Virus record (IMG/VR): IMGVR_UViG_3300031418_000001
Strand: one strand, 5' to 3'
Length of the DNA: 64,000 nucleotides
Source of the DNA: a virus
Lineage: Duplodnaviria > Heunggongvirae > Uroviricota > Caudoviricetes
Shown here: piece after piece, positions 1 to 64,000 of the stretch
Layout: every line of letters begins with the position of its first letter
Numbering within the stretch: the first letter of the stretch is position 1
Made by a program: the position numbers and the translations under genes
The notes under the pieces: generated by a model
What the model was told of the DNA's origin: nothing
The model's input: only the letters and a program-made list of their open reading frames with translations
Databases searched by the model: none

Positions 1-316
1 GTTCCATCAATCTAAAACAGAATAAAGAATCAGGTGAAAGTACTCGCTCAGTACAATTCATCTACATTCGTACCTTTTGGGATGAACCCAAGAAACAGTA
101 CACGTACATGATTGAAACCGCAGAAGATGGATGTTCATCAAGTTTCCAAGGTGTACGCAGTAACGTATACGATGCATTCAAGTTCGCGGAAACGTTGAAA
201 TCAGATACAGTACATGTGACAAAGTACGATACTGTTAGTGGTGAAGAACTTTGTCACTACGGTTTTCGCTGGAATCAGAAACCGGACTTTGAACGTTGCA
301 AAAAAGATCTCAATGA

Positions 317-649
317 ATGAAAAAGAAAAATGTAAAGAAGATACTTGAAGTACTTAATGATTTGAAATCGGGTACAATATCAAAGCCGAATCATGGTATC
401 TGTATTAATCTCATGTTTACATTGGATTGTACTGATTGTATCTCTGAATTTACTAATCAAGCATTCACGCAAATTTACGGAAATGAAGACTCATATCCAA
501 TTGAAGGTAATTCATTGGGTTATATTCAGAATAAGGATAAGTGGAATCCTGATACTGAGTATGGTAAAAAGCGTTTAGAATTGCTTGATAAACTCATTGA
601 GTTCGCGGAAGGTAAATTATGCAAAACAAACTATTTGTATTCACTATAA
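317..649 (+). CDS. hypothetical protein, paralogue of 1328..1657 and 61392..61811
   Basis: Shares GICxNL, YP(I/V)EG and KWNPDTx(Y/F)GKKRLEL with 1328..1657. Confidence 0.8.
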   Translation: MKKKNVKKILEVLNDLKSGTISKPNHGICINLMFTLDCTDCISEFTNQAFTQIYGNEDSYPIEGNSLGYIQNKDKWNPDTEYGKKRLELLDKLIEFAEGKLCKTNYLYSL

Positions 650-808
650 AACGTACTTATGCAGATAAGGTACGTGAAAGTAAGTATCAAATACCTGCAA
701 AAAATCGTGATGAAGCACTGATCAAATTAGGTCAGAATTTCAACAACGCAAAAGATGAATATGAACTGGAATTGTTAGAGGGTTAATCCAACATTTTCAG
801 TACTTAAT

Positions 809-831
809 TAGAGGCTTCGGCCTCTTTTTTT
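809..831 (+). terminator. intrinsic terminator
   Basis: AGAGGC TTCG GCCTCT followed by a T run. Confidence 0.85.
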
Positions 832-905
832 TGGTCTAAATTTTGGTTGCATTAGGCTGGTGGTTCAGATATAATTTTATAAAATTTACTAATTAAGAAA
901 TCGAA

Positions 906-1331
906 ATGACCCGCATTAATCTTGTACCAGTTCAGGAACTTGCAGATCAACACCTCATGGCTGAGTACCGTGAATTACCTCGCATTTTTGGTGCAGTACG
1001 TAAACATGTACAGGGTGAGAAGAAAGTAAAAGATTTCAACATATCTAATACATACCTATTGGGTACTGGACACGTGACCTTTTTCTACGACAAACTAAAA
1101 TTCCTTGCTGATCGTCATTACGATTTAGTACTTGAATGCTTAAGACGTGGTATCAATATCTCTAACACCGGAATAAATGACATTTCAGATATTCCTGATG
1201 AATGGTGCAGTACTTATATACCAACAGATAAAGATATTGAACTATCACGTTCTCGTATTTTAGAGAAGATTCAGGCTAAGCCTGAGTTCTATCGCTGGAC
1301 TTCAACTAATAAACCACTATGGGTACAATGA
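906..1331 (+). CDS. denV: endonuclease V (pyrimidine-dimer DNA glycosylase/AP lyase)
   Basis: MTRINL...[15 protein letters not shown] and [13 protein letters not shown] match T4 DenV. Confidence 0.95.
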
Positions 1332-1657
1332 TGAAAGAAGAACGCATTCTGGAAGCTCTCAAGCTGCTTAAACGTGGTGTAGTACCACGGCGGGAGTACG
1401 GTATCTGTATGAACCTGGATATTCTTCTGCATGATATTGATGGCTCTGATTACATCATGACGTACTTTGATGAATGGTTCGGTAACAAAGCTGCCTATCC
1501 AGTAGAAGGTAAGCAACGTACCGACAAATCCGACCTGAACAAAGTAGGTTATGAGAATAACCCCGAAAAGTGGAATCCAGACACTAAATTCGGTAAGAAA
1601 CGTCTTGAACTGGTACAGCGTCTTATTGATACTATTGAGGAAAAAATAAATGCCTGA
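1328..1657 (+). CDS. hypothetical protein, paralogue of 317..649
   Basis: [26 protein letters not shown]. Confidence 0.8.
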
Positions 1658-2027
1658 ATATAAAGTACGTGTAAATTTTCAGGGATATGTTCGAGGTCAC
1701 TCTATTGTAACCGTACAAGCAGATTCTGAAGAAGAAGCACTCAATAAAGTACATTACATTGATGAAAGTACTATAAATCTTGCACGTAATGATACTGAGA
1801 TTACTGATAAAGAGATTGAATAATGAGAAGAGATGAAGAACGTGACAGCCGCAGTGATTTACTTGAATGCAAAGAACGTATCAAGCGAATCCTGCGTGAA
1901 TATAACTGTGAAATCAGCAGTACTTATGATTACAGTACCTTATATATCCGAGACAGAGACAATGATGAACGGGTAGGTTTAGACGAAAACGACGACTTTT
2001 AAGTACTTATAATTATAGTACATTTTT

Positions 2028-2056
2028 CTGAAACAATCTGAAAGATGTGCTATACT
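2028..2056 (+). promoter_or_regulatory. TGAAAC/TATACT-class promoter
   Basis: CTGAAAC...TGTGCTATACT; one of 8 similar copies. Confidence 0.7.
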
Positions 2057-2059
2057 TAT

Positions 2060-2590
2060 AGTGTACAACTCTGATTGGCTTCACTGCAAGTGAAGATAAA
2101 ATAGAACCTGATCCTATCGAAAACGTAGATGGCAGATGAGCAGACCAACAGTGCGATGAGCAAATTAGACCCGTGGTGATTTTTACAGAACACGGCAATG
2201 TGGCTCAATAAAGAACCGGATAATACCCCGTAGGTTCCTCGATAGACATATAAGGCTTTGAACCTTACCAAATGGTATAAGGGAATCTAAGGTACTTTAC
2301 TTAGTCAAGCACTCACTCTGTTTACAATATAGTTGTATCCAGAATTTGAGTGGTACTTTAGATGCTTATCAATATAGTTCATGTTGTGTTGATAAGTAGT
2401 GTAGTGATGAACTACGACCGTTGCATATGAACAGAGATAGGAAGAAACAGGGCAACCCGCTTCCGTGCTTAGTGTAATTCTCTACATGAAATGTATGACG
2501 CACCAACGTCAGGTACAATATTCGTCCCTCCAGTGGGGGATGGAAATGTATTCAGAAACCACGTCAAGTATGATTGGTTAAACTACTTAA
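2060..2590 (+). ncRNA. candidate large structured ncRNA (~530 nt)
   Basis: ORF-free, GC-richer than flanks, directly after a promoter, many hairpins. Confidence 0.55.
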
Positions 2591-2628
2591 TAATAATTAT
2601 AATAGATCTGAATTGATATGAGTACTGA

Positions 2629-3051
2629 ATGAACGTAGTGAATTCAATACGAATGAAATTCTTGACTTACGTAGTAAGGCAACTAAAAATGAGTTATAAT
2701 AAATTAGAAACCCAAGAATTAATAAAAAAATATATTTCCTTAAAATATAATATTGATATTCCTTCTTTTAATGCAGTTCTTACTATAGGTGAGAGTAAGA
2801 ATGTTTACTTTCTTGAATTAATATATCATGGTATCTGGTATTCAATAAGTAACAAACATCCGTTAATGATTCAAGAAAGTAAACAAAAGGGTTCAAGACT
2901 TCTTTATGTAGATGATATTGGGTTAACTAAAGAAGAATATTTTAATTATTCCATAATGTATAATTTCCTTGAAATTATACGTCTTGAAAATGTGAAAGAA
3001 CTAACTGAATTCATTTATAATGAACTTCTACCTTTAGTACTGGATAAGTAA
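2629..3051 (+). CDS. FN-motif paralogue family protein
   Basis: C-terminal TKEEYFNYSIMY. Confidence 0.75.
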   Translation: MNVVNSIRMKFLTYVVRQLKMSYNKLETQELIKKYISLKYNIDIPSFNAVLTIGESKNVYFLELIYHGIWYSISNKHPLMIQESKQKGSRLLYVDDIGLTKEEYFNYSIMYNFLEIIRLENVKELTEFIYNELLPLVLDK

Positions 3052-3052
3052 T

Positions 3053-3394
3053 ATGAAAAAAGATTATGGAAAATTCAAAAAGTATCTAAAAGACGAATTT
3101 AATTATGTACCTGATGGTATCTATTTCGACTTATTTGATATAGAACCAAGCTCATATTATTTTGAATTTGCATCCAGTACTAATATTCTAATTATCGAAG
3201 AAGATAAGGTTGAATTAACTGAATATGATAATCCACTAAATGTCATACATTTCAGCAGTAATGGTACAAGTACCGATGAGTACTTTAATCTTTATTTGAT
3301 TGATGAATTGGCAATTTTATCTAAAGTTGAAAATGTACAAAAATTAAGAAACCACATGAAAGAACAATTGTTGGCGGATTTGATAAAATGGTAG
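3053..3394 (+). CDS. FN-motif paralogue family protein
   Basis: STDEYFNLYLID. Confidence 0.75.
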   Translation: MKKDYGKFKKYLKDEFNYVPDGIYFDLFDIEPSSYYFEFASSTNILIIEEDKVELTEYDNPLNVIHFSSNGTSTDEYFNLYLIDELAILSKVENVQKLRNHMKEQLLADLIKW

Positions 3395-3825
3395 ATTTAG
3401 TAGATGAACGTTCAGAAGAATTAAAGAGACACTGGCTTGATGTTGAAAAGTACATTGAAAACGAACTTGGTTTTAAAATTAAAAATTTTATATGCGGTGT
3501 TAATGATGGTGGTTCTATGGTTCAATTTGAAATCAAAGAACAGAGATTTTTAATTGATCAAAAGAAAATCATAGAAAGTACCTTTGACTCAGGATACGCA
3601 CATCATCTTGTAACTCGCAGGATGGAAAGTGGTTTTAGTAATGATGAATTCTTTAATATGTCATTACAAGATGAAGTAAGTGAAGTACTGAAAGAAGAAA
3701 ATATCTCTAAAATACGAAAGTATATTAAAGATGCTTTGCAAAATTATGTATCGTACCTGATTGAACTTGAAGGTCATATAAAGTTTAAAAATAAAGATGG
3801 AGAAGAAACAAATGAAAAGTCTTAA
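3388..3825 (+). CDS. FN-motif paralogue family protein
   Basis: SNDEFFNMSLQD. Confidence 0.75.
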   Translation: MVDLVDERSEELKRHWLDVEKYIENELGFKIKNFICGVNDGGSMVQFEIKEQRFLIDQKKIIESTFDSGYAHHLVTRRMESGFSNDEFFNMSLQDEVSEVLKEENISKIRKYIKDALQNYVSYLIELEGHIKFKNKDGEETNEKS

Positions 3826-4078
3826 AGAAATGTTTAAAGCACTACCTGGAAACGTCCTTACTGAACTGAAAGCAGAGAAAGATAAGCTAAGTCTGAACTC
3901 TGTAACTAAACGTGTAGTACTGGCGGTACTGTTCCTGATTGTTACCTCTGTTCTCGGTGCAATTATTACTGGAGTATTCAGTACTGGTATCATTTCCTCT
4001 GTTCTGATGATTCTGGTAGTAACCGTTCTGCTGACAGTCTATCAAGTACTTGATCGTGCAATTGATAAAAGTGCTTAA
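3812..4078 (+). CDS. membrane protein (2 TM)
   Basis: Two hydrophobic segments; start set at ATG 3812. Confidence 0.7.
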   Translation: MKSLKEMFKALPGNVLTELKAEKDKLSLNSVTKRVVLAVLFLIVTSVLGAIITGVFSTGIISSVLMILVVTVLLTVYQVLDRAIDKSA

Positions 4079-4085
4079 TTGATTA

Positions 4086-4110
4086 AAGGGGAGCTTAGGC
4101 TCCCTTTTTT
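4086..4110 (+). terminator. intrinsic terminator
   Basis: GGGGAGC TTAG GCTCCCT followed by a T run. Confidence 0.85.
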
Positions 4111-4112
4111 AT

Positions 4113-4505
4113 TTGAGGTACTTTATGCCAACATTTAAATCCCTTTATGAAGTAAAATTAGAAGACTTAACCTTAGATAAGTTCATTGAAGATGGATTAT
4201 CTTATTATAAAGAATATAGCGATTTCAGGTTATACATACATAATAATGTTATGGAATTCTATCATCTTTCATCAACAAGAAAAAACTTTATAATTACTAC
4301 ATTCACCAATGGGTTAATAAAAGATAGTTCAGTGAATAGTTTTTGGCATATGCCATTAGATCCTATTCAAAATAAAGATGACCTTTTTAATATATCAGTA
4401 CAAAAAGATACTTATGATTTAGATTTAGATATTATCAGATACATTGAAAGTATTATTAAAGAAGTTCGTAAGAACTTTTATGATGAATTAAACAACCTGA
4501 GATAA
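4113..4505 (+). CDS. FN-motif paralogue family protein
   Basis: NKDDLFNISVQK; start may be ATG 4125. Confidence 0.75.
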   Translation: MRYFMPTFKSLYEVKLEDLTLDKFIEDGLSYYKEYSDFRLYIHNNVMEFYHLSSTRKNFIITTFTNGLIKDSSVNSFWHMPLDPIQNKDDLFNISVQKDTYDLDLDIIRYIESIIKEVRKNFYDELNNLR

Positions 4506-4508
4506 AAA

Positions 4509-4910
4509 ATGAATGGATCACCTGAAATAATCAGACGTTTTCTTGATAGTACTATCATAGAATTAAATGTGGACTTAATTAGCAGGGAAAAATTCTCAAG
4601 AAATTCTTACCATCTTAATTACCGTAGTGGGAAAAATTCAATAATGGCATTTGTTAACTCATTTGTAATAGCAAATGATGTTTTCATTAAAGAATGCAAA
4701 ATAGATCCAATACATGAAATATTTGAAATACATTTTAATAGAACACGTGAAATGAAGGTTGAACTCCTACATATCCATGACAAAACTGATTTCTTTAATT
4801 ATATTGTACAGAATGAAGCCCCTGGTATGACCTATGATGATGTGCTAAAAATAAAGCTAATTATTGAAAAGATGAATGCAGAAGTTTACCGTAAGTGGAA
4901 TAGATTATGA
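4509..4910 (+). CDS. FN-motif paralogue family protein
   Basis: DKTDFFNYIVQN. Confidence 0.75.
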   Translation: MNGSPEIIRRFLDSTIIELNVDLISREKFSRNSYHLNYRSGKNSIMAFVNSFVIANDVFIKECKIDPIHEIFEIHFNRTREMKVELLHIHDKTDFFNYIVQNEAPGMTYDDVLKIKLIIEKMNAEVYRKWNRL

Positions 4911-5263
4911 TGAATCTACAACGTTTAAAAACAGAACTGGATGTTTCTCATATAAAAAAAGTAGGATTCCGGCCATTATCTAATTTCTATCTTTATGAAA
5001 ATCCAAAAATTCTTATAGAAATTAAAGATGGGAAAGTTATTTTTTATCTTGGTGATGGTCATTTAATATCTGAGGGTAATTTACTTGTTATCAGTTCAAT
5101 GAGTTCAGCTATAAGTACTTTAATTGATATTAAGGGAATTGATAAAGACCAATTGTTTAATGAATCACTTATTCAAGAGCTTTATGGTTTAGATATGGAT
5201 TGTATTAATATTATCAATGAAGTACTGAATATTGTTAAAGAGGTAAAGTTAAAAAATGATTGA
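4907..5263 (+). CDS. FN-motif paralogue family protein
   Basis: DKDQLFNESLIQ. Confidence 0.75.
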   Translation: MMNLQRLKTELDVSHIKKVGFRPLSNFYLYENPKILIEIKDGKVIFYLGDGHLISEGNLLVISSMSSAISTLIDIKGIDKDQLFNESLIQELYGLDMDCINIINEVLNIVKEVKLKND

Positions 5264-5633
5264 CTATAACCAGATTATGCAAGACCTGCCAGTACAGAAC
5301 TTTATTAAAAGTAACTTTAAACGTGATCCTGATTATATGGGATACAGCTATAAAATACAAAATGTAAGATGTATTGTTTCTGAATCATTTATATCCTTTC
5401 CTACTATTGAAGGGAAATTTTATCTTACAATAGGTAATTATCCAGAAGCTGCATTTCATGCTGAAAAACTTGAAGATGATTGGGGTTTTGAATTAAATGA
5501 TATTCATTCTAATGCTGACCTTTTCAATATCCACGTAGAAAAGAACATGTTCGGCATGGACTATAAATTTTGTGAGTACTTAAAGGCATTGCGAGTGCAA
5601 GTCATTAAAGAATTTTTTCCCTGGAAAATGTGA
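5256..5633 (+). CDS. FN-motif paralogue family protein
   Basis: SNADLFNIHVEK. Confidence 0.75.
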   Translation: MIDYNQIMQDLPVQNFIKSNFKRDPDYMGYSYKIQNVRCIVSESFISFPTIEGKFYLTIGNYPEAAFHAEKLEDDWGFELNDIHSNADLFNIHVEKNMFGMDYKFCEYLKALRVQVIKEFFPWKM

Positions 5634-5641
5634 AAAAATTC

Positions 5642-5671
5642 GTGAAACAAAAAAGATTTATGTCCTATACT
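5642..5671 (+). promoter_or_regulatory. TGAAAC/TATACT-class promoter for tRNA-Ser
   Basis: GTGAAACAAAAAAGATTTATGTCCTATACT, identical to 6438..6467. Confidence 0.75.
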
Positions 5672-5681
5672 AATAGTATCA

Positions 5682-5771
5682 GGAGAGTTGGCAGAGTGGT
5701 CTATCGCAAACGCCTACTAAGCGTTCGGGGAGTCAAATCCTCCGTGGGTTCGAATCCCACACTCTCCGCCA
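5682..5771 (+). tRNA. tRNA-Ser with ACU anticodon
   Basis: GGAGAGT/ACTCTCC acceptor, AACGC-CT ACT AA-GCGTT anticodon arm, long variable arm, G73, CCA. Confidence 0.9.
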
Positions 5772-5777
5772 TTTTAT

Positions 5778-5845
5778 GCCCGTCATGGTGGTTCAGAGCC
5801 TCTAAAACTCAAGCAATAAGAGTTCGATTCTCTTACGGTGCACCA
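5778..5845 (+). tRNA. degenerate tRNA-like element, CUA-type loop
   Basis: Good T arm AAGAG-TTCGATT-CTCTT and ACCA end; D arm truncated; loop CTCTAAA. Confidence 0.5.
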
Positions 5846-5893
5846 AATTAATTATGGAGTTAGCTAATGAAATAGACCCGTCCAACTTTAAAA

Positions 5894-6220
5894 ATGTTTC
5901 AATGGGGTAACGATAAATTTTCCCATTTAGGTTATAAGATATTCACTATAGCCTTTTGTAAGAGATTTGATTTATATCTCTTCCACTACAAAGAAGGTTC
6001 CTTCATTCCGAAGCATAAAGACCCTTCGTTCGGTATGAAACATTACCGATTAAATGTAGTACTCAAGAAACCCGATAAAGGTGGAGAGTTTGTTTGTAAG
6101 AATAAGCTATCCCTGTTTAATGGTAGAGTAGTACTGTTCAGAGCAGATACGGAATACCATAAAATAACTAAAATAGAAAAAGGCTCCAGATGGTTGCTTA
6201 GCTTAGGGATAAGATTATGA
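5894..6220 (+). CDS. 2OG-Fe(II) oxygenase family protein
   Basis: HKD...GGEF...H...R pattern. Confidence 0.75.
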   Translation: MFQWGNDKFSHLGYKIFTIAFCKRFDLYLFHYKEGSFIPKHKDPSFGMKHYRLNVVLKKPDKGGEFVCKNKLSLFNGRVVLFRADTEYHKITKIEKGSRWLLSLGIRL

Positions 6221-6441
6221 CTAAAAGATACAGACCGGATATTCATACTGAGTACTCTTGGTACGGTGAATTTGCAGACCACTTTCCTTGTATGAAACAA
6301 GACAAAGACGGTGCGTATGTAACTTTCGAATCTCATAATGTTACAGCTAAGCAGTTACATAACGTAATCGAAAAGAATAAGAAGCTAAAAGCCGAAATTG
6401 AATCTTTGAAAAACGAATTAAATAAGTTGAAAAATTCGTGA
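6217..6441 (+). CDS. hypothetical protein
   Basis: ORF in co-oriented run, C-terminal coiled coil. Confidence 0.65.
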   Translation: MTKRYRPDIHTEYSWYGEFADHFPCMKQDKDGAYVTFESHNVTAKQLHNVIEKNKKLKAEIESLKNELNKLKNS

Positions 6442-6467
6442 AACAAAAAAGATTTATGTCCTATACT
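6438..6467 (+). promoter_or_regulatory. TGAAAC/TATACT-class promoter
   Basis: Exact copy of 5642..5671. Confidence 0.75.
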
Positions 6468-6562
6468 TATAGTGTTGATTATATTTTTATTGTAGTTTTG
6501 TTTTTCATTTTTATTTTCCTCTGATGTTTTATTTTAAGGGTTATGCAAAGTAACCCTTATTT

Positions 6563-6636
6563 GCTTCCTTAGCAAAATTGGCTAATGCACCCGACTTGTA
6601 ATCGGGAGATTCTCGGTTCGAGTCCGAGAGGGAGCA
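6563..6636 (+). tRNA. tRNA-Thr(UGU)
   Basis: Cloverleaf, CCCGA-CT TGT AA-TCGGG. Confidence 0.93.
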
Positions 6637-6657
6637 CAAATTTATATTGGTACTATA

Positions 6658-7083
6658 ATGACAAGAAAAGTTAGTTCTTCAATAAAGTTAACGTATAAAG
6701 TACTTTTAAATAATAAAAAGAACTTCATAACGAAGGATCTAAAGCATTGGAATGATTATAGCTTCGGTAATTACATTACTTTGGCTACTTATAAAGATTA
6801 TGAGATTGAAAAGAGAAATTCAGATCATTATAAAATACGCTTAAGTCCGTACTTTGGACTTTCATTCAAAAATGATACGAATGAATGTCAGATACAGACA
6901 AGAAAATTTGGAGAACCAAAGTCACATTACACCTACATTGATTTGAATATCACTACACGTGATGAATTCTTTAATCATATGATGTGCAATGATATTGGTA
7001 CTCTAACGTTTGAAGATTTAGAAGTACTAAAACAAATTAAAAATTTAACTCTTAAAATTATAAAAGGAAATCTTAATGGCTAA
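6658..7083 (+). CDS. FN-motif paralogue family protein
   Basis: TRDEFFNHMMCN. Confidence 0.75.
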   Translation: MTRKVSSSIKLTYKVLLNNKKNFITKDLKHWNDYSFGNYITLATYKDYEIEKRNSDHYKIRLSPYFGLSFKNDTNECQIQTRKFGEPKSHYTYIDLNITTRDEFFNHMMCNDIGTLTFEDLEVLKQIKNLTLKIIKGNLNG

Positions 7084-7705
7084 AATGACACTTACCCAAG
7101 CATTAGTTGAACTGAAAAAACTTGATTCACAGATCAAACGTAGTACTTCGCAGCAGTTCATCGGGTACGTTACCGGTTCAGGTATTTGGGAAAAAACAAG
7201 TGATCGTCGTCATGCTGATAAAGCACAGGCAGAGAAAGCATATCAAGCTGCACTTGACCAAGTACAGTCACTGATTACTCGCCGTACAACTATCAAGAGT
7301 GCTGTTGTTCAGGCTAACGCTACCACTAAAGTAAAAGTTGGTGATGTAGAAATGACTATTGCGGAAGCAATTGAGCGTAAGAACAGCATCAGTATTCAGC
7401 AATCCCTTTTGGGTACACTGATTAAGCAACATGCAGAGGTTGTTAACACAGTAACCCGTCTGGATCACCAGACCAATACTGAAATCAGTCAGCTTCGTGA
7501 AACACTGTCAAGTACTGGTAAGCTGGATGATACCAAACTGAAGCAGGGTTCAGAAGACATTATGACCAAGCAAAAGGCATCACTTGTTGATCCTAACAAG
7601 CTGTCTGACCTGATTGACAAACTGACTGCTGAAATTGAAGATTTCCTGTCAAACGTTGATGTTGCACTGTCTGTAGCTAACGCTACAACCGAAATCGACG
7701 TGTAG
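7076..7705 (+). CDS. coiled-coil protein, putative partner of the downstream ncRNA
   Basis: Internal repeat MTLTQAL/MTIAEAI, C-terminal FLSNVDVALSVANATTEIDV; predicted all-helical. Confidence 0.8.
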   Translation: MAKMTLTQALVELKKLDSQIKRSTSQQFIGYVTGSGIWEKTSDRRHADKAQAEKAYQAALDQVQSLITRRTTIKSAVVQANATTKVKVGDVEMTIAEAIERKNSISIQQSLLGTLIKQHAEVVNTVTRLDHQTNTEISQLRETLSSTGKLDDTKLKQGSEDIMTKQKASLVDPNKLSDLIDKLTAEIEDFLSNVDVALSVANATTEIDV

Positions 7706-7726
7706 TAATTTTCTGGCACGAGAGTG

Positions 7727-8075
7727 CCAGATTAGTTAAGTACTTTGGCGTATCTACTGACGAGCCAAACAATCACAGTTCTGTATTACCAGCGGAACTG
7801 AAACTACTGGTGAACTATAATGGTTTATTATACTATACATATAAATGATTCCTTTTGGTGGTTGGGGCCAACCTAATCAACCACCGTAACGATCAACGAT
7901 GTAAAGTTTAACTTTTATAAGTTTAAAGATTTATAAGTTTAAAGTTATAAAGTTCCAAAGTTTAACGTACTTAGAGATTCTTCAAATCCTTGGTATTCGG
8001 GAACGGTAACGTGTGATTCTGACCTGGGCTTGCGACAAGGCTGGTAACATAGGTCAAAGTACTTTATTAATCTGG
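7727..8075 (+). ncRNA. candidate ~350-nt ncRNA with internal tandem 7-8 nt repeats
   Basis: ~27-bp closing stem (7727-7753 with 8049-8075); repeat tract at 7887-7968. Confidence 0.7.
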
Positions 8076-8087
8076 TACAAAAAATAC

Positions 8088-8111
8088 AAAGCACCTAAAT
8101 GGTGCTTTTTC
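8088..8111 (+). terminator. intrinsic terminator
   Basis: AAAGCACC TAAAT GGTGCTTTTT. Confidence 0.8.
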
Positions 8112-8130
8112 TATTTCAAAGGTACACTAA

Positions 8131-8415
8131 ATGCAAACTCAAGATTACAAAAATCGGCCTACTATCAAACTACTTACTATGATCTATAAAGTACGTTCTG
8201 AGATTGAAGTACACCGTAAAGCGATTCGTGCGAGCATTAAAGATAAGAAACCCGTTGTTCATCGTCTATCACATATGGTTGTATTAAGTATGTGTCAGGT
8301 GCATCTTGGGCTGATGGAACAACTTTCCGTAAATCTGGCAGCAGTCGATCCAGAACGCGATGAAAAAATTGAAGAACTGTGTCATTTATTTTGGGATCTA
8401 TATGGAACTAAATAA
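8131..8415 (+). CDS. hypothetical protein
   Basis: ORF in co-oriented run. Confidence 0.65.
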   Translation: MQTQDYKNRPTIKLLTMIYKVRSEIEVHRKAIRASIKDKKPVVHRLSHMVVLSMCQVHLGLMEQLSVNLAAVDPERDEKIEELCHLFWDLYGTK

Positions 8416-8914
8416 CTATCTTGATTTTGTAGTAGAACTTAATGAGCACTTAAAGAAGAATAATGGTGATATTCAAACATTTGGTTCTCATGAGTTTAAT
8501 GATAATGAAATTGAATTTCATCGTGAGAAAAACCCTGACGGTACATCTTTTAATTTCGTCAGTACTGGTGAGAATAAAACATACTTCGGAGCAGTTGAAG
8601 TTGAATACTTTAATAGTACTCCAGTTATTTTCCTTCGCTTACCTACTTATTGTGTATTCTATGACGGTAATTATGGTTACGTTAATAAAATGCGTGAAAT
8701 GGCGAAATCACCGATTTATGAATTTAGCACAGTAAAGACACATGTAAAATACTGCAATGATTTAGATGATAGTACTTCATTTCAATACAAACTTGTTGAA
8801 GATAACATCGACAATATTCTTACATTGGTGAAACTTCTTCGTGAAATGGTTGAAACCGACAAGTACGATTCGATTGTGAAAGCACCGTTGAGAGTACAAA
8901 ATAATGTTCAATAA
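8402..8914 (+). CDS. probable FN-motif family protein (divergent)
   Basis: DDSTSFQYKLVE; start set at ATG 8402. Confidence 0.6.
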   Translation: MELNNYLDFVVELNEHLKKNNGDIQTFGSHEFNDNEIEFHREKNPDGTSFNFVSTGENKTYFGAVEVEYFNSTPVIFLRLPTYCVFYDGNYGYVNKMREMAKSPIYEFSTVKTHVKYCNDLDDSTSFQYKLVEDNIDNILTLVKLLREMVETDKYDSIVKAPLRVQNNVQ

Positions 8915-9140
8915 AATTCAGGATGCTAAAATTCTTGTTCGTAATAAAGGTAATTACCGTGAGCTTGACCTTTATGAATTCAAGAATGAAGTATATGCGA
9001 AATTCGGTTCAGGGTACATGAAGATTATGTACGGTAATCTTACTTCTAATGCGAGTTACCGATGGATTGAATTTAGCGGCATCGAAGCTAACTATAAAAA
9101 TTCGGTACTAATCCATGAACAAGTACAAAATACAGAATGA
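8904..9140 (+). CDS. hypothetical protein
   Basis: ORF in co-oriented run. Confidence 0.65.
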   Translation: MFNKIQDAKILVRNKGNYRELDLYEFKNEVYAKFGSGYMKIMYGNLTSNASYRWIEFSGIEANYKNSVLIHEQVQNTE

Positions 9141-9615
9141 ATTAAGAGCAATTGCTAACTTAACTGAGGAAGACATTAACAAAGAACTTGAACCATTTGG
9201 TTTAAAGTTCAGAGTAGTGATTACTCAGCATGTAGCAGACAGAATCATTGACCGGTCAGAAAATGTAGTACGTGATATTCGCAACATTAATTTTGTGATG
9301 CAGCAATTACGTAAGAATTATATTTGCAATCTTATGTACTATGCAGAAGAAACGCATCGTCTGTTGGTATATTTTAATTACAGAAAAATTGCACATGAAT
9401 GCTTTGCATTAGGTACTACCTTACATGTACAGGATTCAGTAATAAAGTTCACAGTACGTACTTTTATGCCTGATTTTAAAACAAATAACTTAAGTACTAA
9501 AGAACGTCTTCTTATTAAAGAACCAGTAAAGAAAATCTTTAATGTTAACTCTACATTACAGAGAATGATTTATTCTGATTCCTGTCCAGAAGTACTTAAG
9601 ATGTTAAGGATTTGA
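9115..9615 (+). CDS. possible RegB/RelE-fold endoribonuclease
   Basis: FRVVITQHVADRIIDR resembles T4 RegB FHLKYSQHLLDRAIQR (recalled). Confidence 0.4.
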   Translation: MNKYKIQNELRAIANLTEEDINKELEPFGLKFRVVITQHVADRIIDRSENVVRDIRNINFVMQQLRKNYICNLMYYAEETHRLLVYFNYRKIAHECFALGTTLHVQDSVIKFTVRTFMPDFKTNNLSTKERLLIKEPVKKIFNVNSTLQRMIYSDSCPEVLKMLRI

Positions 9616-9619
9616 TTAT

Positions 9620-9970
9620 ATGGAAGTACCATTAGATATTATAAATGAATTGCTGAGTGAGGCACATTCTAAGCTATCAGTACTCCCCCAGGACGACCCA
9701 GCAGCGAAATACTTCACTGTTGCTGTGAAACGCCTCATCAACGAATTGAACGCACAGTACATCTATATACGGTACAAGTTCACTGCGTCAGATGAATGGG
9801 ACTATGCGAAGTTTGAGAAGTCCTGGTTTGATGAAATGGGTGACGATGATATTGAAGAAGAGGTCACAAATTATCCAGAGAACTCCTGGATGCATGACAG
9901 TTGGCGAACATATAGCATAACTTACGAAATCTGCACAAGGGACGAGTACGAAAAAATAAAAGGGTTTTAA
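9620..9970 (+). CDS. hypothetical protein
   Basis: ORF in co-oriented run. Confidence 0.65.
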   Translation: MEVPLDIINELLSEAHSKLSVLPQDDPAAKYFTVAVKRLINELNAQYIYIRYKFTASDEWDYAKFEKSWFDEMGDDDIEEEVTNYPENSWMHDSWRTYSITYEICTRDEYEKIKGF

Positions 9971-10327
9971 CATATTGACAACTGTAAGTACTTGATATTA
10001 TTAGAATTATCCTTGCTGAATGGTTTCAGCTTCAGTTTTGTAAAGACTTAGGAGAAAAAAGCATTATTCTGTTAATAAATGGAACAATATCTTTATTATC
10101 AATAAGTTAGATGTACTGAATTATTTTAGTTTTATTTGTCGTATCGTTTGACAGACTAATCCTAAAAATGCATAATGATTCACATAGGGAGCTGATGCGT
10201 TAGATAGTCAGAACCTTAAAAGACGGGCTTGGGGGATAGGGCGGGCGACAATAAATCAGTCCAAACTACAGTGTTGAATGGCACTGACAAGCACAAATAA
10301 TAACATAGTGGCTTAGGGTTTTGGATA

Positions 10328-10654
10328 ATGACTAAAGATAACCGCACCGAACTGATGAACCTCTTGAACCAGTTGATGGAATTCAGCTTTGATTCATTCT
10401 TCATGAAGATGATTAATAAGTCTCAGCCCTTCCTGGTTAAAGGTATTGACGTTAGTGTCAAGTGTGCTCAGGAAGTAGTTGAACACCCTGAAACCCCTGA
10501 TGAAAATACCGTGAAGATCATCGGTTCTTTACAATCTTTAATTCAAACTCTTTCTAATATTCGTTACAGTATCCGTGAGCTTTATCCACAGGAAACCACC
10601 GTTACAATGCCTAACTGGAATGCCATGATCGTCAATCCACAGGTCGTTCACTAA
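10328..10654 (+). CDS. hypothetical protein
   Basis: ORF downstream of TTGACA...CATAAT promoter near 10148. Confidence 0.7.
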   Translation: MTKDNRTELMNLLNQLMEFSFDSFFMKMINKSQPFLVKGIDVSVKCAQEVVEHPETPDENTVKIIGSLQSLIQTLSNIRYSIRELYPQETTVTMPNWNAMIVNPQVVH

Positions 10655-10845
10655 TGGTGTACGAAGAAGTAGATGTATACGAAGTACAGTTGGTTGACAG
10701 AGCTACACACACCGTGCTTGAGACTTTTGATACTGGTCAGGATCATGACGCAGCTTATCGAAAGAAAGATGAGTGGGATCTGGAATACAACGATGGAACG
10801 ATGTATACAAAAATCGAGGTCTATTCGGAAGAATTAGACGAATAA
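10654..10845 (+). CDS. hypothetical acidic protein
   Basis: Translationally coupled ORF; terminator follows at 10850-10872. Confidence 0.65.
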   Translation: MVYEEVDVYEVQLVDRATHTVLETFDTGQDHDAAYRKKDEWDLEYNDGTMYTKIEVYSEELDE

Positions 10846-10884
10846 ATGAAAAGCGGCGAAAGCCGCTTTTTTAATGGAGAAAAT

Positions 10885-11151
10885 ATGACATATCTATTAG
10901 CATGGCTTGTAATCGGCTTCATTTCTTCTGTACTAACAAGTACTTATAATACTGAAGAAGTATATGAAATGCGAATGCGTAAATACCTTTCACGTAAAGG
11001 ATTGAAACGTGAAGAACTTCCAAAGGAAGTAACATACGAAACCTATAAAATGTTTTCTTTTGTATTAGGAACAATGTATGGGATCTTTAGTATTATTGGT
11101 TTTTACAGTGTTCGTAGTGATTATATGAGAACTCAGAAAAATAAAAAATGA
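10885..11151 (+). CDS. membrane protein
   Basis: GGAG RBS before ATG 10885; two hydrophobic segments. Confidence 0.65.
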   Translation: MTYLLAWLVIGFISSVLTSTYNTEEVYEMRMRKYLSRKGLKREELPKEVTYETYKMFSFVLGTMYGIFSIIGFYSVRSDYMRTQKNKK

Positions 11152-11486
11152 ATCCAATATTTGAAGTACTCAATAATGGTAAAGGTACGGACTGTATAAA
11201 ATATGAAAGATTATATCCAGATACTTTACAGTACCCAATTGTAATTATATATTATAGTTTATACCGTTTAAGGATAACACCTGAACTATTAACTCTATAT
11301 TATGCTAACATTGATGATGGCTTTTATCATACTATATTAGATACTGTTGATGGTTATGATTCTGATGAGTACTTTAATTTATCTATGGAATATGAATTAA
11401 ATGATATTTGTCTGAAAAATAATATTGACAAAATTCGAAAAATATCGGATAATCTCTCATGTGCCTTACATGTGATTAATTTATAA
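11148..11486 (+). CDS. FN-motif paralogue family protein
   Basis: DSDEYFNLSMEY. Confidence 0.75.
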   Translation: MNPIFEVLNNGKGTDCIKYERLYPDTLQYPIVIIYYSLYRLRITPELLTLYYANIDDGFYHTILDTVDGYDSDEYFNLSMEYELNDICLKNNIDKIRKISDNLSCALHVINL

Positions 11487-11495
11487 AGGACTGAT

Positions 11496-12053
11496 ATGAA
11501 AGCACTACTGCTTAATCCTGATGTTGAGTACTCAGACGGTTATGAAAACAACCGTGATAATTATATCCAGTGTGAAGTTCTTGCGTATGATCGTGACAAA
11601 TACGTTCTGTGTAAGCATCAAGATGGTACGGTCACTGAATATAAAAGTGGTTATTTAAAGCGTATTGATAACTTTGGTCAGCTTACTTATCGTCAGTTGT
11701 TCTCGCTTCCAGTACTTAACTACGATAATTATGACGATCTTTCTAAACCTACCAAACGTCAGGTACAGAAAGAACTTAAAGATAACTATAAGTTCAAGAC
11801 TGAGTTCACTTTGTATGTTACCAATGAACCTGTAAAAGACGCAACAACAGTTATTACTACCAGTACGCTTAAACAAGCAGTTCGTGTGTTTCGTAAGTAC
11901 CAGTACGCACAGCTATCATTTAGTACTGATCGCTGGAATACAGAAGGTATCGCAGAGCGTGATAAGAAAGATGGCATATTGTATTACGATATTGATCGTC
12001 GTACAAAACGTCCTACCTATTCTTCTAAAGTACTTCGTGAATTGGAAAAGTAA
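11496..12053 (+). CDS. hypothetical protein
   Basis: AAGGA RBS, 185 aa ORF. Confidence 0.7.
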   Translation: MKALLLNPDVEYSDGYENNRDNYIQCEVLAYDRDKYVLCKHQDGTVTEYKSGYLKRIDNFGQLTYRQLFSLPVLNYDNYDDLSKPTKRQVQKELKDNYKFKTEFTLYVTNEPVKDATTVITTSTLKQAVRVFRKYQYAQLSFSTDRWNTEGIAERDKKDGILYYDIDRRTKRPTYSSKVLRELEK

Positions 12054-12162
12054 TGGTATTATTTTTAATTGTGCCAGTAATGATAGTACTGGCACTCTTG
12101 ATTAAAGTTTTAGATTTTTTCAGTACTTTATTTTGGTTCATAACGAATCACGAAAATTAAAT

Positions 12163-12192
12163 TTGAAACGTTTAAGATACTTGTGCTATACT
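12163..12192 (+). promoter_or_regulatory. TGAAAC/TATACT-class promoter
   Basis: TTGAAACG...TGTGCTATACT. Confidence 0.7.
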
Positions 12193-12204
12193 TAATATAT
12201 AGGA

Positions 12205-12489
12205 ATGACGATGAAAAACAGATTTAAGTTTTACCCAAGTGCTTTAATTATTGGAGTACTTGGTGGATTGATTGTTGGAATGTTCGCATTTCAGCCTGAA
12301 CCAAAAGCATCTGTTCCGAAAGATGTTCCACTGGAACATGTTTATCATCTTCCTTGCAGAGTTGAAGCAGAAGGTTACGAACCATCCACCACAATAAATG
12401 GTATGAGAATACCAATGATTTGCGGTTGTTCAGAACTTAAAGGCACCTGTCACCAAACACGGGAAATTAAGTATGCAATGCCAGAGTAA
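12205..12489 (+). CDS. membrane-anchored Cys-containing protein
   Basis: N-terminal TM segment. Confidence 0.65.
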   Translation: MTMKNRFKFYPSALIIGVLGGLIVGMFAFQPEPKASVPKDVPLEHVYHLPCRVEAEGYEPSTTINGMRIPMICGCSELKGTCHQTREIKYAMPE

Positions 12490-12648
12490 GATGCGTAAAA
12501 TGAAAGAAACATCAGGTTCTTATCTTATCGAACTCATTACTGAATTAAGTAATGAAGTTGGTTGTGAACCGAAAGATGTTACCGTGGATATTACGGATAC
12601 GATTGATGGCACATTTGTCGAAGTCACTGCTAATAAAGGGTAATTAAG

Positions 12649-12885
12649 ATGAGCGAAATGAACTGGCGTAAGGTACTTGCAGTGCATGTTAGTGCGGCTC
12701 CTGCTGTAACTAAATCTCCAGGATTTATTGTTTATCGTGACCCGAAAGAAGTTCTTGAAGAAAGAACAATGATCATTCATGCTATTGAAGAACATGAACG
12801 TCTCATTGCAGAAAGTATTCCAGATGAAGACGAAATAGAAGAATTCGTACTTGAACTGTATTCTTTATTTCGAGTACTTCATTAA
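12649..12885 (+). CDS. hypothetical protein
   Basis: ORF in co-oriented run. Confidence 0.65.
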   Translation: MSEMNWRKVLAVHVSAAPAVTKSPGFIVYRDPKEVLEERTMIIHAIEEHERLIAESIPDEDEIEEFVLELYSLFRVLH

Positions 12886-12893
12886 TTAAATTT

Positions 12894-13204
12894 GGCCCCT
12901 TAGCTCAGTTGGTTAGAGCAGGCAACTCATCAAATGGTGACTTTTATCAGTAATGATAATTGAAAAACTGGATGAATTCAGGGAAACCTCAGCACGTAAT
13001 GGTGGTGGCAACCGTGAGCCAAGCCTGATAAGCGTATCAGGAAGGTGCAGAGACTAAATGGTGCAACACGTTCTTGTTGCGTAATACATTGTTAGCGTCC
13101 GGCACCCTAACTATTATAGAAGGGTGGTGATATAGTCCGTACCAGTATGAAAATATTGGATAAATCGAATTGCTTGGTCACAGGTTCGAGTCCTGTAGGG
13201 GCCA
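12894..13204 (+). tRNA. tRNA-Ile2(CAU) split by a group I intron (exons 12894-12930 and 13168-13204)
   Basis: Joined exons give GGCCCCTTAGCTCAGTTGGTTAGAGCAGGCAACTCAT|AATTGCTTGGTCACAGGTTCGAGTCCTGTAGGGGCCA, close to E. coli ileX. Confidence 0.92.
12931..13167 (+). mobile_element. group I self-splicing intron (237 nt, no internal ORF)
   Basis: P AATTCAGGGAAAC, Q AACCGTGAGCCAAG, R GTGCAGAGACTA, S GATATAGTCC, P9 GAAA loop, U-G at 5' splice site, terminal G. Confidence 0.93.
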
Positions 13205-13232
13205 CTAATTTTCAAGGATGGATGATATATGA

Positions 13233-13637
13233 ATGGAAGAATGGAGAGAATTATTTGTAAGTGATATTGGTTTAACTATATTAGTGTCCAATTTAGGAAC
13301 TATAAAAACCAAAGATAAAGTTATAACATGCAGAAATCAATTTAATACTTATCAAAAGTTAATACCTGGAATAACTAAAAGTCCGGCACTTAATGGATCA
13401 GCAGGTTATTATCAAGTACATCTTCATAATAATGGTAAGAAGAAGAGTAAGTATGTTCATCGGTTGGTATGGATAGCTTTTAATGGAGAGATACCAGATG
13501 GTTTTGAAATAGATCATGATGATTGTGATAAAAGTAATAATTGTCTCGATAATTTAAAACTTTTAACTCGAAAACAAAATATGGAAAAGATGTTTAAGTT
13601 GAATCCTCATATTAAATATAATTTGCATGGGAAATAA
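13233..13637 (+). CDS. free-standing HNH homing endonuclease (NUMOD4-like N-terminus)
   Basis: EEWR..VSNLG, VHRLVWIAF..EIDHDDCDKSNNCLDNL. Confidence 0.9.
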   Translation: MEEWRELFVSDIGLTILVSNLGTIKTKDKVITCRNQFNTYQKLIPGITKSPALNGSAGYYQVHLHNNGKKKSKYVHRLVWIAFNGEIPDGFEIDHDDCDKSNNCLDNLKLLTRKQNMEKMFKLNPHIKYNLHGK

Positions 13638-13809
13638 AGTGAAATACATTGTTGTTAGTGTTATCTTTTTAGTACTTTCATTTGTGATCATTAATTTTGT
13701 AGGTACTGAAAAAGTGGCACATAACTTACTTCTAAGTGTTATTGCCTTATATGTGCTGGTTGAATCTATTGATCAATTAGTATCTCGTACTCTGTTCAAA
13801 GAGAATTGA
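13627..13809 (+). CDS. small membrane protein
   Basis: Two hydrophobic segments. Confidence 0.6.
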   Translation: MGNKVKYIVVSVIFLVLSFVIINFVGTEKVAHNLLLSVIALYVLVESIDQLVSRTLFKEN

Positions 13810-14258
13810 TTATGCCATTAATAGTTCAGATAGTTCTTTTTGTTGTGTCGGCTTTAGTAGTAGTGATAATTTCTGAAATTACCTACGCCCTGATTAATAA
13901 GAAAGTACAGTCATGGATCTCAGACCGATGTTCTGAAATCAACAAAGAACTCAAAGATATAGGGTTCCGTTACCGTGAAGGTGCTGAGTACCGGTTTATT
14001 TTTCATAAGTACGATGGATTTTATATTGCAACTGATTCATTAAACGACCAAAGACGTACTAAATTAATGAGTGCGTATAAGTTGCGTAAAGTACTTTTCA
14101 AGATGTATGAAACTCCATACAATGAAGTACTTGAACCTATGTTTATTGATTATGAAAACAGAAAAAAAGAGATAGCTGAAAAGCAAAATAAAGAACGTTT
14201 TTCTGATAATAACTATAAACGTGCAGTTAAATTTAAACGCCCTGATGAGGACAAATGA
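13806..14258 (+). CDS. membrane-anchored hypothetical protein
   Basis: N-terminal TM segment. Confidence 0.65.
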   Translation: MIMPLIVQIVLFVVSALVVVIISEITYALINKKVQSWISDRCSEINKELKDIGFRYREGAEYRFIFHKYDGFYIATDSLNDQRRTKLMSAYKLRKVLFKMYETPYNEVLEPMFIDYENRKKEIAEKQNKERFSDNNYKRAVKFKRPDEDK

Positions 14259-14470
14259 TGCGTACTATTAAACCTGAAGTACTTGAGAAAATGTCATTTG
14301 AACGTCTCAAGAACCATCGTCGTGCTGTACTGGCCCATATTGGTGCTACTTTTTATGAGTACACACCTGCACGGGTTCCCAACGAAAAGCATGGCTCAGA
14401 GTACTATCAGTACTGTGTTTCTTATCGTGATACAGTAAACTATTACCACGATCAAAAGAAACCGAAATGA
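14255..14470 (+). CDS. hypothetical protein
   Basis: Coupled ORF. Confidence 0.65.
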   Translation: MMRTIKPEVLEKMSFERLKNHRRAVLAHIGATFYEYTPARVPNEKHGSEYYQYCVSYRDTVNYYHDQKKPK

Positions 14471-14739
14471 AACTGTTCTCTGGTTCAGAACTATTTGAAC
14501 TCAAAGCCACTCACGGCATTCCCTGGGATATTACACTGCAACATGTAATCTCCAAAGGTTATACCGTGAACTGGACTGAATTCATTGATTGTGCAAGAAA
14601 AAACAAGTGGTGGGATTTTCAGACTCTTGAAGCAATTAATTTTGTACTTCAGGATGTTATTGAAGATAAAAATGAAGTACAAGAAATCATTACCAGAATG
14701 AAATTGTATATTCTTAAAAACCCTCACCCTGAATTATAA
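14467..14739 (+). CDS. stand-alone AlaRS helical-subdomain-like protein
   Basis: SGSELFELKATHGIPWDIT..KGYTVNWTEF resembles the AlaRS segment GEDAFKLYDTYGFPLDLT..G.TVD..GF. Confidence 0.55.
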   Translation: MKLFSGSELFELKATHGIPWDITLQHVISKGYTVNWTEFIDCARKNKWWDFQTLEAINFVLQDVIEDKNEVQEIITRMKLYILKNPHPEL

Positions 14740-14747
14740 TCGAATAA

Positions 14748-14800
14748 GCGGTATTGGTATATTAGGTTATGCAATCGGTTCTAATCCGGTATACCGCTCA
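14748..14800 (+). ncRNA. tRNA-like RNA lacking the anticodon arm
   Basis: GCGGTAT/ATACCGC acceptor, D-like arm, ATCGG-TTCTAAT-CCGGT T arm, no anticodon arm. Confidence 0.6.
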
Positions 14801-14814
14801 ATTGAGAATTAAAT

Positions 14815-15219
14815 ATGCTTTGGATTGCTATAGCATTACTAATCTTATCCATTTTCTTATACTCTCCTGTTAAAAATTACTACAAATCCAAGACTGTATT
14901 GAAACAGGCAGAATCTATTTCTGCACGTAATAATAAGTTCATTCATAAAAACATTAAGTACATCATTGAGTACTTTACCAATGATACGGACTTGAATCTA
15001 ATTGTTAATTATAAAAATGATGTTATAGTCGGGTTTTTTATCTCCGTCAAAAACGATTGTTATCTTCATACATATCTTTCTCCAAATATTCCTACTACTT
15101 CATACGAACTTGAAATAGACGAGTTTTGTTTATTTCTGTCGGCATACACTGATGATATTAACGATAGAGAGAATCTTGTAAAAAATATCATGAGAGAACA
15201 TTTGGAAAGATTGAAATGA
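14815..15219 (+). CDS. membrane-anchored hypothetical protein
   Basis: N-terminal TM segment. Confidence 0.65.
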   Translation: MLWIAIALLILSIFLYSPVKNYYKSKTVLKQAESISARNNKFIHKNIKYIIEYFTNDTDLNLIVNYKNDVIVGFFISVKNDCYLHTYLSPNIPTTSYELEIDEFCLFLSAYTDDINDRENLVKNIMREHLERLK

Positions 15220-15797
15220 TATTTCTTTATATCGGCGGTATTACTGTTCTGGTTTTTATTATTATAGAAATCATTGATAATATACTGAAAAGCCGTGCGA
15301 GGAAAAATGAAATAGTACAGAAAGGTAGCATATTTTGCAGTTCGTACAATATACATAAGCATGTTAATAAAATAAAAAATATAAGCCTCTATGAATTCGA
15401 TGAAGTACTTTTGTACGTTAATAGTATAGCTGAAATTAAACTCCATATAAGTACTGTTAATAACGTAATGATTGATTTTATCATAGAGGTGATAGATCCT
15501 AATGCTAAATATATTGCTAAAAGGCTTGGTTATCCTCATACAACCTCATCGCTTGATAGAATTCAGTTGGCTGAGTATTATGTAAAATGTCATAATAAAT
15601 CTGAATATATTGATAAAATAAACAATTCTAAGTTCTTTATGATGCAGGCCATGTCAAGTCTTATTAATTCTGGAGCTAATAACCCAGCTATATTTCTTTT
15701 ATTTGAACTTCTTAAGATGCATCATAAAGAACTCAAAGAACAAATGGTAGATGAAAATGACTTTAGATATTGGTTCAAAAGTACGTTTGTTTATTAG
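15216..15797 (+). CDS. membrane-anchored hypothetical protein
   Basis: N-terminal TM; weakly similar to the preceding gene. Confidence 0.65.
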   Translation: MIFLYIGGITVLVFIIIEIIDNILKSRARKNEIVQKGSIFCSSYNIHKHVNKIKNISLYEFDEVLLYVNSIAEIKLHISTVNNVMIDFIIEVIDPNAKYIAKRLGYPHTTSSLDRIQLAEYYVKCHNKSEYIDKINNSKFFMMQAMSSLINSGANNPAIFLLFELLKMHHKELKEQMVDENDFRYWFKSTFVY

Positions 15798-16011
15798 CAA
15801 TGATAAGCCACAGGATGGTTTCATTACTGATATTAAGGAAGAAGAAAAATACAAAGTATACTACGGTTATCTCACAGGCAAGAATAAGAATGGTTCTTTC
15901 GAAATTGTGGAACGTGAAGATACCATTGGCGGTACATTGTACTGGCCTCCAGAACTAAATCGTGCATTTAATGCATCATTTATTGAAGAATTTCAAGTAC
16001 TTGTGGAGTAA
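15751..16011 (+). CDS. hypothetical protein
   Basis: ORF in co-oriented run. Confidence 0.6.
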   Translation: MKMTLDIGSKVRLFISNDKPQDGFITDIKEEEKYKVYYGYLTGKNKNGSFEIVEREDTIGGTLYWPPELNRAFNASFIEEFQVLVE

Positions 16012-16013
16012 CT

Positions 16014-16556
16014 ATGATCTGTGATGTTTTAACTGTAAATTTAGAAAGTCAAATAGCACGGAATTCTGGAAAGATTGCAGAATATGAACCTAAAATTGAT
16101 GTATATGTTAATGGTATAAAGTTTAAAGGATATATTGAAATCTGGTCTTTCTTTGAAAATACACACCTTAAAGATAAGGATACCTATTCAAAGCCTTACT
16201 GTGATTATCGTATAAATGATTATGCACAATACAACAGAGCATTAAAACGATTCGACGGTATCAGTAGTTCTGTGTACTTTGAAATGTGCTCATGTGGTGA
16301 TCCTGGTTGTATGGGTATCTTTAATGGTGTAAGAGTTTATAAAAAGAAAAAGTACTTTAAGTACGTAGCCAAAAAGAATGACGGTTATCCTAATGGTATA
16401 TTAAACTCAGGTAAATGGAACCTTACTTTTACCAAAGAGAATATACAACATGTAAGAAAGCAGATCGTCGATTTTTTTATTCAAAATGAAATTTTATTTC
16501 ATGAATACTATTCAGATGATATTGAACTGGCGTATGAACTAAAACGTACTCTGTGA
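16014..16556 (+). CDS. hypothetical protein (CxCxxxxC motif)
   Basis: CSCGDPGC. Confidence 0.7.
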   Translation: MICDVLTVNLESQIARNSGKIAEYEPKIDVYVNGIKFKGYIEIWSFFENTHLKDKDTYSKPYCDYRINDYAQYNRALKRFDGISSSVYFEMCSCGDPGCMGIFNGVRVYKKKKYFKYVAKKNDGYPNGILNSGKWNLTFTKENIQHVRKQIVDFFIQNEILFHEYYSDDIELAYELKRTL

Positions 16557-16622
16557 TGATAAAAGATTTGCAAGCCCCTGATTCGTTGTGCTATAATGCA
16601 TGAAACGGTCGGGGGCTTTTTT

Positions 16623-17003
16623 ATGAAAACGAAAAAGTATTACCATATCACGGATTTTATGAATATCTCTTCAATTTTAAGTACTGGTATTCATCCTAAC
16701 TATAAAGAGGTTGAATCCCCATTCATGATGGGTAGTACTAAAGTTGATAAGCATCTTGACTATACATTACGTACTGATGTACAGGATGTTGTTTTCATCT
16801 GTGAAGATCCAATCTTCTCACTTGAAAAGATGGGTTCTTATATTCCATTGTGGCGATTGATGGTCATTGAACTTGAACTACCTGAAGAGGTTGTACTTAA
16901 GCCTGTATTTGCGTATGAGTTTGAGTTAGTACATTCGGGTACTATTAAACCTGAATATATCGTCGGTCACAGATTGTATCTTGATTATGAAGGTTCTAAT
17001 TAA
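16623..17003 (+). CDS. ADP-ribosyltransferase/Tpt1-like fold protein
   Basis: YYHIT...SILSTGIHP...VVFIC...IKPEYI pattern; own promoter near 16568 and GGGGG RBS. Confidence 0.5.
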   Translation: MKTKKYYHITDFMNISSILSTGIHPNYKEVESPFMMGSTKVDKHLDYTLRTDVQDVVFICEDPIFSLEKMGSYIPLWRLMVIELELPEEVVLKPVFAYEFELVHSGTIKPEYIVGHRLYLDYEGSN

Positions 17004-17308
17004 TGTATAAAATTACAGTACTTGACTCTAATGATATTGATCCCTTTATAGAATCAAAGGTACAACCACACTATCCAGGTAAGCATATTGCACTAATTGC
17101 ACATCCTATAATTAAACTTACAGGAGAATCAAAGATTGCCTGTATGGTACAGGATTTAGATTTTCTGGATCTTCCGGTTGATATTAATACTCTTAAAGTA
17201 CAAGAATCAGAAAGTCAGGTACTTATAGAGATTGAACATCTTGTCCAGTTCATGATTGATTCGGGTACTATCCCTGAAGATGATTATTTCGTATACTATA
17301 AGTGGTGA
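17003..17308 (+). CDS. hypothetical protein
   Basis: Coupled ORF. Confidence 0.65.
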   Translation: MYKITVLDSNDIDPFIESKVQPHYPGKHIALIAHPIIKLTGESKIACMVQDLDFLDLPVDINTLKVQESESQVLIEIEHLVQFMIDSGTIPEDDYFVYYKW

Positions 17309-17313
17309 CTTGA

Positions 17314-17547
17314 ATGGCTGAAGAAAGAACTGATTATCCGGTTAATGATGAAAATAATATCTACCTTGAAAGTTTTCTTGGTCATTCATTAACTACAATC
17401 ATCAATACAATCCATGAACATTGGGGAACTGATGTTAATATTGATGATGTTATTATCCGTGGGGAGTACCGACATGTTCGTTGCCTCGGATATGATTTGT
17501 ATGATTCTGGTGATTACGAAACTTATATTCATATTTCAAGAGAATAA
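17314..17547 (+). CDS. hypothetical protein
   Basis: ORF in co-oriented run. Confidence 0.65.
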   Translation: MAEERTDYPVNDENNIYLESFLGHSLTTIINTIHEHWGTDVNIDDVIIRGEYRHVRCLGYDLYDSGDYETYIHISRE

Positions 17548-17549
17548 AA

Positions 17550-18152
17550 ATGGATCTACAAAAGTGGTTAAACGAAGCACTGGAGAAGATGGAAAATATG
17601 TCTCCAGAAGAAATACAACATTCAATCTACGGATACACACAAGAAGAATTCGAAAAGTACGAGAAAGAAGATTTTGTAAGTGATGTTCTTAAAGTAAAAC
17701 AGTACTTCGAAACTAATGACCATTACAGTTTTGAACATGCAGCATACCATCCTGAAGACAAGATTGATTTCATTGATGAGAAAATGTTTATTCGTGTGTT
17801 CAATAATAAAGGTAATAAAATTGGTATTGATGACATGCATGAAAGTACAACAGTTTACGAGGGTATCCGTAAAAATACATTTCATGGTCAGGGGTCGTGT
17901 ACCAATCTGAGTAAGTACACACCAAAAGATGGTGACATTCATCATAAAGTGCTGGACTATGATACCAATCATGTCAAGTACGTTGCTGGTGAAGGAACTG
18001 ACGCCGAGTTATCAGTAAGTACTGATGACTTAAGTACTCATGTTTCTATTCGTCACCATAACGGTTTATTCAGTATGAGCAAGGAGGAATTCAAAACATT
18101 CCGTGACATTCTGAATATGGTTAAACTTGATGTTGATAAGGATGGATGGTAA
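17550..18152 (+). CDS. hypothetical protein
   Basis: 200 aa ORF. Confidence 0.7.
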   Translation: MDLQKWLNEALEKMENMSPEEIQHSIYGYTQEEFEKYEKEDFVSDVLKVKQYFETNDHYSFEHAAYHPEDKIDFIDEKMFIRVFNNKGNKIGIDDMHESTTVYEGIRKNTFHGQGSCTNLSKYTPKDGDIHHKVLDYDTNHVKYVAGEGTDAELSVSTDDLSTHVSIRHHNGLFSMSKEEFKTFRDILNMVKLDVDKDGW

Positions 18153-18376
18153 TGAGTACAGAAAATATTAAAAGAATGATTGAAAAGTTTGAAAGTACTG
18201 AACGTTTAAGTGATATTGAAGTTGTAAATCTTCTTAATCACTATAAGGCACTTGATGAGGTAGTAAGAGGCGATCCAAACCTTAAGGCTATTTCATTTTA
18301 TAGTACTACCAGACTGAATAAACTGAATGATATGTACCAATCACGTGTAGAATTTAATAATCGTTCTGGAAAATAA
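18146..18376 (+). CDS. hypothetical protein
   Basis: ORF in co-oriented run. Confidence 0.65.
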   Translation: MVMSTENIKRMIEKFESTERLSDIEVVNLLNHYKALDEVVRGDPNLKAISFYSTTRLNKLNDMYQSRVEFNNRSGK

Positions 18377-18377
18377 A

Positions 18378-19412
18378 ATGAGCAAAGAAAAACTAAAGGC
18401 TGATATTACTAAGTTCTTTGATTCTCTTGACACTGAAGCTAAGTACCGAATTAAAGCCTTTAAGGATAATTCTAAAGAAGTTATTTGGGCTTTAATTAAG
18501 TCTACTTATAACGATCATAAAGCATTTTTCCTTATGTGCACTTCCAACGAAATTACAGATGATGAAGTACTTAACTTCGAAGTAATGGATAAGAAGTGCA
18601 GAACGATGTTCACCTGGGAATATAAGGATGAACTCGCAGAAGGTCTTGAATCTGATGTATATCGCTTTGATTTTTCTGAGTTCGACCTTGTTATTCCAGA
18701 AGATCCAATTTCTTTAACGAAAGAACGAAGACTTAAGCTGGTAGAACTGCCTAAGTTTAAAAATTCTTTCAAAGAAGCCAGATGGACTAATTTGTTTACT
18801 GCATTTGGAGATAATACATATCGTTATCATCGCATTTGTGATGATATTGAATATGAAGTACAGGAAAATATTAAATCCATTATGGGTGTATATTCCTATG
18901 ATGTGTATGATGTTGACCATCATTCAGATGAATCTTTCTGTATGCAGTACATAGAGTGGAATGAAGAACCACTTTGTGTAGTTACTAAGTACGCAGATAA
19001 AAGTGATTACAATATTAAGTTCTATAGTAAAGAGATTGAGCAACGCTTTATAAATGAACTTATGAAGCACCGTAAATGGGATGACGACGAACAGTATATT
19101 ATTAGTGATACTGATGAAGAATGTGATAATTATTATGGTTCAAGTATTATTCATAATAATCGACTGTACTACACTATCAATTCGCCATCTTATTGCTATG
19201 GTTATGTGAAAATTGAAAATCCTCATCGTTGCGTTATGACTTCTTTTGATGATATTCAGATGATCCCTGTTAGCATTGAAGGTTATAGAAAATTAGAACC
19301 TGATAGCTATTCATCTGACGTTATGGTTATGATTAAACAGGATGGTGTTGATTTAGAAGTTAAACCTGATGAAATATTTTTCTTAGGTGGTGAGTATGCA
19401 CCAGTACTATAA
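18378..19412 (+). CDS. hypothetical protein
   Basis: 344 aa acidic ORF, no motif recognised. Confidence 0.75.
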   Translation: MSKEKLKADITKFFDSLDTEAKYRIKAFKDNSKEVIWALIKSTYNDHKAFFLMCTSNEITDDEVLNFEVMDKKCRTMFTWEYKDELAEGLESDVYRFDFSEFDLVIPEDPISLTKERRLKLVELPKFKNSFKEARWTNLFTAFGDNTYRYHRICDDIEYEVQENIKSIMGVYSYDVYDVDHHSDESFCMQYIEWNEEPLCVVTKYADKSDYNIKFYSKEIEQRFINELMKHRKWDDDEQYIISDTDEECDNYYGSSIIHNNRLYYTINSPSYCYGYVKIENPHRCVMTSFDDIQMIPVSIEGYRKLEPDSYSSDVMVMIKQDGVDLEVKPDEIFFLGGEYAPVL

Positions 19413-19638
19413 AAGTAACTCCGGTTTAGGTTACAATCAATATGCGTACTTATTTAAACTAAATGAAGATAAGTACCTTACATGTAATAGCCCTCATGGT
19501 TCATTCTATGAAATTGGAGCTATTATTACTGATTTAGAGTATATGAATTTTGAGAAAGTACAGAAAGAAGAATTCTTACGTAACTCTCATATTCATAGTG
19601 ATTTAATTGAATATTTAACAGGCGGTAACAATGATTAA
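19387..19638 (+). CDS. hypothetical protein
   Basis: ORF in co-oriented run. Confidence 0.6.
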   Translation: MVSMHQYYKSNSGLGYNQYAYLFKLNEDKYLTCNSPHGSFYEIGAIITDLEYMNFEKVQKEEFLRNSHIHSDLIEYLTGGNND

Positions 19639-19894
19639 AGTACATTCGGTTCAGCACCAGTTCAGCCACTTCATCTTTATTAATGAAATTGAAAATGAAG
19701 TACTGCGAACCAACATTCAGGAAAGTATGAACAAACTTATGGAAGATGGGTCTTATATTCAGTTCCAGGGTTCATTTGGCTTTGTACTCGATTTGCAGGA
19801 TGACAAAACGTATGAATGGTCAGAACAGTTTAAAAATTTGCTGCCATTAAGCCTTACTGCCCGCGAGAAAACAATTGCTATCCTGATGGATTAA
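19631..19894 (+). CDS. hypothetical protein
   Basis: ORF in co-oriented run. Confidence 0.65.
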   Translation: MIKVHSVQHQFSHFIFINEIENEVLRTNIQESMNKLMEDGSYIQFQGSFGFVLDLQDDKTYEWSEQFKNLLPLSLTAREKTIAILMD

Positions 19895-19953
19895 TCTTGA
19901 TCTTATTGCCTGGTTCATGTACAATTCTCCTACAAAATCATGGAGTCAAAATC

Positions 19954-20139
19954 ATGAAACAGGCAATGTTTATTTGTCTTGCATTAGCAGTTATTTTAAC
20001 ATTTTTAACACCAGTGACCGAATTTTACTCAAGTACATTAAATACTTTCTTCTACTGGAGTAGTATTATTCTGTACATAATATCTGTAGTCTTAATTGTG
20101 ATTGAGGAAAAGAAACATGGCTGGCCGTATCAAGATTAG
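19954..20139 (+). CDS. small membrane protein
   Basis: GGAG RBS, two TM segments. Confidence 0.6.
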   Translation: MKQAMFICLALAVILTFLTPVTEFYSSTLNTFFYWSSIILYIISVVLIVIEEKKHGWPYQD

Positions 20140-20368
20140 TTACTCAGAAGAAACTGAACTTAAGTTAGATATGTTCCGTGAGCTTCGACGGTTACTTAAT
20201 GAAAATACGTCTGTACTTGTGATTACTGAGGTTAAAAAAGAACTTGAAGAAGTATTTGACAAATATGTTAAGTACTTCATGATTTTCATGAATCGTGGAT
20301 TGTTAGAATACAAGTGCCATTCTGAATTAACCGAAGAAGATTTTGAAAAGGTTATGTACGAACTATGA
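20117..20368 (+). CDS. hypothetical protein
   Basis: GAGG RBS before ATG 20117. Confidence 0.65.
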   Translation: MAGRIKISYSEETELKLDMFRELRRLLNENTSVLVITEVKKELEEVFDKYVKYFMIFMNRGLLEYKCHSELTEEDFEKVMYEL

Positions 20369-20820
20369 CAAAGAACTATGAGCAATTATTCTTTGACTTC
20401 GTAAGCAAGCTACACGACAATCTTCAGTACAGTATCGTCACCCATTATGAAAATGGGTGGGTTGGATATAAATTTGTTAATGGTATCGACATTGATACTG
20501 AACATTTTTATTACGATGGGTACTATGGTATTGATTTTAAGTTTGATGGATTCCGTATGTTCCTTATGGACGACTGTTTCTATTTTGTGGATCTTGAAGA
20601 AGAAGATAAAGATGTAAACACTATACCTGCTATTGATACCTGTTATGATGGCGGTACTGATATTGTGGATAAACACAGCTATTTCCAGTACTCAATCACT
20701 CATGATCTTAAAGGCATTCGCTGGCAGACTTTCCCTATGATTAAGAAGATAAGAGATACCTTCTTTGAAGGTGTTGGTACTCGTATCTATCTTGAAGATG
20801 GATTCCAGTTCATTGTATGA
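20365..20820 (+). CDS. FN-motif paralogue family protein
   Basis: DKHSYFQYSITH. Confidence 0.7.
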   Translation: MTKNYEQLFFDFVSKLHDNLQYSIVTHYENGWVGYKFVNGIDIDTEHFYYDGYYGIDFKFDGFRMFLMDDCFYFVDLEEEDKDVNTIPAIDTCYDGGTDIVDKHSYFQYSITHDLKGIRWQTFPMIKKIRDTFFEGVGTRIYLEDGFQFIV

Positions 20821-21194
20821 ATCTAAGTGCAGAAGAATTAACTAATATCGAGAATAATATAATTAATTGTATAAAATGCATATATCTTGTTATGGGAACA
20901 TCTAACAATATGCACTACATCGACGGCCTAAACTATATTGGTCGTCTTGATGATAATTCCGTTGATGTATGGGTACAAACAAATTCATATCAGGATGACG
21001 TATTTTCTTTGTATTTTGATTCTTTTGGATACTATCATACACAGTACTGCATAGATATTACTGATTCTGGTTTTGATTTAGAAAATGATTTCTTCCAGAT
21101 CAGTACTGTATATCCATTTAAATTGAGTACTTACCAAGAGATAAGAAAACTCAGAATGGATATGATTGAAAAAGAAATTCTGTACAAAAGTTAA
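20817..21194 (+). CDS. FN-motif paralogue family protein
   Basis: LENDFFQISTVY. Confidence 0.7.
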   Translation: MNLSAEELTNIENNIINCIKCIYLVMGTSNNMHYIDGLNYIGRLDDNSVDVWVQTNSYQDDVFSLYFDSFGYYHTQYCIDITDSGFDLENDFFQISTVYPFKLSTYQEIRKLRMDMIEKEILYKS

Positions 21195-21218
21195 GTACTT
21201 AATTTTAATGAAAAAATC

Positions 21219-21248
21219 CTGAAACGGATTTCTTTTATGTGCTATACT
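21219..21248 (+). promoter_or_regulatory. TGAAAC/TATACT-class promoter
   Basis: CTGAAACG...TGTGCTATACT. Confidence 0.7.
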
Positions 21249-21429
21249 AATAGTATAGAAAGTGAAGGAGAGTAAAGAATGCATCCGAATCCAATATATA
21301 GAAGTAATTCATTTGCTTATTATTTTAAACCAAAGCAGTATATTAAGAGTGATGAAATTAAGGAAGTATTAATCCCTAATAACGTTATTCATGTTGACTT
21401 TGTAAGTAAGAAGAAACGTTAAGTACTAT

Positions 21430-21507
21430 CTCCCGTTAGCTCAGTTGGATCAGAGCAACGATCTTCTAAATCGTAGGTCACTGGTTCGAGTCCAGTACGG
21501 GAGGCCA
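21430..21507 (+). tRNA. tRNA-Arg(UCU)
   Basis: Cloverleaf, ACGAT-CT TCT AA-ATCGT, CCA. Confidence 0.95.
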
Positions 21508-21512
21508 AATAT

Positions 21513-21597
21513 GCGGGTATGGTGAAATTGGTAAACACCGGAGACTTAAAATCTCCCGCTTAATTGCTTGTCGGTTCAAGTCCGACTACCCGCACCA
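21513..21597 (+). tRNA. tRNA-Leu(UAA)
   Basis: Cloverleaf with variable arm, GGAGA-CT TAA AA-TCTCC, CCA. Confidence 0.95.
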
Positions 21598-21620
21598 AAT
21601 AGTAAGTTCATGGAAGAACA

Positions 21621-22064
21621 ATGAAAATAGAATTACACGAACCATTTTGTAGCAAATGGAAATTCGGGTACTTGAGAGAAAGTCCTGATAAAAGGAAAAG
21701 AATTGATTTATTCAATTCCAATGAAGATAGAACCACTATATCTTATTCAAGATACTTAATGTCAGTTCATGTTGGTAGGTTTCTTAATGATGATGAAGAA
21801 GTAGATCATATTGATGAAGATTGTACAAATGATGATATTAATAACCTTCAGATTTTATCTACCGAAGAACATCGTAAGAAGAATTCAAAAAGTAATAGTA
21901 CTGGAAGAACAGTTACTGAACTTAAATGTGAATACTGTGGTAAAGATTTTATACGTGAAAATAGAAGTATAAGAAAAACAAACTATATTTCATGTTCACG
22001 AAGATGTAGTGCACTTATTAACAATGCAACTAAGAATTTAAAATTTTCTAAACAAGCACCTTAA
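21621..22064 (+). CDS. free-standing HNH endonuclease with C-terminal Zn ribbon
   Basis: EVDHIDEDCTNDDINNLQIL..EH; CEYCGKDF..CSRRC. Confidence 0.88.
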   Translation: MKIELHEPFCSKWKFGYLRESPDKRKRIDLFNSNEDRTTISYSRYLMSVHVGRFLNDDEEVDHIDEDCTNDDINNLQILSTEEHRKKNSKSNSTGRTVTELKCEYCGKDFIRENRSIRKTNYISCSRRCSALINNATKNLKFSKQAP

Positions 22065-22090
22065 TGGTGCTTTTTTTATAAGGAATCAAA

Positions 22091-22507
22091 ATGAGGTATG
22101 TATTATTTGCGATTGCAATAATCTTATTCTTCGTGAGTAAAGATTATATACAGAATGATTACATAATGCCTAAAGAACATCCTACCGTTCTTGAGAAATT
22201 AGGTCTTGATACTTACAAAGACAAGTACATACCATATGGTGTATTCATGCTTGTAGATGGAAGAGAAGTTAAATTACCAGTAACTACTGAGTTCTATGAA
22301 ACAATTACAGTAGGAACTAAGGTTACTGTTCCTGTTAGACAAATGACTATTAAGTCTACTATCAGAGAAGATGTACTATTCATTTTCATGCCTGTAATCA
22401 CATTTACTGTCGTAATCATTGCTAATATGGCACTGTTTATATTGAGCCTTGAACGTTTTTTTAAAGACATTAAACAGTACCGAGAATGTCGGAGAAAACG
22501 AAAATGA
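22091..22507 (+). CDS. membrane protein
   Basis: N- and C-terminal TM segments. Confidence 0.7.
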   Translation: MRYVLFAIAIILFFVSKDYIQNDYIMPKEHPTVLEKLGLDTYKDKYIPYGVFMLVDGREVKLPVTTEFYETITVGTKVTVPVRQMTIKSTIREDVLFIFMPVITFTVVIIANMALFILSLERFFKDIKQYRECRRKRK

Positions 22508-22767
22508 ATATTGCACTAATGGTTGACTATCAAGCTGTCATTAAAGAAGCAGCTATACATTTAGGTACTAAACCTGAGAACTTAAAAATGTATTCCTGGT
22601 ATCTGATGTTTTCAAGTACTGCTGGCCCACGTACTGGTGTTATTGCGGGTCAGGCATTTACTGAATTTCAAGTACTTGGATTTGAAGACAAGCACACTCA
22701 TACATTTATTAAGTACTGCGATGGTGTATGGAAAGATTGGACTGGTCGTATTGGGGTACATTGGTAA
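22486..22767 (+). CDS. hypothetical protein
   Basis: ORF in co-oriented run. Confidence 0.65.
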   Translation: MSEKTKMNIALMVDYQAVIKEAAIHLGTKPENLKMYSWYLMFSSTAGPRTGVIAGQAFTEFQVLGFEDKHTHTFIKYCDGVWKDWTGRIGVHW

Positions 22768-23147
22768 TGACTTTTGAAGAACTTAAAGTACGTATTAAAG
22801 ACAATAGTAATGTTGTTCTACGTGCTAATAAATCATTCGTAAAGAAGTACTATAACATTCGACAGGATCTTAATTGCGACAGCATTATACTTATTGCTGA
22901 ACTTGAATTATCTGGTAGTTATCATCGTAATCATGTTAAGATTGAAGAAGAAGTTATTGCTGGCGGCTGCAAATTTCTACGTGAGCACAATAAGAACATG
23001 TCAAGTGATGAAGCAATCCTGATTGCACATGCTGGTGGTAACAGTGATGATGGTCATGGTCTTGCAGTACTGTTCATTCATAATGATGAAGACTGTTCTG
23101 GTATTGAAGTACTTAACGTTTGTGAGTATGAGGACTGTGGATTATGA
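22767..23147 (+). CDS. hypothetical protein
   Basis: Coupled start at 22767. Confidence 0.65.
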   Translation: MTFEELKVRIKDNSNVVLRANKSFVKKYYNIRQDLNCDSIILIAELELSGSYHRNHVKIEEEVIAGGCKFLREHNKNMSSDEAILIAHAGGNSDDGHGLAVLFIHNDEDCSGIEVLNVCEYEDCGL

Positions 23148-23371
23148 ATATCAACAACCAGCTTACAAATAATCACGGAAAATTCCTATCAGAACTCTCT
23201 GCTTTGCTTGCAAAACACGACGCAAGCATTACAATAGAGACTGATTGGAGTGAATATTCCGGTATGACTATCAACTGTTCAGGGTCGAAACTTGACGTTG
23301 GTTGTACCAAAGAATTATCTCCAACTAAAATTCGTTCAGCCTTACGTAATTACGAAAACCGTGGAGAATAA
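23144..23371 (+). CDS. hypothetical protein
   Basis: Coupled ORF. Confidence 0.6.
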   Translation: MNINNQLTNNHGKFLSELSALLAKHDASITIETDWSEYSGMTINCSGSKLDVGCTKELSPTKIRSALRNYENRGE

Positions 23372-23373
23372 AA

Positions 23374-23592
23374 ATGTACACTCTCATCTTTATGGCATTA
23401 CTTAATACAAATGTAAGTATCGTTGCCCCTGGGCTGGATCATCAAACATGTACTGATACATTACGTGATTTGGTGGGTTCAGTACGTGGAGTTGGGAGTG
23501 TTCGTTTTTCTCGATGTGTACCACAAGCAGATATTACCCTTAAAAATCAATACGGTCTTGATGATCTGATGAAACAGGATCAAGGTAAATGA
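23374..23592 (+). CDS. hypothetical protein
   Basis: GGAG RBS. Confidence 0.6.
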   Translation: MYTLIFMALLNTNVSIVAPGLDHQTCTDTLRDLVGSVRGVGSVRFSRCVPQADITLKNQYGLDDLMKQDQGK

Positions 23593-23764
23593 AGGACTTC
23601 ATTTGGTTTTTAATAGTAGGATCTTATGTACTTCTGATATATGTAGCAATAGCCCAAATATCTTGGGCTTTATTTGATTTCATTGATACGGATGAAATTC
23701 ATATATTGATGACAATTGTGGGTGTAGTATTCTTCCATAAGAAATTACAATTCAGGGGTGAGCT

Positions 23765-24142
23765 TTGACTTATTTTAGTCCATTAATGAAGAATGTTAAA
23801 AATATATCAGAAATACTGGATACATTTGAGTTTGATCCTCCTGCATTTTTCAAAAGTACCGAAGTTGAAGAATATATCAGGATTCATTTTAACCAAAAAG
23901 ATGAACCCGTATTCAACATCCGTTCTCAATACAGTACTGGTTATATATACATTCATGAAAAGTTTATTAAAATGAATGATTATGATGAACAGGGTAATTT
24001 ATCACCGATTAAATTTAGTACTGAAGCTGAAACAGAAATAGATATGTTCCAGCTACAATTAATGCAGAACTATCGTGATATAACTTTTGAAGATATTCAG
24101 AATTGCAATAAGATATATGAGTACTTCAGTAGCAAAGTATAA
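23765..24142 (+). CDS. FN-motif paralogue family protein
   Basis: TEIDMFQLQLMQ. Confidence 0.7.
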   Translation: MTYFSPLMKNVKNISEILDTFEFDPPAFFKSTEVEEYIRIHFNQKDEPVFNIRSQYSTGYIYIHEKFIKMNDYDEQGNLSPIKFSTEAETEIDMFQLQLMQNYRDITFEDIQNCNKIYEYFSSKV

Positions 24143-24150
24143 GGAATATA

Positions 24151-24504
24151 ATGAAAGGAGTCATCGGATTATTATATTGTACTGAACTTAATGAGTTCAT
24201 TGATACAAGTACAAATGATAAAACATTCAGTACTGATGAAATTACAGTTAAAATATATAAGAACAAGAATGGTGATCAATGTATTGATTATACTATCATG
24301 ATCATATACACCATTACTGTCAATTTAAATAAAAATAGTACCAAAATTAAGGGTTCTTATAATAACTGTTATATGGAATTGCCATATGATTGTGAAGATA
24401 GAAATGAATTCTTCCAGTTAAATTGTTATTATGATTTCCATGATTTTAAGTTTGAAGATTTAATTAAAATACAGGAATGGACAAAGTACTTCCTGACTTT
24501 ATAA
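24151..24504 (+). CDS. FN-motif paralogue family protein
   Basis: PYDCEDRNEFFQLNCYYDFH; close paralogue of 24987..25337. Confidence 0.75.
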   Translation: MKGVIGLLYCTELNEFIDTSTNDKTFSTDEITVKIYKNKNGDQCIDYTIMIIYTITVNLNKNSTKIKGSYNNCYMELPYDCEDRNEFFQLNCYYDFHDFKFEDLIKIQEWTKYFLTL

Positions 24505-24511
24505 GTACAAT

Positions 24512-24733
24512 GGGGCATGTTCCAAGAGGGTCGATTGGGCGAATAAACTATGAACGTCGCTGGCGTAAAAGCCGTCTGTTAACTGAATCACTGAATGTCT
24601 CAGAAGCACCTATAGCGGCCTGACAACAGGCGGGGAGAAACAAGCAAGGGAAGCGTAGTCTAAGGTGAGGAAGGCGTATAGCGAGAGTTATACGTAGCAG
24701 AAAGTACGGGTTCGAATCCCGTATGCTCCACAA
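24512..24733 (+). ncRNA. ssrA: compact tmRNA; tag frame 24585-24623 (A)ESLNVSEAPIAA*
   Basis: GGGGCAT/ATGCTCC-A acceptor with G3.U70, T arm, pk1-like hairpin, TTAACT upstream of the resume codon, tag ending IAA-stop. Confidence 0.85.
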
Positions 24734-24744
24734 AAGGAATAACA

Positions 24745-24990
24745 ATGAAATACGAAACTGATATTAAAGTTACACGCATTAATAAAAGATACCATGCAAG
24801 GTTATTTGTTAATGGTAATCTTTATGATGAAATGGCATGTGAATACCGTACTGATATAGGGTTTATTTGTCGTCAGATGTTACGTAATGCTGATAAAATG
24901 GGTATATTTAATGCACATACTGAATCAGCACGTAAACGTATTACTACTTCTAACACTCATGGTAAAATCTGGTACAGGAATAAGTTATGA
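24745..24990 (+). CDS. hypothetical protein
   Basis: AAGGA RBS. Confidence 0.65.
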   Translation: MKYETDIKVTRINKRYHARLFVNGNLYDEMACEYRTDIGFICRQMLRNADKMGIFNAHTESARKRITTSNTHGKIWYRNKL

Positions 24991-25337
24991 AAGAGATATT
25001 TGAAGATCTTCAAAACTTAAGGTACAGTGAACTGATTGATAAAAAATTCAGAATTGATGAAATAACATGTTCTGTTCGTTATACTCAACGTGGTATTGTT
25101 TTATTATTTGGTAATAAAGGTTATACAATAATATGTAATATTGATAATCATATCAGAATTATCTATGCTAATAATGATAAAACTAATGATTGGAGTATTC
25201 CATACAAATGTGAAGATAAAAATGAATTCTTCCAGTTAAGTACCAAATATGATTACCATAATATGAGTTATGAAGATTTATATAACTTCCAAATCTTGTG
25301 CGGTGATATGATTAAAAGGAATTTAAATGAAGGATAA
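24987..25337 (+). CDS. FN-motif paralogue family protein
   Basis: PYKCEDKNEFFQLSTKYDYH. Confidence 0.75.
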   Translation: MKEIFEDLQNLRYSELIDKKFRIDEITCSVRYTQRGIVLLFGNKGYTIICNIDNHIRIIYANNDKTNDWSIPYKCEDKNEFFQLSTKYDYHNMSYEDLYNFQILCGDMIKRNLNEG

Positions 25338-25527
25338 AAAATATAAAATTGTATATGGTGGTGCTCAGGATCATCAAATGCGTATGGTATATACAGTCTA
25401 CCAGAAAAGTAAATTTTTATTCTGGAAGTACTGGAAGATATGTAAAACCTATACCAATAGACTTACTTATGCTGAATTCGAAACAAAAGAAGAAGCAGAA
25501 AATTTTATAAAAATGAATCTTAATTAA
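25327..25527 (+). CDS. hypothetical protein
   Basis: ORF in co-oriented run. Confidence 0.6.
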   Translation: MKDKKYKIVYGGAQDHQMRMVYTVYQKSKFLFWKYWKICKTYTNRLTYAEFETKEEAENFIKMNLN

Positions 25528-25551
25528 GTACATGATTTTTTTAAAATTTTC

Positions 25552-25581
25552 GTGAAACAAAAACAATTTATATCCTATACT
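25552..25581 (+). promoter_or_regulatory. TGAAAC/TATACT-class promoter
   Basis: GTGAAACAAAAAC...CCTATACT. Confidence 0.7.
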
Positions 25582-25601
25582 ATAAGGGTAAGGTAAAGAA
25601 A

Positions 25602-25808
25602 ATGAGCCTGATACATAAATTCGATTATTATACTGGTGAACCTATTACTGGTCAGCATATTAAAACTATTCTTTCATTTGGGCTTGAAATTCTTAGCATT
25701 GAAGCTGATAATTCTGGTGCAATTTATGTTTTAATTGCCGGTACATTCGACCAGCATCAGTGTATTAACAAAGACAGTGAGTTAGCAAAACTTTTTCGAT
25801 TAGCTTGA
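25602..25808 (+). CDS. hypothetical protein
   Basis: ORF after promoter. Confidence 0.65.
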   Translation: MSLIHKFDYYTGEPITGQHIKTILSFGLEILSIEADNSGAIYVLIAGTFDQHQCINKDSELAKLFRLA

Positions 25809-25815
25809 AAAAAAG

Positions 25816-25845
25816 CTGAAACAAATCAAAAAGATGTGCTATACT
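25816..25845 (+). promoter_or_regulatory. TGAAAC/TATACT-class promoter
   Basis: CTGAAACAAATC...TGTGCTATACT. Confidence 0.7.
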
Positions 25846-25860
25846 AAAAGAGTAAGACAC

Positions 25861-25980
25861 GGAATCACGCAGCAAATTAAAAAACAAATCTTATCTGAAA
25901 AAAGAATCTTGCAGTTCAAGTCTGCACTACGCAAAGTCTTACATTAGCGTAGCCACGGTGGAGATATGTTTTGATTCCAG
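25861..25980 (+). ncRNA. CAGCAA-family RNA 1 (carries a permuted tRNA-like module)
   Basis: GGAATCA/TGATTCC stem, CAGCAA, T arm TGCAG-TTCAAGT-CTGCA, then CTACGC/GCGTAG stem. Confidence 0.7.
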
Positions 25981-25987
25981 TTAATAC

Positions 25988-26060
25988 GTTCCCATCGTCT
26001 AACGGCTTAGGACGGCTCCCTTTCACGGAGCAAATCGGAGTTCGATTCTCCGTGGGAACG
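25988..26060 (+). tRNA. tRNA-Glu(UUC)
   Basis: GCTCC-CT TTC AC-GGAGC cloverleaf. Confidence 0.93.
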
Positions 26061-26100
26061 CAACATAGTTCCTCCTTTTCTATGTGTGTTGTGGTTGTTA

Positions 26101-26153
26101 TGGATTCTGACAGCAATTTAAACTCTTATGCTAAAGAAAAAAACGGAATCCAG
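26101..26153 (+). ncRNA. CAGCAA-family RNA 2
   Basis: TGGATTCTG/CGGAATCCA stem, CAGCAA, small internal hairpin. Confidence 0.7.
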
Positions 26154-26157
26154 TTTT

Positions 26158-26233
26158 GCACAGATGGCTGAAAGGTTGAGGCAACGGATTGCAAATCCGT
26201 ACTATGCAGGTTCGAATCCTGTTCTGTGCTCCA
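26158..26233 (+). tRNA. tRNA-Cys(GCA)
   Basis: ACGGA-TT GCA AA-TCCGT, U73, CCA. Confidence 0.93.
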
Positions 26234-26277
26234 ACATTGTTAAGTACTTTCATAGTAGAGTACTTAATAATGAATTT

Positions 26278-26334
26278 AGGAATCTAACAGCAACTTTAAA
26301 ATCTTATGCTTAAAGAAAAAAGAATAGATTCCTG
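26278..26334 (+). ncRNA. CAGCAA-family RNA 3
   Basis: AGGAATCTA/TAGATTCCT stem, CAGCAA, TCTT-ATGCTTA-AAGA hairpin. Confidence 0.7.
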
Positions 26335-26348
26335 TTAAAAAAGAATTA

Positions 26349-26403
26349 TGGATACTTACAGCAACCTAAAAACTTTTATTGGAAAAAGAAAAACGGTATC
26401 CAG
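26349..26403 (+). ncRNA. CAGCAA-family RNA 4
   Basis: TGGATACT/GGTATCCA stem, CAGCAA, TTTT-ATTGGAA-AAAG hairpin. Confidence 0.7.
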
Positions 26404-26411
26404 TTAAATTT

Positions 26412-26495
26412 GTGGGGCTGGCAGAGCGGTCGATTGCGGGGGACTGTAAATCCCTTCCGAAAGGCACGGTGGTTCGAATCCATCGCCCCACACCA
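26412..26495 (+). tRNA. tRNA-Tyr(GUA)
   Basis: GGGGA-CT GTA AA-TCCCT, variable arm, CCA. Confidence 0.93.
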
Positions 26496-26519
26496 AATTA
26501 GTAAGAGATATAATGGATT

Positions 26520-27041
26520 ATGTCAAAAGTTAGTAAAATTAATAGTATATCAACAACTGAATTTAAAACAATTGTTGAATCTTGTTTCTCTATAAGAGAA
26601 ATTGTCGAGAAAATGGGATTTTCAAGACAGAGTGGAAGTATGGCAATTAAAGTTAAAGAGAGAATTGCCAAAGAACAAATAGACACTTCACATTTTTTAG
26701 GTAGATTGTCTGTAAAAGGAAAACATATCCGTATTGAAATGGAAGATATATTAGTAAAGGACTCAACTTATACTAATATATACATGCTTAAAAAAAGACT
26801 CGTAAATGATAAACTTCTTAAGTATGAGTGTCAACTGTGTAAAAATGATGGTACATGGAATGGTCAAAAATTAACTTTACAACTCGATCATATAAATGGA
26901 GATCATAAAGATCATAGATTGGTCAATCTAAGGTTTTTATGCCCAAACTGTCATTCACAAACTGAAACTTTCTCAGGTAGAAATGTTAAAAAATACCCTG
27001 AAGTTATCACACTGGTAGGTAGGCCACCCATTATCCAGTGA
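26520..27041 (+). CDS. free-standing HNH endonuclease
   Basis: CQLC...LQLDHINGDHKDHRLVNLRFLCPNCHSQT. Confidence 0.92.
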   Translation: MSKVSKINSISTTEFKTIVESCFSIREIVEKMGFSRQSGSMAIKVKERIAKEQIDTSHFLGRLSVKGKHIRIEMEDILVKDSTYTNIYMLKKRLVNDKLLKYECQLCKNDGTWNGQKLTLQLDHINGDHKDHRLVNLRFLCPNCHSQTETFSGRNVKKYPEVITLVGRPPIIQ

Positions 27042-27160
27042 TGCGGAACGATTAATTAGTATAACGATAACTATAGAGGTATAGTGCACACCGGTTCAGG
27101 TACTATATTGATATAGAGACAATAGTACTATGAAGGTGGTTCGAATCCACACTTCGGGGC
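26996..27160 (+). ncRNA. ~165-nt tRNA-like RNA A (paralogue of 29905..30073)
   Basis: CCCTGAAGT/ACTTCGGGG closing stem, GTATAGTGC/GTACTATAT hairpin, CTATGA, GTGG-TTCGAAT-CCAC. Confidence 0.6.
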
Positions 27161-27259
27161 GAAAGGTTTTTTGCTTTTCAATATATATCTTATCCTTAAT
27201 CAATAGTATTCACATCCGGGTATGAAAATATCGAGTACTATTTCTTAAGATAATATTAT

Positions 27260-27342
27260 GGGGATGTGGTGGAATGGCAGACACGGCAGTTTTAGGCACT
27301 GTTTCCTTTGGAGTGAGAGTTCGAGTCTCTCCATCCCCACCA
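27260..27342 (+). tRNA. tRNA-Leu(UAG)
   Basis: GCAGT-TT TAG GC-ACTGT, variable arm, CCA. Confidence 0.92.
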
Positions 27343-27350
27343 ATTAATAC

Positions 27351-27421
27351 AGGGGCTTAGCCAAGCGGTTAGGCGGCTGTCTCCAAAACAGTTGAGGCGT
27401 GTTCGACTCATGCAGCCCCTG
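27351..27421 (+). tRNA. tRNA-Trp(CCA)
   Basis: GCTGT-CT CCA AA-ACAGT. Confidence 0.92.
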
Positions 27422-27440
27422 CAAATATAAGTACAATATT

Positions 27441-27803
27441 ATGAATGAACTTGAAACTATTATATTTGAAGTACATGATCATATAATCAACAATAAGCAT
27501 CTTGATGAAGATATTTTATTTAGATTATATAAAAATAATATAATAATTAAGTACTTTACCTTTACTCTTTGTCTTAAAAAACAACATTTTATATTTCAAC
27601 TTGACCCTACTGGTCTGGTTCGTTATTTCGAACATTATGTAATCGAGAAAGATTTACATTTTGAATTGAACATAATGGGGTTAGGTCTTTGTAACTTAGA
27701 ATGTGTACAGAAGATGATCGAATTACGAGAATGGCATGGGTTAACTACTAATATTGAGGCTAATTTTTTGATTGATTACCATGAAATTTCATCAACTAAT
27801 TAA
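27441..27803 (+). CDS. probable FN-motif family protein (divergent)
   Basis: EKDLHFELNIMG; start set at ATG 27441. Confidence 0.6.
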   Translation: MNELETIIFEVHDHIINNKHLDEDILFRLYKNNIIIKYFTFTLCLKKQHFIFQLDPTGLVRYFEHYVIEKDLHFELNIMGLGLCNLECVQKMIELREWHGLTTNIEANFLIDYHEISSTN

Positions 27804-28035
27804 GTACATTGAACAGGATAGAGATTTATATCAGTACGTAAGAGAACATGTACAAAATAAACCGAGAGTGTACGGTACTGAAATGTACAATACTTTGTGT
27901 TCTATACTTGAACACTTTGTGAATGATGAACTAAGGTTCGATTACATATCTGATGTACTTGATGCTTTAACTGGTCAGTGTCATGTGAATTGTATTATTG
28001 GTACTGGTGATTATCACCTCGATAAAGGTAATTAA
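27781..28035 (+). CDS. hypothetical protein
   Basis: ORF in co-oriented run. Confidence 0.65.
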   Translation: MKFHQLIKYIEQDRDLYQYVREHVQNKPRVYGTEMYNTLCSILEHFVNDELRFDYISDVLDALTGQCHVNCIIGTGDYHLDKGN

Positions 28036-28036
28036 A

Positions 28037-28858
28037 ATGATTACTTGGTTAATCCAAGATACTGCGAGAATGTATTCAGCAGTTGAAAATGAAATTACAC
28101 CACTCAATAAGTTGGGTTTTCAATTCAGAACCTTTGGTGTAATTCCATTTACAAATACTATTACTGGTCTTGATGATTTAGATCCTAACGGAAAATATAT
28201 CGTTCGTGGTGGAACCAAGATTGTAGACTTGTTAAGTACTGGCGTATCTGATAATCTTTCTCCTGAGCTTATGGAAGCACTTGCTAAAGGTGTATCATAT
28301 AACAGGATGAACTTTGACCAAGCTTATTATTCTGAATTGGATTTACCATTACTGAATGCTAAACCAGAAATTCTGGATTTAAACGATGATAAGAATCTTC
28401 ATGCATCATTCAGTACTGATAAGTTTGTTAAACCAAGTTCAGATCTTAAAGCCTTTACTGGTGGAGTAATGGAAGCTGGTGAAGTACTTAAGTACTTCAT
28501 TGAAAGACATTATCACCGTTCCGGTTATGCAGAAGAAACTGCACTGGTTCATGACGTTGAAGAAATTAATTCAGAGTACCGATTCATTTGCTTAAATGGT
28601 AAAGTGCTACAGGGTTCACAGTATCGTGGTAAACATGATCTTAAACTGGATGCTAATATTCCTTCTGAAATGATGAATGCAGCAGTTCAGTACGCTACGT
28701 TATACAAGCCAAGTGATTTATACACGATGGACTTAGCTGATACTCCTAACGGTATTAAAATTGTAGAGTACAATTGCTGGAATGGTTCAGGTTTGTATGC
28801 AATGAATGTAGAAGAACTTTTCACTAAGGTTCAGGAATATTATGAAAGTAAAAGCTAA
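28037..28858 (+). CDS. ATP-grasp domain protein (DUF4343/R2K-like)
   Basis: FVKPSSDLKAFTG, EYRFICLNG, YTMDLA..IVEYNCWNGSGLY. Confidence 0.8.
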   Translation: MITWLIQDTARMYSAVENEITPLNKLGFQFRTFGVIPFTNTITGLDDLDPNGKYIVRGGTKIVDLLSTGVSDNLSPELMEALAKGVSYNRMNFDQAYYSELDLPLLNAKPEILDLNDDKNLHASFSTDKFVKPSSDLKAFTGGVMEAGEVLKYFIERHYHRSGYAEETALVHDVEEINSEYRFICLNGKVLQGSQYRGKHDLKLDANIPSEMMNAAVQYATLYKPSDLYTMDLADTPNGIKIVEYNCWNGSGLYAMNVEELFTKVQEYYESKS

Positions 28859-29048
28859 AAGTAATTTCTATAATGTATTTGGTGCTGACAGCTTTATTCA
28901 ACACTGGCCTGAAATTTTAACTACTGGTATTGAAATTAAGAAAGATTCTTCTTTTTATTATGTAATAGTGGATGGGAAGATTGCTCATGATTCAGCATTC
29001 TTTTCTGAAGAAGAATTCGAACAATGTCTTGAAATTATAAGTCAATAA
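28842..29048 (+). CDS. hypothetical protein
   Basis: ORF in co-oriented run. Confidence 0.6.
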   Translation: MKVKAKSNFYNVFGADSFIQHWPEILTTGIEIKKDSSFYYVIVDGKIAHDSAFFSEEEFEQCLEIISQ

Positions 29049-29245
29049 TTAATCTTGGTACTTTAATTTTTCCCCCACAAAAAGACGTACTGGAAGTGAC
29101 TCTTACAGATACCTCATGTTCTTGCAAGTGGGTATGTTGTTGCAAGCGGGTTTGATGCTTTGACGAAAAGAATGCATTCATTGACTGGCAGTGGTAAACC
29201 AGAGGGTACGGCCTTTACCCTAACGTAGTCGGATAGGCATACTAC

Positions 29246-29318
29246 TGTCATGTAGCACAATCGGTGGTGCGTTCGCCTGTTAAGCGAGTGGTTGCAGGTT
29301 CGAGTCCTGTCATGACAG
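29246..29318 (+). tRNA. tRNA-Asn(GUU)
   Basis: TTCGC-CT GTT AA-GCGAG. Confidence 0.92.
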
Positions 29319-29488
29319 CAAAAATAAGTACTTAGATCCGTATTAAGTACTAAAGAAATACTTTTGTATCAAGCTGTTATGAGTCGTGTAGCTTGTAAAA
29401 TTATATAAGACGATCCGCGATGCACCTTGTATGGGTCAATCCGTAATGGTTAAATACATACAGTACTGAGAGCGGCAGTACACAATAA

Positions 29489-29571
29489 GCGGCATTAGCT
29501 CAGTTGGTAGAGCACCTGATTTCCAATCAGGAGGCGTATAGTTCACACGGGTTCGAATCCTGTATGCCGCT
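29489..29571 (+). tRNA. tRNA-Gly(UCC) with a 15-nt variable region
   Basis: CCTGA-TT TCC AA-TCAGG, U73. Confidence 0.88.
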
Positions 29572-29580
29572 CAAATACTA

Positions 29581-29674
29581 TATCGGTGCAGGTTTGCATT
29601 AGGGTTCGACTCCCACTAATCCAGCGGGCTGGACACTCGGCAGAGTGTATAAGGTTCGACTCCTTAGCCGATAC
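29581..29674 (+). ncRNA. tRNA-like RNA with two T-loops
   Basis: TATCGGT/GCCGATA closing stem; two GGTTCGACTCC hairpins. Confidence 0.55.
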
Positions 29675-29701
29675 AAATTAACTTTACATAGAGAATATAA
29701 A

Positions 29702-29896
29702 ATGGTAAATTCTAAATCAACTGATAAATTAAATATCATTTGTAGTACTGCAAAAGAGATCCTTACCAGTAATCCAGAAATGCATGATAAGCTGAAATCA
29801 GTTTCCATTGTGTGGAAAGAAATTGATGGGATGGCAGTACCTGATGTTAAAATTGAATTCTATGAAAAAGGTTTAAATTTAAACAAGAGCGTTTAA
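29702..29896 (+). CDS. hypothetical protein
   Basis: Start set at ATG 29702. Confidence 0.6.
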   Translation: MVNSKSTDKLNIICSTAKEILTSNPEMHDKLKSVSIVWKEIDGMAVPDVKIEFYEKGLNLNKSV

Positions 29897-29904
29897 ATAA
29901 AAGT

Positions 29905-30073
29905 TTTGAGTACTTGTGTTCGCTTAGTCGCAGAGAATTACACTGATTCACGGTAATAGCAGTCGGCACGGCAACCATAAGCCCTGGCAATATAGTACTT
30001 AATAGTGTTGTACTATATCAAGAGCAGTCTATGATGTGGGTTCGAATCCCAACCAGTGACACAAGTGCCCAAA
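29905..30073 (+). ncRNA. ~165-nt tRNA-like RNA B (paralogue of 26996..27160)
   Basis: Long closing stem, ATATAGTAC/GTACTATAT hairpin, CTATGA, TGGG-TTCGAAT-CCCA. Confidence 0.6.
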
Positions 30074-30156
30074 TATTAGTACTCTTAGGTGAAGACGCAG
30101 TAGGAAGTTAAAGCCCGTCATAATCTGATAGAAGTAATCTAAGAGTACTAATATTT
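30071..30156. repeat. 18-bp perfect inverted repeat around ~50 nt
   Basis: AAATATTAGTACTCTTAG ... CTAAGAGTACTAATATTT. Confidence 0.8.
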
Positions 30157-30166
30157 AAAAACTTAT

Positions 30167-30240
30167 GGGGTAGTAAGCTAATGGTAAACTGGCCGCTTGT
30201 TTAGCGGTATTTCCCTGTTCGATTCAGGGCTATCCCGCCA
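30167..30240 (+). tRNA. atypical tRNA with GUU anticodon (second Asn, U37)
   Basis: GCCGC-TT GTT TA-GCGGT, G73, CCA. Confidence 0.8.
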
Positions 30241-30256
30241 ATATTAAAGGTTCAAT

Positions 30257-30475
30257 ATGAGTACTAAAGTTACATTACATGTATCTAATGAAGATATGGA
30301 TTATGCACATTCAGTTTGGGATGCAGCAGAAGTCGCACTTCAGGCAGTAAATGAAGTATTGAAAGAAAAAGGTATTGATATTGAATTCAATGTGGAAAAT
30401 CATGGTTGTATTCAAGATGTTCCTGCTGAATTCTATGGCGAAAATGGTGAATGGATAGAGGTAAAAGAACTATGA
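30257..30475 (+). CDS. hypothetical protein
   Basis: ORF between tRNAs. Confidence 0.65.
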   Translation: MSTKVTLHVSNEDMDYAHSVWDAAEVALQAVNEVLKEKGIDIEFNVENHGCIQDVPAEFYGENGEWIEVKEL

Positions 30476-30631
30476 ATAAACCAGATTTTAGTATTCATGA
30501 TATGCTTGGTGAGATTAAACCATTTTCAAGAGAAGACCTGGAAATCTTACGTACTCATGAAGAAATGCATCGTCTGATGCAATTGGCAAAACGTTTCCCT
30601 GTGGAAATGAAGAAAAAGAATTAAGTACTAT

Positions 30632-30704
30632 GGGATAATAGCTCAGTTGGTAGAGCATCTGATTGAAGATCAGAGTGTCGGGGGTTCGACTCCCTCTTAT
30701 CCCA
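30632..30704 (+). tRNA. tRNA-Phe(GAA)
   Basis: TCTGA-TT GAA GA-TCAGA. Confidence 0.92.
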
Positions 30705-30892
30705 CAAACAGAACGAATGTATCCAGCACTGATAAAACTTATAGTGTGGTGTAGTGAACCCGTGTATGCAGTGTAGCTTTAATATAATTAAGCAGTTACG
30801 TTTCCATTGCTTAGAGATCACACCTCTAAGTACTCACTATGGATAAAAAAAGCAGTACTAATATCTTTGGATAGGGTGTTAGTACTAACTTT

Positions 30893-30965
30893 GGGTTGTT
30901 AGCTCAGTTGGTAGAGCAAGATACTTTTAATATCGAGGTCACAGGTTCAAGCCCTGTACAGCCCA
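30893..30965 (+). tRNA. tRNA-Lys(UUU)
   Basis: GATA-CT TTT AA-TATC. Confidence 0.92.
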
Positions 30966-30993
30966 CAAACTATAATAAATTGAGTACCAAATA

Positions 30994-31482
30994 ATGAATT
31001 CATCAGAAATTAAACAATTCAAAGTTGCTTTGAAAATGTTTTATGATAATCCTGAACGATTGAATAAACTTTATACTTTAAACCAGTTGAAGTTGTGTAA
31101 ATCTGGCACATTTGTTCTTTCACATATTTTATCAGATTCAGTTGATAAAATTGATAAAGAGATAATGAGCGATAGTGTCATTTTGGCTTTAGAAATCCAC
31201 GAACATGAAATGTATTTAAGAACAGTTATTACTGGTGATTTCTATAATGAATTACGTCAGAGATACCTTAGAGTACTGAATGTCAGAGCCATGAATAATG
31301 AAAATAATCCAACATCATCAAGTCATTTAGTATGGATGTTATTACAATTAGGTTCTGGTGAAATGTCTGAAACCAAGAAACATCGTTGGTTAGGATATAT
31401 TCAGGGTTGTATGGTAATGAAGAATTTTATTACTGTACAAGAAGAAAGAGATTTGACACGTGGTGTTTTCAACGGAAAATAA
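30994..31482 (+). CDS. hypothetical phage protein
   Basis: C-terminal HLVWML..KKHRWLGYIQG motif. Confidence 0.7.
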   Translation: MNSSEIKQFKVALKMFYDNPERLNKLYTLNQLKLCKSGTFVLSHILSDSVDKIDKEIMSDSVILALEIHEHEMYLRTVITGDFYNELRQRYLRVLNVRAMNNENNPTSSSHLVWMLLQLGSGEMSETKKHRWLGYIQGCMVMKNFITVQEERDLTRGVFNGK

Positions 31483-31483
31483 A

Positions 31484-31891
31484 ATGAATACTTTAATTGA
31501 TAGTTGGATGAAGAATGTGAAAACTTATCCACCTGCTGAGATTTTCTTTGAGAAGTACGGTAAAGACGCAAAAGCTGAAGAACGTATTAAAACAGTGTGT
31601 GAAGAAGTATATCGCTTCTGCTTCCCTGAAAGTACAAAGAATCCATTAGGTGATCTTGGTGCGTCCTATCGTGAATTAGAAGTAGCGTATAAAATTGGTT
31701 TTGAAGGTATGAAACCGGAGTATATTACAAAGGTTAAAGATGCTTTCTTGGAAGATGCTAAGTATGCAGTTAAAGCACTTGACGAATTATTCAAGAAAGA
31801 CCAGATTCTTCAACAATATTATTCTTCCTGGAAAATTAAGTACCAAGATATTAGTACTGAAGTTTATAATATGACTAAAAATTATATTTAA
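31484..31891 (+). CDS. hypothetical protein
   Basis: Start set at ATG 31484. Confidence 0.7.
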   Translation: MNTLIDSWMKNVKTYPPAEIFFEKYGKDAKAEERIKTVCEEVYRFCFPESTKNPLGDLGASYRELEVAYKIGFEGMKPEYITKVKDAFLEDAKYAVKALDELFKKDQILQQYYSSWKIKYQDISTEVYNMTKNYI

Positions 31892-31896
31892 AAAAT

Positions 31897-31926
31897 GTGA
31901 AACAAATACAAATTATGTCCTATACT
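31897..31926 (+). promoter_or_regulatory. TGAAAC/TATACT-class promoter
   Basis: GTGAAACAAATAC...TGTCCTATACT. Confidence 0.7.
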
Positions 31927-31949
31927 TATAGTATAAGATAAAGAAATAC

Positions 31950-32024
31950 GGTTCCATCGTTTAGCGGCTATGATACTCCCCTGTCACGGGAGAGACGCGG
32001 GTTCGATTCCCGCTGGAACCGCCA
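31950..32024 (+). tRNA. tRNA-Asp(GUC)
   Basis: CTCCC-CT GTC AC-GGGAG, CCA. Confidence 0.95.
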
Positions 32025-32028
32025 ATTT

Positions 32029-32120
32029 GGTGAGGTGGCAGAGCTTGGCTTATTGCACTGGTCTTGAAAACCAGCGGAGGTTAACCCCTTCCGAGAGTTC
32101 GAATCTCTCCCTCACCGCCA
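32029..32120 (+). tRNA. tRNA-Ser(UGA)
   Basis: CTGGT-CT TGA AA-ACCAG, long variable arm, CCA. Confidence 0.95.
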
Positions 32121-32125
32121 TATTA

Positions 32126-32191
32126 TGGATTCCCGCAGCAAACCATTATGAAATAGACTTTTAATCTAAACCTTCAAAAAATGGAATCCAG
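32126..32191 (+). ncRNA. CAGCAA-family RNA 5 (Lys-UUU anticodon-loop mimic)
   Basis: TGGATTCC/GGAATCCA, CAGCAA, TAGA-CTTTTAA-TCTA. Confidence 0.75.
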
Positions 32192-32222
32192 CTAAATTAC
32201 GTGAGTTATCACAACTGAATTA

Positions 32223-32289
32223 AAGAATCCCGCAGCAAACCCCAAATGAAAAAGACTTTTAATCTTATACTTCAATAAATGGATTCTTG
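32223..32289 (+). ncRNA. CAGCAA-family RNA 6 (Lys-UUU anticodon-loop mimic)
   Basis: AAGAATCC/GGATTCTT, CAGCAA, AAGA-CTTTTAA-TCTT. Confidence 0.75.
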
Positions 32290-32589
32290 TTAATTTTAAG
32301 GTACTAAAAAATGGACGATTCTTACTGGTTACTGCTGTTAATTATTGTAGTAATTATTCTGTTATAAGGTATTAATATGAGTATCTTATTAGCTATTTCT
32401 ATATTAATCCTTGCTTGTATTGCAATAGGATTCTATATTGATTGATGAAAATGTCCGAGGATTTATAGAATGATTAGTGTATTAGTAATTTTTGGTAGTA
32501 TTGTAGTAATGACATTCAGTGCAGGTATTGCAGCAGTTGTTGGGTACTGGATGGTGAAGAAACTTGCCGACTTACTTGGTAAGTAATAT

Positions 32590-32661
32590 TGGGAATTATT
32601 TCAGTGGTAGAAAGCACAACTGATAATTGTGAGGTCGCTGGTTCGAATCCAGCATTCCCAA
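32590..32661 (+). tRNA. tRNA-Ile(GAU)
   Basis: CACAA-CT GAT AA-TTGTG. Confidence 0.92.
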
Positions 32662-32694
32662 CTAATTTTAACAATAACTAAGAATCCAAACAAT

Positions 32695-33360
32695 ATGTCA
32701 AAAGATAAAGAAGTTAAGTACTCAACTGTGAAATATAACTCTTTAACCATTTTTAATAACCCGAGCTTTGCTACACATACAATTGCTGGTGCTATTAATG
32801 ATACATCCTTTAAAGACTTTCGTGATTTTTTGAATAAAGTATTCGAACATAATCAGAAAATTGATGAAGATGATCGTGAGTTCAAAGAGAAAGAAGCGTT
32901 TAATAAGATCCATGATCCAGAAGCTAAACCAACTTTCCGTAGTACTAAAACCAAAATCGAACGTATCAACCTTATCGTTGATAGTCGTGGTGGTTCATGT
33001 TCTTCAATGACTAACATTGTTGCTCTCATGAATGCATCACCTATTCCGATTGATACTTACTGTTTCGGTGCTGCAATGAGTGCAGGCTTCATGATCTTTA
33101 TCCACGGTAAACGTCGCTATATCGACGGTACAGTAGACCTTATGACGCATAGTTTAAGTACTATGGTATGGGACGATGCACCGAGCATTAAGCGTTATAC
33201 TGACCATATTGTTCGTTTGAATGATATCTATCAGCAGATGATCGCAGATAAAACTGGTCTGACCCTGGAATGGATTAAACAAAACGAAGAACGAGATATT
33301 CACTTTATTGCTGAAGAAGCACTTAAGTCTAAAATCGCTGATGTTTTGGTAGTTAATTAA
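32695..33360 (+). CDS. ClpP-like serine protease
   Basis: INLIVDSRGG, GAAMSAG (Ser), LMTHS (His), RDIHFIAEEAL..IAD; start ATG 32695 after the tRNA. Confidence 0.88.
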   Translation: MSKDKEVKYSTVKYNSLTIFNNPSFATHTIAGAINDTSFKDFRDFLNKVFEHNQKIDEDDREFKEKEAFNKIHDPEAKPTFRSTKTKIERINLIVDSRGGSCSSMTNIVALMNASPIPIDTYCFGAAMSAGFMIFIHGKRRYIDGTVDLMTHSLSTMVWDDAPSIKRYTDHIVRLNDIYQQMIADKTGLTLEWIKQNEERDIHFIAEEALKSKIADVLVVN

Positions 33361-33370
33361 TAAAAGAATT

Positions 33371-33500
33371 TGGAATTAAACAGCAAAAACTTTATAATGG
33401 GAACAATTGGTCGAAGGTTCGAATCCTTCTCTCCCGACCATTTCTGACGGGAGATAGCTCAGTGGTAGAGCACTTGTATATAAAACAAAATTAATTCCAG
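33371..33500 (+). ncRNA. CAGCAA-family RNA 7 with a circularly permuted tRNA module (YrlA-like architecture)
   Basis: TGGAATTAA/TTAATTCCA, CAGCAA; T arm, then TCTCCCG-loop-CGGGAGA acceptor stem, then GCTC-AGTGGTA-GAGC D arm. Confidence 0.8.
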
Positions 33501-33518
33501 TTAAATTCAGGTACAAAA

Positions 33519-33902
33519 ATGAATACTATTGAAGCAATTAACATTGTTCATGATAATCTCACTAATGGTATGTTATATCCTTATTACTTCAGATATGATC
33601 AACCACCTGTAGTAGCATTTAAGTACTGCCATCCTACTGAACTTGATAAGTACGTTTATGTACTTCCTCCTATGTGTACTTCTCGTATCGTATGGACTTC
33701 ATTCAGTAAAGATGACGGCGTTATTATTGAACGCAAAAATAACAGACATGTCTGGTATAATAATGGTGATACAATCACTATTCCTAAGATTGATGCAAGC
33801 AATGATAAGTGGTTTAACTTTTCAGTACGTTTCAATCTTACTAAAGAACTGTACCAGAAGTACCTTGATATTTTGAAACATGCTGAGAAACTTACACCAT
33901 GA
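33519..33902 (+). CDS. FN-motif paralogue family protein
   Basis: SNDKWFNFSVRF. Confidence 0.75.
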   Translation: MNTIEAINIVHDNLTNGMLYPYYFRYDQPPVVAFKYCHPTELDKYVYVLPPMCTSRIVWTSFSKDDGVIIERKNNRHVWYNNGDTITIPKIDASNDKWFNFSVRFNLTKELYQKYLDILKHAEKLTP

Positions 33903-34312
33903 ATAATTTCAAACTTACTTATGGTGAAGTACTTCAACTTTTGGTTGATAACCTTGATAGTACACAATTCTTATCTCATTTAGATGATGAGGATGATTGT
34001 GACGATGAAGGTGAAGCGTATTGGCTATGCTACCATTATAAAGATTATGAAATTAATTTTTATTTGGAAGATTTTACGTACTACAGTACATCAGATGGTA
34101 AAAATCCTTATTCATGTTTCAGACCATGTTTCAGTACTCGAAAGGGCAAACACAGTTATCTTAATATCGGTATACCTTGTGCTACTGACATTCCTAAAAC
34201 AAAAGAGGAATGGTTTAACTTCGGTCTTATATATCAAGAGACAAAAGCTGATTTCGAAAACTATCTTAAATTAGTGGAACATCTTAATAATGAGAAGAAT
34301 AAGCTACGGTGA
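33899..34312 (+). CDS. FN-motif paralogue family protein
   Basis: IPKTKEEWFNFGLIY. Confidence 0.8.
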   Translation: MNNFKLTYGEVLQLLVDNLDSTQFLSHLDDEDDCDDEGEAYWLCYHYKDYEINFYLEDFTYYSTSDGKNPYSCFRPCFSTRKGKHSYLNIGIPCATDIPKTKEEWFNFGLIYQETKADFENYLKLVEHLNNEKNKLR

Positions 34313-34637
34313 ACTACTTCGAATTATAGTACAGAATCTTGATAATCATTATTATCAGTTCGATAAGTTCACTATTGAGTACGAACAGTACAAGATAAGT
34401 TATGACCTTCGTGATTCAGTGTTGTATTACCGTTATCAAAATACGGTAGTTGATAGTTTTTGCTACTTCTTTGAATATGCAGAAGGTGAATTTTATTACA
34501 TCAGAGATAATAGTCAAACCATTCCAGTACCACAAACTAAAGAAGACTGGTTTATGTTTGCTATAGAGAATGAGCAAACTAAAGAGGATTTTGATAACTT
34601 AATTAAGATTCATGAATATGCCAAAAACATCAAATAA
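34290..34637 (+). CDS. FN-motif paralogue family protein
   Basis: VPQTKEDWFMFAIE. Confidence 0.8.
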   Translation: MRRISYGELLRIIVQNLDNHYYQFDKFTIEYEQYKISYDLRDSVLYYRYQNTVVDSFCYFFEYAEGEFYYIRDNSQTIPVPQTKEDWFMFAIENEQTKEDFDNLIKIHEYAKNIK

Positions 34638-35058
34638 TTGTCTAAGCTATGAACAAATTCTTGAGTACGTAAGTAATAATCTTGACCTTATTAAACCGTT
34701 CGTTCTTGATGATGTTGTTGAACTTTGTAGTAAAGTAGATGAACACTTCATGAAAATTAGAATTGATGTAACATATTCAAAGTTTCATGTTCTGTATTTT
34801 ATTGATGAATGTTATAATATTACTAATAATATAGAAGTTTTTAAAAAGTTCATTAAGAAACATGATAATTATTACTACTCTGAACTTCCAGCTAAAAGAA
34901 CTCCATATGAAGTTATTGATTCTGAAATTCTGTTGGATATTCCTCAGACAAAAGATGAATGGTTTAATCTTCTTATGACTGATGATTTGTCACAAGAATA
35001 CTTTCTTAAATTCAAAGAGATAATTGTGCACTGTGAAAAGTTACTCGGATTTGCTTAA
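34612..35058 (+). CDS. FN-motif paralogue family protein
   Basis: IPQTKDEWFNLLMT. Confidence 0.8.
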   Translation: MNMPKTSNNCLSYEQILEYVSNNLDLIKPFVLDDVVELCSKVDEHFMKIRIDVTYSKFHVLYFIDECYNITNNIEVFKKFIKKHDNYYYSELPAKRTPYEVIDSEILLDIPQTKDEWFNLLMTDDLSQEYFLKFKEIIVHCEKLLGFA

Positions 35059-35368
35059 AGATATTAAGAAAGATATAAAAAGAAAAACTCATTATCGTGT
35101 TTTTTTGGGTTCTCATGATATTATCGTTTTTACTGTTGCTCTTAATTCATTTAATGGAAACAGGGTTACTAAAGTACCTAAATTAGCAGGTACATTGCGG
35201 TTTGAATCCGATAATAAAGTCTATTACCACTTAGATGATTCGGGTGATAATATTAGAGAACTTCCAGAAGAAAAAGATGAGTTGTTTAACTTCATGGTTT
35301 TCACTGGATTAACTCAAGAAGACATTGATATATTTTGCGAAATTGTAGATTTATATTATGAAAATTAA
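35024..35368 (+). CDS. FN-motif paralogue family protein
   Basis: LPEEKDELFNFMVF. Confidence 0.75.
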   Translation: MCTVKSYSDLLKDIKKDIKRKTHYRVFLGSHDIIVFTVALNSFNGNRVTKVPKLAGTLRFESDNKVYYHLDDSGDNIRELPEEKDELFNFMVFTGLTQEDIDIFCEIVDLYYEN

Positions 35369-35684
35369 TGAAGTACTTGATAGAATAAAAGTGCAGTTAG
35401 ATACAAATCAACCAATACGACGAACATCAGGTAGACATTACATGTTGTTCGAATATGATGTTGTATTTGATGGTTCATCATTTATTCAATCAACATTGGA
35501 AGATTCATTGTGTCATGATAGTTATAAAAATTTGTTGGTATATTTTCCTGACATGAAAAGATACAACAATATAGTAGTACCAGAAAATGATAAAACAGAA
35601 ATGTTTAATTTTCTGATAAGCAACAACTTGAGTACTGATAACATTGAAACGATGCATAGAGTACTTAAGATTTATTACACATAG
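35358..35684 (+). CDS. FN-motif paralogue family protein
   Basis: VPENDKTEMFNFLIS. Confidence 0.75.
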   Translation: MKINEVLDRIKVQLDTNQPIRRTSGRHYMLFEYDVVFDGSSFIQSTLEDSLCHDSYKNLLVYFPDMKRYNNIVVPENDKTEMFNFLISNNLSTDNIETMHRVLKIYYT

Positions 35685-35694
35685 TATTAATATT

Positions 35695-35766
35695 CTCCGG
35701 TTGGGTCATGGGTTGATCGCTTGTTTTGGGAACAAGAATAAGGAAGTTCGAGTCTTTCACTGGAGA
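35695..35766 (+). tRNA. tRNA-Pro(UGG)
   Basis: CTTGT-TT TGG GA-ACAAG. Confidence 0.85.
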
Positions 35767-35785
35767 CAAATAATAAGGACATATT

Positions 35786-36028
35786 ATGAACACATTAAAA
35801 GAAATGGTTCAAGGCGGTAAAGTAGTTAAATTTCAGTACTATCAGGAACACGAGTTATGGTACAGTACTGAATGTGGATTTATGTTTCCTGTGCCATTAG
35901 ATGATACGGGAAATGCTGTGTTTAAGAATGAAGACAAGGCATCTTTCTTTATGCGTTGGATTCGCAAGCATATTGATTACATTAAAAAAGCACAACAAAA
36001 TGAAAACAGTACTGGAACAGAAAGCTGA
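35786..36028 (+). CDS. hypothetical phage protein
   Basis: AAGGA RBS; FPVPLDDTGNAVF..DKA..FMRWIRK. Confidence 0.7.
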   Translation: MNTLKEMVQGGKVVKFQYYQEHELWYSTECGFMFPVPLDDTGNAVFKNEDKASFFMRWIRKHIDYIKKAQQNENSTGTES

Positions 36029-36443
36029 AACACTTTTAACGCTCCTTGAGAATGCAAATCTGAATAATATTAAGGGATTGACTGAAGTTACAATGTCAAT
36101 CCCTGATGATTTAGTACCACATGGTGCAAACATCAAAGAATGGAATTCCAGAAACAGAATTGGTCTTTCTGATTCAATCAATCAATTACAGCCTGGTTAT
36201 TGTCATTTCTTCTTTTTTGTTGATAAAATATCAATCTACTTTTCTAAAGATATAATTTATATCATAGTGGATAATGGCAATGATGAGAAAGATGCTGTTT
36301 ATCGCAATGAATTCTCTGAGTTCATTGATAATTACTTTCAATTGAGTACTAAAGATGACTTGATTTTTAGTAAAGAATTATATGAAAGAGTGTTTAAGTA
36401 CTCAAAAGAATTCAATTGGGTATATAAAGATGAAAGAGAATAA
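36000..36443 (+). CDS. FN-motif paralogue family protein
   Basis: IDNYFQLSTKDD; start set at ATG 36000. Confidence 0.7.
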   Translation: MKTVLEQKAETLLTLLENANLNNIKGLTEVTMSIPDDLVPHGANIKEWNSRNRIGLSDSINQLQPGYCHFFFFVDKISIYFSKDIIYIIVDNGNDEKDAVYRNEFSEFIDNYFQLSTKDDLIFSKELYERVFKYSKEFNWVYKDERE

Positions 36444-36729
36444 TATCCTCCTTGTTTGCTGGGAACAAGATCAAGGTGGGTTCATTGTATTTGATATGTT
36501 ATTCATGGATGAATATGAAGCACAAAAGTATGAACCTCGTCACCAGATGACAACCTCTTTTAAATGTCTTACTCCTGAACAACAATTTAATGAATTTATT
36601 GATTCGCTTGACACATATGAATTCCATCATTTGATGTATGAATTAGTTTGTTATTGTGAATATAATGAAGATACTACAATATTCCATGATGAATTTCATC
36701 CTGTAATGGTAGGACTTGAGTGTAATTAA
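36430..36729 (+). CDS. hypothetical protein
   Basis: ORF in co-oriented run. Confidence 0.6.
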   Translation: MKENNILLVCWEQDQGGFIVFDMLFMDEYEAQKYEPRHQMTTSFKCLTPEQQFNEFIDSLDTYEFHHLMYELVCYCEYNEDTTIFHDEFHPVMVGLECN

Positions 36730-36732
36730 TCA

Positions 36733-37053
36733 ATGAATGTATTTTATATTTGTTATGAATACCGATACGAGCAGATTAAAAAGAAATATATTAGAAGTAA
36801 ATTTATTGTTTCATGGGGTGTTTATGGCGGTAAGATTCGTCATCTTTTGGATCACTATGAATTCAGTGAATTAGCACTATTTGATTGCTTAGTACCGAAA
36901 GATGAACTTGAACAGTACTTTTCTGATTTAAAGAAATATCCGTACAAATACGATAAAATCATGAAGTTTCTTATCGAGATTGAAAGCACTGATTTAGTAG
37001 ATAATAATCCAGATGTTTATTTAAATATGTTTGGATTAAGAAGTAAAATATAA
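36733..37053 (+). CDS. hypothetical protein
   Basis: ORF in co-oriented run. Confidence 0.65.
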   Translation: MNVFYICYEYRYEQIKKKYIRSKFIVSWGVYGGKIRHLLDHYEFSELALFDCLVPKDELEQYFSDLKKYPYKYDKIMKFLIEIESTDLVDNNPDVYLNMFGLRSKI

Positions 37054-37057
37054 CAAT

Positions 37058-37132
37058 TGGGGATTAGTTCAGTTGGTAGAACATCGGATTTTGATTCCGA
37101 CGGCGTGGGTTCGAATCCCGCATCCCCTGCCA
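37058..37132 (+). tRNA. tRNA-Gln(UUG)
   Basis: TCGGA-TT TTG AT-TCCGA, CCA. Confidence 0.92.
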
Positions 37133-37189
37133 AATTATAGAGTCCAGTACATCAACGTGTACTGGACTTTTTTCATATCAGGATTTTAT

Positions 37190-37561
37190 ATGTCAGAACA
37201 AGAAGAACTGAAAGTAATACTGGAGAAAATAAAGTACTACGTCGAGGATGTAGAAACAAGTATGACGCAGCGTGGATATGGTTCAATGCATGGTGGATTT
37301 TGGTATAACAGAGATAAAAATGATAACGTGTCTGTACTGGCTGTCAGTACATTCTATCCTGATATTACATTACCATTAATTATCCATCGTACACACGTAA
37401 CATTTAATGATAACTGTTTCCAGTACGACACTGTAACTGACAAAGATTCATATTTCGCTCAAAGTACAATTGATGATATTCGATTATTTGAAATTGAAGA
37501 CTTTGAATTACTCAGAAAAATTTATACGAAGATGACCGGATATGTCCACCGAGAGAATTAA
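37190..37561 (+). CDS. FN-motif paralogue family protein
   Basis: DKDSYFAQSTID; start ATG 37190. Confidence 0.7.
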   Translation: MSEQEELKVILEKIKYYVEDVETSMTQRGYGSMHGGFWYNRDKNDNVSVLAVSTFYPDITLPLIIHRTHVTFNDNCFQYDTVTDKDSYFAQSTIDDIRLFEIEDFELLRKIYTKMTGYVHREN

Positions 37562-37919
37562 ACAAGATGTTAAGTACGTAAAGAATATTCTGAAGTTCTC
37601 TAAAAAATATGTACAAACTGTAATTGAACCTAATAAGATTCATCGAGGGGATTATACTAAGATTAGTATTGGTCATCGTATTACTATACAGAAAACTGAT
37701 AATTCTGATTTTTATTATTTCTTCTTCCTGGGTAATCAAATCTTCAATTTATATGATGATGAGATATTAATATCAGGTGCAATAAAATTTAACTACAAAG
37801 AATATCAAGAGAAAGATGTATATTTTAATGCCATGATAAATGATTCACTTCATGGATTTAGTAAGCAAGACTTCTCTGATATGGAGTACTTATATAAGAG
37901 GCTTAGAACTTTGTTATGA
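37542..37919 (+). CDS. FN-motif paralogue family protein
   Basis: EKDVYFNAMIND. Confidence 0.75.
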   Translation: MSTERIKQDVKYVKNILKFSKKYVQTVIEPNKIHRGDYTKISIGHRITIQKTDNSDFYYFFFLGNQIFNLYDDEILISGAIKFNYKEYQEKDVYFNAMINDSLHGFSKQDFSDMEYLYKRLRTLL

Positions 37920-38332
37920 TATATTTAAAAGACATTTTAAATGAAGCTAAAACGGGTGGATACTTTTATTCTAACTATACATTAAGTAAACTTTTTATAG
38001 TAAAAAAATATCATGAAGATCATATTTACCGTTTGTATCGTGGCAATTTAAATTGTTTATATCTTAGTATTCATGATCCAGGTGATCGTACAGATATGAA
38101 TATTACTTTAAGATTCATCGGTGATCACACGTACATAAATTTTGGTGGAGAAGAAGAATTTATATTGATCCCAAATGAAAATGCGGGTTCAGATGAGTGG
38201 TTCAACTTTAATATACAAAATAGTTCATTGAGGAAAAGTGATTTTTATCCTGAACTCACTGGTTTATTAGATTTCTTAACTGAAGAATATAACCGAGTTT
38301 TTATGAAGATGCTGGAAGATAAAGGATTGTAG
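37916..38332 (+). CDS. FN-motif paralogue family protein
   Basis: GSDEWFNFNIQN. Confidence 0.75.
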   Translation: MIYLKDILNEAKTGGYFYSNYTLSKLFIVKKYHEDHIYRLYRGNLNCLYLSIHDPGDRTDMNITLRFIGDHTYINFGGEEEFILIPNENAGSDEWFNFNIQNSSLRKSDFYPELTGLLDFLTEEYNRVFMKMLEDKGL

Positions 38333-38686
38333 ATGTTACTCACCGGAAAATGCCCTAAATGCGGCTGTACGGGCATTCATGCCTGTATGGGTGCACCAGT
38401 TGCACCAATGACTGCACATCAGCTACAGAAGCTGGAAAACGTAATTAAACACATAGCTCAATCAGAAAAAGAAAGGAAAAATACAATGACATTAACTAAA
38501 GAACAAATCAAAAACCTCGCTATTTTTGCTGGTTTTCATGTACAGGATATTAGTGGTTCAGAAGCAAGTACTGAATATGTAGTACGTGACGGTACTATTA
38601 CTGGTGAAAATGGTGCACCTGATTATAACGGTCTTATTGCATATGATCGTGAATATCCAGAAGATGGAGCTATTTCTCTTGACTGA
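38333..38686 (+). CDS. hypothetical protein (N-terminal CxxCxC)
   Basis: CPKCGCTGIHAC; possible internal start at MTLTKE. Confidence 0.6.
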   Translation: MLLTGKCPKCGCTGIHACMGAPVAPMTAHQLQKLENVIKHIAQSEKERKNTMTLTKEQIKNLAIFAGFHVQDISGSEASTEYVVRDGTITGENGAPDYNGLIAYDREYPEDGAISLD

Positions 38687-39101
38687 ATATTTACATCCTG
38701 GAAAAATTAACGAGATTCATGATAAGATTAAACACCTTCTTATGAACTTTAATAAATTATCCAAGTCCATGAATAGAAGTCATTATGAACTTCCTGGCGT
38801 GAACTATTTTATTGAAAGTGGAATTTACCGAAACAGATTCTTTTTTGTTATAATGACAATGGATCATGAGTATCTATTTTCAATCGGTAATATGATGGAT
38901 AGTTTTGTTGGAATGGAATTTTATTGTGGTAATGATGAACCTTACTTAGTAATTCCATTTCCAGAAGAGTTAAGTACTGATGCATATTTCAATTTAAGTA
39001 CTTTACATGATCTTAAGAATGTATCTTTGGAATTCATGATTGATTCAAAAGAACTCTATAATAAACTGGAGATTTGTATTGGACACAAAACTATCATTTA
39101 G
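38664..39101 (+). CDS. FN-motif paralogue family protein
   Basis: STDAYFNLSTLH. Confidence 0.75.
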   Translation: MELFLLTEYLHPGKINEIHDKIKHLLMNFNKLSKSMNRSHYELPGVNYFIESGIYRNRFFFVIMTMDHEYLFSIGNMMDSFVGMEFYCGNDEPYLVIPFPEELSTDAYFNLSTLHDLKNVSLEFMIDSKELYNKLEICIGHKTII

Positions 39102-39549
39102 AAGTGCTATTAATAAGGGTCAGGCTACAGCGGCCCTTTCTGCATTAGGTCATATGAATATTGTTAGTTCAATTAATAATAATTGGGATTTAGCTTCAAA
39201 AATTAATCCAGAACATCTTGATTATATTAAACTCAATAGACAATGCCAATGTTTCAGTACTCACATCCTTAGTATACCTTTAGATACATATGAAATATTT
39301 GTAGTAATTGATCAACAAACTGATTATTTTGAAGTATTTTATCCTAATCATTCATTGTGTATGGTAAGTGCAGATAATTTTACATCCCTTGATGATGGTT
39401 CATCATTCGGTTTATTACTTCCAACTTATTTGAAAATTGAATGTAATGGTGATTATTTTAATTACACAGTAAATTCAAAACTGATACCAGTTCCGTATGA
39501 ATTTTTTGAAGTACTTCATGTATTACATGATAAGATAAAATTATTATGA
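39040..39549 (+). CDS. FN-motif paralogue family protein
   Basis: NGDYFNYTVNS; start uncertain. Confidence 0.65.
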   Translation: MIQKNSIINWRFVLDTKLSFRSAINKGQATAALSALGHMNIVSSINNNWDLASKINPEHLDYIKLNRQCQCFSTHILSIPLDTYEIFVVIDQQTDYFEVFYPNHSLCMVSADNFTSLDDGSSFGLLLPTYLKIECNGDYFNYTVNSKLIPVPYEFFEVLHVLHDKIKLL

Positions 39550-39944
39550 TAGCAGATTCAATTAAAGAATTTTTCTTCGAAATGGTTAAAGATGGGATCA
39601 GCCTTATCGCTGGATCAGATACACATCATTCAGAAGACCAATCGTGTACAAGAATATTTTCTATACAAACACTGTACGGGAATACTATGTTTATAAGAAC
39701 ATATGTTCCTAAAAAAAGTATAATCAGTAATACAAATTCGATTGATATTGATGGAATCAGTCTCATGTTTAGATTACTGGAACGTGGTATAGTAATTTAC
39801 ACAGATGATTCAGAATATACATTTGGATACAATTGTACACAACAAGAAATCGACAGTACTAACTTTGAACTAAAATTAGATACTGAATGTATTAAATTAA
39901 TACACGGCTTTAAGACCTATATTGACAAGTACTTTATTAAATAA
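39546..39944 (+). CDS. hypothetical protein (possible divergent FN-family member)
   Basis: Similar size and C-terminal helix. Confidence 0.6.
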   Translation: MIADSIKEFFFEMVKDGISLIAGSDTHHSEDQSCTRIFSIQTLYGNTMFIRTYVPKKSIISNTNSIDIDGISLMFRLLERGIVIYTDDSEYTFGYNCTQQEIDSTNFELKLDTECIKLIHGFKTYIDKYFIK

Positions 39945-39974
39945 TCTTAGGATTATTTTCATAAGGTACTGGTA

Positions 39975-40331
39975 ATGTATTATAATAACTTAAAAGTAGA
40001 AAAGATTAGTGCTACAGAATGGAAACTTCTGGAGGACTTAGTATATATGGATGTTAAGCATGGTGCCATCGGTGTTCCAGTTGACTATGTGACTGATTTT
40101 GCAAGTGTTCCGAGATTACCAATAGTATTTGACTTTCTTGGTGATATAGGTCATGCTGCTGCCACAATTCATGATTATCTCTATGACAATGGTAAGCTGA
40201 CCAAAAAAGAATGCGATGATGTTTTTCATCGTGCATTACTTGATGATGGTATTGGTGCAATAAGATCATATATCATGTACAGTGGTGTAAAACTATTTGG
40301 ATTCAGGGCATTTAAAAGAGCACGTTCTTAA
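39975..40331 (+). CDS. DUF1353 family protein
   Basis: VPVDYVTDFASVPR..AATIHDYLY..ECDDVF. Confidence 0.85.
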   Translation: MYYNNLKVEKISATEWKLLEDLVYMDVKHGAIGVPVDYVTDFASVPRLPIVFDFLGDIGHAAATIHDYLYDNGKLTKKECDDVFHRALLDDGIGAIRSYIMYSGVKLFGFRAFKRARS

Positions 40332-40377
40332 TAATTAAAGTACCACTTGTTGGTACTTTTCTTTTGGGTAAAATTCA

Positions 40378-40809
40378 ATGATTAAATTCTCTCAAACTGT
40401 TAATAAAAGTACTTATCGTCGCCGTATGGCAAATTTCAATAATTTAATGAAAATCCTTAAAGATAAGGAAAGTACTTTTTTTCCTGAGATTATTAAACAG
40501 CTTAATGAAGATGAAGTACTTGGTGCATCATGGCCTCATGGTTACATGAATGATCTTTATGTTGAGTACGAACATTCAGTAGACTATATCAGTATCCAGG
40601 GTAAAACTTGCGGTATTAGAATCACACCGGAACTTATTTCTATTAATGTTCAAGGTATGAGCTTTATGGGTATCAGTACTGATGCTTCTAAAGATGAATA
40701 TTTCAATCAGTCAGTAAGTGAAGATATGTATAATTTAAATTTCAACAATATCTTGTACTTACAGGATTTGAAAGAAAAGATTAATAACTATAAGAATTAT
40801 GGAAAATAA
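40378..40809 (+). CDS. FN-motif paralogue family protein
   Basis: SKDEYFNQSVSE. Confidence 0.75.
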   Translation: MIKFSQTVNKSTYRRRMANFNNLMKILKDKESTFFPEIIKQLNEDEVLGASWPHGYMNDLYVEYEHSVDYISIQGKTCGIRITPELISINVQGMSFMGISTDASKDEYFNQSVSEDMYNLNFNNILYLQDLKEKINNYKNYGK

Positions 40810-41296
40810 CATGGAACACAAAAAACCTTTTAAGCAATTGAAAAATGCTCTGATGATTATTGCATCTAATCATTCATCCATTATGAATGAAATATCCAAA
40901 AGTAAAAACTACAAAAAAATTGAGAATCCATTTATAAGTACTGCTGGTGCTCCTTGGCATACACTTAAGGCTCCGCGTAATGATATTGAATTTGATATTA
41001 CTATTGGTAATGATTATCTTCCACAATTACATCTACAAAAGCAGTCTAATAAGTTTATCATTATGTATAATGGTGCAACATATTACATTGATTCCTACAA
41101 TATTTCAGCACATGAAGATGTTGGGTATCCTATACTTCAGGTAGACATTAGTGGTATTGATTCTAAAACTGATATGTTTAGTCTTAGTACGGTACGTGAT
41201 TTCTTTGATTTGGACTATAATGATATTGAGGCATTGAATTACTATATGTCATCTGCTAACAGTGCTTATAATAAGTTGAAACATAATCATGTTTGA
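40799..41296 (+). CDS. FN-motif paralogue family protein
   Basis: SKTDMFSLSTVR. Confidence 0.7.
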   Translation: MENNMEHKKPFKQLKNALMIIASNHSSIMNEISKSKNYKKIENPFISTAGAPWHTLKAPRNDIEFDITIGNDYLPQLHLQKQSNKFIIMYNGATYYIDSYNISAHEDVGYPILQVDISGIDSKTDMFSLSTVRDFFDLDYNDIEALNYYMSSANSAYNKLKHNHV

Positions 41297-41504
41297 TTAT
41301 ATCACAACAGTACTTTCTGACGATGGTATAAGTACATTTGAAATTGTAGGTACTTCCGATAAAGTACTTTGTCTTAATTCTCTACTTGAGATCCTTCTTA
41401 CTGATAATTCATTTGTTTGTGTGCAGGATAGTAACAGTGAATTGGGTTTTTATCGACATAAGTACCATAAACACTGTACATCTAAGATAGGTCATGCTTT
41501 ATAA
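41289..41504 (+). CDS. hypothetical protein
   Basis: Last ORF before a convergent hairpin. Confidence 0.55.
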   Translation: MFDYITTVLSDDGISTFEIVGTSDKVLCLNSLLEILLTDNSFVCVQDSNSELGFYRHKYHKHCTSKIGHAL

Positions 41505-41527
41505 GAAGGGCGGCAATGCCGCCTGTC

Positions 41528-42658
41528 TTATGTGCCTGATACGATGATTCTTGCCTGGATTGGATTGATAACTGAGATAGTTATATTTGATGAAGAGTCA
41601 ACACTAATGGATTCATGTGATACTTCGTACACATCAGTTCCTGTTAATTCAGAAACCTGTACTACTACATCAGATGATTTGCTATGTTCAGATTGTGGAA
41701 TACTTAAGGTAAAGTAGCCGTTCTGGTCTACCCAATCAGAAGTACTTACAGTCTTAACATATAAGTCATTTGTCAAAAGAAGAACATTAGTATCAGTTGG
41801 TGTTACCTGATTTAATGTAATATCATGTGAAGTGTTATTGTATGATACTTTTGGTGTATATACCTGACCAGTAGTGTACTGAGTCTGAATGATGAAATCG
41901 GTTTCAGCATGGGTACTACCAAGTAGTACTGCACTGAATGAGTCATCTGACTGTTTGACGAATGATGCTTGCGGTATTAAGAAAGATAATACATTGTCAT
42001 CATCACCAATTACGTTAACTGTACCATTAGTACTCTGATAAAAATCAGATTTAACGGTAACGACAAAAGTACCAGATGATAATGCAGGTACTGGTATACT
42101 GAATGTGCCATCAGAGTTAACATCAGATGTATACTCAACACCATCAATCACAACCGTCACAGTCATTCCATCAGTGTTTAAACCTGCTGAACTGTATGGA
42201 AGAATAGTACCATTGATTACGGTATCACCTGCGTTTATACGTTCAAATACAATTGAACCTAATGGCGGTTTTGGTAGTGAACATGTAGGTGGTACAAGAT
42301 TATATAAATGTCTTCCGTCTGCTAATATTACTTTATTGTCATAGAACTTAATAGCGAATCCATGATCGCCTTGCTCATTCATTGAACGAACGTAGAACTG
42401 ACCAGGTTTAAGTAGTGATGGTAAGTCATCATCTGACATATCATAGTCAAGTAGTGAACCTTGTTTGTTCAAACCTGTAATACGAAGAGACGGATAGATA
42501 GTACCATCTATGTCTCTTATATCATAGTCATATGAGTTGCGTTGCTTTTGTATTCTGGCATCTTTAATAACCGTGCCATCTTTTAGTACTGCACCCTGAA
42601 TAAGAAATCCACATATACCATAGGGATACCTTCCAGCGGCTGCTACTGTTTTTGCCAT
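41528..42658 (-). CDS. putative virion protein with an Ig-like (Big) domain
   Basis: TVTVVIDGVEYTSDVNSDGTFSIPVPAL Ig-like strand pattern; GGAGG RBS; GGGGTAAATA motif upstream. Confidence 0.65.
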   Translation of the reverse strand: MAKTVAAAGRYPYGICGFLIQGAVLKDGTVIKDARIQKQRNSYDYDIRDIDGTIYPSLRITGLNKQGSLLDYDMSDDDLPSLLKPGQFYVRSMNEQGDHGFAIKFYDNKVILADGRHLYNLVPPTCSLPKPPLGSIVFERINAGDTVINGTILPYSSAGLNTDGMTVTVVIDGVEYTSDVNSDGTFSIPVPALSSGTFVVTVKSDFYQSTNGTVNVIGDDDNVLSFLIPQASFVKQSDDSFSAVLLGSTHAETDFIIQTQYTTGQVYTPKVSYNNTSHDITLNQVTPTDTNVLLLTNDLYVKTVSTSDWVDQNGYFTLSIPQSEHSKSSDVVVQVSELTGTDVYEVSHESISVDSSSNITISVINPIQARIIVSGT

Positions 42659-42693
42659 TATAACCTCCGGTTCTGAATAGAACTTAATAATTA

Positions 42694-42703
42694 TATTTAC
42701 CCC
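42694..42703 (-). promoter_or_regulatory. putative late promoter GGGGTAAATA
   Basis: Same 10-mer at 55663 and 58714, each ~30-40 nt upstream of a minus-strand start. Confidence 0.65.
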
Positions 42704-42719
42704 ATAAAAGAGATATTTT

Positions 42720-43112
42720 ATGTTCTATTTGTGGTTATTTCTAAGCATGATAGTACTTACAGTACTAAAAGATATCCTACAGCAATATGTCTGGTTCAAA
42801 GAACGTTATCCAGATTATTCATACATAAAGAATGTTCTTTGGCATAGACGATTTGATATAAAAATAGAAGAAGATACTGAGTTATTCATAAGAACTTTAT
42901 TAAGTACTTATAGTATGTCTTGTGAAAACTCTAAGTACTATATTGGTGATGATAATATTACTTTTAATTTAGAACTTAATAACCGCTCATTGATATTGCA
43001 GCACGTGCAGTTTAATGCTAATGTCATCAACACGACCTTTATCACATTTGAGACAATGAAAGTGATTAAAGACGAGCAAAAGAAATTGACACGGGCATCG
43101 AAGTACTGTTAG
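42720..43112 (+). CDS. membrane-anchored hypothetical protein
   Basis: N-terminal TM segment. Confidence 0.65.
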   Translation: MFYLWLFLSMIVLTVLKDILQQYVWFKERYPDYSYIKNVLWHRRFDIKIEEDTELFIRTLLSTYSMSCENSKYYIGDDNITFNLELNNRSLILQHVQFNANVINTTFITFETMKVIKDEQKKLTRASKYC

Positions 43113-43228
43113 GATAAGACATAAAGAAAATTTTGGGTGCTGATGAAAGCATTTACGAATCGTAAAAATTTCGGAGCATTGACCAACAATCAAGCTGAAG
43201 TTGAACAGATCGAAAGAGCGGGGATAAT

Positions 43229-43753
43229 ATGACTGTACTTGTAACAATGATGAAAAAATCAATGGTTGGTAAACCTGGATATATTTCTGAGTATCCTGAA
43301 AACGTGTACGTATTTGATAAGTGTCTGAAAGTACGTGCATCTGAACTGGATATTGCGAACGTTAAAAAATGGGTATGCTTTCTTGAAGGTACACCAATTG
43401 TTCTGGTATTCGATGTTTTATTAACCCGCTTAAGTACTGGATACTTACAGGCTTTCATCTATAACAGCAAATGCGAAATTAAAACTACTGATGCTGTTGG
43501 TGAATATAACACCAAAAATGGTACATGGTATGTTTCAGAAATCTATGGCGATAAACTTGTTACTTCTAAAGAACTGCTGGGTATTTGTCAGCGTAAGTAC
43601 CTGAATAATCCTACATTTGATCCGGTTGGACAGGTACAGATTGCTCCGGTCAGTACTACCAAAAAGTCAGAGACTAAGGGTAAGTACAAAGAAGATCTGA
43701 AGAATATGAGTCCAGAACGTTTAGCTGAACTTAAACGTCAAATCTTTGGCTAA
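43229..43753 (+). CDS. hypothetical protein
   Basis: GGGGA RBS. Confidence 0.75.
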   Translation: MTVLVTMMKKSMVGKPGYISEYPENVYVFDKCLKVRASELDIANVKKWVCFLEGTPIVLVFDVLLTRLSTGYLQAFIYNSKCEIKTTDAVGEYNTKNGTWYVSEIYGDKLVTSKELLGICQRKYLNNPTFDPVGQVQIAPVSTTKKSETKGKYKEDLKNMSPERLAELKRQIFG

Positions 43754-43955
43754 CTATATGCATAAAGTATTAGCTAATCAGTACTGGAAACACTACAACG
43801 GTAATGAATATGAAGTACTAATGCTCACTAATGAGTTAAGTACTAATGAACAGTATCCGGTTACAGTAGTGTATAAAAATATACATACTGGAAGTACCTG
43901 GTCTAAACCACTATCAGACTGGCACAGAAGTATGACGTTAACTAAACCCGCTTAA
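43746..43955 (+). CDS. DUF1653-like small protein
   Basis: YWKHYNGNEYEV..VVYK..WSKPLSDW. Confidence 0.7.
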   Translation: MANYMHKVLANQYWKHYNGNEYEVLMLTNELSTNEQYPVTVVYKNIHTGSTWSKPLSDWHRSMTLTKPA

Positions 43956-43967
43956 GGCGGGTTTTTT
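43944..43967 (+). terminator. intrinsic terminator
   Basis: AAACCCGC TTAAG GCGGGTTTTTT. Confidence 0.85.
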
Positions 43968-43982
43968 CGTATAGGATATTTA

Positions 43983-44369
43983 ATGCCGATTTTAACCGGA
44001 ACGGAAAAGAGGGTTGATGAATTTACTGAGTACTTACTGGATAACAGTACTCTTACACTATCAGTAACTAACTACTTTAATAATGTTAGAGTTCTATCTA
44101 AAAATAATGAACCTTACATCGTTATTAAGTATTTCAGTGATGACTCAAGACAAATTCATTTACATTCAAAAGGATTTAAAATAATATCTACAACTCAAAT
44201 AGAACTACATGATGGAAGAGATTATGTAGTATATTCTATTGAACAAATACAGGAAGAATATGACAACGACAAGTTGTTTGGTATTATGACTGTGTATTCG
44301 TGTTGGTACTTACGTGAATTTATAGAAGACTTTGAATTACAAAAAGTACTTGATTTTATGAAATTCTAA
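43983..44369 (+). CDS. probable FN-motif family protein (divergent)
   Basis: DNDKLFGIMTVY. Confidence 0.6.
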   Translation: MPILTGTEKRVDEFTEYLLDNSTLTLSVTNYFNNVRVLSKNNEPYIVIKYFSDDSRQIHLHSKGFKIISTTQIELHDGRDYVVYSIEQIQEEYDNDKLFGIMTVYSCWYLREFIEDFELQKVLDFMKF

Positions 44370-44921
44370 TTTGAAAAAGTTTGGTATTTGAGTTCACGGA
44401 TTTATTTTGTTTTTATCTCACTAAAGCATTTGACAGGAGTAGGGGCTTTTAGTATTATTTCATCACACCGAGACGAAACGGAAACAACAGTGCTTCCGGT
44501 TCACAGTAAAGCGATAATGCCTGAACTCAATAAAGAGGATTGAACGCAGATGTAACAGGTTAACAAATAAAACCGATCTTATATTGCTGATGAATCTTAG
44601 AAAATATTAGAGTTACGGAAAGATTGTGGGAGATCTGGAAGCCTCGTTAAACATTTGAATACTAAATCCCAATAACCGAGGGGTACTTACGTAAATGTGA
44701 TAGCTTAATATAAAATTGAGATCATAGATACTTAGGAATTTAGAGGGCTGGTACGGGTATGTACCAGCTTCTCACGGAAATATATATTAAGAGTTATTTT
44801 TAAGTACTTTTACTATATCTTTTCTTTCTTGCAGTTATCTGATTCATTAAGAAAAGTTTGCATTAGCCTGAACGCTGTGATAAATTATTCTTAAGATAAA
44901 AACTGGCAGGGGGATGGAAGA

Positions 44922-45143
44922 ATGAGTGTTCTAATTTCGTACATCACTGCGTTGTTGAGAAAGCATGACATTCATAATTTGAATAGCATAGCGACTTCGG
45001 TATACTGTGGTGATTATACTGTACAAGAAGCTGTACAGATATTCCGGTTAAACCTTAAAGATGTGGATTACCTGGCTGATGCAGTCAATAAGTACTATCA
45101 GCATGAAACCTACATCCAAGAACGTGTAAGAGGTAACGCATAA
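44922..45143 (+). CDS. hypothetical protein
   Basis: Sigma70-like promoter and GGGGG RBS upstream. Confidence 0.65.
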   Translation: MSVLISYITALLRKHDIHNLNSIATSVYCGDYTVQEAVQIFRLNLKDVDYLADAVNKYYQHETYIQERVRGNA

Positions 45144-45453
45144 TGAAACAGTACCTGGTTGAATATATTCGTACTGGCGTATCCAGACCTGACCAGAAAC
45201 AGGTTGGTGCATATAACGAAACTGATGCTATTCGTCGTGTTCGTGAAGAATATGGTTTCAACAATGTAACTATCAAAAGTTGTCGTGAAGCACGTTAATT
45301 ACATTGTAGTACCCGAATAAACAAAAAAGCCGGAATAAAGAATCTGGCTTTTTTATTGCCTGCAAAACAAGATTAATACCATTCACGTACTTTCATATAA
45401 GTATCAAAATGTTGTATTAGTATGTTCCCCTTATTATAAAGAGATAGTACAGA

Positions 45454-46416
45454 ATGGCTAAAGAGTTGAACTTAGATAACCACATTGAAGATGAAGTACT
45501 GAATGAGATTTTCACTAACGAAAATAATACATTTGAGAACTTAGCCGCTTTAGACTACGAAAGTGTTGAAGAAGTTGAACGTGAAATCATTACCGCAAAA
45601 CCAATCAAAGGTAAATCCGACAAAACGAATGAAGAACTTGTGATCCTTATTCGTGCTGGTGTTGATGTACAAAAGAACCGTGAACGCCTCGTAGTACAGA
45701 ATGCTGGTATTGTATACAAAGAAGCGAAAGCATGTACCTGTCGTATTCCATTCGATGATAAAGTACAGTACGGCTTTGAAGGTCTGATTAACAGCATTGA
45801 AGGTTTTGATCCTACCTTGAACTACAAGTTCAATACTTATGCAGGCCGTATTATTCGCCAGCATATGTATCGTTATGGAAACCGTGAAGCCCGTGGTATT
45901 GAAATTCCTGAGTACTTAAGTAAAGAAAACATTGTTATTCAAAAGTACTTAACTGATTTCGTAAATGATAACTCTCGTGAGCCTTCAGAACAGGAAATTA
46001 GTACTGGTACTGGTATTGCTCTAAGCCGTGTTAAACGTGCATTGCGTCATAACAGTAATTCATATTCATTAGATACACCAACTACATCTGATAATGAACT
46101 GACATTGCAGGATGTAATTACATCTGATGATCCTAATTACAACCTGAATGAATATGCGAAAAGTACCCCATTGCATGAAGTACTTGATATTGTATTCCCT
46201 GAAATTAAACCACTTGAAGCAGAAATTATATCTCTGGTTCATGGTTTAAATGGTAATAAGGTTCATACCTTTGATGAAATTATTGATTTAGGTATTGTTG
46301 ATGATAACGGTTCCTTCATTAGTTCTAAGCCGACTCTTTCCCGCCGCTACAAAGCCGCTATTGAAAGCGTTAAGCGTGTGATCTCACGTAAGAAGATTTA
46401 TCTTAGCGATTTTTAA
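45454..46416 (+). CDS. RNA polymerase sigma70-family factor
   Basis: RERLVVQNAGIV, DKVQYGFEGLINSIEGFDPTLNYKFNTYA (region 2), REPSEQEI and SLDTP (region 3), HTFDEI (region 4). Confidence 0.9.
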   Translation: MAKELNLDNHIEDEVLNEIFTNENNTFENLAALDYESVEEVEREIITAKPIKGKSDKTNEELVILIRAGVDVQKNRERLVVQNAGIVYKEAKACTCRIPFDDKVQYGFEGLINSIEGFDPTLNYKFNTYAGRIIRQHMYRYGNREARGIEIPEYLSKENIVIQKYLTDFVNDNSREPSEQEISTGTGIALSRVKRALRHNSNSYSLDTPTTSDNELTLQDVITSDDPNYNLNEYAKSTPLHEVLDIVFPEIKPLEAEIISLVHGLNGNKVHTFDEIIDLGIVDDNGSFISSKPTLSRRYKAAIESVKRVISRKKIYLSDF

Positions 46417-46613
46417 TAAAAGTATTATTAAAAGATAAAAAATATATCAAGTACCTGATGCTAATGTAATGTTGGTATCAGGTATCTTTATTGAGAATCA
46501 ATCTCAATCGTTTATAAGCAAATGTGATATAGATTAGATTTTGTGATTTAGTACTTGTGTATCAGGGCCAGTACATCTATAATGGGTTCATGTTGGTTGA
46601 CAGGGGGATTTAT

Positions 46614-46784
46614 ATGAACGAAGACCCACCCAATAATAGGAATTTTCCTGATCATGAAAATTATGAAGATGCCTATTTAGCTGCTATCCTCAAAACCGAT
46701 TTACTTGAGGCATGTGGTAAAATTGATTATAATGAAATTTTCGCTATTAGAGACAAAAGGTTGAATAAGAATGGAAACAGCTAA
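46614..46784 (+). CDS. hypothetical protein
   Basis: GGGGG RBS before ATG 46614. Confidence 0.55.
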   Translation: MNEDPPNNRNFPDHENYEDAYLAAILKTDLLEACGKIDYNEIFAIRDKRLNKNGNS

Positions 46785-47028
46785 AAGCATTGAAATCAAA
46801 AAGAGTCTCGTGCTGGAAAAAGAAGCAATCATTGAGTCTCAGCGTTTAGAGATTAAAGAATTGTTCAACAAGAAAACCGACATGATCCAGAACAACAACG
46901 GTATTGTAAACAAAGAAGTCGATGAAGTTACGCACAATATCAATCGTTTGTTTGATTCAAAAGCTAAGTTTGAAGCTGAAGTAAAAGTACTGAAGAATGA
47001 TATTCTCAATCTGGTACTATATGCATGA
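46771..47028 (+). CDS. coiled-coil hypothetical protein
   Basis: Heptad-like pattern. Confidence 0.65.
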   Translation: METAKSIEIKKSLVLEKEAIIESQRLEIKELFNKKTDMIQNNNGIVNKEVDEVTHNINRLFDSKAKFEAEVKVLKNDILNLVLYA

Positions 47029-47507
47029 AGTGGATTAAAGCCCTGATTTCAGGGCATAAAGAAACCGGAATTAGATTGGATGATTATCTTCATGACTTGA
47101 AATTTGAAGTACACGAAGATAAAAAATATAGTAATATGTTCGATGTTCAGTACCGTATTGAGTTTTCTGAAGATAAGAAAGGACGTATTATAAGTGCAAG
47201 AAATTTACCATATATAGTTATTGTCAAGTACAATAATGAAGTACTTCAATCATTTGAACTATATCAATCATCGTTCTCAGTAGATTATAAGTTACAGATG
47301 AAAGTCGATTATCATGAACAAATATTCATGATGAAAATGAAGTATACTGATGATGAAATTAGTACTTTCAGATTTGAAGACATGAGAAGTCCAGATTTTA
47401 TCTTCAATTATGATATTGAAAATGGTGCTGGTGAACAAATTAAAGCGTACATTGAAGAAATAGATTTCTTGTTTACAGAATACGGTTCCCGCAAATATTT
47501 GAGCTAA
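47025..47507 (+). CDS. probable FN-motif family protein
   Basis: SPDFIFNYDIEN. Confidence 0.6.
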   Translation: MKWIKALISGHKETGIRLDDYLHDLKFEVHEDKKYSNMFDVQYRIEFSEDKKGRIISARNLPYIVIVKYNNEVLQSFELYQSSFSVDYKLQMKVDYHEQIFMMKMKYTDDEISTFRFEDMRSPDFIFNYDIENGAGEQIKAYIEEIDFLFTEYGSRKYLS

Positions 47508-47565
47508 ACCCTTGCTTTAATCCTGTTTTTATGTGATAATCCTTTCATAGACTGAACAGGGGGAA

Positions 47566-48351
47566 TTGACCATGACAACAAAAACTGACGCTGAAATTAT
47601 GGCAACCATCAACAAGAGCTTTAGCTCAATGATGGACACTGTTGAATGTATCATTGACCCCTTCAATCCGATTCGTGCCATGATTGTCAGTGGTGCTGCT
47701 GGTGTTGGTAAATCATTTAACCTCATCAAACGTCTTGAGCAAGCCGCAGAGAACCTGGAATGTACTTACCACAAGATCAGCGGTAAAATTACTCCATTGG
47801 GTTTGTATCAAGTACTTCATGAATCACGTAACTTAGGATCAGTACTGTTACTTGATGACGCAGATGTTTTCAGTGAAGAAGGTACTTTAGACCTGCTGAA
47901 AGCTGCTCTTGATAGTTCCAAGACTCGTACTGTATCGTACATAACGAACTCACCAACTCTGGCTAAGCAAGGTATTCCAAGCCAGATTGAGTACTTTGGT
48001 AAGATTATATTCATCACGAATAAGAACTTCTCAAAAGTACTTAAAGGTACTTCTAAAATGAAAGACCATGTTCGTGCTTTAATTACCCGTGGTTCATTCA
48101 TTGATTTGCACCTTCATGATAACCGTAGCATTATGTTACAGATTGAAGATGTAATGAAGAAGTCTAATATTATGTCACAGTACGGCTTAAGTACTGGTCA
48201 GTGTAATGATGCGTTAGTATTCATGAAAAACAACGTAGAACGCCTCATGGAGCCATCATTACGTATGGCAGTAGAGATTGCTGGCTTTATGCTCAAGTAC
48301 CCGCAGAACTGGCGTCAGCTTGCAGAAGTTAACTGTTTGTGGCCTGAATAA
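47566..48351 (+). CDS. AAA+/P-loop ATPase
   Basis: Walker A GAAGVGKS, Walker B LLLDDAD, sensor IIFITN. Confidence 0.85.
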   Translation: MTMTTKTDAEIMATINKSFSSMMDTVECIIDPFNPIRAMIVSGAAGVGKSFNLIKRLEQAAENLECTYHKISGKITPLGLYQVLHESRNLGSVLLLDDADVFSEEGTLDLLKAALDSSKTRTVSYITNSPTLAKQGIPSQIEYFGKIIFITNKNFSKVLKGTSKMKDHVRALITRGSFIDLHLHDNRSIMLQIEDVMKKSNIMSQYGLSTGQCNDALVFMKNNVERLMEPSLRMAVEIAGFMLKYPQNWRQLAEVNCLWPE

Positions 48352-48352
48352 G

Positions 48353-48378
48353 AAAAGCCAGCGTTAAGCTGGCTTTTT
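48353..48378. terminator. bidirectional terminator
   Basis: AAAAGCCAGC GTTAA GCTGGCTTTTT between convergent genes. Confidence 0.85.
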
Positions 48379-48379
48379 G

Positions 48380-49531
48380 TTATACAGTATCTTTGGCAAG
48401 TTTAAATGTAGATGTTGTGAAGTTCACCACGTTAGCAGTTGCACCAGGCGGTAACTGATAAGCACTGATATAATCACCAGCCATCATTATTTCATTATTA
48501 CCCTTCTGGTAATAAGATATACGACTATTGTAATTGAATCCTGTAATATCTACTGGTAATGTTGGAAGTGCAGTAAACACGTACTTATAACCAGTTGAAC
48601 CTGTACCTGAACCATATCCCGAATCCCCTGAATAGTACCAGTTATTATTAATAAAGATGTGTGCCATTCCACTACCAACGCTGATCCGTGTTGGAACCCC
48701 AGGTAAATTTGTCAATAATTTCAGTACGTTGTTGGCTGATGTGTTAGATGAGCCTGTACCCAATCCTAACGCACCATTGCTGTTATTCCCACACACATAC
48801 ATTCCATTATCAGTAAGGGCGTAGAATTGCATCTGCCCCGCTGCAATCTTGTTTACCGAGGCTAAGCCTGGTATTGTCGTTAACGTGGTGACGTTCGCAT
48901 TAGATGCAGTACTGAAACCACACTGTGTATTAGCATTATTACCTGCTACTTTAACAGTACCATCCTGCATTAAGAAATAAGTACTTCCCCCATCCGTTGA
49001 CATTTTAATATCAAGTACTGAACCGAATGTACTAAGATTTCCAAATAATGATAAGGATGAAACTTTTAATGTATCTCCAGTGAATAGCCCACCGTAAGAA
49101 TTAGTACCAATCCGGTACATATCACCTGCGTCAGTTACGCCAATGAAAGCATTAGTACCTAAGCACATAAATTTATAATTATTGAATCTACTGAAAGAAG
49201 TGGTTATATTCTGCCATGTTGGTGTAGTACTACCGGATGGATTAAGTGCCTGGTTGTTACCACACCAGTACCATGAATCATCAATGGTTCTTATAAGTAC
49301 TGCTGAACCTGAATACCAGAATTGTTTAACGTCTTCTCTCAGTACTTTCCATACTGTTGTACTGGCTGTTGTTCCATCACCAAAGGTTGAACTGTTTTGT
49401 CCGTAAACATATAATCTTCCAGCAAGATCCTGAACGTATATAGTACGGAAACTTGATTGTATATCAACAATCTTATTTGTTATTACTGTTTCCTGATTAG
49501 CATATGTAATTAGTATACAAAAAGGTAACAT
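48380..49531 (-). CDS. MLPF-leader RCC1/BLIP-II-like beta-propeller protein
   Basis: Start MLPFCILITYAN; repeats such as CGNNSNGALGLG; an upstream in-frame leader exists at 49654. Confidence 0.75.
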   Translation of the reverse strand: MLPFCILITYANQETVITNKIVDIQSSFRTIYVQDLAGRLYVYGQNSSTFGDGTTASTTVWKVLREDVKQFWYSGSAVLIRTIDDSWYWCGNNQALNPSGSTTPTWQNITTSFSRFNNYKFMCLGTNAFIGVTDAGDMYRIGTNSYGGLFTGDTLKVSSLSLFGNLSTFGSVLDIKMSTDGGSTYFLMQDGTVKVAGNNANTQCGFSTASNANVTTLTTIPGLASVNKIAAGQMQFYALTDNGMYVCGNNSNGALGLGTGSSNTSANNVLKLLTNLPGVPTRISVGSGMAHIFINNNWYYSGDSGYGSGTGSTGYKYVFTALPTLPVDITGFNYNSRISYYQKGNNEIMMAGDYISAYQLPPGATANVVNFTTSTFKLAKDTV

Positions 49532-49668
49532 AATAATTCTCCATGTTGTTTGAAATGTTAAATAAAAGTTAAATTTATTTAGCAATAAAAAAAGCCAGCA
49601 TTTAGCTGGCTTAATTGAATTTGCGTATTGTACCATTCGTGGAAAAGGCAACATGTTCCCCCCCCCCC

Positions 49669-50511
49669 TTAAACTATTTTGTATAAAGTACTTGTACTTA
49701 TAGCATATGCATGGTTGTAAGAACATACAAGACCACCTTCAGCATGTCCAACTGGTAATGAAGAATTTAGTAATGTCCAACTGTTAGTACTTAATTTATA
49801 AGCATATAAACCATTTGTTGAACTACGTGCATATATGTTATCACCCATACGTGAGATCTTTTGTCTTGAACCTGAGCCTGGATAATTAGCCAGTGTACTC
49901 CATTTATTAGTTTCTATTGAGTACTTTGCAAAATTATTACCATAAAGATAATATATATAACCTGAACTATAGATCCAGCCACCTTCAGCACTATTTGTTG
50001 TATAAAATGGCAAAGATGCTGACCCAGTAGTAATCCATACATTATTAACAATATCGTACTTATAGAATACGTTATTTTTCTGGTAATATATAAAGTCATT
50101 ATTATCATAATCTACGCATATTGAATGGTCATAAGTAGCGGAGGGTAAATTAGCTAAAGTATCCCATGTTCCTGTTGTTAAATTATAACGGTCGAATCTA
50201 TTAGTATTGCTATATCCACCTGCACAATATATATATTGACCATTAGTAGTGAATGCAATGTTTCTAACCGATACTGGACGTGTTGCTATTTGAGTAAATG
50301 TATCGTCTTCTGGATTAATTTGAAAAATTTGCGATGATTGTGTTATAGCAAACAATTTCTCTTTGTATGAAGTCATACGAGTGCCATATGCACCAAAATT
50401 AGTGTTAGTACCTAAAGTACTTACCGTTCCAGTTAGTGAATTAGGATTCTTATCATCATCATTTCTAACTACTGTATTGCCGTATCGTGTTAATTGTGAA
50501 AATGGTAGCAT
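49669..50511 (-). CDS. MLPF-leader Kelch-repeat protein
   Basis: YIYCAGGY..RYNLTTGTWDTLA repeats. Confidence 0.8.
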   Translation of the reverse strand: MLPFSQLTRYGNTVVRNDDDKNPNSLTGTVSTLGTNTNFGAYGTRMTSYKEKLFAITQSSQIFQINPEDDTFTQIATRPVSVRNIAFTTNGQYIYCAGGYSNTNRFDRYNLTTGTWDTLANLPSATYDHSICVDYDNNDFIYYQKNNVFYKYDIVNNVWITTGSASLPFYTTNSAEGGWIYSSGYIYYLYGNNFAKYSIETNKWSTLANYPGSGSRQKISRMGDNIYARSSTNGLYAYKLSTNSWTLLNSSLPVGHAEGGLVCSYNHAYAISTSTLYKIV

Positions 50512-50519
50512 ATTTCTCC

Positions 50520-51677
50520 TTAAAATCCAGTTGGCATCTTTATTTGCACATATTGTGCGGTTGACGACCCACCCTGATTAACCAATGCACCTAATGCATA
50601 TAACCTATTGTTTCCTGCTGTTCCTTTGTAAAAAAGAATACTTTCTCTTAGATCAGTACAGTACATTTCAGGAATAATACCCACTTCAGCCGCAGGTAGT
50701 GAACGTACAAAAGTTTTCGCAGTAGTTTGAGAATTAGTATTAAGTATTGGTATATTATTAGTGTTACCATGAGCATAACAAGCACGAGAAGTCGCATTGG
50801 CATAATAAACATATGATCCTGCTGCACCAGCAATATCATGACCGGAGCTAAGAGAATAACCATTAGTTGCGTTATTAGCTCCACTTGCGTTAACAACTCC
50901 ACTTATACCAGAATATACTACAGCACCTGTAGTTGTTAATGCTAATATATTTGCTACTGAACCAAAATAAACTTTTTTAATGTTTAAATTTGTTAATGAT
51001 GCAGTATATGTAGAATATGAACTTGTTGTTGTTGAATTGATTTGTTTAAATGAGTTGCTACCTGACATATACAATTTGTTATTATAATCTAAAATTGCAG
51101 AACTGTCATACTGATTATACATACCATAAAAGAATACATCCATTACTGGAGTACTTGTACTGAATGGTACTAAAGTATAAGTAGTTTTGCCACCACTCAT
51201 TCCAAACATAGTATAACCATTCGACCCACTCCAGTATAACTGACCATCATTGGTAAGTAATGCACTTGAGTAATATCCAGGTTTAATGTACTTAATGTTG
51301 GTGACAGGAACTGGAATACTTGCAGTTATATTAACCCAAGAACTAATAACTCCAGTACCCATTGCAACTGAACCAAACATGTTTGAATTTTGAACCTGTC
51401 CACAAGCCCACACTGTTCCATCGTTTTTTATTACTACTGTACAACGTGAGTTATTACTGAATACACGTGCAACATTATTCATTTCATTACTTTTGTACCA
51501 CTGTGCAGTAGTACCATTTGTTGTACCATTACCAAAATTACCATAAGTATTAAATCCATAAAAGTACAGATCTCCTGCCCCTGAAACAAAAGCAAAGCTG
51601 CTGTTTCCGGCATCATATGATACAATCTCACTCTTAGGTAATATTGGGGTCTGGCTTATAATTGGGAAGGGTAACAT
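50520..51677 (-). CDS. MLPF-leader RCC1-like beta-propeller protein
   Basis: DGTVWACG, DGQLYWSGSN repeats. Confidence 0.8.
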   Translation of the reverse strand: MLPFPIISQTPILPKSEIVSYDAGNSSFAFVSGAGDLYFYGFNTYGNFGNGTTNGTTAQWYKSNEMNNVARVFSNNSRCTVVIKNDGTVWACGQVQNSNMFGSVAMGTGVISSWVNITASIPVPVTNIKYIKPGYYSSALLTNDGQLYWSGSNGYTMFGMSGGKTTYTLVPFSTSTPVMDVFFYGMYNQYDSSAILDYNNKLYMSGSNSFKQINSTTTSSYSTYTASLTNLNIKKVYFGSVANILALTTTGAVVYSGISGVVNASGANNATNGYSLSSGHDIAGAAGSYVYYANATSRACYAHGNTNNIPILNTNSQTTAKTFVRSLPAAEVGIIPEMYCTDLRESILFYKGTAGNNRLYALGALVNQGGSSTAQYVQIKMPTGF

Positions 51678-51688
51678 TTTATTTTTCC

Positions 51689-52816
51689 TTAATTGTATGG
51701 TGTTGGCATTGGAACATAAACGTAACTACTATTAACAAGTATCATTGATGAATAACCAGCCGCGTATACCTTATTATCATATACATAATAAGAAGCATTA
51801 CTTACAGAACATATATTACTTATTGAACCTAAATTCTGTGAAGTTATAGAACCAAGAGCCTTTGTAAATGTAGTTACTGTGGTATTTCCATTATTAATCC
51901 CAAACCGCCCACCGCCATTACTACCAGTACTATACATTCCATCTGAAGAAATTACAGTACTCATATAGAAATCAGAAGATACAGGTAATAAAGTACATGC
52001 GGTTAATCCTGGGTTATATGGTAATAACTGCCATGAAGTTCCAGTGCTTCCATTACCTAACTGTCCGTTACCTCCATTACCACATATTCTTAATGTACCA
52101 TCAGTCAGTATAAATGATGTATTATATTGTGAAGTACTAATATCAATACAGTTAAAAGATGTGTACTGCTGGAATGTTGTGAAAACGGTAGTCTCGTTTG
52201 AACCTAATAATACCCGATAAGTGTTAGTACCGGTACGCCATATCGTGCCATCATTCTTGATGATCCATGTTCCAGCTAAGGCACACTGAACCTTCTTAAC
52301 GTTAGTACCATTCGCAAGTGCAGTCCATACAGAAACACCCGCAGTACTCGATCCTGAACCTAAACCATTGTACTGATTACTGCCTATTCCCCATAACTTA
52401 TCAGTACCATCAATAAGGAATAACCTTCCTATATCGGGAGCAGATTCAATGGACTTAATAGTACTTAAATCAAAAGTACTGAACCTTGAAGTAATATCAA
52501 CATATGTAGTACTCGTACCCGCTCCAGTAAAAACATAACCAATGTTTCCTGAACCGTATACCTTATTGTCATTAGTAACTAATATACTGAAGTTCGGGCC
52601 AGAACAATATAAACGTACATTATCCTTTAACCGTGTCCATGCGGAAAGTAATGTAGTATCACCTGTTCCGTACTTACCCGAGCTATTAGTGCCTAACGCA
52701 TAGGTATCACCTGAATTATATTGTAGTACTATACTGTTATTTGAAGATGATAAACGCCTGATCCCTGGATTTTCAGGCTTTATTCTTAAATTGTTAATTA
52801 TTGGAAATGGTAACAT
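51689..52816 (-). CDS. MLPF-leader RCC1-like beta-propeller protein
   Basis: CGNGGNGQLGNG repeats. Confidence 0.8.
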   Translation of the reverse strand: MLPFPIINNLRIKPENPGIRRLSSSNNSIVLQYNSGDTYALGTNSSGKYGTGDTTLLSAWTRLKDNVRLYCSGPNFSILVTNDNKVYGSGNIGYVFTGAGTSTTYVDITSRFSTFDLSTIKSIESAPDIGRLFLIDGTDKLWGIGSNQYNGLGSGSSTAGVSVWTALANGTNVKKVQCALAGTWIIKNDGTIWRTGTNTYRVLLGSNETTVFTTFQQYTSFNCIDISTSQYNTSFILTDGTLRICGNGGNGQLGNGSTGTSWQLLPYNPGLTACTLLPVSSDFYMSTVISSDGMYSTGSNGGGRFGINNGNTTVTTFTKALGSITSQNLGSISNICSVSNASYYVYDNKVYAAGYSSMILVNSSYVYVPMPTPYN

Positions 52817-52825
52817 ATTATATCC

Positions 52826-53974
52826 TTATTCCGGTGTTCTTATTGGCGTTAAAACATACGTATCTGCATCTAACCATAATGCACTGACGCCACAAGCGTA
52901 TAAAAGATTATTTGATACAACGAAAGTACTTCCACTGTTACTCGCCAACTGCCCTACTCTACAGAATGACTGTACTCCTGGTGCCGGAAGAGTCATTTCA
53001 CTGAATCCTGTGTTTCTTGCAGTACTGGACGCAATGTTTGCACCCGCTGGCCCTGCTGCGTATAATTTAGTACCTGAAGTGTAAAAGTTCTGATAGTCGA
53101 AGTTAATATAACCTGTACCAAAGTTACTGAACTGATTATCAGCACCACCAGCACCTATAGTAAACTTAGTTACTGAAGAAGTACCATTAAATGGTATCTG
53201 ACCACCTGAGTTATAACCGTTATATCCACAAAACAATATTCTGGTATCAGTTAAAGTACTGTCACTTGCAGCAAATATCATGGAATTTCTGTAACCTTCA
53301 TATGCCTGTACTGGATAAGTATAACCAGAAGGTAATGCAATCTGTACCCAAGTAGTCTGTATAGCATTACTTCCAGTACCTAACTTGTAGTTATCACTAT
53401 TACCAACACCCATTAGCTTATTATCGTTAGTAATGGCAAATGAACAGTTAAGATTATAATTAATGGACTTAACGTTACTAAGTGATAGCTGGAATGAAGT
53501 TATGGTTGAAGGTAATGCACCAAAGTAGGACTGATAGTTAAATCCAATCGCAAATAACCTTGAATCATTTAACAGTACAAAAGTACCCTGAGTTCCAGCT
53601 TGAATAGATCTTATAGTACTTGCAGGCGTGGATGTTAATGCATATAATTTATCGTAAACTATCCATGAAGTAGTACTACTATTATAACCAAGAGAACGAT
53701 AATAACCTGCACATAAAAATTGATCATCAGTTGTCTGTACTATAGTATGATTTGTACCGCACCAAACATCCTTAACATCAGTCCTGACAAGTACCCACTC
53801 CTTATAACTGTTAGGAGAAGTAATCCCGAACTGATTATAGTTATTAGCACCACGCATATATAAATGCCCGTTGCTGTACAGTAATGCTAAAGTAATATCA
53901 CTGGATACCACTTTCTTTATAGTACTTTTTATAATAGTATTACCGTACTCATTCATTATTGGAAATGGTAACAT
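52826..53974 (-). CDS. MLPF-leader RCC1-like beta-propeller protein
   Basis: LYMRGANNYNQFG, VWCGTNHT. Confidence 0.8.
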   Translation of the reverse strand: MLPFPIMNEYGNTIIKSTIKKVVSSDITLALLYSNGHLYMRGANNYNQFGITSPNSYKEWVLVRTDVKDVWCGTNHTIVQTTDDQFLCAGYYRSLGYNSSTTSWIVYDKLYALTSTPASTIRSIQAGTQGTFVLLNDSRLFAIGFNYQSYFGALPSTITSFQLSLSNVKSINYNLNCSFAITNDNKLMGVGNSDNYKLGTGSNAIQTTWVQIALPSGYTYPVQAYEGYRNSMIFAASDSTLTDTRILFCGYNGYNSGGQIPFNGTSSVTKFTIGAGGADNQFSNFGTGYINFDYQNFYTSGTKLYAAGPAGANIASSTARNTGFSEMTLPAPGVQSFCRVGQLASNSGSTFVVSNNLLYACGVSALWLDADTYVLTPIRTPE

Positions 53975-53983
53975 GTGAACTCC

Positions 53984-55129
53984 TTATACTAATCCGGTTA
54001 CATTTAATAAAGATAGTGTCGGTACGTTTGACGGGTAATCAGGCATAAGACCAGGATAAGTACTGTCAAAATAACCACACGAATATAACCTGTTAGCCTT
54101 TACTGCTACCGTTCTGTATGAACCGTGTGCAATGTATGAACTTCCTTTAAGATCCGGTACTATACTCCACGTCGCCCGTGTAGTCTGTGAAGCAGAACTG
54201 TTGCCATCACCAATAGCCCACCTGTCAGCACCCGCCCCGTATACGTCTCCGTTACTCAGTACCATATGAACTGTGTTAGATACTGAACCATAAACCTGCA
54301 CCGGAAGCATTGAAGAAACTTTCTGAAGTAAATTACCGTTCCCATCAATTACACCTGTACCAAACTTACCATTCAGATTTCGCCCTACTGCATATAAACC
54401 ATCACTCTTGAGTACATATAAAGCAGTCTGTGAAACCCACATATCAAGTGCTCCAGTAGTAACAGTAACAAATGTACTCCTGTTGGATGTACTCGATGAA
54501 TCATTTAAATTATAATATTGGTTCAAACCCGCACCCCTGATAGTACCGTCTGTTCCCAACAAATAAGTATTCTCACCGCCTGGAGTAGTTAAAGCCTTCT
54601 GTACTGAACTTACACCTAAATCAAATAATCCATTGTAGTTACTCGTAGTTCCCTGACCTAACTGTGAATATAAACTGTTAAATCCTGAACCATATACCCT
54701 TCCGTTCTGTAAAGTAACAATACATGTATAATCACCTATACTCACGTACTTAATAGATGAACCTGAAGTACTTAACATGTTATTAAACATAGTACTAATA
54801 TCAAACCACGTATTAGGTATAGTACTCGTACCAACAAACGGATAACCTCGCCCTGCGTAATACCACGTATTATCATTCTTTTGTATCAATGCACTAAGAG
54901 ATGCATTTACCCATATATCCTGTACGTTTGAATTAGAAGCGTACCAGTAATCAGTCACGTTCGTTGTATCAGTCTTCCCTAACTGCTTAACTGTGTTCAT
55001 CCCACGAGCATATAAATTCCCCGTCTTAGTAAGTACATATAATGTGTTTAATCCAGCATCAGCTTTCTTTATTATATCAGTACTTCCTAATGTATTGCCG
55101 TATGTACTCATTATAGGAAATGGTAACAT
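53984..55129 (-). CDS. MLPF-leader RCC1-like beta-propeller protein
   Basis: LYARGMN..QLG, LYAVGRNLNGKFG. Confidence 0.8.
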   Translation of the reverse strand: MLPFPIMSTYGNTLGSTDIIKKADAGLNTLYVLTKTGNLYARGMNTVKQLGKTDTTNVTDYWYASNSNVQDIWVNASLSALIQKNDNTWYYAGRGYPFVGTSTIPNTWFDISTMFNNMLSTSGSSIKYVSIGDYTCIVTLQNGRVYGSGFNSLYSQLGQGTTSNYNGLFDLGVSSVQKALTTPGGENTYLLGTDGTIRGAGLNQYYNLNDSSSTSNRSTFVTVTTGALDMWVSQTALYVLKSDGLYAVGRNLNGKFGTGVIDGNGNLLQKVSSMLPVQVYGSVSNTVHMVLSNGDVYGAGADRWAIGDGNSSASQTTRATWSIVPDLKGSSYIAHGSYRTVAVKANRLYSCGYFDSTYPGLMPDYPSNVPTLSLLNVTGLV

Positions 55130-55138
55130 ATTATCCTC

Positions 55139-55636
55139 CTAAAAATTATAATAACGTACCGGAGTACTTGCAGTACTCGGATTATATCTCATTACGTGCT
55201 TAGTATCTTCATCGTAATATATAAAGTCCGTAATCAATAATCCAGTGAAAGAACCATATGAGGAAGATGTTAATCCATTTCTTGATACAGCCAAATAAGA
55301 AGGATAAGTACTTCTGACTGAACCAGTGAATGCTACTAAACGAGCCGCAGAATAACCTACAGTCCACATCGCCTGTGAAGGATACATATGTCTTACAGCT
55401 AAGTACATTCTACTGTCATGCGTAACCCGTGTATTATAAGGAGAACCCCACATAGTACCACTTGTACCACCAATAACAGTACCGTACATCTTCATAGCCG
55501 ATGGGTATGTATTAAAACCATTAACTAAATCTACCTTTGTATAGACAGTTCCGTTCATCAATTCATCCTTGAATAACTTATATTCATCACGTAGTACAGT
55601 ATTACCGTACCCGTTCATTATCGGAAATGGTAACAT
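55139..55636 (-). CDS. MLPF-leader LCCL-like domain protein
   Basis: MWGS...HDSRMYLAVRH...SRNGLTSSSYG matches the LCCL consensus pattern. Confidence 0.6.
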   Translation of the reverse strand: MLPFPIMNGYGNTVLRDEYKLFKDELMNGTVYTKVDLVNGFNTYPSAMKMYGTVIGGTSGTMWGSPYNTRVTHDSRMYLAVRHMYPSQAMWTVGYSAARLVAFTGSVRSTYPSYLAVSRNGLTSSSYGSFTGLLITDFIYYDEDTKHVMRYNPSTASTPVRYYNF

Positions 55637-55662
55637 AATTTTCCCCTTTTAATTGTATTCAG

Positions 55663-55672
55663 TATTTACCCC
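55663..55672 (-). promoter_or_regulatory. putative late promoter GGGGTAAATA
   Basis: Conserved 10-mer upstream of 55636. Confidence 0.65.
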
Positions 55673-55770
55673 AAAAACAAAAAAGCCTGTTTATCATAAA
55701 CAGGCATAATTTTATTATTCATTACATATCTTTTGTATTGGTAGACAGATATTATTGATATTAAAAACAT
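55666..55770 (-). pseudogene. orphan leader remnant (MFLISIIS...)
   Basis: GGAG RBS plus a degenerate MFPISIIS leader that runs into a terminator. Confidence 0.5.
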
Positions 55771-55780
55771 CTTACTCTCC

Positions 55781-56935
55781 TTAATATGGCATGTCTTCTG
55801 TAAGTGAAAATCTACTTTTAGTTACTAATCCAAATGTAGTTCCTACACCCTGACCAGTATGATATAACTTACCAGATATATTCATGAATGTTCCAAAAGT
55901 ACTTGCTGGAGTTATACCAAGTACTGTATCTGGATTCTGTGTAGTGTATCCACTTACATTCTTTGAATACATAGAGTCAGTTGCAGTGTAACCTGTACCC
56001 CTTGCATAGTTTGTGCCTGCACCACTTGAATATATACCTCCCGTACTCCCAATCCCTAACCCAAAGTTGAATGTGGTTATAGAAGAACCTACTATCTTTA
56101 GTGAACTGAATACATTATCTAATGCAGTTATTCTTGTATACGTCGATAAAGAACTGCTTGAATTTGTACCTAATATTCCAGTATTAGTTCCCGCTGCATA
56201 TACCATAGTATTACCTGCTGTGTTCTTTAATAATATCATACTGGCTTGTGTACCTAATGTATAATCCTGTACAGTATATCCAGTAGGATTACTAAATGCA
56301 GTGTAAGATACTAAATTACTTCCTGAACCTAAACTATAATTAGTACTGTTTCCACTTCTGTACATTATTCCAGAATTGTTAATAAATCCTGTTGCACCAT
56401 TCATTGCAAATATAGTCTTTACTCCAGTAAATGCCAGATCTAATGTAGTCCACTGAGTTTTACTTAATCCTAACTCATATGAATAAGAATAACCTAAACC
56501 GTAAAGATTGCCATTCTGTACTAATACCATAATTGAGTAACCAGCAATTTTTATATCCTGTATTGTACTAATATCAATTGAACTAAATGAAGATGTTACA
56601 TCCGTCCAGACTGTATAGTATGTGTTAGTGGTAGTACTTGCAGTAATAGCACTCTTACAACCTACGTACCATATGGTATTATCATTCTTTACTACTATAC
56701 TTCCAAAATCAGCAGTGTAAAATAAACGAACATTTGTATTGCTTAAGTACCAATTGGTAGTAACAGAAGACGTACTTCCTGTACCTAATCTGTAGAAGTT
56801 TCCATTTCCCCTTGTATATAATTCTCCGTTGTCATAAAGTATTCCTATAGTATTACCACCTGAACTTACCTGCTTTATCTTCGGCGGTGATAATACAATA
56901 TTCCCGTACTGACTAATTATTGATATTGGAAACAT
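55781..56935 (-). CDS. MFPI-leader RCC1-like beta-propeller protein
   Basis: Start MFPISIISQYGN at 56935; LYTRGNGNFYRLG. Confidence 0.8.
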   Translation of the reverse strand: MFPISIISQYGNIVLSPPKIKQVSSGGNTIGILYDNGELYTRGNGNFYRLGTGSTSSVTTNWYLSNTNVRLFYTADFGSIVVKNDNTIWYVGCKSAITASTTTNTYYTVWTDVTSSFSSIDISTIQDIKIAGYSIMVLVQNGNLYGLGYSYSYELGLSKTQWTTLDLAFTGVKTIFAMNGATGFINNSGIMYRSGNSTNYSLGSGSNLVSYTAFSNPTGYTVQDYTLGTQASMILLKNTAGNTMVYAAGTNTGILGTNSSSSLSTYTRITALDNVFSSLKIVGSSITTFNFGLGIGSTGGIYSSGAGTNYARGTGYTATDSMYSKNVSGYTTQNPDTVLGITPASTFGTFMNISGKLYHTGQGVGTTFGLVTKSRFSLTEDMPY

Positions 56936-56945
56936 ATTCCTCTCC

Positions 56946-57836
56946 TTAATTAAAAACGTACTGTTTATTCGTTCGAGAACTGCCCTCATAACCAAGTACA
57001 TAAAATATTTCATTCTTATTATTGCTCGGAAATAATGATCCAGTACTGCCAGTTATAGTACTGTTAACATATAACGTACTCCACGTATTAGTACTTGAAT
57101 CGTACTTTCCTAAGTTCATAACATTGTTAGATATACAATAAATGTTAGAGTCGTAATAATTGTATACCATCCTCCCAGCAATACTTCCATATAAAGGAAT
57201 AGTGCTCCATTGTCCAGTACTTATATTGTACTTTTGTCCTGCACTTCCTTGACAATATAAATATGAACCATCGGTGCACATATCACCTGTACTGTTGTTT
57301 GCTATTGTGCTGGCAGTCAATGCTTTCCATGTATTTGTACTGATATTATATGAATATAAATTACTTGTACCAGGTGAACCCCACAGATATAAATTGCCAT
57401 CTCCTGCACTAACTAATTTACTATAAGTACTTTGAGCCGGTTTACCAATGCTTGTAGCATTCTGTGACCATGTATTTGTAGTTATGTTATAAACGTAAAA
57501 GTTATTATTGACTGCACCTTGATTATTCGTTATTCCACCAAAAAGATATATATTACCCATGTATGCACATAACGCAGAACCATACGTACTTACTGGTGCA
57601 TTTGATAATAATTTCCATTCCCTTGTAATTAAGTTAAAACTCCAAAGATCATTATATACAGCACTATTATTGTAACCGCCACATACATAAGCAATGTTTG
57701 TAGTACTATCATATGTATAACCAAAAATATTTCTCGGACTCGGAACAGTTGTAGTAGTATATAATGAACGTATGCCAACAATGTTAATCTTTTCAATTTT
57801 ATTCCCGTACTGACTAATTATTGATATTGGAAACAT
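56946..57836 (-). CDS. MFPI-leader Kelch-repeat protein
   Basis: YVCGGY..NDLWSF, IYLFGG..YNITTNTW. Confidence 0.85.
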   Translation of the reverse strand: MFPISIISQYGNKIEKINIVGIRSLYTTTTVPSPRNIFGYTYDSTTNIAYVCGGYNNSAVYNDLWSFNLITREWKLLSNAPVSTYGSALCAYMGNIYLFGGITNNQGAVNNNFYVYNITTNTWSQNATSIGKPAQSTYSKLVSAGDGNLYLWGSPGTSNLYSYNISTNTWKALTASTIANNSTGDMCTDGSYLYCQGSAGQKYNISTGQWSTIPLYGSIAGRMVYNYYDSNIYCISNNVMNLGKYDSSTNTWSTLYVNSTITGSTGSLFPSNNKNEIFYVLGYEGSSRTNKQYVFN

Positions 57837-57850
57837 TTCTTTCCCCCTTA

Positions 57851-58684
57851 TTATAAATTTGATGTGTTAATATTTGGATATGACCTGCCATCTCCCCAAA
57901 TAATACGTACTGCACCATTAGAAGCAGTAGTAGTTCCTCCACCAGCTCCAAATGATAAAGTACTTCCCTTATCAATACTTCCAGCAGAACCACCGCCGCC
58001 ATTTATGCCGCCAGCACCGTTTGTACCTTGTCCGTAGATACCAACTCCACCTCCTATACCACCTACTGTTCCAGTACCTGAACCGCCACCGCCAGCACCA
58101 CCTGAACCCGCAGTACCATTACTCGAATTACCAACTCCACCCGATCCACCAACTCCAGAATATCCACCAGCACCACCCGATCCACCAGTGTTTTCACCAT
58201 AATAACCACCTTTACCTCCAATACCTCCATTACCTCCACCACCATTAATAGCATTCATATTAGTACCACCCTTCCCGCCAGTACCTCCACTTCCTCCATT
58301 AACCGCAGTCGCCCCTCCTGAACCACCACCCGCAATAACTAATATTTCATCAGATCTTGTAATAGATGAATTACCTCCAGTTATAGCAGTTGTTGTTGTA
58401 GTACTCACCGTTCCCGAAGCACCAACAATTATAGTTAACGTTTCTCCTGGAGTAACAGGAATGTTGTTTCTGTAACTTAAACCTCCGCCACCTCCACCAC
58501 CTCCCGATATTCTGGTAGTTGAATTTTTATAAGTGTTTCTTCCACCTCCACCTCCCACAGTAACTGCACTAATACTTGTTACACCATCCGGTACTGTAAA
58601 ATCATATGTACCCGCTGTCATAAAATCCTGCTGACCCTTCGGAGGTAATATACTTGTATTGCTTATCATAGGAAAAGGTAACAT
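57851..58684 (-). CDS. MLPF-leader glycine-rich domain protein
   Basis: FTVPDGVTSISAVTVGGGGG..VTPGETLTIIVGA..NGAVRIIWG. Confidence 0.8.
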   Translation of the reverse strand: MLPFPMISNTSILPPKGQQDFMTAGTYDFTVPDGVTSISAVTVGGGGGRNTYKNSTTRISGGGGGGGGLSYRNNIPVTPGETLTIIVGASGTVSTTTTTAITGGNSSITRSDEILVIAGGGSGGATAVNGGSGGTGGKGGTNMNAINGGGGNGGIGGKGGYYGENTGGSGGAGGYSGVGGSGGVGNSSNGTAGSGGAGGGGSGTGTVGGIGGGVGIYGQGTNGAGGINGGGGSAGSIDKGSTLSFGAGGGTTTASNGAVRIIWGDGRSYPNINTSNL

Positions 58685-58713
58685 ACATACTCCTTGTATT
58701 TTATTATATCCGA

Positions 58714-58723
58714 TATTTACCCC
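58714..58723 (-). promoter_or_regulatory. putative late promoter GGGGTAAATA
   Basis: Conserved 10-mer upstream of 58684. Confidence 0.65.
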
Positions 58724-58773
58724 AAAAAATAAAAATAGCCCGTACTGAACGAGCTATATTTACCTATGACATC

Positions 58774-59157
58774 TTATATAATGTACCTGACAAAGTTATT
58801 GCTCGGTGTACCTAATATTCCAGTACCCAATAACCCATTACTAACCCCATTTACTACATATACGTAATTCTTATTACATGTACTTCCTATGTTACGTAAT
58901 TTGTTTAAACGAATAGCCGCTTTACGTATCTTAGAAGCAGATAAGCTAATAGCATCAATTATGTACATATCACCATCGTAATTGAAACTGAATATCTTAT
59001 CGTTATAGGAACAACAACGGTTCCCATACGTATTAAAAGTACTTACCCCTGCACTCGCAGTTATAGTACTACCAAGTACTCCTATACTTAATATAGTACC
59101 CTTAAGCCTTACGGGTGTTATCTTGCTCTTGTCAAAAAAGAATACTCCAGGTAACAT
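58774..59157 (-). pseudogene. truncated or degenerate Kelch-like paralogue of 49669..50511
   Basis: MLPG start; LKGTILSIG..FNTYGNRCCSYNDKIF aligns with LTGTVSTLG..FGAYGTRMTSYKEKLF. Confidence 0.5.
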
Positions 59158-60239
59158 AATATCCCTTACTATATGATTGATTCACGTGTAATCAATCCCC
59201 CTTGTAATATATTTAAAATACTATAAGGAATGGTAAGTACTTTTAAGCGTATTTATCTTTTATTGTGGGTTGATATCCAACGGATTTCAACACACGAAAA
59301 TGCCATACGGGAAGCCATATAGTAATAAAAAAGTTTTTAAATTAATATGCAAATACAATAAAGTACTAATACATAACAGTATCAATCTTTATAGTACTTT
59401 ACATAACAGTATACATAATTACACAACATTATAGTACTTTACACAAGTCACTAAGATCGCATTCAAAGGCATTCAAAATTTAGCATTTTATGTGAAGTAC
59501 AAAATTATAGAAAGCATTATAATGTTAATGATTTTAGTGTAAGTTAAAATGTATGATGTATGCAAAGGTTGTGCCAAAAATGTCGATTACCTTTTTGGAA
59601 AAATCTGGAAAGTACTCTAACTTAAAAGTGGATCGTGAAAATTTTGGAGTACCCTTGAGTACTCAGCTAAATGTTGGAAGTTTAATGAAAATTTCCTTGA
59701 AACGGTGGAGTCAGTCTGTTATATTAGACCTATCACGAAATGGCGTGATTGATACGTGCTTACGGATATGCCAGTACTTTATTCTGTCCGATGAAGTACT
59801 TGCATTCTGATAGCAGAGTGTGTAGTATATGCACTCAGGTAATGTGTGCTGGTGGATATGCCCTATCCCCCTTTGTCATGCCACCAGCACACATACTACC
59901 CGTACCTTTATTGGTACTCAATGGGGATTTATCATTAAGAGCATTTAAAGTACTACAGAATGTACTTAGTGCTACATCCCTGTATAGTGTTTTAGTACTT
60001 TTCAGTACTTTCAAGCCATAGACAAAATATTCCCATGACAGCAAGGATGCTTCTTTTTTATAATGGTACTAAGGAATAGTACTTAATAGTTCCCCTCCCA
60101 AGATATACCCATTCTGTAGGTACTTTACTCCTGGAATTTTGATAAAATTAGGGTACTTTGATCCTGGTTTCTGGACGGATTAGGGGCGTGTGAAAACGAC
60201 CTAAAGTTACAATTAGGCTGCTAAGTACTTAACTCAAAT

Positions 60240-60312
60240 TGAGAATGATTATCGTTTACGATCTTAAATGATAATAGTTATCATTCGTATTATCAAATGA
60301 GAATGATTCTCA
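60240..60312. promoter_or_regulatory. three tandem Fur boxes at 29-bp period
   Basis: TGAGAAT-G-ATTATCG, TGATAAT-A-GTTATCA, TGAGAAT-G-ATTCTCA. Confidence 0.75.
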
Positions 60313-60453
60313 TTCGCACGGATTTTGGCTGATTTGAGGATGCACCAAACGCACCGCTGATCTTAGATAGATCGGCAGTGTGTTACAAGCTCAAATTGTT
60401 TTTTGTTACCGCTATAGTACTATGATTGTTTAGTACTTGTCAAATTTATTTTT

Positions 60454-60510
60454 AAATGAGAATGATAATCATTTACAGTTATGGCTACATTTCCCCACCC
60501 TCTGGGGTAA
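60454..60510 (-). repeat. ~58-bp repeat copy 1 (Fur box plus CCCC/GGGG)
   Basis: AAATGAGAATGATAATCATTTACAGTTATGG..CCCCACCC..GGGG. Confidence 0.8.
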
Positions 60511-60581
60511 CGGCTTATCTGCCAATGAATATATAATATCAAAGTACTGGATTGAATGCAAGGATTATTTTGAAGTACTTT

Positions 60582-60639
60582 AAATGAGAATGATAATCAT
60601 TTACAGTTATGGCTGGATTCCCCCACCCCTTGGGGTCAT
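60582..60639 (-). repeat. ~58-bp repeat copy 2
   Basis: Near-identical to copy 1. Confidence 0.8.
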
Positions 60640-60797
60640 TATTAATATACCATAAAGGAAGTACTGACGCAAGGGATTTTAAAGATAAGTACTGAAAAAG
60701 TTTTGTACTATATAAAGGAAAGAAAGTATTCAAAGTACTTGCACTATATAGGATGCAATGATATAGTACTTCTATCGAAAACATGGGGGATAACAAA

Positions 60798-61073
60798 ATG
60801 GCTTCATACAGTGCAACTATGATTACTTTGGGCGTTTATGGCGAGCCTATCGCGGCGGGCGGTTCCTTTGGTAATATCAGTATTGACGGGCGTTTAACGC
60901 TGGATTCTGCGATTGAAGTAGCACGGGAAACATTCAAGCGGGAAGCCCAATTTAAGCACGCAAATTATCAGGGATTTGCGATTGAAAAAACTGAGCGTTT
61001 TGTGAACTACCATAATCCTAAAATGGTAGACACTAACTTAAAACCGTCAGAAGTACCTTACTTACTGCCATGA
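60798..61073 (+). CDS. early hypothetical protein
   Basis: Sigma70 promoter and GGGGGA RBS. Confidence 0.7.
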   Translation: MASYSATMITLGVYGEPIAAGGSFGNISIDGRLTLDSAIEVARETFKREAQFKHANYQGFAIEKTERFVNYHNPKMVDTNLKPSEVPYLLP

Positions 61074-61351
61074 TATTAAGTATAGTATTCAAGCCGTCAG
61101 AGCGTTCCTCTGGCGGTTTTTTCGTTTATGATAGTACTCGCGTACTGTTACGGATCTCTGAGCCTGTAGAATCGCTTACAGACGTTTCCAGGGTACTTGA
61201 TGATGCGATTCTACAGTTATTCAATGCGGGGCATAGGGGATTAGTACATATACAATTCTACGAGTATTATCGTCCGTATGAGTGTATAAAAGGATACTTA
61301 GAATTTAAAAAGAATTACCCGAAGTACTTAAATGTACTTGACGTTAAGTAA
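61070..61351 (+). CDS. hypothetical protein
   Basis: Coupled ORF, overlaps hairpins. Confidence 0.45.
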   Translation: MILSIVFKPSERSSGGFFVYDSTRVLLRISEPVESLTDVSRVLDDAILQLFNAGHRGLVHIQFYEYYRPYECIKGYLEFKKNYPKYLNVLDVK

Positions 61352-61391
61352 TATAATGTAGTACTATGTACGTATTGAAACAGGGGGATAT

Positions 61392-61811
61392 ATGAATACC
61401 GAACAAATTAAAGCAGTATTAGTAGTACTTAAGAATATGCAGACTTGTATCAGTACGCAGGATACTTACCTTCCTGGCGTTGGGGATTGGGATAACAAGG
61501 ATGATGATTATCGTTCACCGTTCAATCTGAGCGTTGCGGGTAGCGTGTGCTGGCATGTATATGCACATACGCACGGCGATTTAGGGATCGGCTATGACTT
61601 CCTTAAACCTGTATTCCTGGAGTTAGGTTATAAGGATTGTGATTATCCGGTAGAAAGTACTTTAATGCCAGACGGGTCTATTGATCAGTGGTTACAATAC
61701 CGCCATAAGATTAACCCGTATAACCTGTACTTTAAAGACATTGAAGAATGTAAGATCCGTTGTAAGCTGGTGGATCAATTAGTAGAGTACTTTGAGAATA
61801 AGCTAAAATAA
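61392..61811 (+). CDS. early protein, distant paralogue of 317..649
   Basis: VLVVLKNM..SVCW..YPVE..NPY..RCKLVDQLVEYFENKL. Confidence 0.7.
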   Translation: MNTEQIKAVLVVLKNMQTCISTQDTYLPGVGDWDNKDDDYRSPFNLSVAGSVCWHVYAHTHGDLGIGYDFLKPVFLELGYKDCDYPVESTLMPDGSIDQWLQYRHKINPYNLYFKDIEECKIRCKLVDQLVEYFENKLK

Positions 61812-61817
61812 TTTATT

Positions 61818-61855
61818 AAAAGTACCTTGTAATTTGTTATAGGGTACTTTATAAT
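61818..61855 (+). promoter_or_regulatory. early sigma70 promoter inside an AAAGTACC/GGTACTTT inverted repeat
   Basis: TTGTAA-N17-TATAAT; exact 38-bp copy at 62215. Confidence 0.85.
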
Positions 61856-61878
61856 GATGTTATTCGATAGGGGGATAT

Positions 61879-62205
61879 ATGAGTACTGTACAAGTTAATC
61901 GGGTTAATAACCTGGAAAATGAGTTTATCGCTAATGCGATTAGTATTGATGTTAATGGTACTGTAAGCATTAACCACGGGTATAATTCAGGCGGTTACGC
62001 ATCGCACCAGTACTTTATCACTAAGGACGGTGGAACGCTTGCGATTCAAACTGTTATCGACGAAATTGATAACGTAGACTTTAACGATGAATTTGATCCG
62101 CAATGGTACATTGTAGGCGTTGAAGTGAATTATGAGGATCAAGATCTTTGGGATTCCCATAATGGTTGTTTGATTGAGCCAGCATACAACCAGGAAGAAG
62201 AATAA
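61879..62205 (+). CDS. early hypothetical protein
   Basis: GGGGGA RBS. Confidence 0.75.
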   Translation: MSTVQVNRVNNLENEFIANAISIDVNGTVSINHGYNSGGYASHQYFITKDGGTLAIQTVIDEIDNVDFNDEFDPQWYIVGVEVNYEDQDLWDSHNGCLIEPAYNQEEE

Positions 62206-62214
62206 TTTATTATC

Positions 62215-62252
62215 AAAAGTACCTTGTAATTTGTTATAGGGTACTTTATAAT
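62215..62252 (+). promoter_or_regulatory. early sigma70 promoter (copy)
   Basis: Identical to 61818..61855. Confidence 0.85.
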
Positions 62253-62281
62253 AAGTTATACATTGAACGGGGGATATAAAA

Positions 62282-62518
62282 ATGGGTTCACAACGTATTA
62301 GCGAAAAAGACATTGAATCACAAATTAACATCATTAACGCAATGTACAAAAATCGTGGCGTTAATGTAGTACTTAAATCTAATCCGCGTAATGGTTATGC
62401 AGGCGTGGATTATAATAAAGACGGTGCCGGTACTATGACGCTGATTTGTATGGAGTCAAACCGTAATACTTATAACCAGTTGGAAACGCTTATTAATGGC
62501 ATCCAGCTAATGGGCTAA
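62282..62518 (+). CDS. early hypothetical protein
   Basis: GGGGGA RBS. Confidence 0.75.
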   Translation: MGSQRISEKDIESQINIINAMYKNRGVNVVLKSNPRNGYAGVDYNKDGAGTMTLICMESNRNTYNQLETLINGIQLMG

Positions 62519-62616
62519 AACGGCCCAGGGAAGCATAACAGGCGATTCTGTAAAGTACTTAATCCGTTTGGTTGAGTACTTTACAGAGTGGCCTGTAGTG
62601 CGTTCTGTGAGCTTGT

Positions 62617-62674
62617 AAATGCGAATGATTATCATTTACACTTATGGATAGTTCTCCCCGCCCCTTGGGGTCAT
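62617..62674 (-). repeat. ~58-bp repeat copy 3 (Fur box plus CCCC/GGGG)
   Basis: AAATGCGAATGATTATCATTTACACTTATGG..CCCCGCCCCTTGGGGTCAT. Confidence 0.75.
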
Positions 62675-62796
62675 GTTTAGAATAGCAAAGATGGGTACTG
62701 TAGTCAAGGAAAAGAAATAATAAAAGTACTTAAAAATACCTTGCAAATGATATATTGTTTTGGTACTATTATTACATCGAAAACAAGGGGGAATAT

Positions 62797-63030
62797 ATGG
62801 ACGAACGTATTAAGATTTGTGAAGTACTTGGTGCTATTTTAAACTCATTTAACATGAGTGAAATTAACAAGCTCAAACAACAGCATGAGAATGGCTGGAA
62901 AGAATATTTAAACGGCAATCGTAATTCACAGCTTGCTGCTGATCAAGAAATGACTAAGGTTATTACTGACCTGGTTAATGGTCTTGATCCGGTACGCGTA
63001 GAGTATATTCTTAAAGCGATTAATAAGTAG
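62797..63030 (+). CDS. early hypothetical protein
   Basis: GGGGG RBS before ATG 62797. Confidence 0.75.
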   Translation: MDERIKICEVLGAILNSFNMSEINKLKQQHENGWKEYLNGNRNSQLAADQEMTKVITDLVNGLDPVRVEYILKAINK

Positions 63031-63034
63031 TATT

Positions 63035-63072
63035 AAAAGTACCTTGACTTATATATCAGGGTACTTTATAAT
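63035..63072 (+). promoter_or_regulatory. early sigma70 promoter
   Basis: TTGACT-N17-TATAAT within the same inverted repeat. Confidence 0.85.
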
Positions 63073-63101
63073 GTACTTATCGTAACAAGGGGGATATAAA
63101 A

Positions 63102-63293
63102 ATGGCTAAATGTACTATTTGTGGTAAAGAGATTGTTTTAAATCCGTCTGCGGCAGAACGTGCGGCGAAGTTTGGCGGGAAGCCGTCTGACTATACTAAA
63201 CTGTTTACTACGCACTCTGATTGTGCAGTTAAACAGCGTTCCCAGGAAAGTACTGATTTAATGCGTCGGATTGCTGCGGAGGGGAAGAAATGA
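63102..63293 (+). CDS. small Zn-binding-like early protein
   Basis: CTICG...HSDC. Confidence 0.7.
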   Translation: MAKCTICGKEIVLNPSAAERAAKFGGKPSDYTKLFTTHSDCAVKQRSQESTDLMRRIAAEGKK

Positions 63294-63544
63294 AAACGAT
63301 TGTTATGGGTACTTATACTTATACGCCTGAAGCCGTATTAAAAGCATTCGTACACATTCAGGAACGTTTCCCTGATCTTAAAAAGGTAGAGTACGACGAA
63401 GAAGGTAACTGGTTATATTCTAATGCTGATGGTACTTTTCCGGCGTTTGATGGTCGAACTGATTGGTTAGATCAATCGGTACTGGAAGCAGGATCGGACG
63501 CTGCTTATTCAGTAGGCTATCCGGTTTGTTTCACATTAGCTTAA
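63290..63544 (+). CDS. early hypothetical protein
   Basis: Coupled ORF. Confidence 0.7.
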   Translation: MKTIVMGTYTYTPEAVLKAFVHIQERFPDLKKVEYDEEGNWLYSNADGTFPAFDGRTDWLDQSVLEAGSDAAYSVGYPVCFTLA

Positions 63545-63552
63545 GTACTATT

Positions 63553-63590
63553 AAAAGTGCCTTGCAATTATATTCAGGGTACTTTATAAT
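63553..63590 (+). promoter_or_regulatory. early sigma70 promoter
   Basis: TTGCAA-N17-TATAAT within the same inverted repeat. Confidence 0.8.
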
Positions 63591-63621
63591 GTACTTATTC
63601 AATGAAGTGGGGATTAAAGAA

Positions 63622-63867
63622 ATGAAAAGAAATAATGCAAAAGAACGTTTTCAGTCATTGATTGAAGGCCCACAAGTGTCGGATGCAGTTTCATTAATTC
63701 AGATTGCTGAAACACTTAATGAAATGTGCATTAATAAAGGTACTTTACGCGATCACTTTGCAGGACAGGCAATGATGGCCTATATTGCAGAAGGTAAATC
63801 TATACGCGACATACCTCACCTGGCATATGATATGGCTGACAGTATGATTGAGGCAAGAAAAAAATGA
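63622..63867 (+). CDS. conserved phage protein (LRDxFAxxAM..AYxxADxM family)
   Basis: LRDHFAGQAM..LAYDMADSMIEAR; start ATG 63622. Confidence 0.75.
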   Translation: MKRNNAKERFQSLIEGPQVSDAVSLIQIAETLNEMCINKGTLRDHFAGQAMMAYIAEGKSIRDIPHLAYDMADSMIEARKK

Positions 63868-64000
63868 AACGCCAATTTGCTGGTAGTACTGATTTAGTAC
63901 AGTACTTTAATACTAACCGTACTGAATACAAAGATAAAGCCATTGCTTTTATGGATGATATTGTGCAGTTAAATCGTGATATGAACTATGACGATTTAGC

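Follow-up and report, generated by a model that had tools for sequence, protein, structure and literature searches.

The window analyzed here, a stretch of 64,000 nucleotides from a RaK2-like jumbo phage (~349 kb) found in phyllosphere (plant-leaf) metagenomes, carries a previously undescribed family of small, mostly acidic proteins (about 110-150 aa). Judged by sequence comparison, the copies are genuine paralogues that keep one C-terminal element constant, while the remainder of each protein has diverged beyond recognition. The best overall explanation, which we hold with moderate confidence, is an expanded single-domain family with a capped-helix motif, the copies of which would be non-virion proteins that bind host or defence proteins.

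A constant C-terminal element defines the family

The regular expression [DE]x[FYWL]F[NQ] matched 17 of the 190 window ORFs of at least 60 aa (16 on the + strand), as compared to a mean of 2.52 matches (sd 1.58, maximum 9) in 1000 residue shuffles. The motif described in the original prediction is a real feature by this count (17 ORFs vs 2.5 +/- 1.6), and its proposed position near the C-terminus also stands; the distance from the motif start to the C-terminus is 30-60 residues in all 16 + strand ORFs and 30-42 residues in 14 of them. A C-terminal module HMM was seeded with these 16 ORFs and iterated to convergence. The first round gained six further + strand ORFs (13-20.5 bits, whereas the 10x shuffled database peaked at 10.3), and at convergence the window contained 22 firm members, none of them on the - strand. 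A full-length profile of 50 sequences added four borderline ORFs with 14.4-19.8 bits (shuffled maximum 14.3), all inside the same gene blocks as firm members. With both the module HMM and the full-length profile taken into account, the family therefore numbers 22-26 in the window, fewer than the approximately 30 paralogues first proposed. ORFs 5256-5633, 20817-21194, 24745-24990 and 47025-47507 scored at most 9.8 bits and are unsupported; the family had been drawn as far as 47507, but the final firm member stops at 40809.

Across 64 non-redundant family sequences, F is found in 64/64 and the following N/Q in 58/64, while the N-cap column is S/T/D/N in 58/64 and the N2 and N3 columns are D/E in 51-53/64, giving the conserved element [STDN]-K-[DE]-[ED]-[YFW]-F-[NQ]-h-S-h. 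The conservation of K at N1, of N/Q after F and of S two residues on exceeds what helix capping needs, and these positions could be the mark of a common binding site.

The claim that the proteins share little except this module holds even at the profile level. Comparisons between subfamily profiles with hhalign gave scores of 15-48 for the C-modules (median probability 83.5%, decoys at most 12) and 10-19 for the N-parts (decoys 9-13), and detectable homology between subfamilies was limited to the C-terminal ~50 residues. Leave-one-out HMMs detected N-terminal homology only at decoy level, and the column information of the N-part was at the level of a shuffled-and-realigned control.

Family genes in the window

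All family genes discussed here are on the + strand. The regex seeds begin with a 140 aa protein with the motif TKEEYFNYS (2629..3051; 48 bits with the module HMM); the other 15 were likewise found by the converged HMM. These include, in the upstream part of the window, proteins of 113 aa (3053..3394; STDEYFNLY), 145 aa (3388..3825; SNDEFFNMS; orthologue P0024, 70%), 130 aa (4113..4505; orthologue P0015, 99%), for which the likelier start is the ATG at 4125 with GAGG upstream, 118 aa (4907..5263; DKDQLFNES), 141 aa (6658..7083; TRDEFFNHM; orthologues P0005-P0008) and 112 aa (11148..11486; DSDEYFNLS). The largest block is opened by a 127 aa protein (33519..33902; SNDKWFNFS; orthologue P0022, 80%), whose gene lies 159 bp downstream of a ClpP-fold gene, and further seeds encode 137 aa (33899..34312; TKEEWFNFG; orthologue P0013, 83%), 148 aa (34612..35058; TKDEWFNLL; orthologue P0016, 64%), 114 aa (35024..35368; EKDELFNFM; orthologue P0021, 97%), about 147 aa (36000..36443; FIDNYFQLS), 125 aa (37542..37919; EKDVYFNAM; orthologue P0030, 52%), 138 aa (37916..38332; GSDEWFNFN), 119 aa (38742..39101; STDAYFNLS; orthologue P0029, 61%) and 143 aa (40378..40809; SKDEYFNQS).

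The six members gained in the first HMM round were all retained at convergence. Scores rose from 14.7 to 46.9 bits for a 133 aa protein (4509..4910; DKTDFFNYI), from 14.7 to 45.8 bits for a 151 aa protein (20365..20820; DKHSYFQYS) and from 20.5 to 47.6 bits for a 115 aa protein (34290..34637; TKEDWFMFA). The protein encoded at 4509..4910 falls outside the strict regex, its first-round 14.7 bits comparing with a shuffled maximum of 10.3. The other three are proteins of 117 aa (24151..24504; DRNEFFQLN), 116 aa (24987..25337; DKNEFFQLS; orthologue P0019, 97%) and 123 aa (37190..37561; orthologue P0020, 88%); the first two of these form a full-length cluster together with one copy from phage XaC1. 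The borderline members have 125 aa (23765..24142; 14.8 bits vs a shuffled maximum of 14.3; profile positions 18-121), 108 aa (35358..35684; 19.8 bits; positions 9-116), 169 aa (39040..39549; 14.4 bits with the 50-sequence profile) and 165 aa (40799..41296; 16.8 bits; positions 13-123).

Three long ORFs are listed with wrong upstream starts. The ATG codons at 36000 and 38742 are the likely starts in place of 35901 and 38586, respectively, as is the ATG at 37190, which has AGGA upstream, in place of a TTG at 37073 that overlaps a tRNA-Gln gene.

The family copies are real genes. Member orthologues in other samples are 52-99% identical, and strains sampled in other studies carry the gene block undisrupted. 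Of the substitutions sampled in family genes, 15 out of 26 are synonymous vs 19.9% expected (p = 2.5e-5), which shows that these genes are under purifying selection. The arrays are tightly packed on one strand with many overlapping stop and start codons, have tRNA genes interspersed and lie outside the virion modules. Contigs from RNA libraries also carry the block, which is no proof of transcription. Median pI is 5.0 for the family, whereas the remaining ORFs of comparable size have 5.9.

The family spans the RaK2-like clade

Profile and motif searches show a family that spans the RaK2-like jumbo phage clade with very uneven copy number: 27-32 copies in XaC1, 12 in 121Q, 5 in GAP32, 3 in RaK2 and 2 in Erwinia phage pEa_SNUABM_19. 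The motif recurs in these relatives, e.g., as SKDEYFNLSL in XaC1. When 1.84 billion representatives were searched exhaustively with a profile, 25 hits were obtained, all of 110-151 aa and nearly all aligned almost end to end; none of these 25 sequences showed the module fused to another domain type or standing alone.

A Pfam scan of 50 family sequences revealed no family common to the members, and neither a solved relative nor a functional annotation was found for the family. A PADLOC scan of the 50 sequences gave three single, unrelated weak hits to models that represent defence rather than anti-defence. PHROGs 24321, 24941 and 17453 were matched by 10, 8 and 6 of the 50 sequences, respectively (best E 1.8e-6). 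These three and PHROGs 36582, 22160, 24510 and 23322, all unnamed, are pieces of this family from sequenced RaK2-like phages; in PHROGs the family is scattered over about nine small groups that carry neither a name nor a function and for which no common motif has been recognised. For most of the members in the window there is no PHROG match, and member 6658..7083 has weak matches to PHROGs 17453, 24510 and 24941.

Predicted fold

AlphaFold models were obtained for member 3053..3394 (mc47cf9f5d99b; pLDDT 73.5), with a helix, 5 strands and 2-3 helices, and for member 40378..40809 (m14d531e180b3; pLDDT 68.8), the pTM being 0.62 in one model and 0.67 in the other. This pair has no mutual N-terminal similarity, yet both are predicted to adopt the same compact topology of a helix, five strands and two helices, in models that were built from one common, poorly aligned MSA. 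Over their full length, both match the same BFVD entries, which are models built independently for small proteins of the RaK2 clade, GAP32 K4F9N8 being one example (TM 0.57/0.68, rmsd 3.7 over 124 columns), and in both the predicted helix begins at the motif. One shared compact fold for the family is thus moderately supported by the models; it rests on moderate-confidence predictions because sequence cannot show N-terminal homology.

In a VIA fold search, where the typical background is Z 7-8, all family scores were below background: the colicin N receptor domain reached Z 5.2 (rmsd 2.8, 78 aligned), gC1qR 4.9 and the Plk2 PBD 4.5, and the second model gave Z of at most 4.2 with other proteins ranked first. 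Foldseek against the PDB gave E values of at least 0.14, polo-box entries being present. Polo-box domains, p32/Mam33 and the colicin N receptor domain have an antiparallel sheet with one helix-covered face, as in the family models, but at these sub-background scores membership in any of those families cannot be claimed.

A probable single-domain family with a proposed capped-helix motif

Each family protein is most likely one compact domain, modelled as an N-terminal helix followed by a five-stranded antiparallel sheet and a helical hairpin. Helix starts are known to be signalled by capping boxes and hydrophobic staples. The motif would lie exactly where the first hairpin helix starts and serve as its N-capping box (S/T/D/N at the N-cap, acidic residues at N2/N3), the aromatic pair after it would plug into the core, and a further capped helix, bearing a 3-4 hydrophobic stripe, would follow. 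The motif would then be the invariable portion of the fold, leaving the sheet and the first helix free to diverge. We infer this structural role as capping box and aromatic core. As for function, our best guess is a set of diversified, non-virion accessory proteins, which would use their divergent surfaces to bind a range of host or defence proteins while the phage takes over the cell.

A more specific version, to be regarded as tentative and rather unlikely, is a binder repertoire on a minimal scaffold: the capped-helix anchor would stay fixed while the surface of sheet and helix mutates freely, and the copies would neutralise different host defences or takeover targets. The number of copies would in that case follow the diversity of host defences; plant-associated phages have 22 to >30 copies. 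As a variant, the invariant K-D-E-Y-F-N-x-S patch would also dock every copy onto one shared machine.

Alternative explanations

The original prediction was a modular adaptor library analogous to F-box proteins, in which the C-module docks all paralogues on one hub (a protease, an ATPase, the sigma factor or a host machine) and the variable rest recruits targets. The large paralogous family and its constant C-terminal element were borne out, and diversified target binding is a reasonable idea, but the separable F-box-type docking module and the named hubs were not supported, and we consider the adaptor reading unlikely. It is favoured by the module being the only part conserved across paralogues, polar K, D/E, N/Q and S included. 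F-box proteins resemble the family in having many paralogues with one short conserved helical element and a divergent rest. However, the F-box is an autonomous domain of ~45 aa joined to WD40, LRR or kelch domains, whereas the family is a single domain of 110-151 aa, the module was not met in the 25 database hits on any other kind of domain or by itself, and the models predict the conserved element to belong to the core, as an integral part of one compact domain. Moreover, the N-part, which would be the recognition part, was not seen to evolve faster in eight orthologue pairs (71.5% identity vs 70.8% for the C-module, Fisher p = 0.83). An F-box-like modular adaptor is not supported, the varied partner domains and sizes being absent from the 25 database hits and the recognition part not evolving faster, although the motif region may still have a shared partner.

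One proposed hub is the ClpP-fold protease gene (32629..33360, + strand; Pfam CLP_protease 6.5e-19), whose true start lies further downstream because tRNA-Ile (32590-32662) overlaps its GTG start. In the window phage and in XaC1 it is flanked on both sides by family genes, and Iyer et al. proposed that the patchily distributed ClpP genes of jumbo phages target host proteins (PMC7824862), which fits an adaptor role. Of five relatives, however, just three (RaK2, XaC1 and the Erwinia phage) have its orthologue (46-64%). 121Q and GAP32 have 12 and 5 family copies but only a 27-29% ClpP-fold paralogue that is common to all relatives, and a distance of 58 kb separates the family from the ClpP orthologue in RaK2, which argues against ClpP as the hub. 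None of the 50 family sequences scanned against Pfam matched ClpS or another known adaptor family. A Clp adaptor of the ClpS, SspB or MecA type is likewise not supported, with no adaptor-family match and no consistent co-occurrence with ClpP across genomes. The other proposed hub, an AAA+ ATPase at 47566, is a P-loop NTPase (47566..48351, + strand) with a Walker A (GAAGVGKS) and a Walker B-like motif (VLLLDD), but it matches phrog_1250, of unknown function, and nothing in Pfam or NCBIfam. All five relatives carry it as a core gene, and its co-occurrence with the family is therefore uninformative.

The conserved patch could also be a ligand or catalytic site of all copies, e.g., in a small-molecule or nucleotide sponge, the remainder being a fast-drifting scaffold. 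A helix N-terminus is a common anion-binding geometry, and the polar and aromatic cluster K-D-E-Y-F-N-x-S is found at such a position. This reading is nevertheless very improbable, given that 20-30 copies of identical activity per genome would be redundant, that family sequences gave no matches to known sponge or enzyme families, and that no conserved residues able to complete a pocket were found in the family alignment columns outside the motif segment.

T4 IPI, IPII and IPIII are small, polymorphic internal proteins that combine a short constant signal with variable bodies directed against host defences, and such polymorphic internal proteins are known in the T4-related clade, to which the window phage belongs. 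Least probable of all is that the family is packaged in the same manner, with the element as a capsid-targeting or processing signal and the variable rest as an injected anti-defence payload: the adjoining ClpP-fold protease is labelled head maturation protease in databases and the acidic motif residues resemble prohead-protease cleavage sites, but the would-be P1 residue is mostly D, not E, the T4 signal is an N-terminal cleaved leader whereas the family element is near the C-terminus in a predicted helix, N-part conservation did not exceed controls as a T4-type leader with a cleavage site would require, the RaK2 copies (ORF184, 186 and 187) are annotated as hypothetical although nearby ORF175 and ORF182 are annotated as virion structural, and a second, distant ClpP-fold gene, present in 5/5 relatives, is the likelier prohead protease.

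Significance for jumbo phage biology

Lineage-specific expansions of small proteins have been reported in jumbo phages: Bacillus phage G, for example, has ~35 copies of a zinc ribbon (Iyer et al. 2021, PMC7824862), and a share of ~10% paralogues is on record for RaK2 (PMC3622015); the present family is described in neither paper. It resembles these small-domain expansions in its large, genus-variable copy number and presumed host interaction, but differs from the phage G zinc ribbon in fold and in that no more than about 10 residues can still be recognised.

The genomes of giant phages hold hundreds of small genes to which no function has been assigned, and 2 to >30 such genes per genome, in at least six genera-level lineages, can now be assigned to one family with a simple diagnostic motif. 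The family is testable because two carriers can be cultivated: 121Q grows on E. coli and XaC1 on Xanthomonas vesicatoria, both of them tractable hosts. Should the copies not be inhibitors, they would represent one more lineage-specific expansion of a kind already known from jumbo phages; if they are diversified inhibitors of host systems, they would be a rich source of anti-defence and takeover proteins and a natural minimal binder scaffold.

A C-terminal motif defines a family of small proteins

The pattern [DE]x[FYWL]F[NQ] was matched by 17 of the 190 ORFs in the window, 16 of them on the + strand, compared to 2.5 ± 1.6 matches (highest value 9) in 1000 residue shuffles; on the + strand, all 16 matches begin 30 to 60 residues before the C-terminus. 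A 16-seed HMM of the C-terminal module (the ~50 residues that carry the motif) identified six additional + strand ORFs, with scores of 13 to 20.5 bits; no sequence of a ten-fold shuffled database scored above 10.3 bits. At convergence, the module HMM found 22 members, and a 50-sequence profile added four borderline ORFs, which are located within the same blocks. Among the ORFs implied by the tandem blocks of the original prediction, 5256, 20817, 24745 and 47025 were not supported by the 50-sequence profile.

Neighbouring members within blocks abut or overlap by at most 35 bases, which fits an organization in polycistronic arrays; hits in a sigma-70 promoter scan were rarer than in shuffles. 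Predicted starts were too far upstream in three members, and one is overlapped by a tRNA-Gln. A tail-fibre-type protein (phrog_1491; 7076-7705, +) and a virion structural protein (phrog_10468; 41528-42658), the latter the lone gene on the - strand, are encoded among the small-gene arrays, and a sigma-70 family factor with regions 2 and 3 (45454-46416, +), which has a syntenic counterpart in Xanthomonas phage XaC1, is encoded downstream of them. In the tRNA-rich region, ARAGORN called a tRNA without an assigned identity and with a four-base anticodon (gaga; 24650-24731, +), which has a family member on either side.

Source phage and evidence for real genes

The window has a G+C content of 33-37%, with dense small genes on the + strand and 20 tRNA genes. 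It is part of a RaK2-like jumbo phage from leaf surfaces, because its ClpP-fold protein shows 64-66% identity to counterparts in XaC1 and in Klebsiella phages K64-1 and RaK2, because a contig of 349,418 bp encodes one family member protein, and because window DNA is also present in metagenomes of the phyllosphere and of plants that come from several studies. A small share of words was found in runs from soil, groundwater, food and aquatic samples, which has no bearing on habitat. Against 50,697 phage records, neither the window (megablast) nor two family members (tblastn) gave a match, and single family members used as queries found zero loci in viral or genome contigs. Elsewhere in the window, the tRNA cluster also encodes, at 26520-27041 (+), an HNH endonuclease and, at 27998-28858 (+), an ATP-grasp protein of the R2K clade. 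Six or seven paralogues of 375-448 aa with RCC1-like repeat domains form a tandem array (48380-57013, -), of which a GAP32 relative is annotated as 'regulator of chromosome condensation'; a glycine-rich-domain protein (57851-58684) comes after the array.

The family members are real genes. Full-length orthologues with 52-99% identity are found in other samples, and in another study a single contig covers all of the largest block (33519-41296) at ~98.7% identity. Among 40 listed substitutions out of 209 reported, 26 fall inside family genes and 15 of these 26 are synonymous compared to 19.9% expected (p = 2.5e-5), corresponding to a dN/dS of roughly 0.2. In a metatranscriptome library from another study, eight short contigs (92-100% identity) lie over family genes and their neighbours between 33812 and 38418; these may derive from phage RNA or from DNA carry-over, and uncovered stretches of the block in this RNA run do not indicate silence.

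Distribution across phages

The family is real, clade-wide and previously undescribed, with a striking invariant anchor and a strongly genus-dependent copy number. A word-indexed search found 9 clusters and an exhaustive search 25, all of 110-151 aa. Against 1.8 billion sequences, a highly divergent 130-residue profile must reach ~40 bits, so that these searches pass over many true members. Run against whole phage records, the profile gave 27 matches in XaC1, 12 in 121Q, 5 in GAP32, 3 in RaK2 and 2 in Erwinia phage pEa_SNUABM_19, and the parts of the XaC1 genome examined contain 32 distinct matching ORFs. In PA5oct, for which RNA-seq has been published, the profile detected zero family copies. 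The motif is constant across phages (e.g., SKDEYFNLSL in XaC1) and looser in RaK2 (e.g., EEEFFQQST). The three RaK2 copies (ORF184, 186 and 187) and three 121Q copies (gp80, 84 and 85) have a common setting, with a virion protein gene on one side and a DNA methyltransferase gene on the other. Every copy is annotated as hypothetical. The family is spread across about nine unnamed PHROGs groups, no consistent match came from sequence searches of Pfam, NCBIfam, PADLOC and PDB, and it is not described in the papers examined on jumbo phages, on RaK2 and on XaC1.

One predicted domain rather than a module on variable domains

The original prediction that members share little except the module was borne out at the sequence level: in hhalign comparisons between subfamily profiles, C-terminal modules scored 15-48 compared to 12 or less for decoys, whereas the remaining N-terminal parts scored at decoy level. 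Pairwise phmmer and leave-one-out HMM comparisons of the N-terminal parts were also at control level, as was their column information content relative to shuffled-and-realigned sequences. Columns of D, Y, F and P that look conserved in the N-terminal part accordingly do not count as evidence.

Nevertheless, uniform size, a common predicted topology, common structural matches and equal conservation between orthologues point to each member being one compact domain. All relatives in the 25 clusters of the exhaustive search are same-sized and align nearly end to end, and none carries the module on any other architecture. AlphaFold models of members 40378 and 3053 (named by start coordinate), whose N-terminal parts are mutually dissimilar, both show a helix, a five-strand meander, a short helix and a long helix (pTM 0.62 and 0.67), with moderate pLDDT and one common noisy MSA. 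Over nearly their full length, both match the same BFVD models, whose construction did not involve the family alignment used here, namely GAP32 K4F9N8 (TM 0.57/0.68), Yersinia fHe-Yen9-03 A0A2C9CZD9, Erwinia pEa_SNUABM_50 A0A7L8ZPV5 and RaK2 H6X421. In eight orthologue pairs, the N-terminal part (71.5% identity) and the module (70.8%) are equally conserved.

A crude Chou-Fasman analysis placed a strand-rich stretch 30-55 residues upstream of the motif F, with propensities too coarse to count. The ESM Atlas model of member 33899 was poor (pLDDT 0.46) and its nearest clusters were at chance level, with PsiB at 0.77 as a lead only. PDB fold searches found no solved structure above background, with best Z values of 5.2 for colicin N and 4.2; sheet-helix platforms of the polo-box and p32 types recurred only weakly.

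The motif as a proposed structural anchor

Across 64 non-redundant sequences the motif F is invariant (64/64), preceded by Y, F or W in 57 and followed by N or Q in 58, and the order upstream of the aromatic pair is S/T/D/N, K, D/E, E/D. By helix-capping rules, this order corresponds to a capping box with aromatic core residues after it. Because of this pattern, and because the predicted helix begins exactly at the motif in the 40378 and 3053 models, the motif is read as mainly a structural anchor. A comparable S/T-x-E-D box opens the following helix, along which runs a 3-4 hydrophobic stripe. Conservation of the motif K, N/Q and S exceeds what capping and core packing account for, and these residues may form a putative common binding site.

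Proposed hubs and role of the family

It has been proposed that phage ClpP attacks host proteins (PMC7824862). The original prediction saw the family as an F-box-like adaptor library, with the ClpP-fold protease and the ATPase at 47566 as candidate hubs. The ClpP-fold gene is flanked by family genes in the window and in XaC1, but the RaK2 family copies, at 162-164 kb, are remote from ClpP, at 222 kb, and 121Q and GAP32 have solely a distant ClpP-fold paralogue common to all relatives. The second candidate, a P-loop NTPase of 261 aa (47566-48351, +), has Walker A and B motifs and is conserved in five relatives with 41-62% identity; it matches neither a Pfam nor an NCBIfam family, is assigned to phrog_1250 alone (function unknown) and is a core gene everywhere. 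Neither protein supports a specific hub, and the adaptor mechanism is not supported as stated.

At 32590-33360 (+), the GTG start listed for the ClpP-fold gene lies within a tRNA-Ile; because of this overlap, and because homology to relatives starts near residue 33, the true start of the gene is downstream. A second, distant ClpP-fold gene (25-30% identity), present in every relative examined, is probably the true prohead protease.

The family most likely has one fold, in which a C-terminal helical anchor is fixed and the surface is free; as we infer, it would serve non-virion roles in host interaction.

Follow-up and report, generated by a model that had tools for sequence, protein, structure and literature searches.

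A pseudoknotted noncoding RNA with a periodic repeat array is linked to T5.085-family genes in large tRNA-rich phages

Our analyses of a 64,000-nt stretch of DNA from a Caudoviricetes virus (IMG/VR record IMGVR_UViG_3300031418_000001; the whole stretch is hereafter called the window) reveal a noncoding RNA of ~355 nt (7724–8078, + strand) directly 3′ of a T5.085-family gene, and show that it is a member of a large, essentially undescribed RNA family. This RNA is strand-specific and single-copy, its structure is conserved by covariation, and searches in both directions link it to the protein gene; the RNA lies among tRNA genes in large virulent phages and is present in RNA libraries. Hundreds of large tRNA-rich phages, among them T5, carry the gene–RNA pair unannotated. 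We propose, with moderate confidence, that positions 7076–8113 of the window hold one copy of a widespread phage cassette that acts as a protein–RNA ribonucleoprotein early in infection. All window features below are on the + strand.

The gene (7076–7705, with the stop codon TAG at 7703–7705) is an ORF for a helical protein of 209 aa and forms a GC-richer island in the GC profile (43% versus 30–35% in its flanks). The protein matches the phrog_1491 profile over its full length (E 5.7e-57, residues 1–209 on profile positions 2–209 of 211), is 31% identical to its T5-like homologues over 99% of its length, and retrieved 744 phage records by tblastn. AF2 models it as an elongated bundle made up almost entirely of helices (pLDDT 88). 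Oligomer prediction, the scope of which was the homodimer, gave a symmetric homodimer with an ipSAE of 0.69 compared with 0.00 for the best control (pLDDT 91), with at least 98% of the contacts agreeing between runs; in calibration, 20 of 30 proteins whose solved structure is a pair of one chain attained the ipSAE mark, as did 1 of 23 whose solved structure is a single chain. Residues R70, K74, N81, A82, and E97, the best conserved of the protein, are located within the predicted dimer interface, and on this model their conservation could be explained by dimerization alone. The protein carries almost no net charge (27 K+R versus 28 D+E, counted by hand). Pfam, NCBIfam, and PADLOC searches with the protein and its two neighbors gave sub-threshold noise only; no nuclease or other enzymatic domain was detectable in the protein with these resources or with phrog profiles, and no RNA-binding domain or signature was recognizable by domain profiles or structure searches. 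The latter (Foldseek/PDB, VIA-align, ESM Atlas) returned only the C. diphtheriae protein 3kdq (Z 9.7) and generic helical bundles, and a PDB-sequence profile search yielded nothing significant. The family label "tail fiber protein" is unsupported here since T5.085 is located among the early genes of T5, and our data correct this propagated annotation.

The RNA that follows the gene folds with an MFE of −122.9 kcal/mol, compared with −87.0 ± 5.7 kcal/mol for shuffles (z = −6.3). A sequence-only reading of the window had described a closing stem (7727–7753/8049–8075) around two hairpins and a repeat tract, with a terminator after it, and all of these elements are present. The closing helix, P1, is in fact longer: its outer part pairs 7724–7753 with 8049–8078 and is followed by a small internal loop and an inner part, 7755–7759/8042–8046. 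The P1 5′ strand thus spans 7724–7759, and its last residue is a G, conserved in the family, that forms a G.U closing pair; the 3′ strand spans 8042–8078. Next, the P2 5′ strand CGAGCC (7761–7766) pairs with GGCTTG (8027–8032), after which comes a 3-nt linker, GCG (8033–8035). Three pseudoknots go beyond the earlier description. In the first, the P3 strand AATCAC (7771–7776) pairs with residues 8013–8018 in the 14-nt loop of the P5 hairpin (8005–8024; GGT 8005–8007 with ACC 8022–8024). The second, PK1, is an H-type pseudoknot (7777–7811) at the previously noted hairpin CAGTTC (7776–7781)/GAACTG (7795–7800), with 7777–7781/7795–7799 as its stem and the loop ACCAG (7788–7792) paired with CTGGT (7807–7811). 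In the third, helix a crosses P2: its 5′ strand CCTTG (7988–7992), which together with the conserved AAAU before it occupies 7984–7992, pairs with CAAGG (8036–8040), and an invariant C follows at 8041. In alignment A5, A16, A17, and C20 of the AAAU/helix a 5′ region and G72 and C73 of the 8027–8041 segment are invariant. PK1 is followed by a variable region with local hairpins (7812–7886), which includes the other noted hairpin, GGTGGTTG (7857–7864) with CAACCACC (7878–7885), and is the site at which a tRNA-like module is inserted in some relatives. The repeat tract itself is a U-N-A-A-A-G-type array of ~11 units (7887–7968), mostly single-stranded by prediction. Finally, an intrinsic-terminator-like hairpin and U run (8088–8113; hairpin 8088–8108), kept in the window clade, closes the gene–RNA transcription unit.

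The P1, P2, P3/P5-loop, PK1, and helix a pairings are all found in the window RNA and co-vary. Within the window clade alone there are 17 compensated pairs. Compensatory changes are seen in P2 (TAAGCC/GGCTTA in XaC1), in P3 (CA to TG offset by TG to CA, in L010 and XaC1), and in PK1 (G to C with C to G in L007; A to U with U to A in XaC1), and the PK1 layout can be discerned by eye, with different sequences, in other clades also. Features common to the family are P1, P2, two pseudoknots, the P2-crossing helix a, and a positionally conserved U-N-A-A-A-G array. Over 43 nonredundant RNAs, 80.3% of cells are paired, compared with 55.8% when shuffled and ~40% when slid, and the covariation score is 0.494, compared with 0.155 shuffled and ~0.10 slid, a value reached by 0 of 500 shuffles. 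P1 is 95% paired across the family, with up to six pair types per position and a G.U closing pair in 37 of 43 RNAs; P2 is 74% paired, all eight of its pairs being changed on both sides; both-side changes are likewise found in six of six P3 pairs and four of four P5 pairs (P5 is 58% paired in the MAFFT alignment); PK1 is ~70% paired where alignable; and helix a is 89–99% paired, with four Watson–Crick pair types. A core signature consisting of helix a and a 12-bp P1, scored at at least 11 of 12 pairs, is present in 51 of 79 nonredundant homologous loci, compared with 4 of 395 shuffled sequences and none of 79 reverse complements. The retained G.U closing pair and the lack of reverse-complement signature matches thus indicate a constraint on the + strand RNA. 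These findings bear on the idea that the stretch functions as DNA, be it through origin iterons, another protein-binding array, or inverted repeats. Origins do carry short tandem and long inverted repeats as well, but the G.U pairs kept by covariation are C/A mismatches on the other strand, the signature is strand-specific, the pseudoknot pairings co-vary, and the stretch is found in RNA libraries; a DNA-level element is therefore scarcely credible.

The sequence-only reading had also paired the structured RNA with the helical protein upstream as a candidate ribonucleoprotein, and searches in both directions bear out the genetic coupling of the two. In all 94 loci fetched with the protein, a T5.085-like gene is followed 5–80 nt later by one RNA of 280–440 nt. 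R1, a covariance model of the RNA 3′ domain (AAAUCC-helix a-P5-...GGC-UG), matches 82 of these 94 protein-positive loci (E <= 0.1), each a single time and with the position and strand expected, and gave weak matches at the same place in 10 further protein-positive loci searched, showing that a repeat-bearing structured RNA does follow the protein's homologues. No stray R1 matches occurred in 427 kb, and each of five complete phage genomes contains exactly one match. In the window R1 matches at 7969–8053 (49.9 bits, E 1.7e-6), the sole match in 64 kb and one that is partly by construction, as the window sequence is in the R1 seed; loci outside the seed, T5 among them, also match. Conversely, an RNA-first pattern scan found the protein gene upstream in 21 of 21 true matches (E 1e-27 to 1e-86). 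The one RNA-pattern match without the protein (L116) lacks the tract and the junction and was discarded as a chance match.

The pair recurs across distant groups, namely Demerecviridae, Vequintavirinae, Herelleviridae, jumbo phages, and Lactococcus phages. Unannotated gaps of at least 360 nt lie behind the gene in T5, AKFV33, pVp-1, BCP8-2, KIL4, P1048, PVP-SE1, RAY, and BM15, and the T5 copy of the RNA falls in such a gap (43149–43495, − strand). A megablast search against phages found nothing, and the literature searched for T5.085, RAGATH-27, and T5 noncoding RNAs contained no description. Phage K lnc001, reported to adjoin a tRNA gene (PMC9241854), was considered as a homologue and rejected; its upstream ORF is unrelated and R1 does not match it.

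The synteny could be explained by a mere dependence of the RNA on the promoter or transcript of the gene. Along these lines, the RNA might be a stable species that, like ROOL and GOLLD, works without the T5.085 protein as a tRNA-related scaffold, decoy, or ribozyme, the gene providing its transcription or processing context. The three pseudoknots and the strong covariation are what self-sufficient RNAs typically display; in addition, the RNA adjoins tRNA genes in many annotated phages examined, tRNA-like modules are embedded in some copies, the protein has no RNA-binding signature, and contig cover of the RNA is far above that of the CDS (see below). However, neither direction of search yielded the gene or the RNA by itself, over phage groups that are very distant from one another, and the RNA always begins within that short distance of the stop codon. 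Such constant close linkage would be hard to maintain without functional coupling, and we thus consider an RNA-only machine unlikely. The ribonucleoprotein reading, in which the protein is a candidate partner, fits the obligate linkage.

Contigs 100% identical to the window, from three metatranscriptome studies, cover 7691–7964, 7754–8028, and 7758–8011. In terms of such assembled contigs, which carry no ends, strand, or true abundance and may include DNA carry-over, the RNA is covered without the CDS in three of four runs, CDS stretches without contig cover (most of the CDS in runs X16–X18) not being counted as absent transcription, and in the run with CDS pieces as well the RNA contig has a depth of 87 versus ~10. 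These data are relevant to a further alternative, that the RNA is a cis-acting 3′ UTR that stabilizes or regulates the T5.085 mRNA, for example by blocking exonucleases or by translation-coupled folding through a competing hairpin, and has no function in trans. Consistent with this, the RNA stands directly behind the stop codon, no promoter-like site was found between the two, and a terminator follows. Moreover, the competing hairpin that the sequence-only reading had drawn over the P1 5′ strand, TCTGGCAC-GAGA-GTGCCAGA (7712–7731; arms 7712–7719 and 7724–7731), is present in the window clade, where it begins 7 nt past the stop codon and co-varies in the alignments. Its 3′ strand doubles as the outermost P1 5′ strand, and hence the hairpin and P1 are mutually exclusive. 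Outside this clade no comparable alternative helix stands out, and a general switch was therefore rejected. Against the cis-acting role are the absence of the hairpin beyond one clade, the contigs with RNA and no CDS, and the fact that a pseudoknotted RNA of 300–400 nt with a positionally conserved array far exceeds the needs of a stabilizer; we judge a 3′ UTR to be quite improbable.

Spacing within the array alternates between 7 and 8 nt, with a U-rich break in the middle, and TRF detects 8.4 copies of the unit TAAAGTT at period 8 (7902–7965). In an alignment of 43 sequences the units correspond position by position, and their U and A columns are nearly invariant. Family-wide, the array is periodic at lags 7 and 14–15, the AAA/AAG autocorrelation being 212 at lag 7 versus 34 expected and 179 at lag 14 versus 35. 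Under the ribonucleoprotein reading, an early gene would encode the helical, predicted-homodimer protein, and the pseudoknotted RNA right behind it would be co-transcribed. The core of P1, P2, P3/P5-loop, PK1, and helix a would close a long loop that displays ~11 single-stranded U-N-A-A-A-G units. The RNA would be freed from the mRNA as a stable species, and rod-like protein dimers may engage the array to form the ribonucleoprotein; two array units, ~15 nt, would suit one dimer or one protein length. The resulting particle may intervene in RNA or tRNA metabolism at an early stage of infection, for example as a scaffold or decoy. A fuller version can be put forward tentatively: T5.085-family dimers would coat the ~11-unit array within a loop held by the triple pseudoknot, some phages would add tRNA-like modules, and early action would be directed at tRNA/RNA metabolism or host defense. 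The particle would then represent a new class of phage ribonucleoprotein, conserved in phages as far apart as T5, those of Bacillus and Lactococcus, and the jumbo phages. Alternatively, as the sequence-only reading had also suggested, the array may be a sponge for a host RNA-binding protein.

Hundreds of virulent phages with sequenced genomes, which infect Gram-negative as well as Gram-positive hosts, each carry a single copy of a structured RNA of 300–400 nt that has three pseudoknots and a dedicated partner gene. As the classic model phage T5 harbors a copy, the RNA and gene are testable in a tractable system. Taken together, the constant neighborhood of tRNA genes, the tRNA-like modules embedded in occasional copies, and the periodic array of single-stranded units suggest unexplored phage RNA biology, which could have a role in translation takeover, RNA turnover, or counter-defense.

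Comparison with known systems reveals partial likenesses. The sequence-only reading had invoked a TRAP-like ring, and the window RNA does resemble the trp leader bound by TRAP in presenting a row of ~11 short periodic motifs as single-stranded RNA. TRAP is an 11-mer β-sheet ring that binds (G/U)AG triplets 2–3 nt apart, whereas the window protein is modeled as a helical rod and predicted to dimerize, and the array has U-N-A-A-A-G every 7–8 nt. No TRAP-like structures were among the structure-search matches. At the level of the family, with a predicted dimer of helical bundles and a non-triplet repeat, the TRAP analogy fails, and a TRAP-like ring is unsupported.

A further lead, and only that, is RNase P RNA, which has a similar topology, with the same P1–P2 order and a third helix that crosses P2 and ends just before the P1 3′ strand. 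The AAA(U)CC...GGCU residues recall P4 of RNase P, and both RNAs are associated with tRNA genes. Unlike RNase P RNA, the window RNA has its bulk where RNase P has only P3 and contains no equivalents of the specificity domain or P15. No RNase P RNA model matches in the window (E <= 10) or in 15 related loci (E <= 1); ARAGORN, run on the window and on 57 family RNAs, detected no tmRNA in either and no tRNAs inside the latter, and Rfam gave no tmRNA match in the RNA. The RNase P-like and tmRNA-like readings, which topology and tRNA context had suggested, were dropped because no model matched.

ROOL and GOLLD are large structured phage-borne noncoding RNAs that are typically near tRNA genes and abundantly transcribed (PMC9241854; PMC12286853). 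The window RNA is akin to them as a large structured phage RNA of a kind that typically adjoins tRNA genes. However, it is smaller, and their Rfam models match neither in the whole window at the gathering threshold nor in 7650–8150 at E <= 10. ROOL and GOLLD are also RNA-only cages without a dedicated partner gene, while the T5.085-associated RNA invariably has its protein gene attached. The YrlA/Rsr system has in common with our RNA a long closing stem formed from both RNA ends and a displayed module. In Erwinia phage RAY, the variable region of the copy contains a permuted tRNA-like module that resembles YrlA (44.5 bits), and another copy (L066) has a T-arm-like stretch there; the YrlA model does not match the window RNA at E <= 10. 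Here, however, the partner protein is not Ro/Rsr, and Y RNAs have neither the repeat array nor the pseudoknots. The arrangement of a protein gene with its structured RNA at the 3′ end is also that of TnpB and its omega/reRNA, which is RAGATH-18, a RAGATH motif later proven to be a protein's RNA partner (PMC11061315). Unlike TnpB, the T5.085 family has no detectable nuclease or enzymatic domain and no transposon context.

The closest relation is to another RAGATH motif. Rfam gave nothing for the RNA, either over the whole window at the gathering threshold or over 7650–8150 at E <= 10, and its coverage is confined to a 5′ fragment from one clade: RF03100, RAGATH-27, a candidate sRNA, corresponds to the 5′ ~86 nt of the T5.085-associated RNA, the overlap taking in the terminal part of the P1 5′ strand as well as CGAAAACUUUAAAC and the first hairpin. 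The RAGATH-27 model describes about a quarter of the RNA as one hairpin, with the P1, P2, and P3 strands treated as unpaired, and has no pseudoknots, repeat array, 3′ domain, or protein link. It does not match the window RNA at E <= 10 (the gathering cut-off is 76.1 bits) and was not detected in 14 other loci searched from other clades, the T5-like AKFV33 as well as PVP-SE1, BCP8-2, and P1048 included. It scores 55–59 bits in the clade of L058, L059, and L072 and exceeds the cut-off in L087 and L081 (85.1 and 82.2 bits), in both cases exactly at the RNA 5′ end. The L087 and L081 RNAs have the full architecture of the window RNA. Thus, RAGATH-27 is a fragment of a larger family, and it is to this family, not to the Rfam family as defined, that the window copy belongs.

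The gene at 7076-7705 (+) encodes a 209-aa product that is matched along its entire length by phrog_1491 (E 5.7e-57), and tblastn finds homologues in 744 phage records, including T5-like Demerecviridae of Escherichia, Salmonella, and Vibrio, Vequintavirinae, Pseudomonas Flaumdravirus, Bacillus Bastillevirinae, Lactococcus 949-like phages, Aeromonas phages, and Erwinia jumbo phages. The T5 counterpart, located among the early genes, is T5.085; the label "tail fiber protein" that has been propagated for this family is without visible basis. Every annotated phage inspected leaves an unannotated gap of 360-790 nt behind the gene. The window phage has its closest sequenced relative in the 349-kb Xanthomonas jumbo phage XaC1, and the same stretch turns up again in metagenomes from the phyllosphere and from plants. 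The window carries closely packed small ORFs, 20 tRNA genes, and one group I intron (12919-13159, in the tRNA region; Rfam, 76.6 bits). ARAGORN also reports a tRNA-Ser with an unusual ACU anticodon (5682-5771) and, within the tRNA cluster, a tRNA-like gene of no assigned identity whose anticodon has four bases (gaga; 24650-24731). In XaC1 (L001 4344-4754) and a related 350-kb contig (L010 4110-4496), a peptidyl-tRNA hydrolase (PTH2) gene lies behind the cassette and is another translation-related neighbor.

A common structural plan emerged when 79 non-redundant regions downstream of the gene were compared; phage records and close relatives contributed 14 of them, and 80 IMG/VR loci the rest. 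The closing helix, P1, begins 5-80 nt past the stop codon and spans 12-30 bp, with a sequence wholly different between lineages, and its inner end carries a conserved G.U pair followed by (G)AAAAC. The 5' strands of P2 and P3 come next, then an H-type pseudoknot (PK1), variable hairpins, the periodic tract, and AAAUCC-NNG, which forms the 5' strand of helix a. The loop of a small hairpin that follows, P5, pairs with the P3 strand. After it comes the P2 3' strand, separated by a short linker from CNNGG-C, which supplies the 3' strand of helix a, and the P1 3' strand ends the RNA. Because helix a crosses both P2 and P3, the core contains three pseudoknots. This core signature is present in 51 of the 79 real regions, compared with 4/395 shuffles and 0/79 reverse complements.

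The pairing is maintained by compensation. When 43 non-redundant RNAs were aligned with MAFFT (A4), 80.3% of cells were paired, compared with 55.8% after shuffling and ~40% with slid partners; the covariation score is 0.494, compared with 0.155 and ~0.10, respectively, and was attained by none of 500 shuffles. Covariation extends to P2, P3/P5, and PK1, none of which was used for sequence selection, and 17 compensated pairs are found already among five sequences of the window clade. The closing G.U pair is retained in 37/43 RNAs, which indicates that the constraint acts on the plus-strand RNA and not on DNA; an element working at the DNA level is accordingly disfavored and we consider it very improbable.

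A covariance model of the RNA 3' domain, R1, gave one match each in 82/94 protein-positive loci (E <= 0.1), on the plus strand and at the expected distance, with no stray matches in 427 kb. With filters off, a weak match appeared at the same place in each of 10 further loci searched, so that the check proposed by the sequence-only reading, whether a repeat-bearing structured RNA follows homologues of the protein, came out in its favor. Complete phage genomes contain exactly one match, behind the gene, in 5/5 cases. Conversely, an RNA-only pattern scan of IMG/VR returned 36 matches, and the gene lies directly upstream in all 21 in which helix a and P1 are correctly paired and the upstream DNA is long enough; it precedes none of the chance matches. 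In T5, R1 matches 43149-43231(-), within the unannotated 363-nt interval after T5.085, and the RNA corresponds to NC_005859 43149-43504 on the minus strand (5150-5505 of locus L143). The T5 record annotates a separate nearby "stable RNA with unknown functions", rnaX, at 40848-41566. These findings firmly show a conserved, strand-specific, single-copy structured RNA that, in large phages rich in tRNA genes, is tied genetically to the gene of the T5.085 family. This gene-RNA cassette is largely undescribed and widely conserved, and it is directly testable in T5.

The RNA is present in RNA libraries, as judged from assembled contigs, which give neither ends nor strand. Contigs 100% identical to the window cover 7691-7964, 7754-8028, and 7758-8011 in three metatranscriptome runs from three studies, and 7797-8015 in a fourth run that is probably RNA. 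The identical contigs fall on the RNA in all four runs; pieces of flanking coding sequence occur in one run only, with a contig depth of ~10 compared with 87 for the RNA, a hint from these assemblies that the RNA is more abundant or more stable. No sigma-70-like promoter was found between gene and RNA, and a purely cis-acting role as a 3' UTR, though compatible with this arrangement, appears improbable to us.

At the window locus, the elements that had been read from the sequence are all present at the positions given for them. The closing helix pairs 7724-7753 with 8049-8078 and is extended by 7755-7759 with 8042-8046, the two hairpins lie at 7857-7864/7878-7885 and 7776-7781/7795-7800, and a terminator-like hairpin follows at 8088-8108. 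The 410-nt stretch folds much more strongly than shuffles (z = -6.3). The hairpin proposed to compete with the 5' strand of the closing helix (7712-7731) is real and covaries in the window clade but is not a feature of the whole family. The repeat tract at 7887-7968 is likewise borne out (TRF: period 8, 8.4 copies) and is alignable unit by unit across the family in A4, with near-invariant U and A columns, a consensus of U-N-A-A-A-G-N, and a U-rich break (UCUU) mid-tract. Family-wide, lag 7 is counted 212 times against 34 expected, and lags 14 and 15 are counted 179 and 144 times against ~35. In the window the near-invariant columns are spaced 7, 8, 7, 8, 8, and 7 nt, and this alternation yields a super-period of ~15 nt, which would suit a protein dimer or an ~80 Å rod.

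The AlphaFold2 model of the protein is confident (pLDDT 88), elongated, and nearly all helix. Its two-copy prediction (pLDDT 91; contacts agreeing >=98% between runs) passes its controls, the best of which scored an ipSAE of 0.00 compared with 0.69 for the protein; the mark was reached by 20/30 proteins solved as one-chain pairs and by 1/23 solved as single chains. This supports, but does not show, a symmetric homodimer, and the most conserved residues, R70, K74, N81, A82, and E97, all lie inside the predicted interface. A helix-NATT-beta-strand motif occurs twice, at residues 81-84 and 202-205, and is nearly invariant in each place; its two copies suggest an internal duplication. Because the partner is helical and predicted to be dimeric and the repeat unit is a heptad, the TRAP-like picture first proposed fails at the family level; the general idea of a periodic array as a platform survives as a hypothesis. 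Structure and profile searches returned nothing beyond 3kdq, a protein of unknown function, and generic helical bundles, and the protein displays no RNA-binding hallmark. That the RNA acts alone, without the protein, is a possibility we take seriously while rating it clearly below a ribonucleoprotein formed by the two.

The window RNA matched no Rfam family, nor models of RNase P, tmRNA, Y RNA, ROOL, or GOLLD. The P1/P2/helix a topology and AAAUCC...GGCU resemble the P1/P2/P4 core of RNase P, a likeness that, like similar ones, we treat as analogy only, because no model matches. In Erwinia phage RAY (NC_041973; L012 2244-2307), the variable region contains a YrlA-like permuted tRNA-like module with T arm, short arm, and D arm (44.5 bits), and the L066 copy contains a tRNA-like stretch; YrlA-like elements also lie just outside the RNA in L050 (1082-1139 and 2579-2642). 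The published long noncoding RNA adjoining tRNA-Met in phage K (PMC9241854; NC_005880 13666-14228, minus strand; L095 1167-1729) has no R1 match and an upstream ORF unrelated to T5.085, and is a different RNA. A sweep of 15 related loci showed that the candidate sRNA RAGATH-27 (RF03100), for which we found no discussion in the literature searched, corresponds to the 5' 86 nt of one clade's RNA. Since the matches in the L087 and L081 records exceed the gathering score and start exactly at the RNA 5' end, RAGATH-27, which in Rfam comprises one hairpin only, is an earlier fragmentary sighting of the T5.085-associated RNA. RAGATH-18, with TnpB, offers a precedent for a RAGATH RNA paired with a protein, and it is this precedent, together with a synteny that is obligate even among very distant phages, that leads us to favor, with about as much doubt as conviction, a candidate ribonucleoprotein of the T5.085-family protein and its RNA.

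Follow-up and report, generated by a model that had tools for sequence, protein, structure and literature searches.

How a tRNA gene of a jumbo phage came to be interrupted by a group I intron, and what ties that intron to the HNH endonuclease gene lying immediately downstream, are the questions raised by one locus in a 64,000-nt stretch of the viral record IMGVR_UViG_3300031418_000001 (Caudoviricetes), here called the window. The sequence comparisons confirm that the interrupted gene encodes a jumbo-phage tRNA-Ile2(CAU) of the ileX-like kind and that the element splitting it is a phage-type group I intron (Table 1). Exon 1 contributes the acceptor 5' strand, the D arm, the anticodon stem 5' strand and CUCAU, while exon 2 contributes the AA of the anticodon loop, the anticodon stem 3' strand, the T arm and the acceptor 3' strand, so that the intron lies between U36 and A37. 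Once joined, the exons give a 75-nt canonical cloverleaf with the anticodon CAU (ARAGORN), whose best matches in E. coli are genes annotated as tRNA-Ile (89–91% identity over 75 nt), not tRNA-Met. The spliced tRNA is of the ileX type and contains C4-G69 and C5-G68, which we take to be the TilS determinants of tRNA-Ile2. Exon 2 ends with the discriminator A followed by C, and the CCA end is not encoded. The codon AUA accounts for 24% of the Ile codons in the window, which has a G+C content of 34.5%, and no duplication of tRNA-Ile2 was seen within it.

Table 1. Coordinates (window numbering) of the split tRNA gene, its intron and the adjoining endonuclease gene.
Feature	Position	Strand	Details and basis
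tRNA-Ile2(CAU) exon 1	12894..12930	+	Ends CAT; ARAGORN cloverleaf of the joined exons
ORF-less group I intron, 237 nt, P1–P9	12931..13167	+	Rfam RF00028; covariation; absence from L145
P1	12927..12940	+	12927-31/12936-40; exon UCAU + intron C paired with GGUGA
P2 hairpin, GUAA loop	12944..12959	+	Both-sided changes in 5/6 pairs
P3 5' strand (12968-12974) and P4-P5-P6/P6a domain (12978-13046)	12968..13046	+	Alignment of relatives
P7 5' strand, GACUA	13052..13056	+	Pairs with UAGUC, 13133-13137; guanosine-binding helix
P7.1/P7.1a hairpin between P7 and P3'	13057..13090	+	Insertion relative to the Rfam consensus; 34 nt
P3 3' strand (13096-13102), P8 (13103-13126), J8/7 and P7 3' strand (13127-13137), P9	13096..13159	+	
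tRNA-Ile2 exon 2	13168..13205	+	ARAGORN cloverleaf; contiguous with exon 1 in L145
HNH cassette	13206..13619	+	414 nt missing from L145, where 1 unaligned base stands (L145 2409)
Free-standing I-HmuI-like HNH endonuclease gene, 134 aa	13233..13637	+	Pfam HNH_3; PDB 1U3E

The boundaries of both insertions come from a natural empty allele. The JGI contig L145 is 98.3% identical to the window in 3.9 kb of flanks, and a BLAST comparison with the window revealed that it has exon 1 fused directly to exon 2 and lacks the intron as well as the HNH cassette. Because the L145 tRNA gene is uninterrupted, both intron junctions are fixed to the nucleotide, and because the exons of the two alleles are 100% identical, only the intron tells them apart within the tRNA. 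By this comparison, the intron and the HNH gene are recent selfish insertions, both missing from a 98%-identical natural strain. A contig from a sister sample carries both elements, and the intron-tRNA sequence is identical in seven independent assemblies. The phage was not found among the INPHARED and IMG/VR sequences searched. Two contigs of Logan run SRR14295792 break precisely at the exon-intron junctions, the first having its last base at 12930 and the second its first base at 13168; by the logic of de Bruijn graphs, this would fit an exon 1-exon 2 junction coexisting with the intron. A repeated intron was rejected as the cause of these breaks, given that, with a repeat, the unitigs would be expected to end approximately 30 nt inside the intron. 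The contig starting at exon 2 continues through the HNH gene, so that the intron-less junction seems to be linked to an HNH-bearing genome, unless it derives from RNA. It should be noted that the collection to which L145 belongs is described as metagenomes. Were the contig derived from RNA, its missing intron could reflect splicing, yet a divergence of 1.7% and the lack of the HNH gene would set it apart as a different strain all the same. The joint absence of the two elements from this one sister strain could also reflect two separate events.

The intron matched the full length of the Rfam group I model RF00028 (window 12919-13159; 76.6 bits against a gathering score of 50 bits; E = 1.1e-17). 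Its P1 places a wobble pair, U12930.G12937, at the 5' splice site, and its terminal G (13167) directly precedes the 3' splice site. Further pairings form P3 (12968-74/13096-102), P8 (13103-08/13121-26) and P9 (13142-48/13153-59, with a GAAA loop, 13142-13159). In an alignment of 12 relatives covering 63 pairs, 95.2% of the alignment cells were paired, compared to 30–44% when the partners were slid by 1–3 columns. Both-sided changes occurred in 36 of the 63 pairs, including four of the five in P1 and eight of the nine in P7.1/P7.1a, and none of 500 shuffles reached the observed values. Covariation thus backs the P3-P9 core with its P3/P7 pseudoknot. The P7 5' strand is invariant in all 12 relatives and likewise in the Azoarcus-type introns of bacterial tRNA genes; indeed, the conservation of P7 extends to its flanks even between the intron of the window and these ribozymes. 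The one blemish is a GxG mismatch in P4 (12981 x 13014), for which a second substitution, permitting a shift in register, may compensate. A 34-aa ORF called inside the intron in a JGI record (12953-13057) spans P2 to P7 and has no support, and the intron is therefore treated as ORF-less. These results bear out what a sequence-only reading had proposed: a 237-nt insert directly after CAU, as the Rfam match and the L145 junctions agree; splicing that restores an ileX-like tRNA, as the joined exons indicate; and P1, P3, P7, P8, a GNRA loop on P9, an extra hairpin between P7 and P3 and a terminal G, all of which are present.

With 81% identity, the closest relatives of this intron are found in the tRNA(CAU) genes of seven RaK2/PBECO4-like jumbo phages that have been deposited. 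The split tRNA stands without annotation in the records of Muenster, Turkey5 and RCIP0023, the three whose annotation was inspected, and tRNA-Ile2 has been missed there because the split gene was left unannotated. Next in similarity, at 71% identity over the whole length and 80% when the core alone is compared, are ORF-less introns that interrupt the terminase and capsid genes of phages. Those of the terminase genes of Vibrio phages R16F, VnaP and 1.187.O and of capsid-like genes in IMG/VR have every helix in common with the intron of the window, including P7.1, but they sit in protein genes, the classical phage setting, and their P1 pairs other exon sequences. The introns of Staphylococcus Kayvirus and Twort-like phages are more distant members of the same family; the Kayvirus introns are 72–77% identical to that of the window only over 82–120 nt. 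P7.1 and P7.2 have been named as class features of subgroup IA-like introns (PMC3984707). As P7.1/P7.1a between P7 and P3' is a hallmark of this subgroup, the intron of the window is, by its predicted structure, of the phage type and IA-like.

The HNH gene begins 27 nt downstream of the tRNA, and it runs with its last codons into the next ORF, which starts at 13627. Its product matches Pfam HNH_3 (E = 3.8e-19; 68.5 bits against a cut-off of 24.8), and its best solved relative is I-HmuI (E = 8.6e-9 over residues 57-121). The residues H95, N107 and N116 are invariant in 10 homologues. An N-terminal NUMOD4-type module scored 19.2 bits, below the cut-off of 23.4. To judge from its predicted product, the gene encodes an intact I-HmuI-like enzyme. 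The earlier proposals that this gene is free-standing and directly downstream, and that its co-occurrence with the intron could be checked in relatives, both hold: the HNH_3 match falls in an ORF outside the intron, and the closest relative, L145, has neither element.

Full-length homologues of this HNH protein (42–55% identity) adjoin tRNA(CAU), on either side of it, in seven of eight contexts (i.e., the window, OU509535, the T5-like phage Kenya-K20, the Kuttervirus Cba120, and the loci L016, L017 and L018; the exception is L015), although these contexts are few and not phylogenetically independent. They span at least four phage lineages, and their tRNA(CAU) is mostly uninterrupted, as found in the T5-like phage, the Kuttervirus and the three uncultured phages. 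The HNH locus was covered by at least 80% in 11 of 269 Kuttervirus-type records and in two of 420 T5-type records. Given that the clade habitually adjoins tRNA(CAU) and varies in presence among close relatives, comparison shows this HNH gene to be a free-standing homing endonuclease gene tied to the tRNA(CAU) locus. More distant HNH_3 proteins in IMG/VR (L026-L029) had no tRNA or intron nearby, and the tie thus holds only for the full-length close homologues. The tRNAs of the HNH-bearing Kuttervirus Cba120 and the HNH-less FEC14 and ECML-4 differ only in the HNH-side half. The alleles of the T5-like phages Gostya9 (without HNH) and Kenya-K20 (with HNH) are almost identical, and no co-conversion tract is visible between them.

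In all four intron-bearing configurations seen, an HNH gene lies no further than approximately 240 nt downstream, and these genes belong to three unrelated types: type A in the window and OU509535, type B in Turkey5 and TH47, and type C in Muenster and RCIP0023. Types B and C are also found beside intron-less alleles (RaK2 and WPEC5). HNH genes thus also occur without the intron, and several intron-less tRNA(CAU) alleles are without any HNH gene. Most likely, the intron depends on the HNH gene and not the HNH gene on the intron, and the intron hitch-hikes on gene conversion driven by the HNH enzyme. The best explanation of the whole locus, to which we assign a probability of about 0.6, is that two nested selfish elements reside at a phage tRNA gene, with the intron as a passenger of HNH homing. 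The pre-tRNA would self-splice with guanosine, using the U.G pair of P1 and G13167 as omega G, while the anticodon stem would hold the exons together. Once its ends have been trimmed, CCA added and C34 converted to lysidine by the host TilS, the tRNA would read AUA. During mixed infection, the HNH enzyme would nick or cut the tRNA(CAU) locus of a competing phage that has no HNH gene there, the empty allele of L145 being an example, and repair from the HNH-bearing genome would copy the HNH gene and co-convert the adjacent tRNA with its intron. The ORF-less intron could in this way spread in trans, and co-conversion by T4 SegB (PMC2330249) and collaborative homing (PMC3984707) serve as precedents. 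The donor might escape its own enzyme because the intron splits the recognition site, because the HNH insertion splits a site at the tRNA 3' end, or because nicking is tolerated.

It was proposed earlier that the intron and the HNH gene home collaboratively, and it is indeed possible that the intron protects its allele by splitting the HNH cut site. In the strict form of this idea, the HNH enzyme recognizes the uninterrupted ileX-type anticodon stem-loop DNA and the intron is the donor's immunity element. F-CphI and the psbA intron provide a precedent, cited in a review (PMC3984707), and the intron is the sole difference between the filled and L145 alleles within the tRNA. All five uninterrupted tRNA(CAU) alleles beside a type-A HNH gene read C31..G39 (CCTCATAAG); the two intron-split alleles have retained the ileX-type A31..U39, which is also present in the Kuttervirus alleles that have no HNH gene, and the Kuttervirus alleles with and without HNH differ in the anticodon stem. 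We nevertheless hold this form to be unlikely. The HNH clade lies mostly beside uninterrupted tRNA(CAU), so that protection by an intron is not generally needed, and HNH genes of types B and C accompany intron-plus and intron-minus alleles alike. C31-G39 also occurs in Gostya9 and vB_Ec-M-J, neither of which has the HNH gene, and this weakens the case for it as a substitution conferring immunity. A site could be destroyed just by the insertion of the HNH gene at the 3' end of the tRNA, the intron-less junction in SRR14295792 seems to lie in an HNH-bearing genome (again, unless it is RNA), and nickases of the I-HmuI type are reported to nick their own intron-containing DNA as well. An extension of the same idea appears rather unlikely, namely that tRNA-Ile2, intron and HNH form a three-part selfish cassette in which the intron is the immunity element and the enzyme nicks the uninterrupted ileX-type anticodon stem-loop DNA of competitors, possibly even the 90%-identical ileX/ileY genes of the host, so that only intron-split or C31-G39 alleles escape. 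If it were true, a ribozyme would serve as a DNA-level antidote to a nuclease aimed at a tRNA gene.

The intron and the HNH gene could also be independent selfish elements at one hot spot, with the intron moving alone through reverse splicing or general recombination and without benefit from the HNH gene. This would agree with the findings that at least four unrelated HNH lineages (types A, B and C and hegA of T5/BF23) flank tRNA(CAU)/tRNA-Ile2, three of which occur with the intron, that the intron core of OU509535, which is 91% identical to that of Muenster, differs in history from its exons, and that related terminase and capsid introns had no adjacent HNH gene in the stretches inspected. 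Such independence is quite unlikely, however, as every intron-bearing tRNA allele seen has an HNH gene just downstream while several intron-less alleles have none, and as both elements are jointly absent from L145. Could the arrangement be of use to the phage instead, either because the HNH enzyme promotes amplification or exchange of tRNA genes against tRNA-targeting defences, or because the intron times or shields the production of tRNA-Ile2? SegB causes the tRNA arrays of phages to be amplified and lets the phages evade defences that cleave tRNAs (PMC13096335), and AUA is heavily used in the window. SegB showed no isotype preference, though, whereas the HNH clade of the window is tied to one tRNA; the tRNA is not duplicated in the window, and L145 manages without either element. 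We therefore regard an adaptive role as very improbable. Least credible is that the intron is inactive and the split tRNA a pseudogene. The P4 mismatch and the lack of an encoded CCA end would be consistent with decay, but all other helices are intact, essential genes for terminase and capsid proteins harbour introns with an identical core, the seven assemblies agree in sequence, the exons match the uninterrupted allele perfectly, and contigs in SRR14295792 end at both junctions.

According to a 2014 review, all phage group I introns then known were in protein-coding genes, despite the many tRNA genes of phages (PMC3984707), and a survey of tRNA introns in 2020 was confined to genome assemblies of bacteria and archaea (10.1101/2020.01.27.920355). 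Our literature search, from which most subscription journals were out of reach, found no published group I intron in a phage tRNA gene. In the locus described here, an intron of the phage type interrupts a tRNA gene of a phage, and it does so at the exact site used by the unrelated Azoarcus-type intron. The pair of filled and empty natural alleles with 98% identity offers ready donor and recipient substrates for work on homing. The tie between the HNH clade and tRNA(CAU) across T5-like phages, Kutterviruses and jumbo phages offers a case in which the isotype specificity of a homing endonuclease can be tested, and it may show a route by which ORF-less introns spread in trans.

The intron of pre-tRNA-Ile(CAU) in Azoarcus sp. 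BH72 and its like (group IC3), whose setting has been designated 'Ile2.5Ug' (Williams, 2020; 10.1101/2020.01.27.920355), interrupts the same type of gene after U36. The common insertion site, claimed in the sequence-only reading, was seen in the bacterial copies L140 and L142-L144. Like the intron of the window, these introns are ORF-less, have U at position -1 and a terminal G, and are nearly identical to it in P7 and the J6/7 core. Membership of the window's intron in the Azoarcus/IC3 group is ruled out by an identity of 48–52% and by its covarying 34-nt hairpin between P7 and P3', which the Azoarcus-type introns lack. The latter are 204–205 nt long, differ in P2 and P3, have a P7 that leads straight into P3', and are chromosomal, with no HNH neighbour noted. 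A bacterial contig from the same family as the Azoarcus-type copies (L138) carries a 275-nt IA-like intron at the same site in tRNA(CAU). This intron has the GUGACUUUC-P2 and GAAUUCAGGGAAACC motifs and the hairpin between P7 and P3' in common with that of the window, but it is only 63% identical to it, has longer P8 and P9 regions and adjoins rpoD; no HNH gene was found in the 3.3 kb inspected. Matches to ACYGGATGAATTNNNGGGAAA in bacterial genome contigs were attributed to chance, since none of the 91 had a downstream GATATAGTC or lay in a split tRNA. Bacteria do have a more distant family member in L138, and the ACYGGATGAATTNNNGGGAAA scan is no proof of the family's absence from them.

Among known endonucleases, I-HmuI, the intron-encoded HNH nickase of Bacillus phage SPO1, has the His-Asn-Asn catalytic positions in common with the HNH enzyme of the window. 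I-HmuI is encoded within its intron and carries a DNA-binding extension at its C terminus, whereas the enzyme of the window is free-standing and only 134 aa long. The F-Tfl gene hegA of BF23 (NC_042564) also lies directly after tRNA-Ile2, but the T5/BF23 hegA protein shares only the HNH core with the enzyme of the window, and no intron is involved. T4 SegB, too, is encoded by a free-standing homing endonuclease gene inside a tRNA cluster, and it cuts tRNA genes and co-converts the neighbouring tRNA region (PMC2330249); however, it is a GIY-YIG enzyme of broad tRNA specificity that works without an intron. A parallel in arrangement is the collaborative homing described in cyanophages for F-CphI and the psbA intron, which likewise has no ORF (Zeng, Bonocora and Shub, 2009, as summarized in PMC3984707). 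In both systems a free-standing endonuclease gene adjoins the interrupted gene, and both show presence/absence polymorphism among relatives. In contrast to the psbA system, the locus described here has a tRNA gene as its putative target and an I-HmuI-like HNH enzyme as its endonuclease, and the clade of this enzyme is also found beside uninterrupted alleles.

The sequence-only reading had placed a group I intron inside a tRNA-Ile2(CAU) gene, and this was confirmed. Window positions 12919-13159 matched the Rfam group I intron model with 76.6 bits (gathering score, 50), and the two exons, once joined, formed a canonical 75-nt cloverleaf with the anticodon CAU. When all 5,426 complete E. coli genomes were searched, the closest matches of the joined tRNA were annotated as tRNA-Ile (89-91% identity). 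Thus, splicing is predicted to restore an ileX-type tRNA-Ile2, as had been proposed, rather than a tRNA-Met. The CCA end is not encoded in the gene. Given that the G+C content of the window is 34.5% and that AUA accounts for 24% of its isoleucine codons (20 per 1000 codons), a phage-borne tRNA-Ile2 is plausibly useful to the phage. Elsewhere in the window, ARAGORN reported a 'tRNA-???' with a four-base anticodon (gaga) at 24650-24731, which is absent from the Rfam tRNA model matches. Positions 2094-2682, possibly a conserved non-coding RNA, matched many ~350-kb jumbo phages at 79-85% (Xanthomonas XaC1, E. coli JNE01, ph0011, EJP2 and Erwinia Hallingskeid), where the region is unannotated or hypothetical.

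Coordinates of the split tRNA gene, its neighbors and the compared loci
Feature	Coordinates	Remarks
tRNA exon 1	window 12894-12930	sequence reading; ends ...ACTCAT
Intron	window 12931-13167	sequence reading; 237 nt, last base G
tRNA exon 2	window 13168-13205	sequence reading
HNH cassette	window 13206-13619	414 nt
HNH ORF	window 13233-13637	134 aa
L145, first block	L145 1-2370	window 10561-12930
L145, second block	L145 2371-2408	window 13168-13205, at 100%
L145, third block	L145 2410-3938	window 13620-15148
L138 intron	L138 1493-1767, - strand	bacterial chromosome; tRNA(CAU) adjoining rpoD
vB_VpaM_R16F terminase large-subunit gene	L003 1744-4234	four Rfam group I intron matches
VnaP terminase large-subunit gene	L004 1744-3999	three Rfam group I intron matches
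OU509535 mosaic locus	L012 1179-1890	
RaK2 tRNA(CAU), RefSeq record	L009 1400-1477	intron-less, unannotated; just upstream of HNH gene
WPEC5 tRNA-Asn	L010 1841-1925	unannotated
L017 tRNA match	L017 821-960	Rfam, 50.7 bits, spans 140 nt

Every helix listed in the sequence-only reading was found in the intron. Eleven related introns were aligned with the window copy: four from other phage tRNAs, three from terminase genes and four from capsid-like genes in IMG/VR. RNAalifold found P2, P3, P4, P5, P6/P6a, P7.1/P7.1a, P8 and P9 in this alignment, and P1 and the P7 pseudoknot were added before pairs were counted. Standard pairs filled 95.2% of 756 cells, compared to 30-44% with partners slid by 1-3 columns, and both-sided changes occurred in 36 of 63 pairs; none of 500 shuffles reached the observed values. 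P7 and its flanks are invariant among the aligned copies and are matched even by the Azoarcus-type ribozymes. P7.1/P7.1a, a covarying hairpin of 34 nt, lies between P7 and P3' and is inserted with respect to the Rfam consensus; P7.1 and P7.2 are listed among the class-defining peripheral elements (PMC3984707). We noticed that P4 of the window copy contained one GxG mismatch (12981 x 13014), which is not a sequencing error because seven independent assemblies contain the identical intron sequence, letter for letter. C13012, a second substitution in the window copy (T in the other copies), may permit a shifted five-pair P4 register.

JGI metagenome contigs were scanned for the predicted exon 1-exon 2 junction. 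The single match was L145, a contig of a sister strain from Ga0308167 with 98.3% identity to the window across 3.9 kb. It lacks exactly the intron and also the HNH cassette, both of which the sister sample Ga0308168 has on one contig. The alignment defines the splice junctions with single-nucleotide precision and indicates that both elements are dispensable insertions; the suggested co-occurrence of intron and HNH thus held for the closest relative. Upstream, 41 differences separate L145 from the window, and five of them are packed into 20 nt (12846-12865) at the end of a 78-aa ORF, 30-50 nt before the tRNA; this cluster possibly marks a recombination boundary. Of the contigs in Logan run SRR14295792, one stops exactly at 12930 and another starts exactly at 13168, as expected of a de Bruijn graph if the exon junction is present alongside the intron form; a repeated intron was rejected as the cause, since it would move the breaks ~30 nt into the intron. 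The second of these contigs continues through the HNH gene, so the junction would come from an HNH-bearing intron-less genome or from spliced RNA. Logan contig L038 (SRR8871578) ends at 12922, inside the anticodon stem and 8 nt before the 5' splice site, which could be due to a co-occurring variant or low coverage.

tRNA(CAU) introns of ~81% identity were found in 7 of 50,697 deposited phage records, from the Klebsiella phages Muenster, phiKp_21, RCIP0023, KP13-7 and OU509535 and the E. coli phages Turkey5 and TH47; in the records whose annotation was read, the split tRNA is not marked. ORF-less introns of Vibrio phage terminase genes are 71% identical to the window intron overall and 80% over the core. 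Further related introns interrupt capsid-like genes on IMG/VR contigs or, more distantly, occur in Staphylococcus Kayvirus. Several group I introns interrupt the terminase genes of R16F and VnaP, and the pieces carry annotations as individual 'terminase large subunit' CDSs. The OU509535 locus is a mosaic, with an intron core 91% identical to that of Muenster but a different tRNA body (exons), P1 loop and P9, which suggests separate histories of intron and exons. Its P9 resembles that of a Vibrio terminase intron, and its HNH is of the window type.

The ORF downstream of the tRNA encodes an HNH_3 protein (3.8e-19), whose best-matching relative of solved structure is I-HmuI (1U3E; E 8.6e-9). Since H95, N107 and N116 are invariant in ten homologues, the enzyme looks intact. 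Full-length relatives (42-55% identity) adjoin tRNA(CAU) in seven of eight contexts: downstream in the window, OU509535 (also intron-split), the T5-like Kenya-K20 and L018, and upstream, overlapping or within ~130 nt, in Kuttervirus Cba120, L016 and L017. Only L015 departs from this pattern, following a tRNA-Arg, and the tie was not seen for the more distant HNH_3 proteins examined. The HNH locus was covered at ≥80% in 11 of 269 Kuttervirus-type and 2 of 420 T5-type records. Kuttervirus tRNA alleles with the HNH (Cba120) and without it (FEC14, ECML-4) share the 3' half exactly; their differences lie in the half adjoining the HNH (acceptor 5' strand, D loop and anticodon stem). This polymorphism and these allele differences are what a free-standing homing endonuclease gene anchored at the tRNA(CAU) locus would show. 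The same tRNA flank is also occupied by at least three other HNH lineages with only the catalytic core in common: type B in RaK2, Turkey5 and TH47, type C in Muenster and WPEC5, and hegA of BF23, which immediately follows tRNA-Ile2. The tRNA match in L017 overlaps the 3' end of the HNH homologue just before tRNA(CAU) and may be another tRNA with an insert.

The interpretation given with the sequence-only reading, in which intron and HNH could home collaboratively and the intron would shield its allele from cutting, is partly supported. An HNH of type A (the window/OU509535 clade), B or C lies no more than ~240 nt downstream in 4 of 4 intron-bearing configurations, and L145 lacks both elements. 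Types B and C also stand beside intron-less alleles (RaK2, WPEC5), type A stands mostly beside uninterrupted tRNAs, and some intron-less alleles (vB_Ec-M-J, L145) have no HNH at all. This asymmetric distribution fits an intron depending on the HNH, and less well an HNH depending on the intron. It is possible that the intron protects the donor allele by splitting the HNH cut site, given that the exons of the window and the empty allele are the same and only the intron differs within the tRNA. Also in favor, the five uninterrupted alleles adjoining type A HNHs have C31-G39, whereas the two split ones retain the ileX-type A31-U39. However, C31-G39 is also found without an HNH (Gostya9, vB_Ec-M-J), HNH insertion at the very 3' end of the tRNA could disrupt a site by itself, and the junction in SRR14295792 possibly belongs to a genome with an HNH. 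The asymmetric distribution described above fits an ORF-less intron that relies on neighboring endonucleases to spread by co-conversion, which has been shown for tRNA genes flanking T4 SegB (PMC2330249).

All phage introns known by 2014 were in protein-coding genes (PMC3984707). Full-text searches turned up no description of a group I intron in a phage tRNA gene, and the RaK2-like CBB paper and a jumbo-phage survey do not mention one. The window contributes a new phage lineage with a split tRNA(CAU), a natural filled/empty allele pair and an asymmetric intron/HNH distribution. As stated in the sequence-only reading, Azoarcus-type introns use the same site: in a sample of 101 genomes from one bacterial family, four tRNA(CAU) genes contained 204-205-nt introns at the matching insertion point. 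L138, from the same family, has a 275-nt intron there, of the same IA-like type as the window intron and 63% identical to it. Thus, two structurally different lineages use the site. This setting is named Ile2.5Ug by Williams, whose survey covered bacterial and archaeal genome assemblies only and recorded the catalogued introns as IC3 (10.1101/2020.01.27.920355). In the Azoarcus-type introns P7 leads straight into P3', whereas the window intron has a hairpin there; this difference and the 48-52% identity rule out the window intron as an Azoarcus relative.
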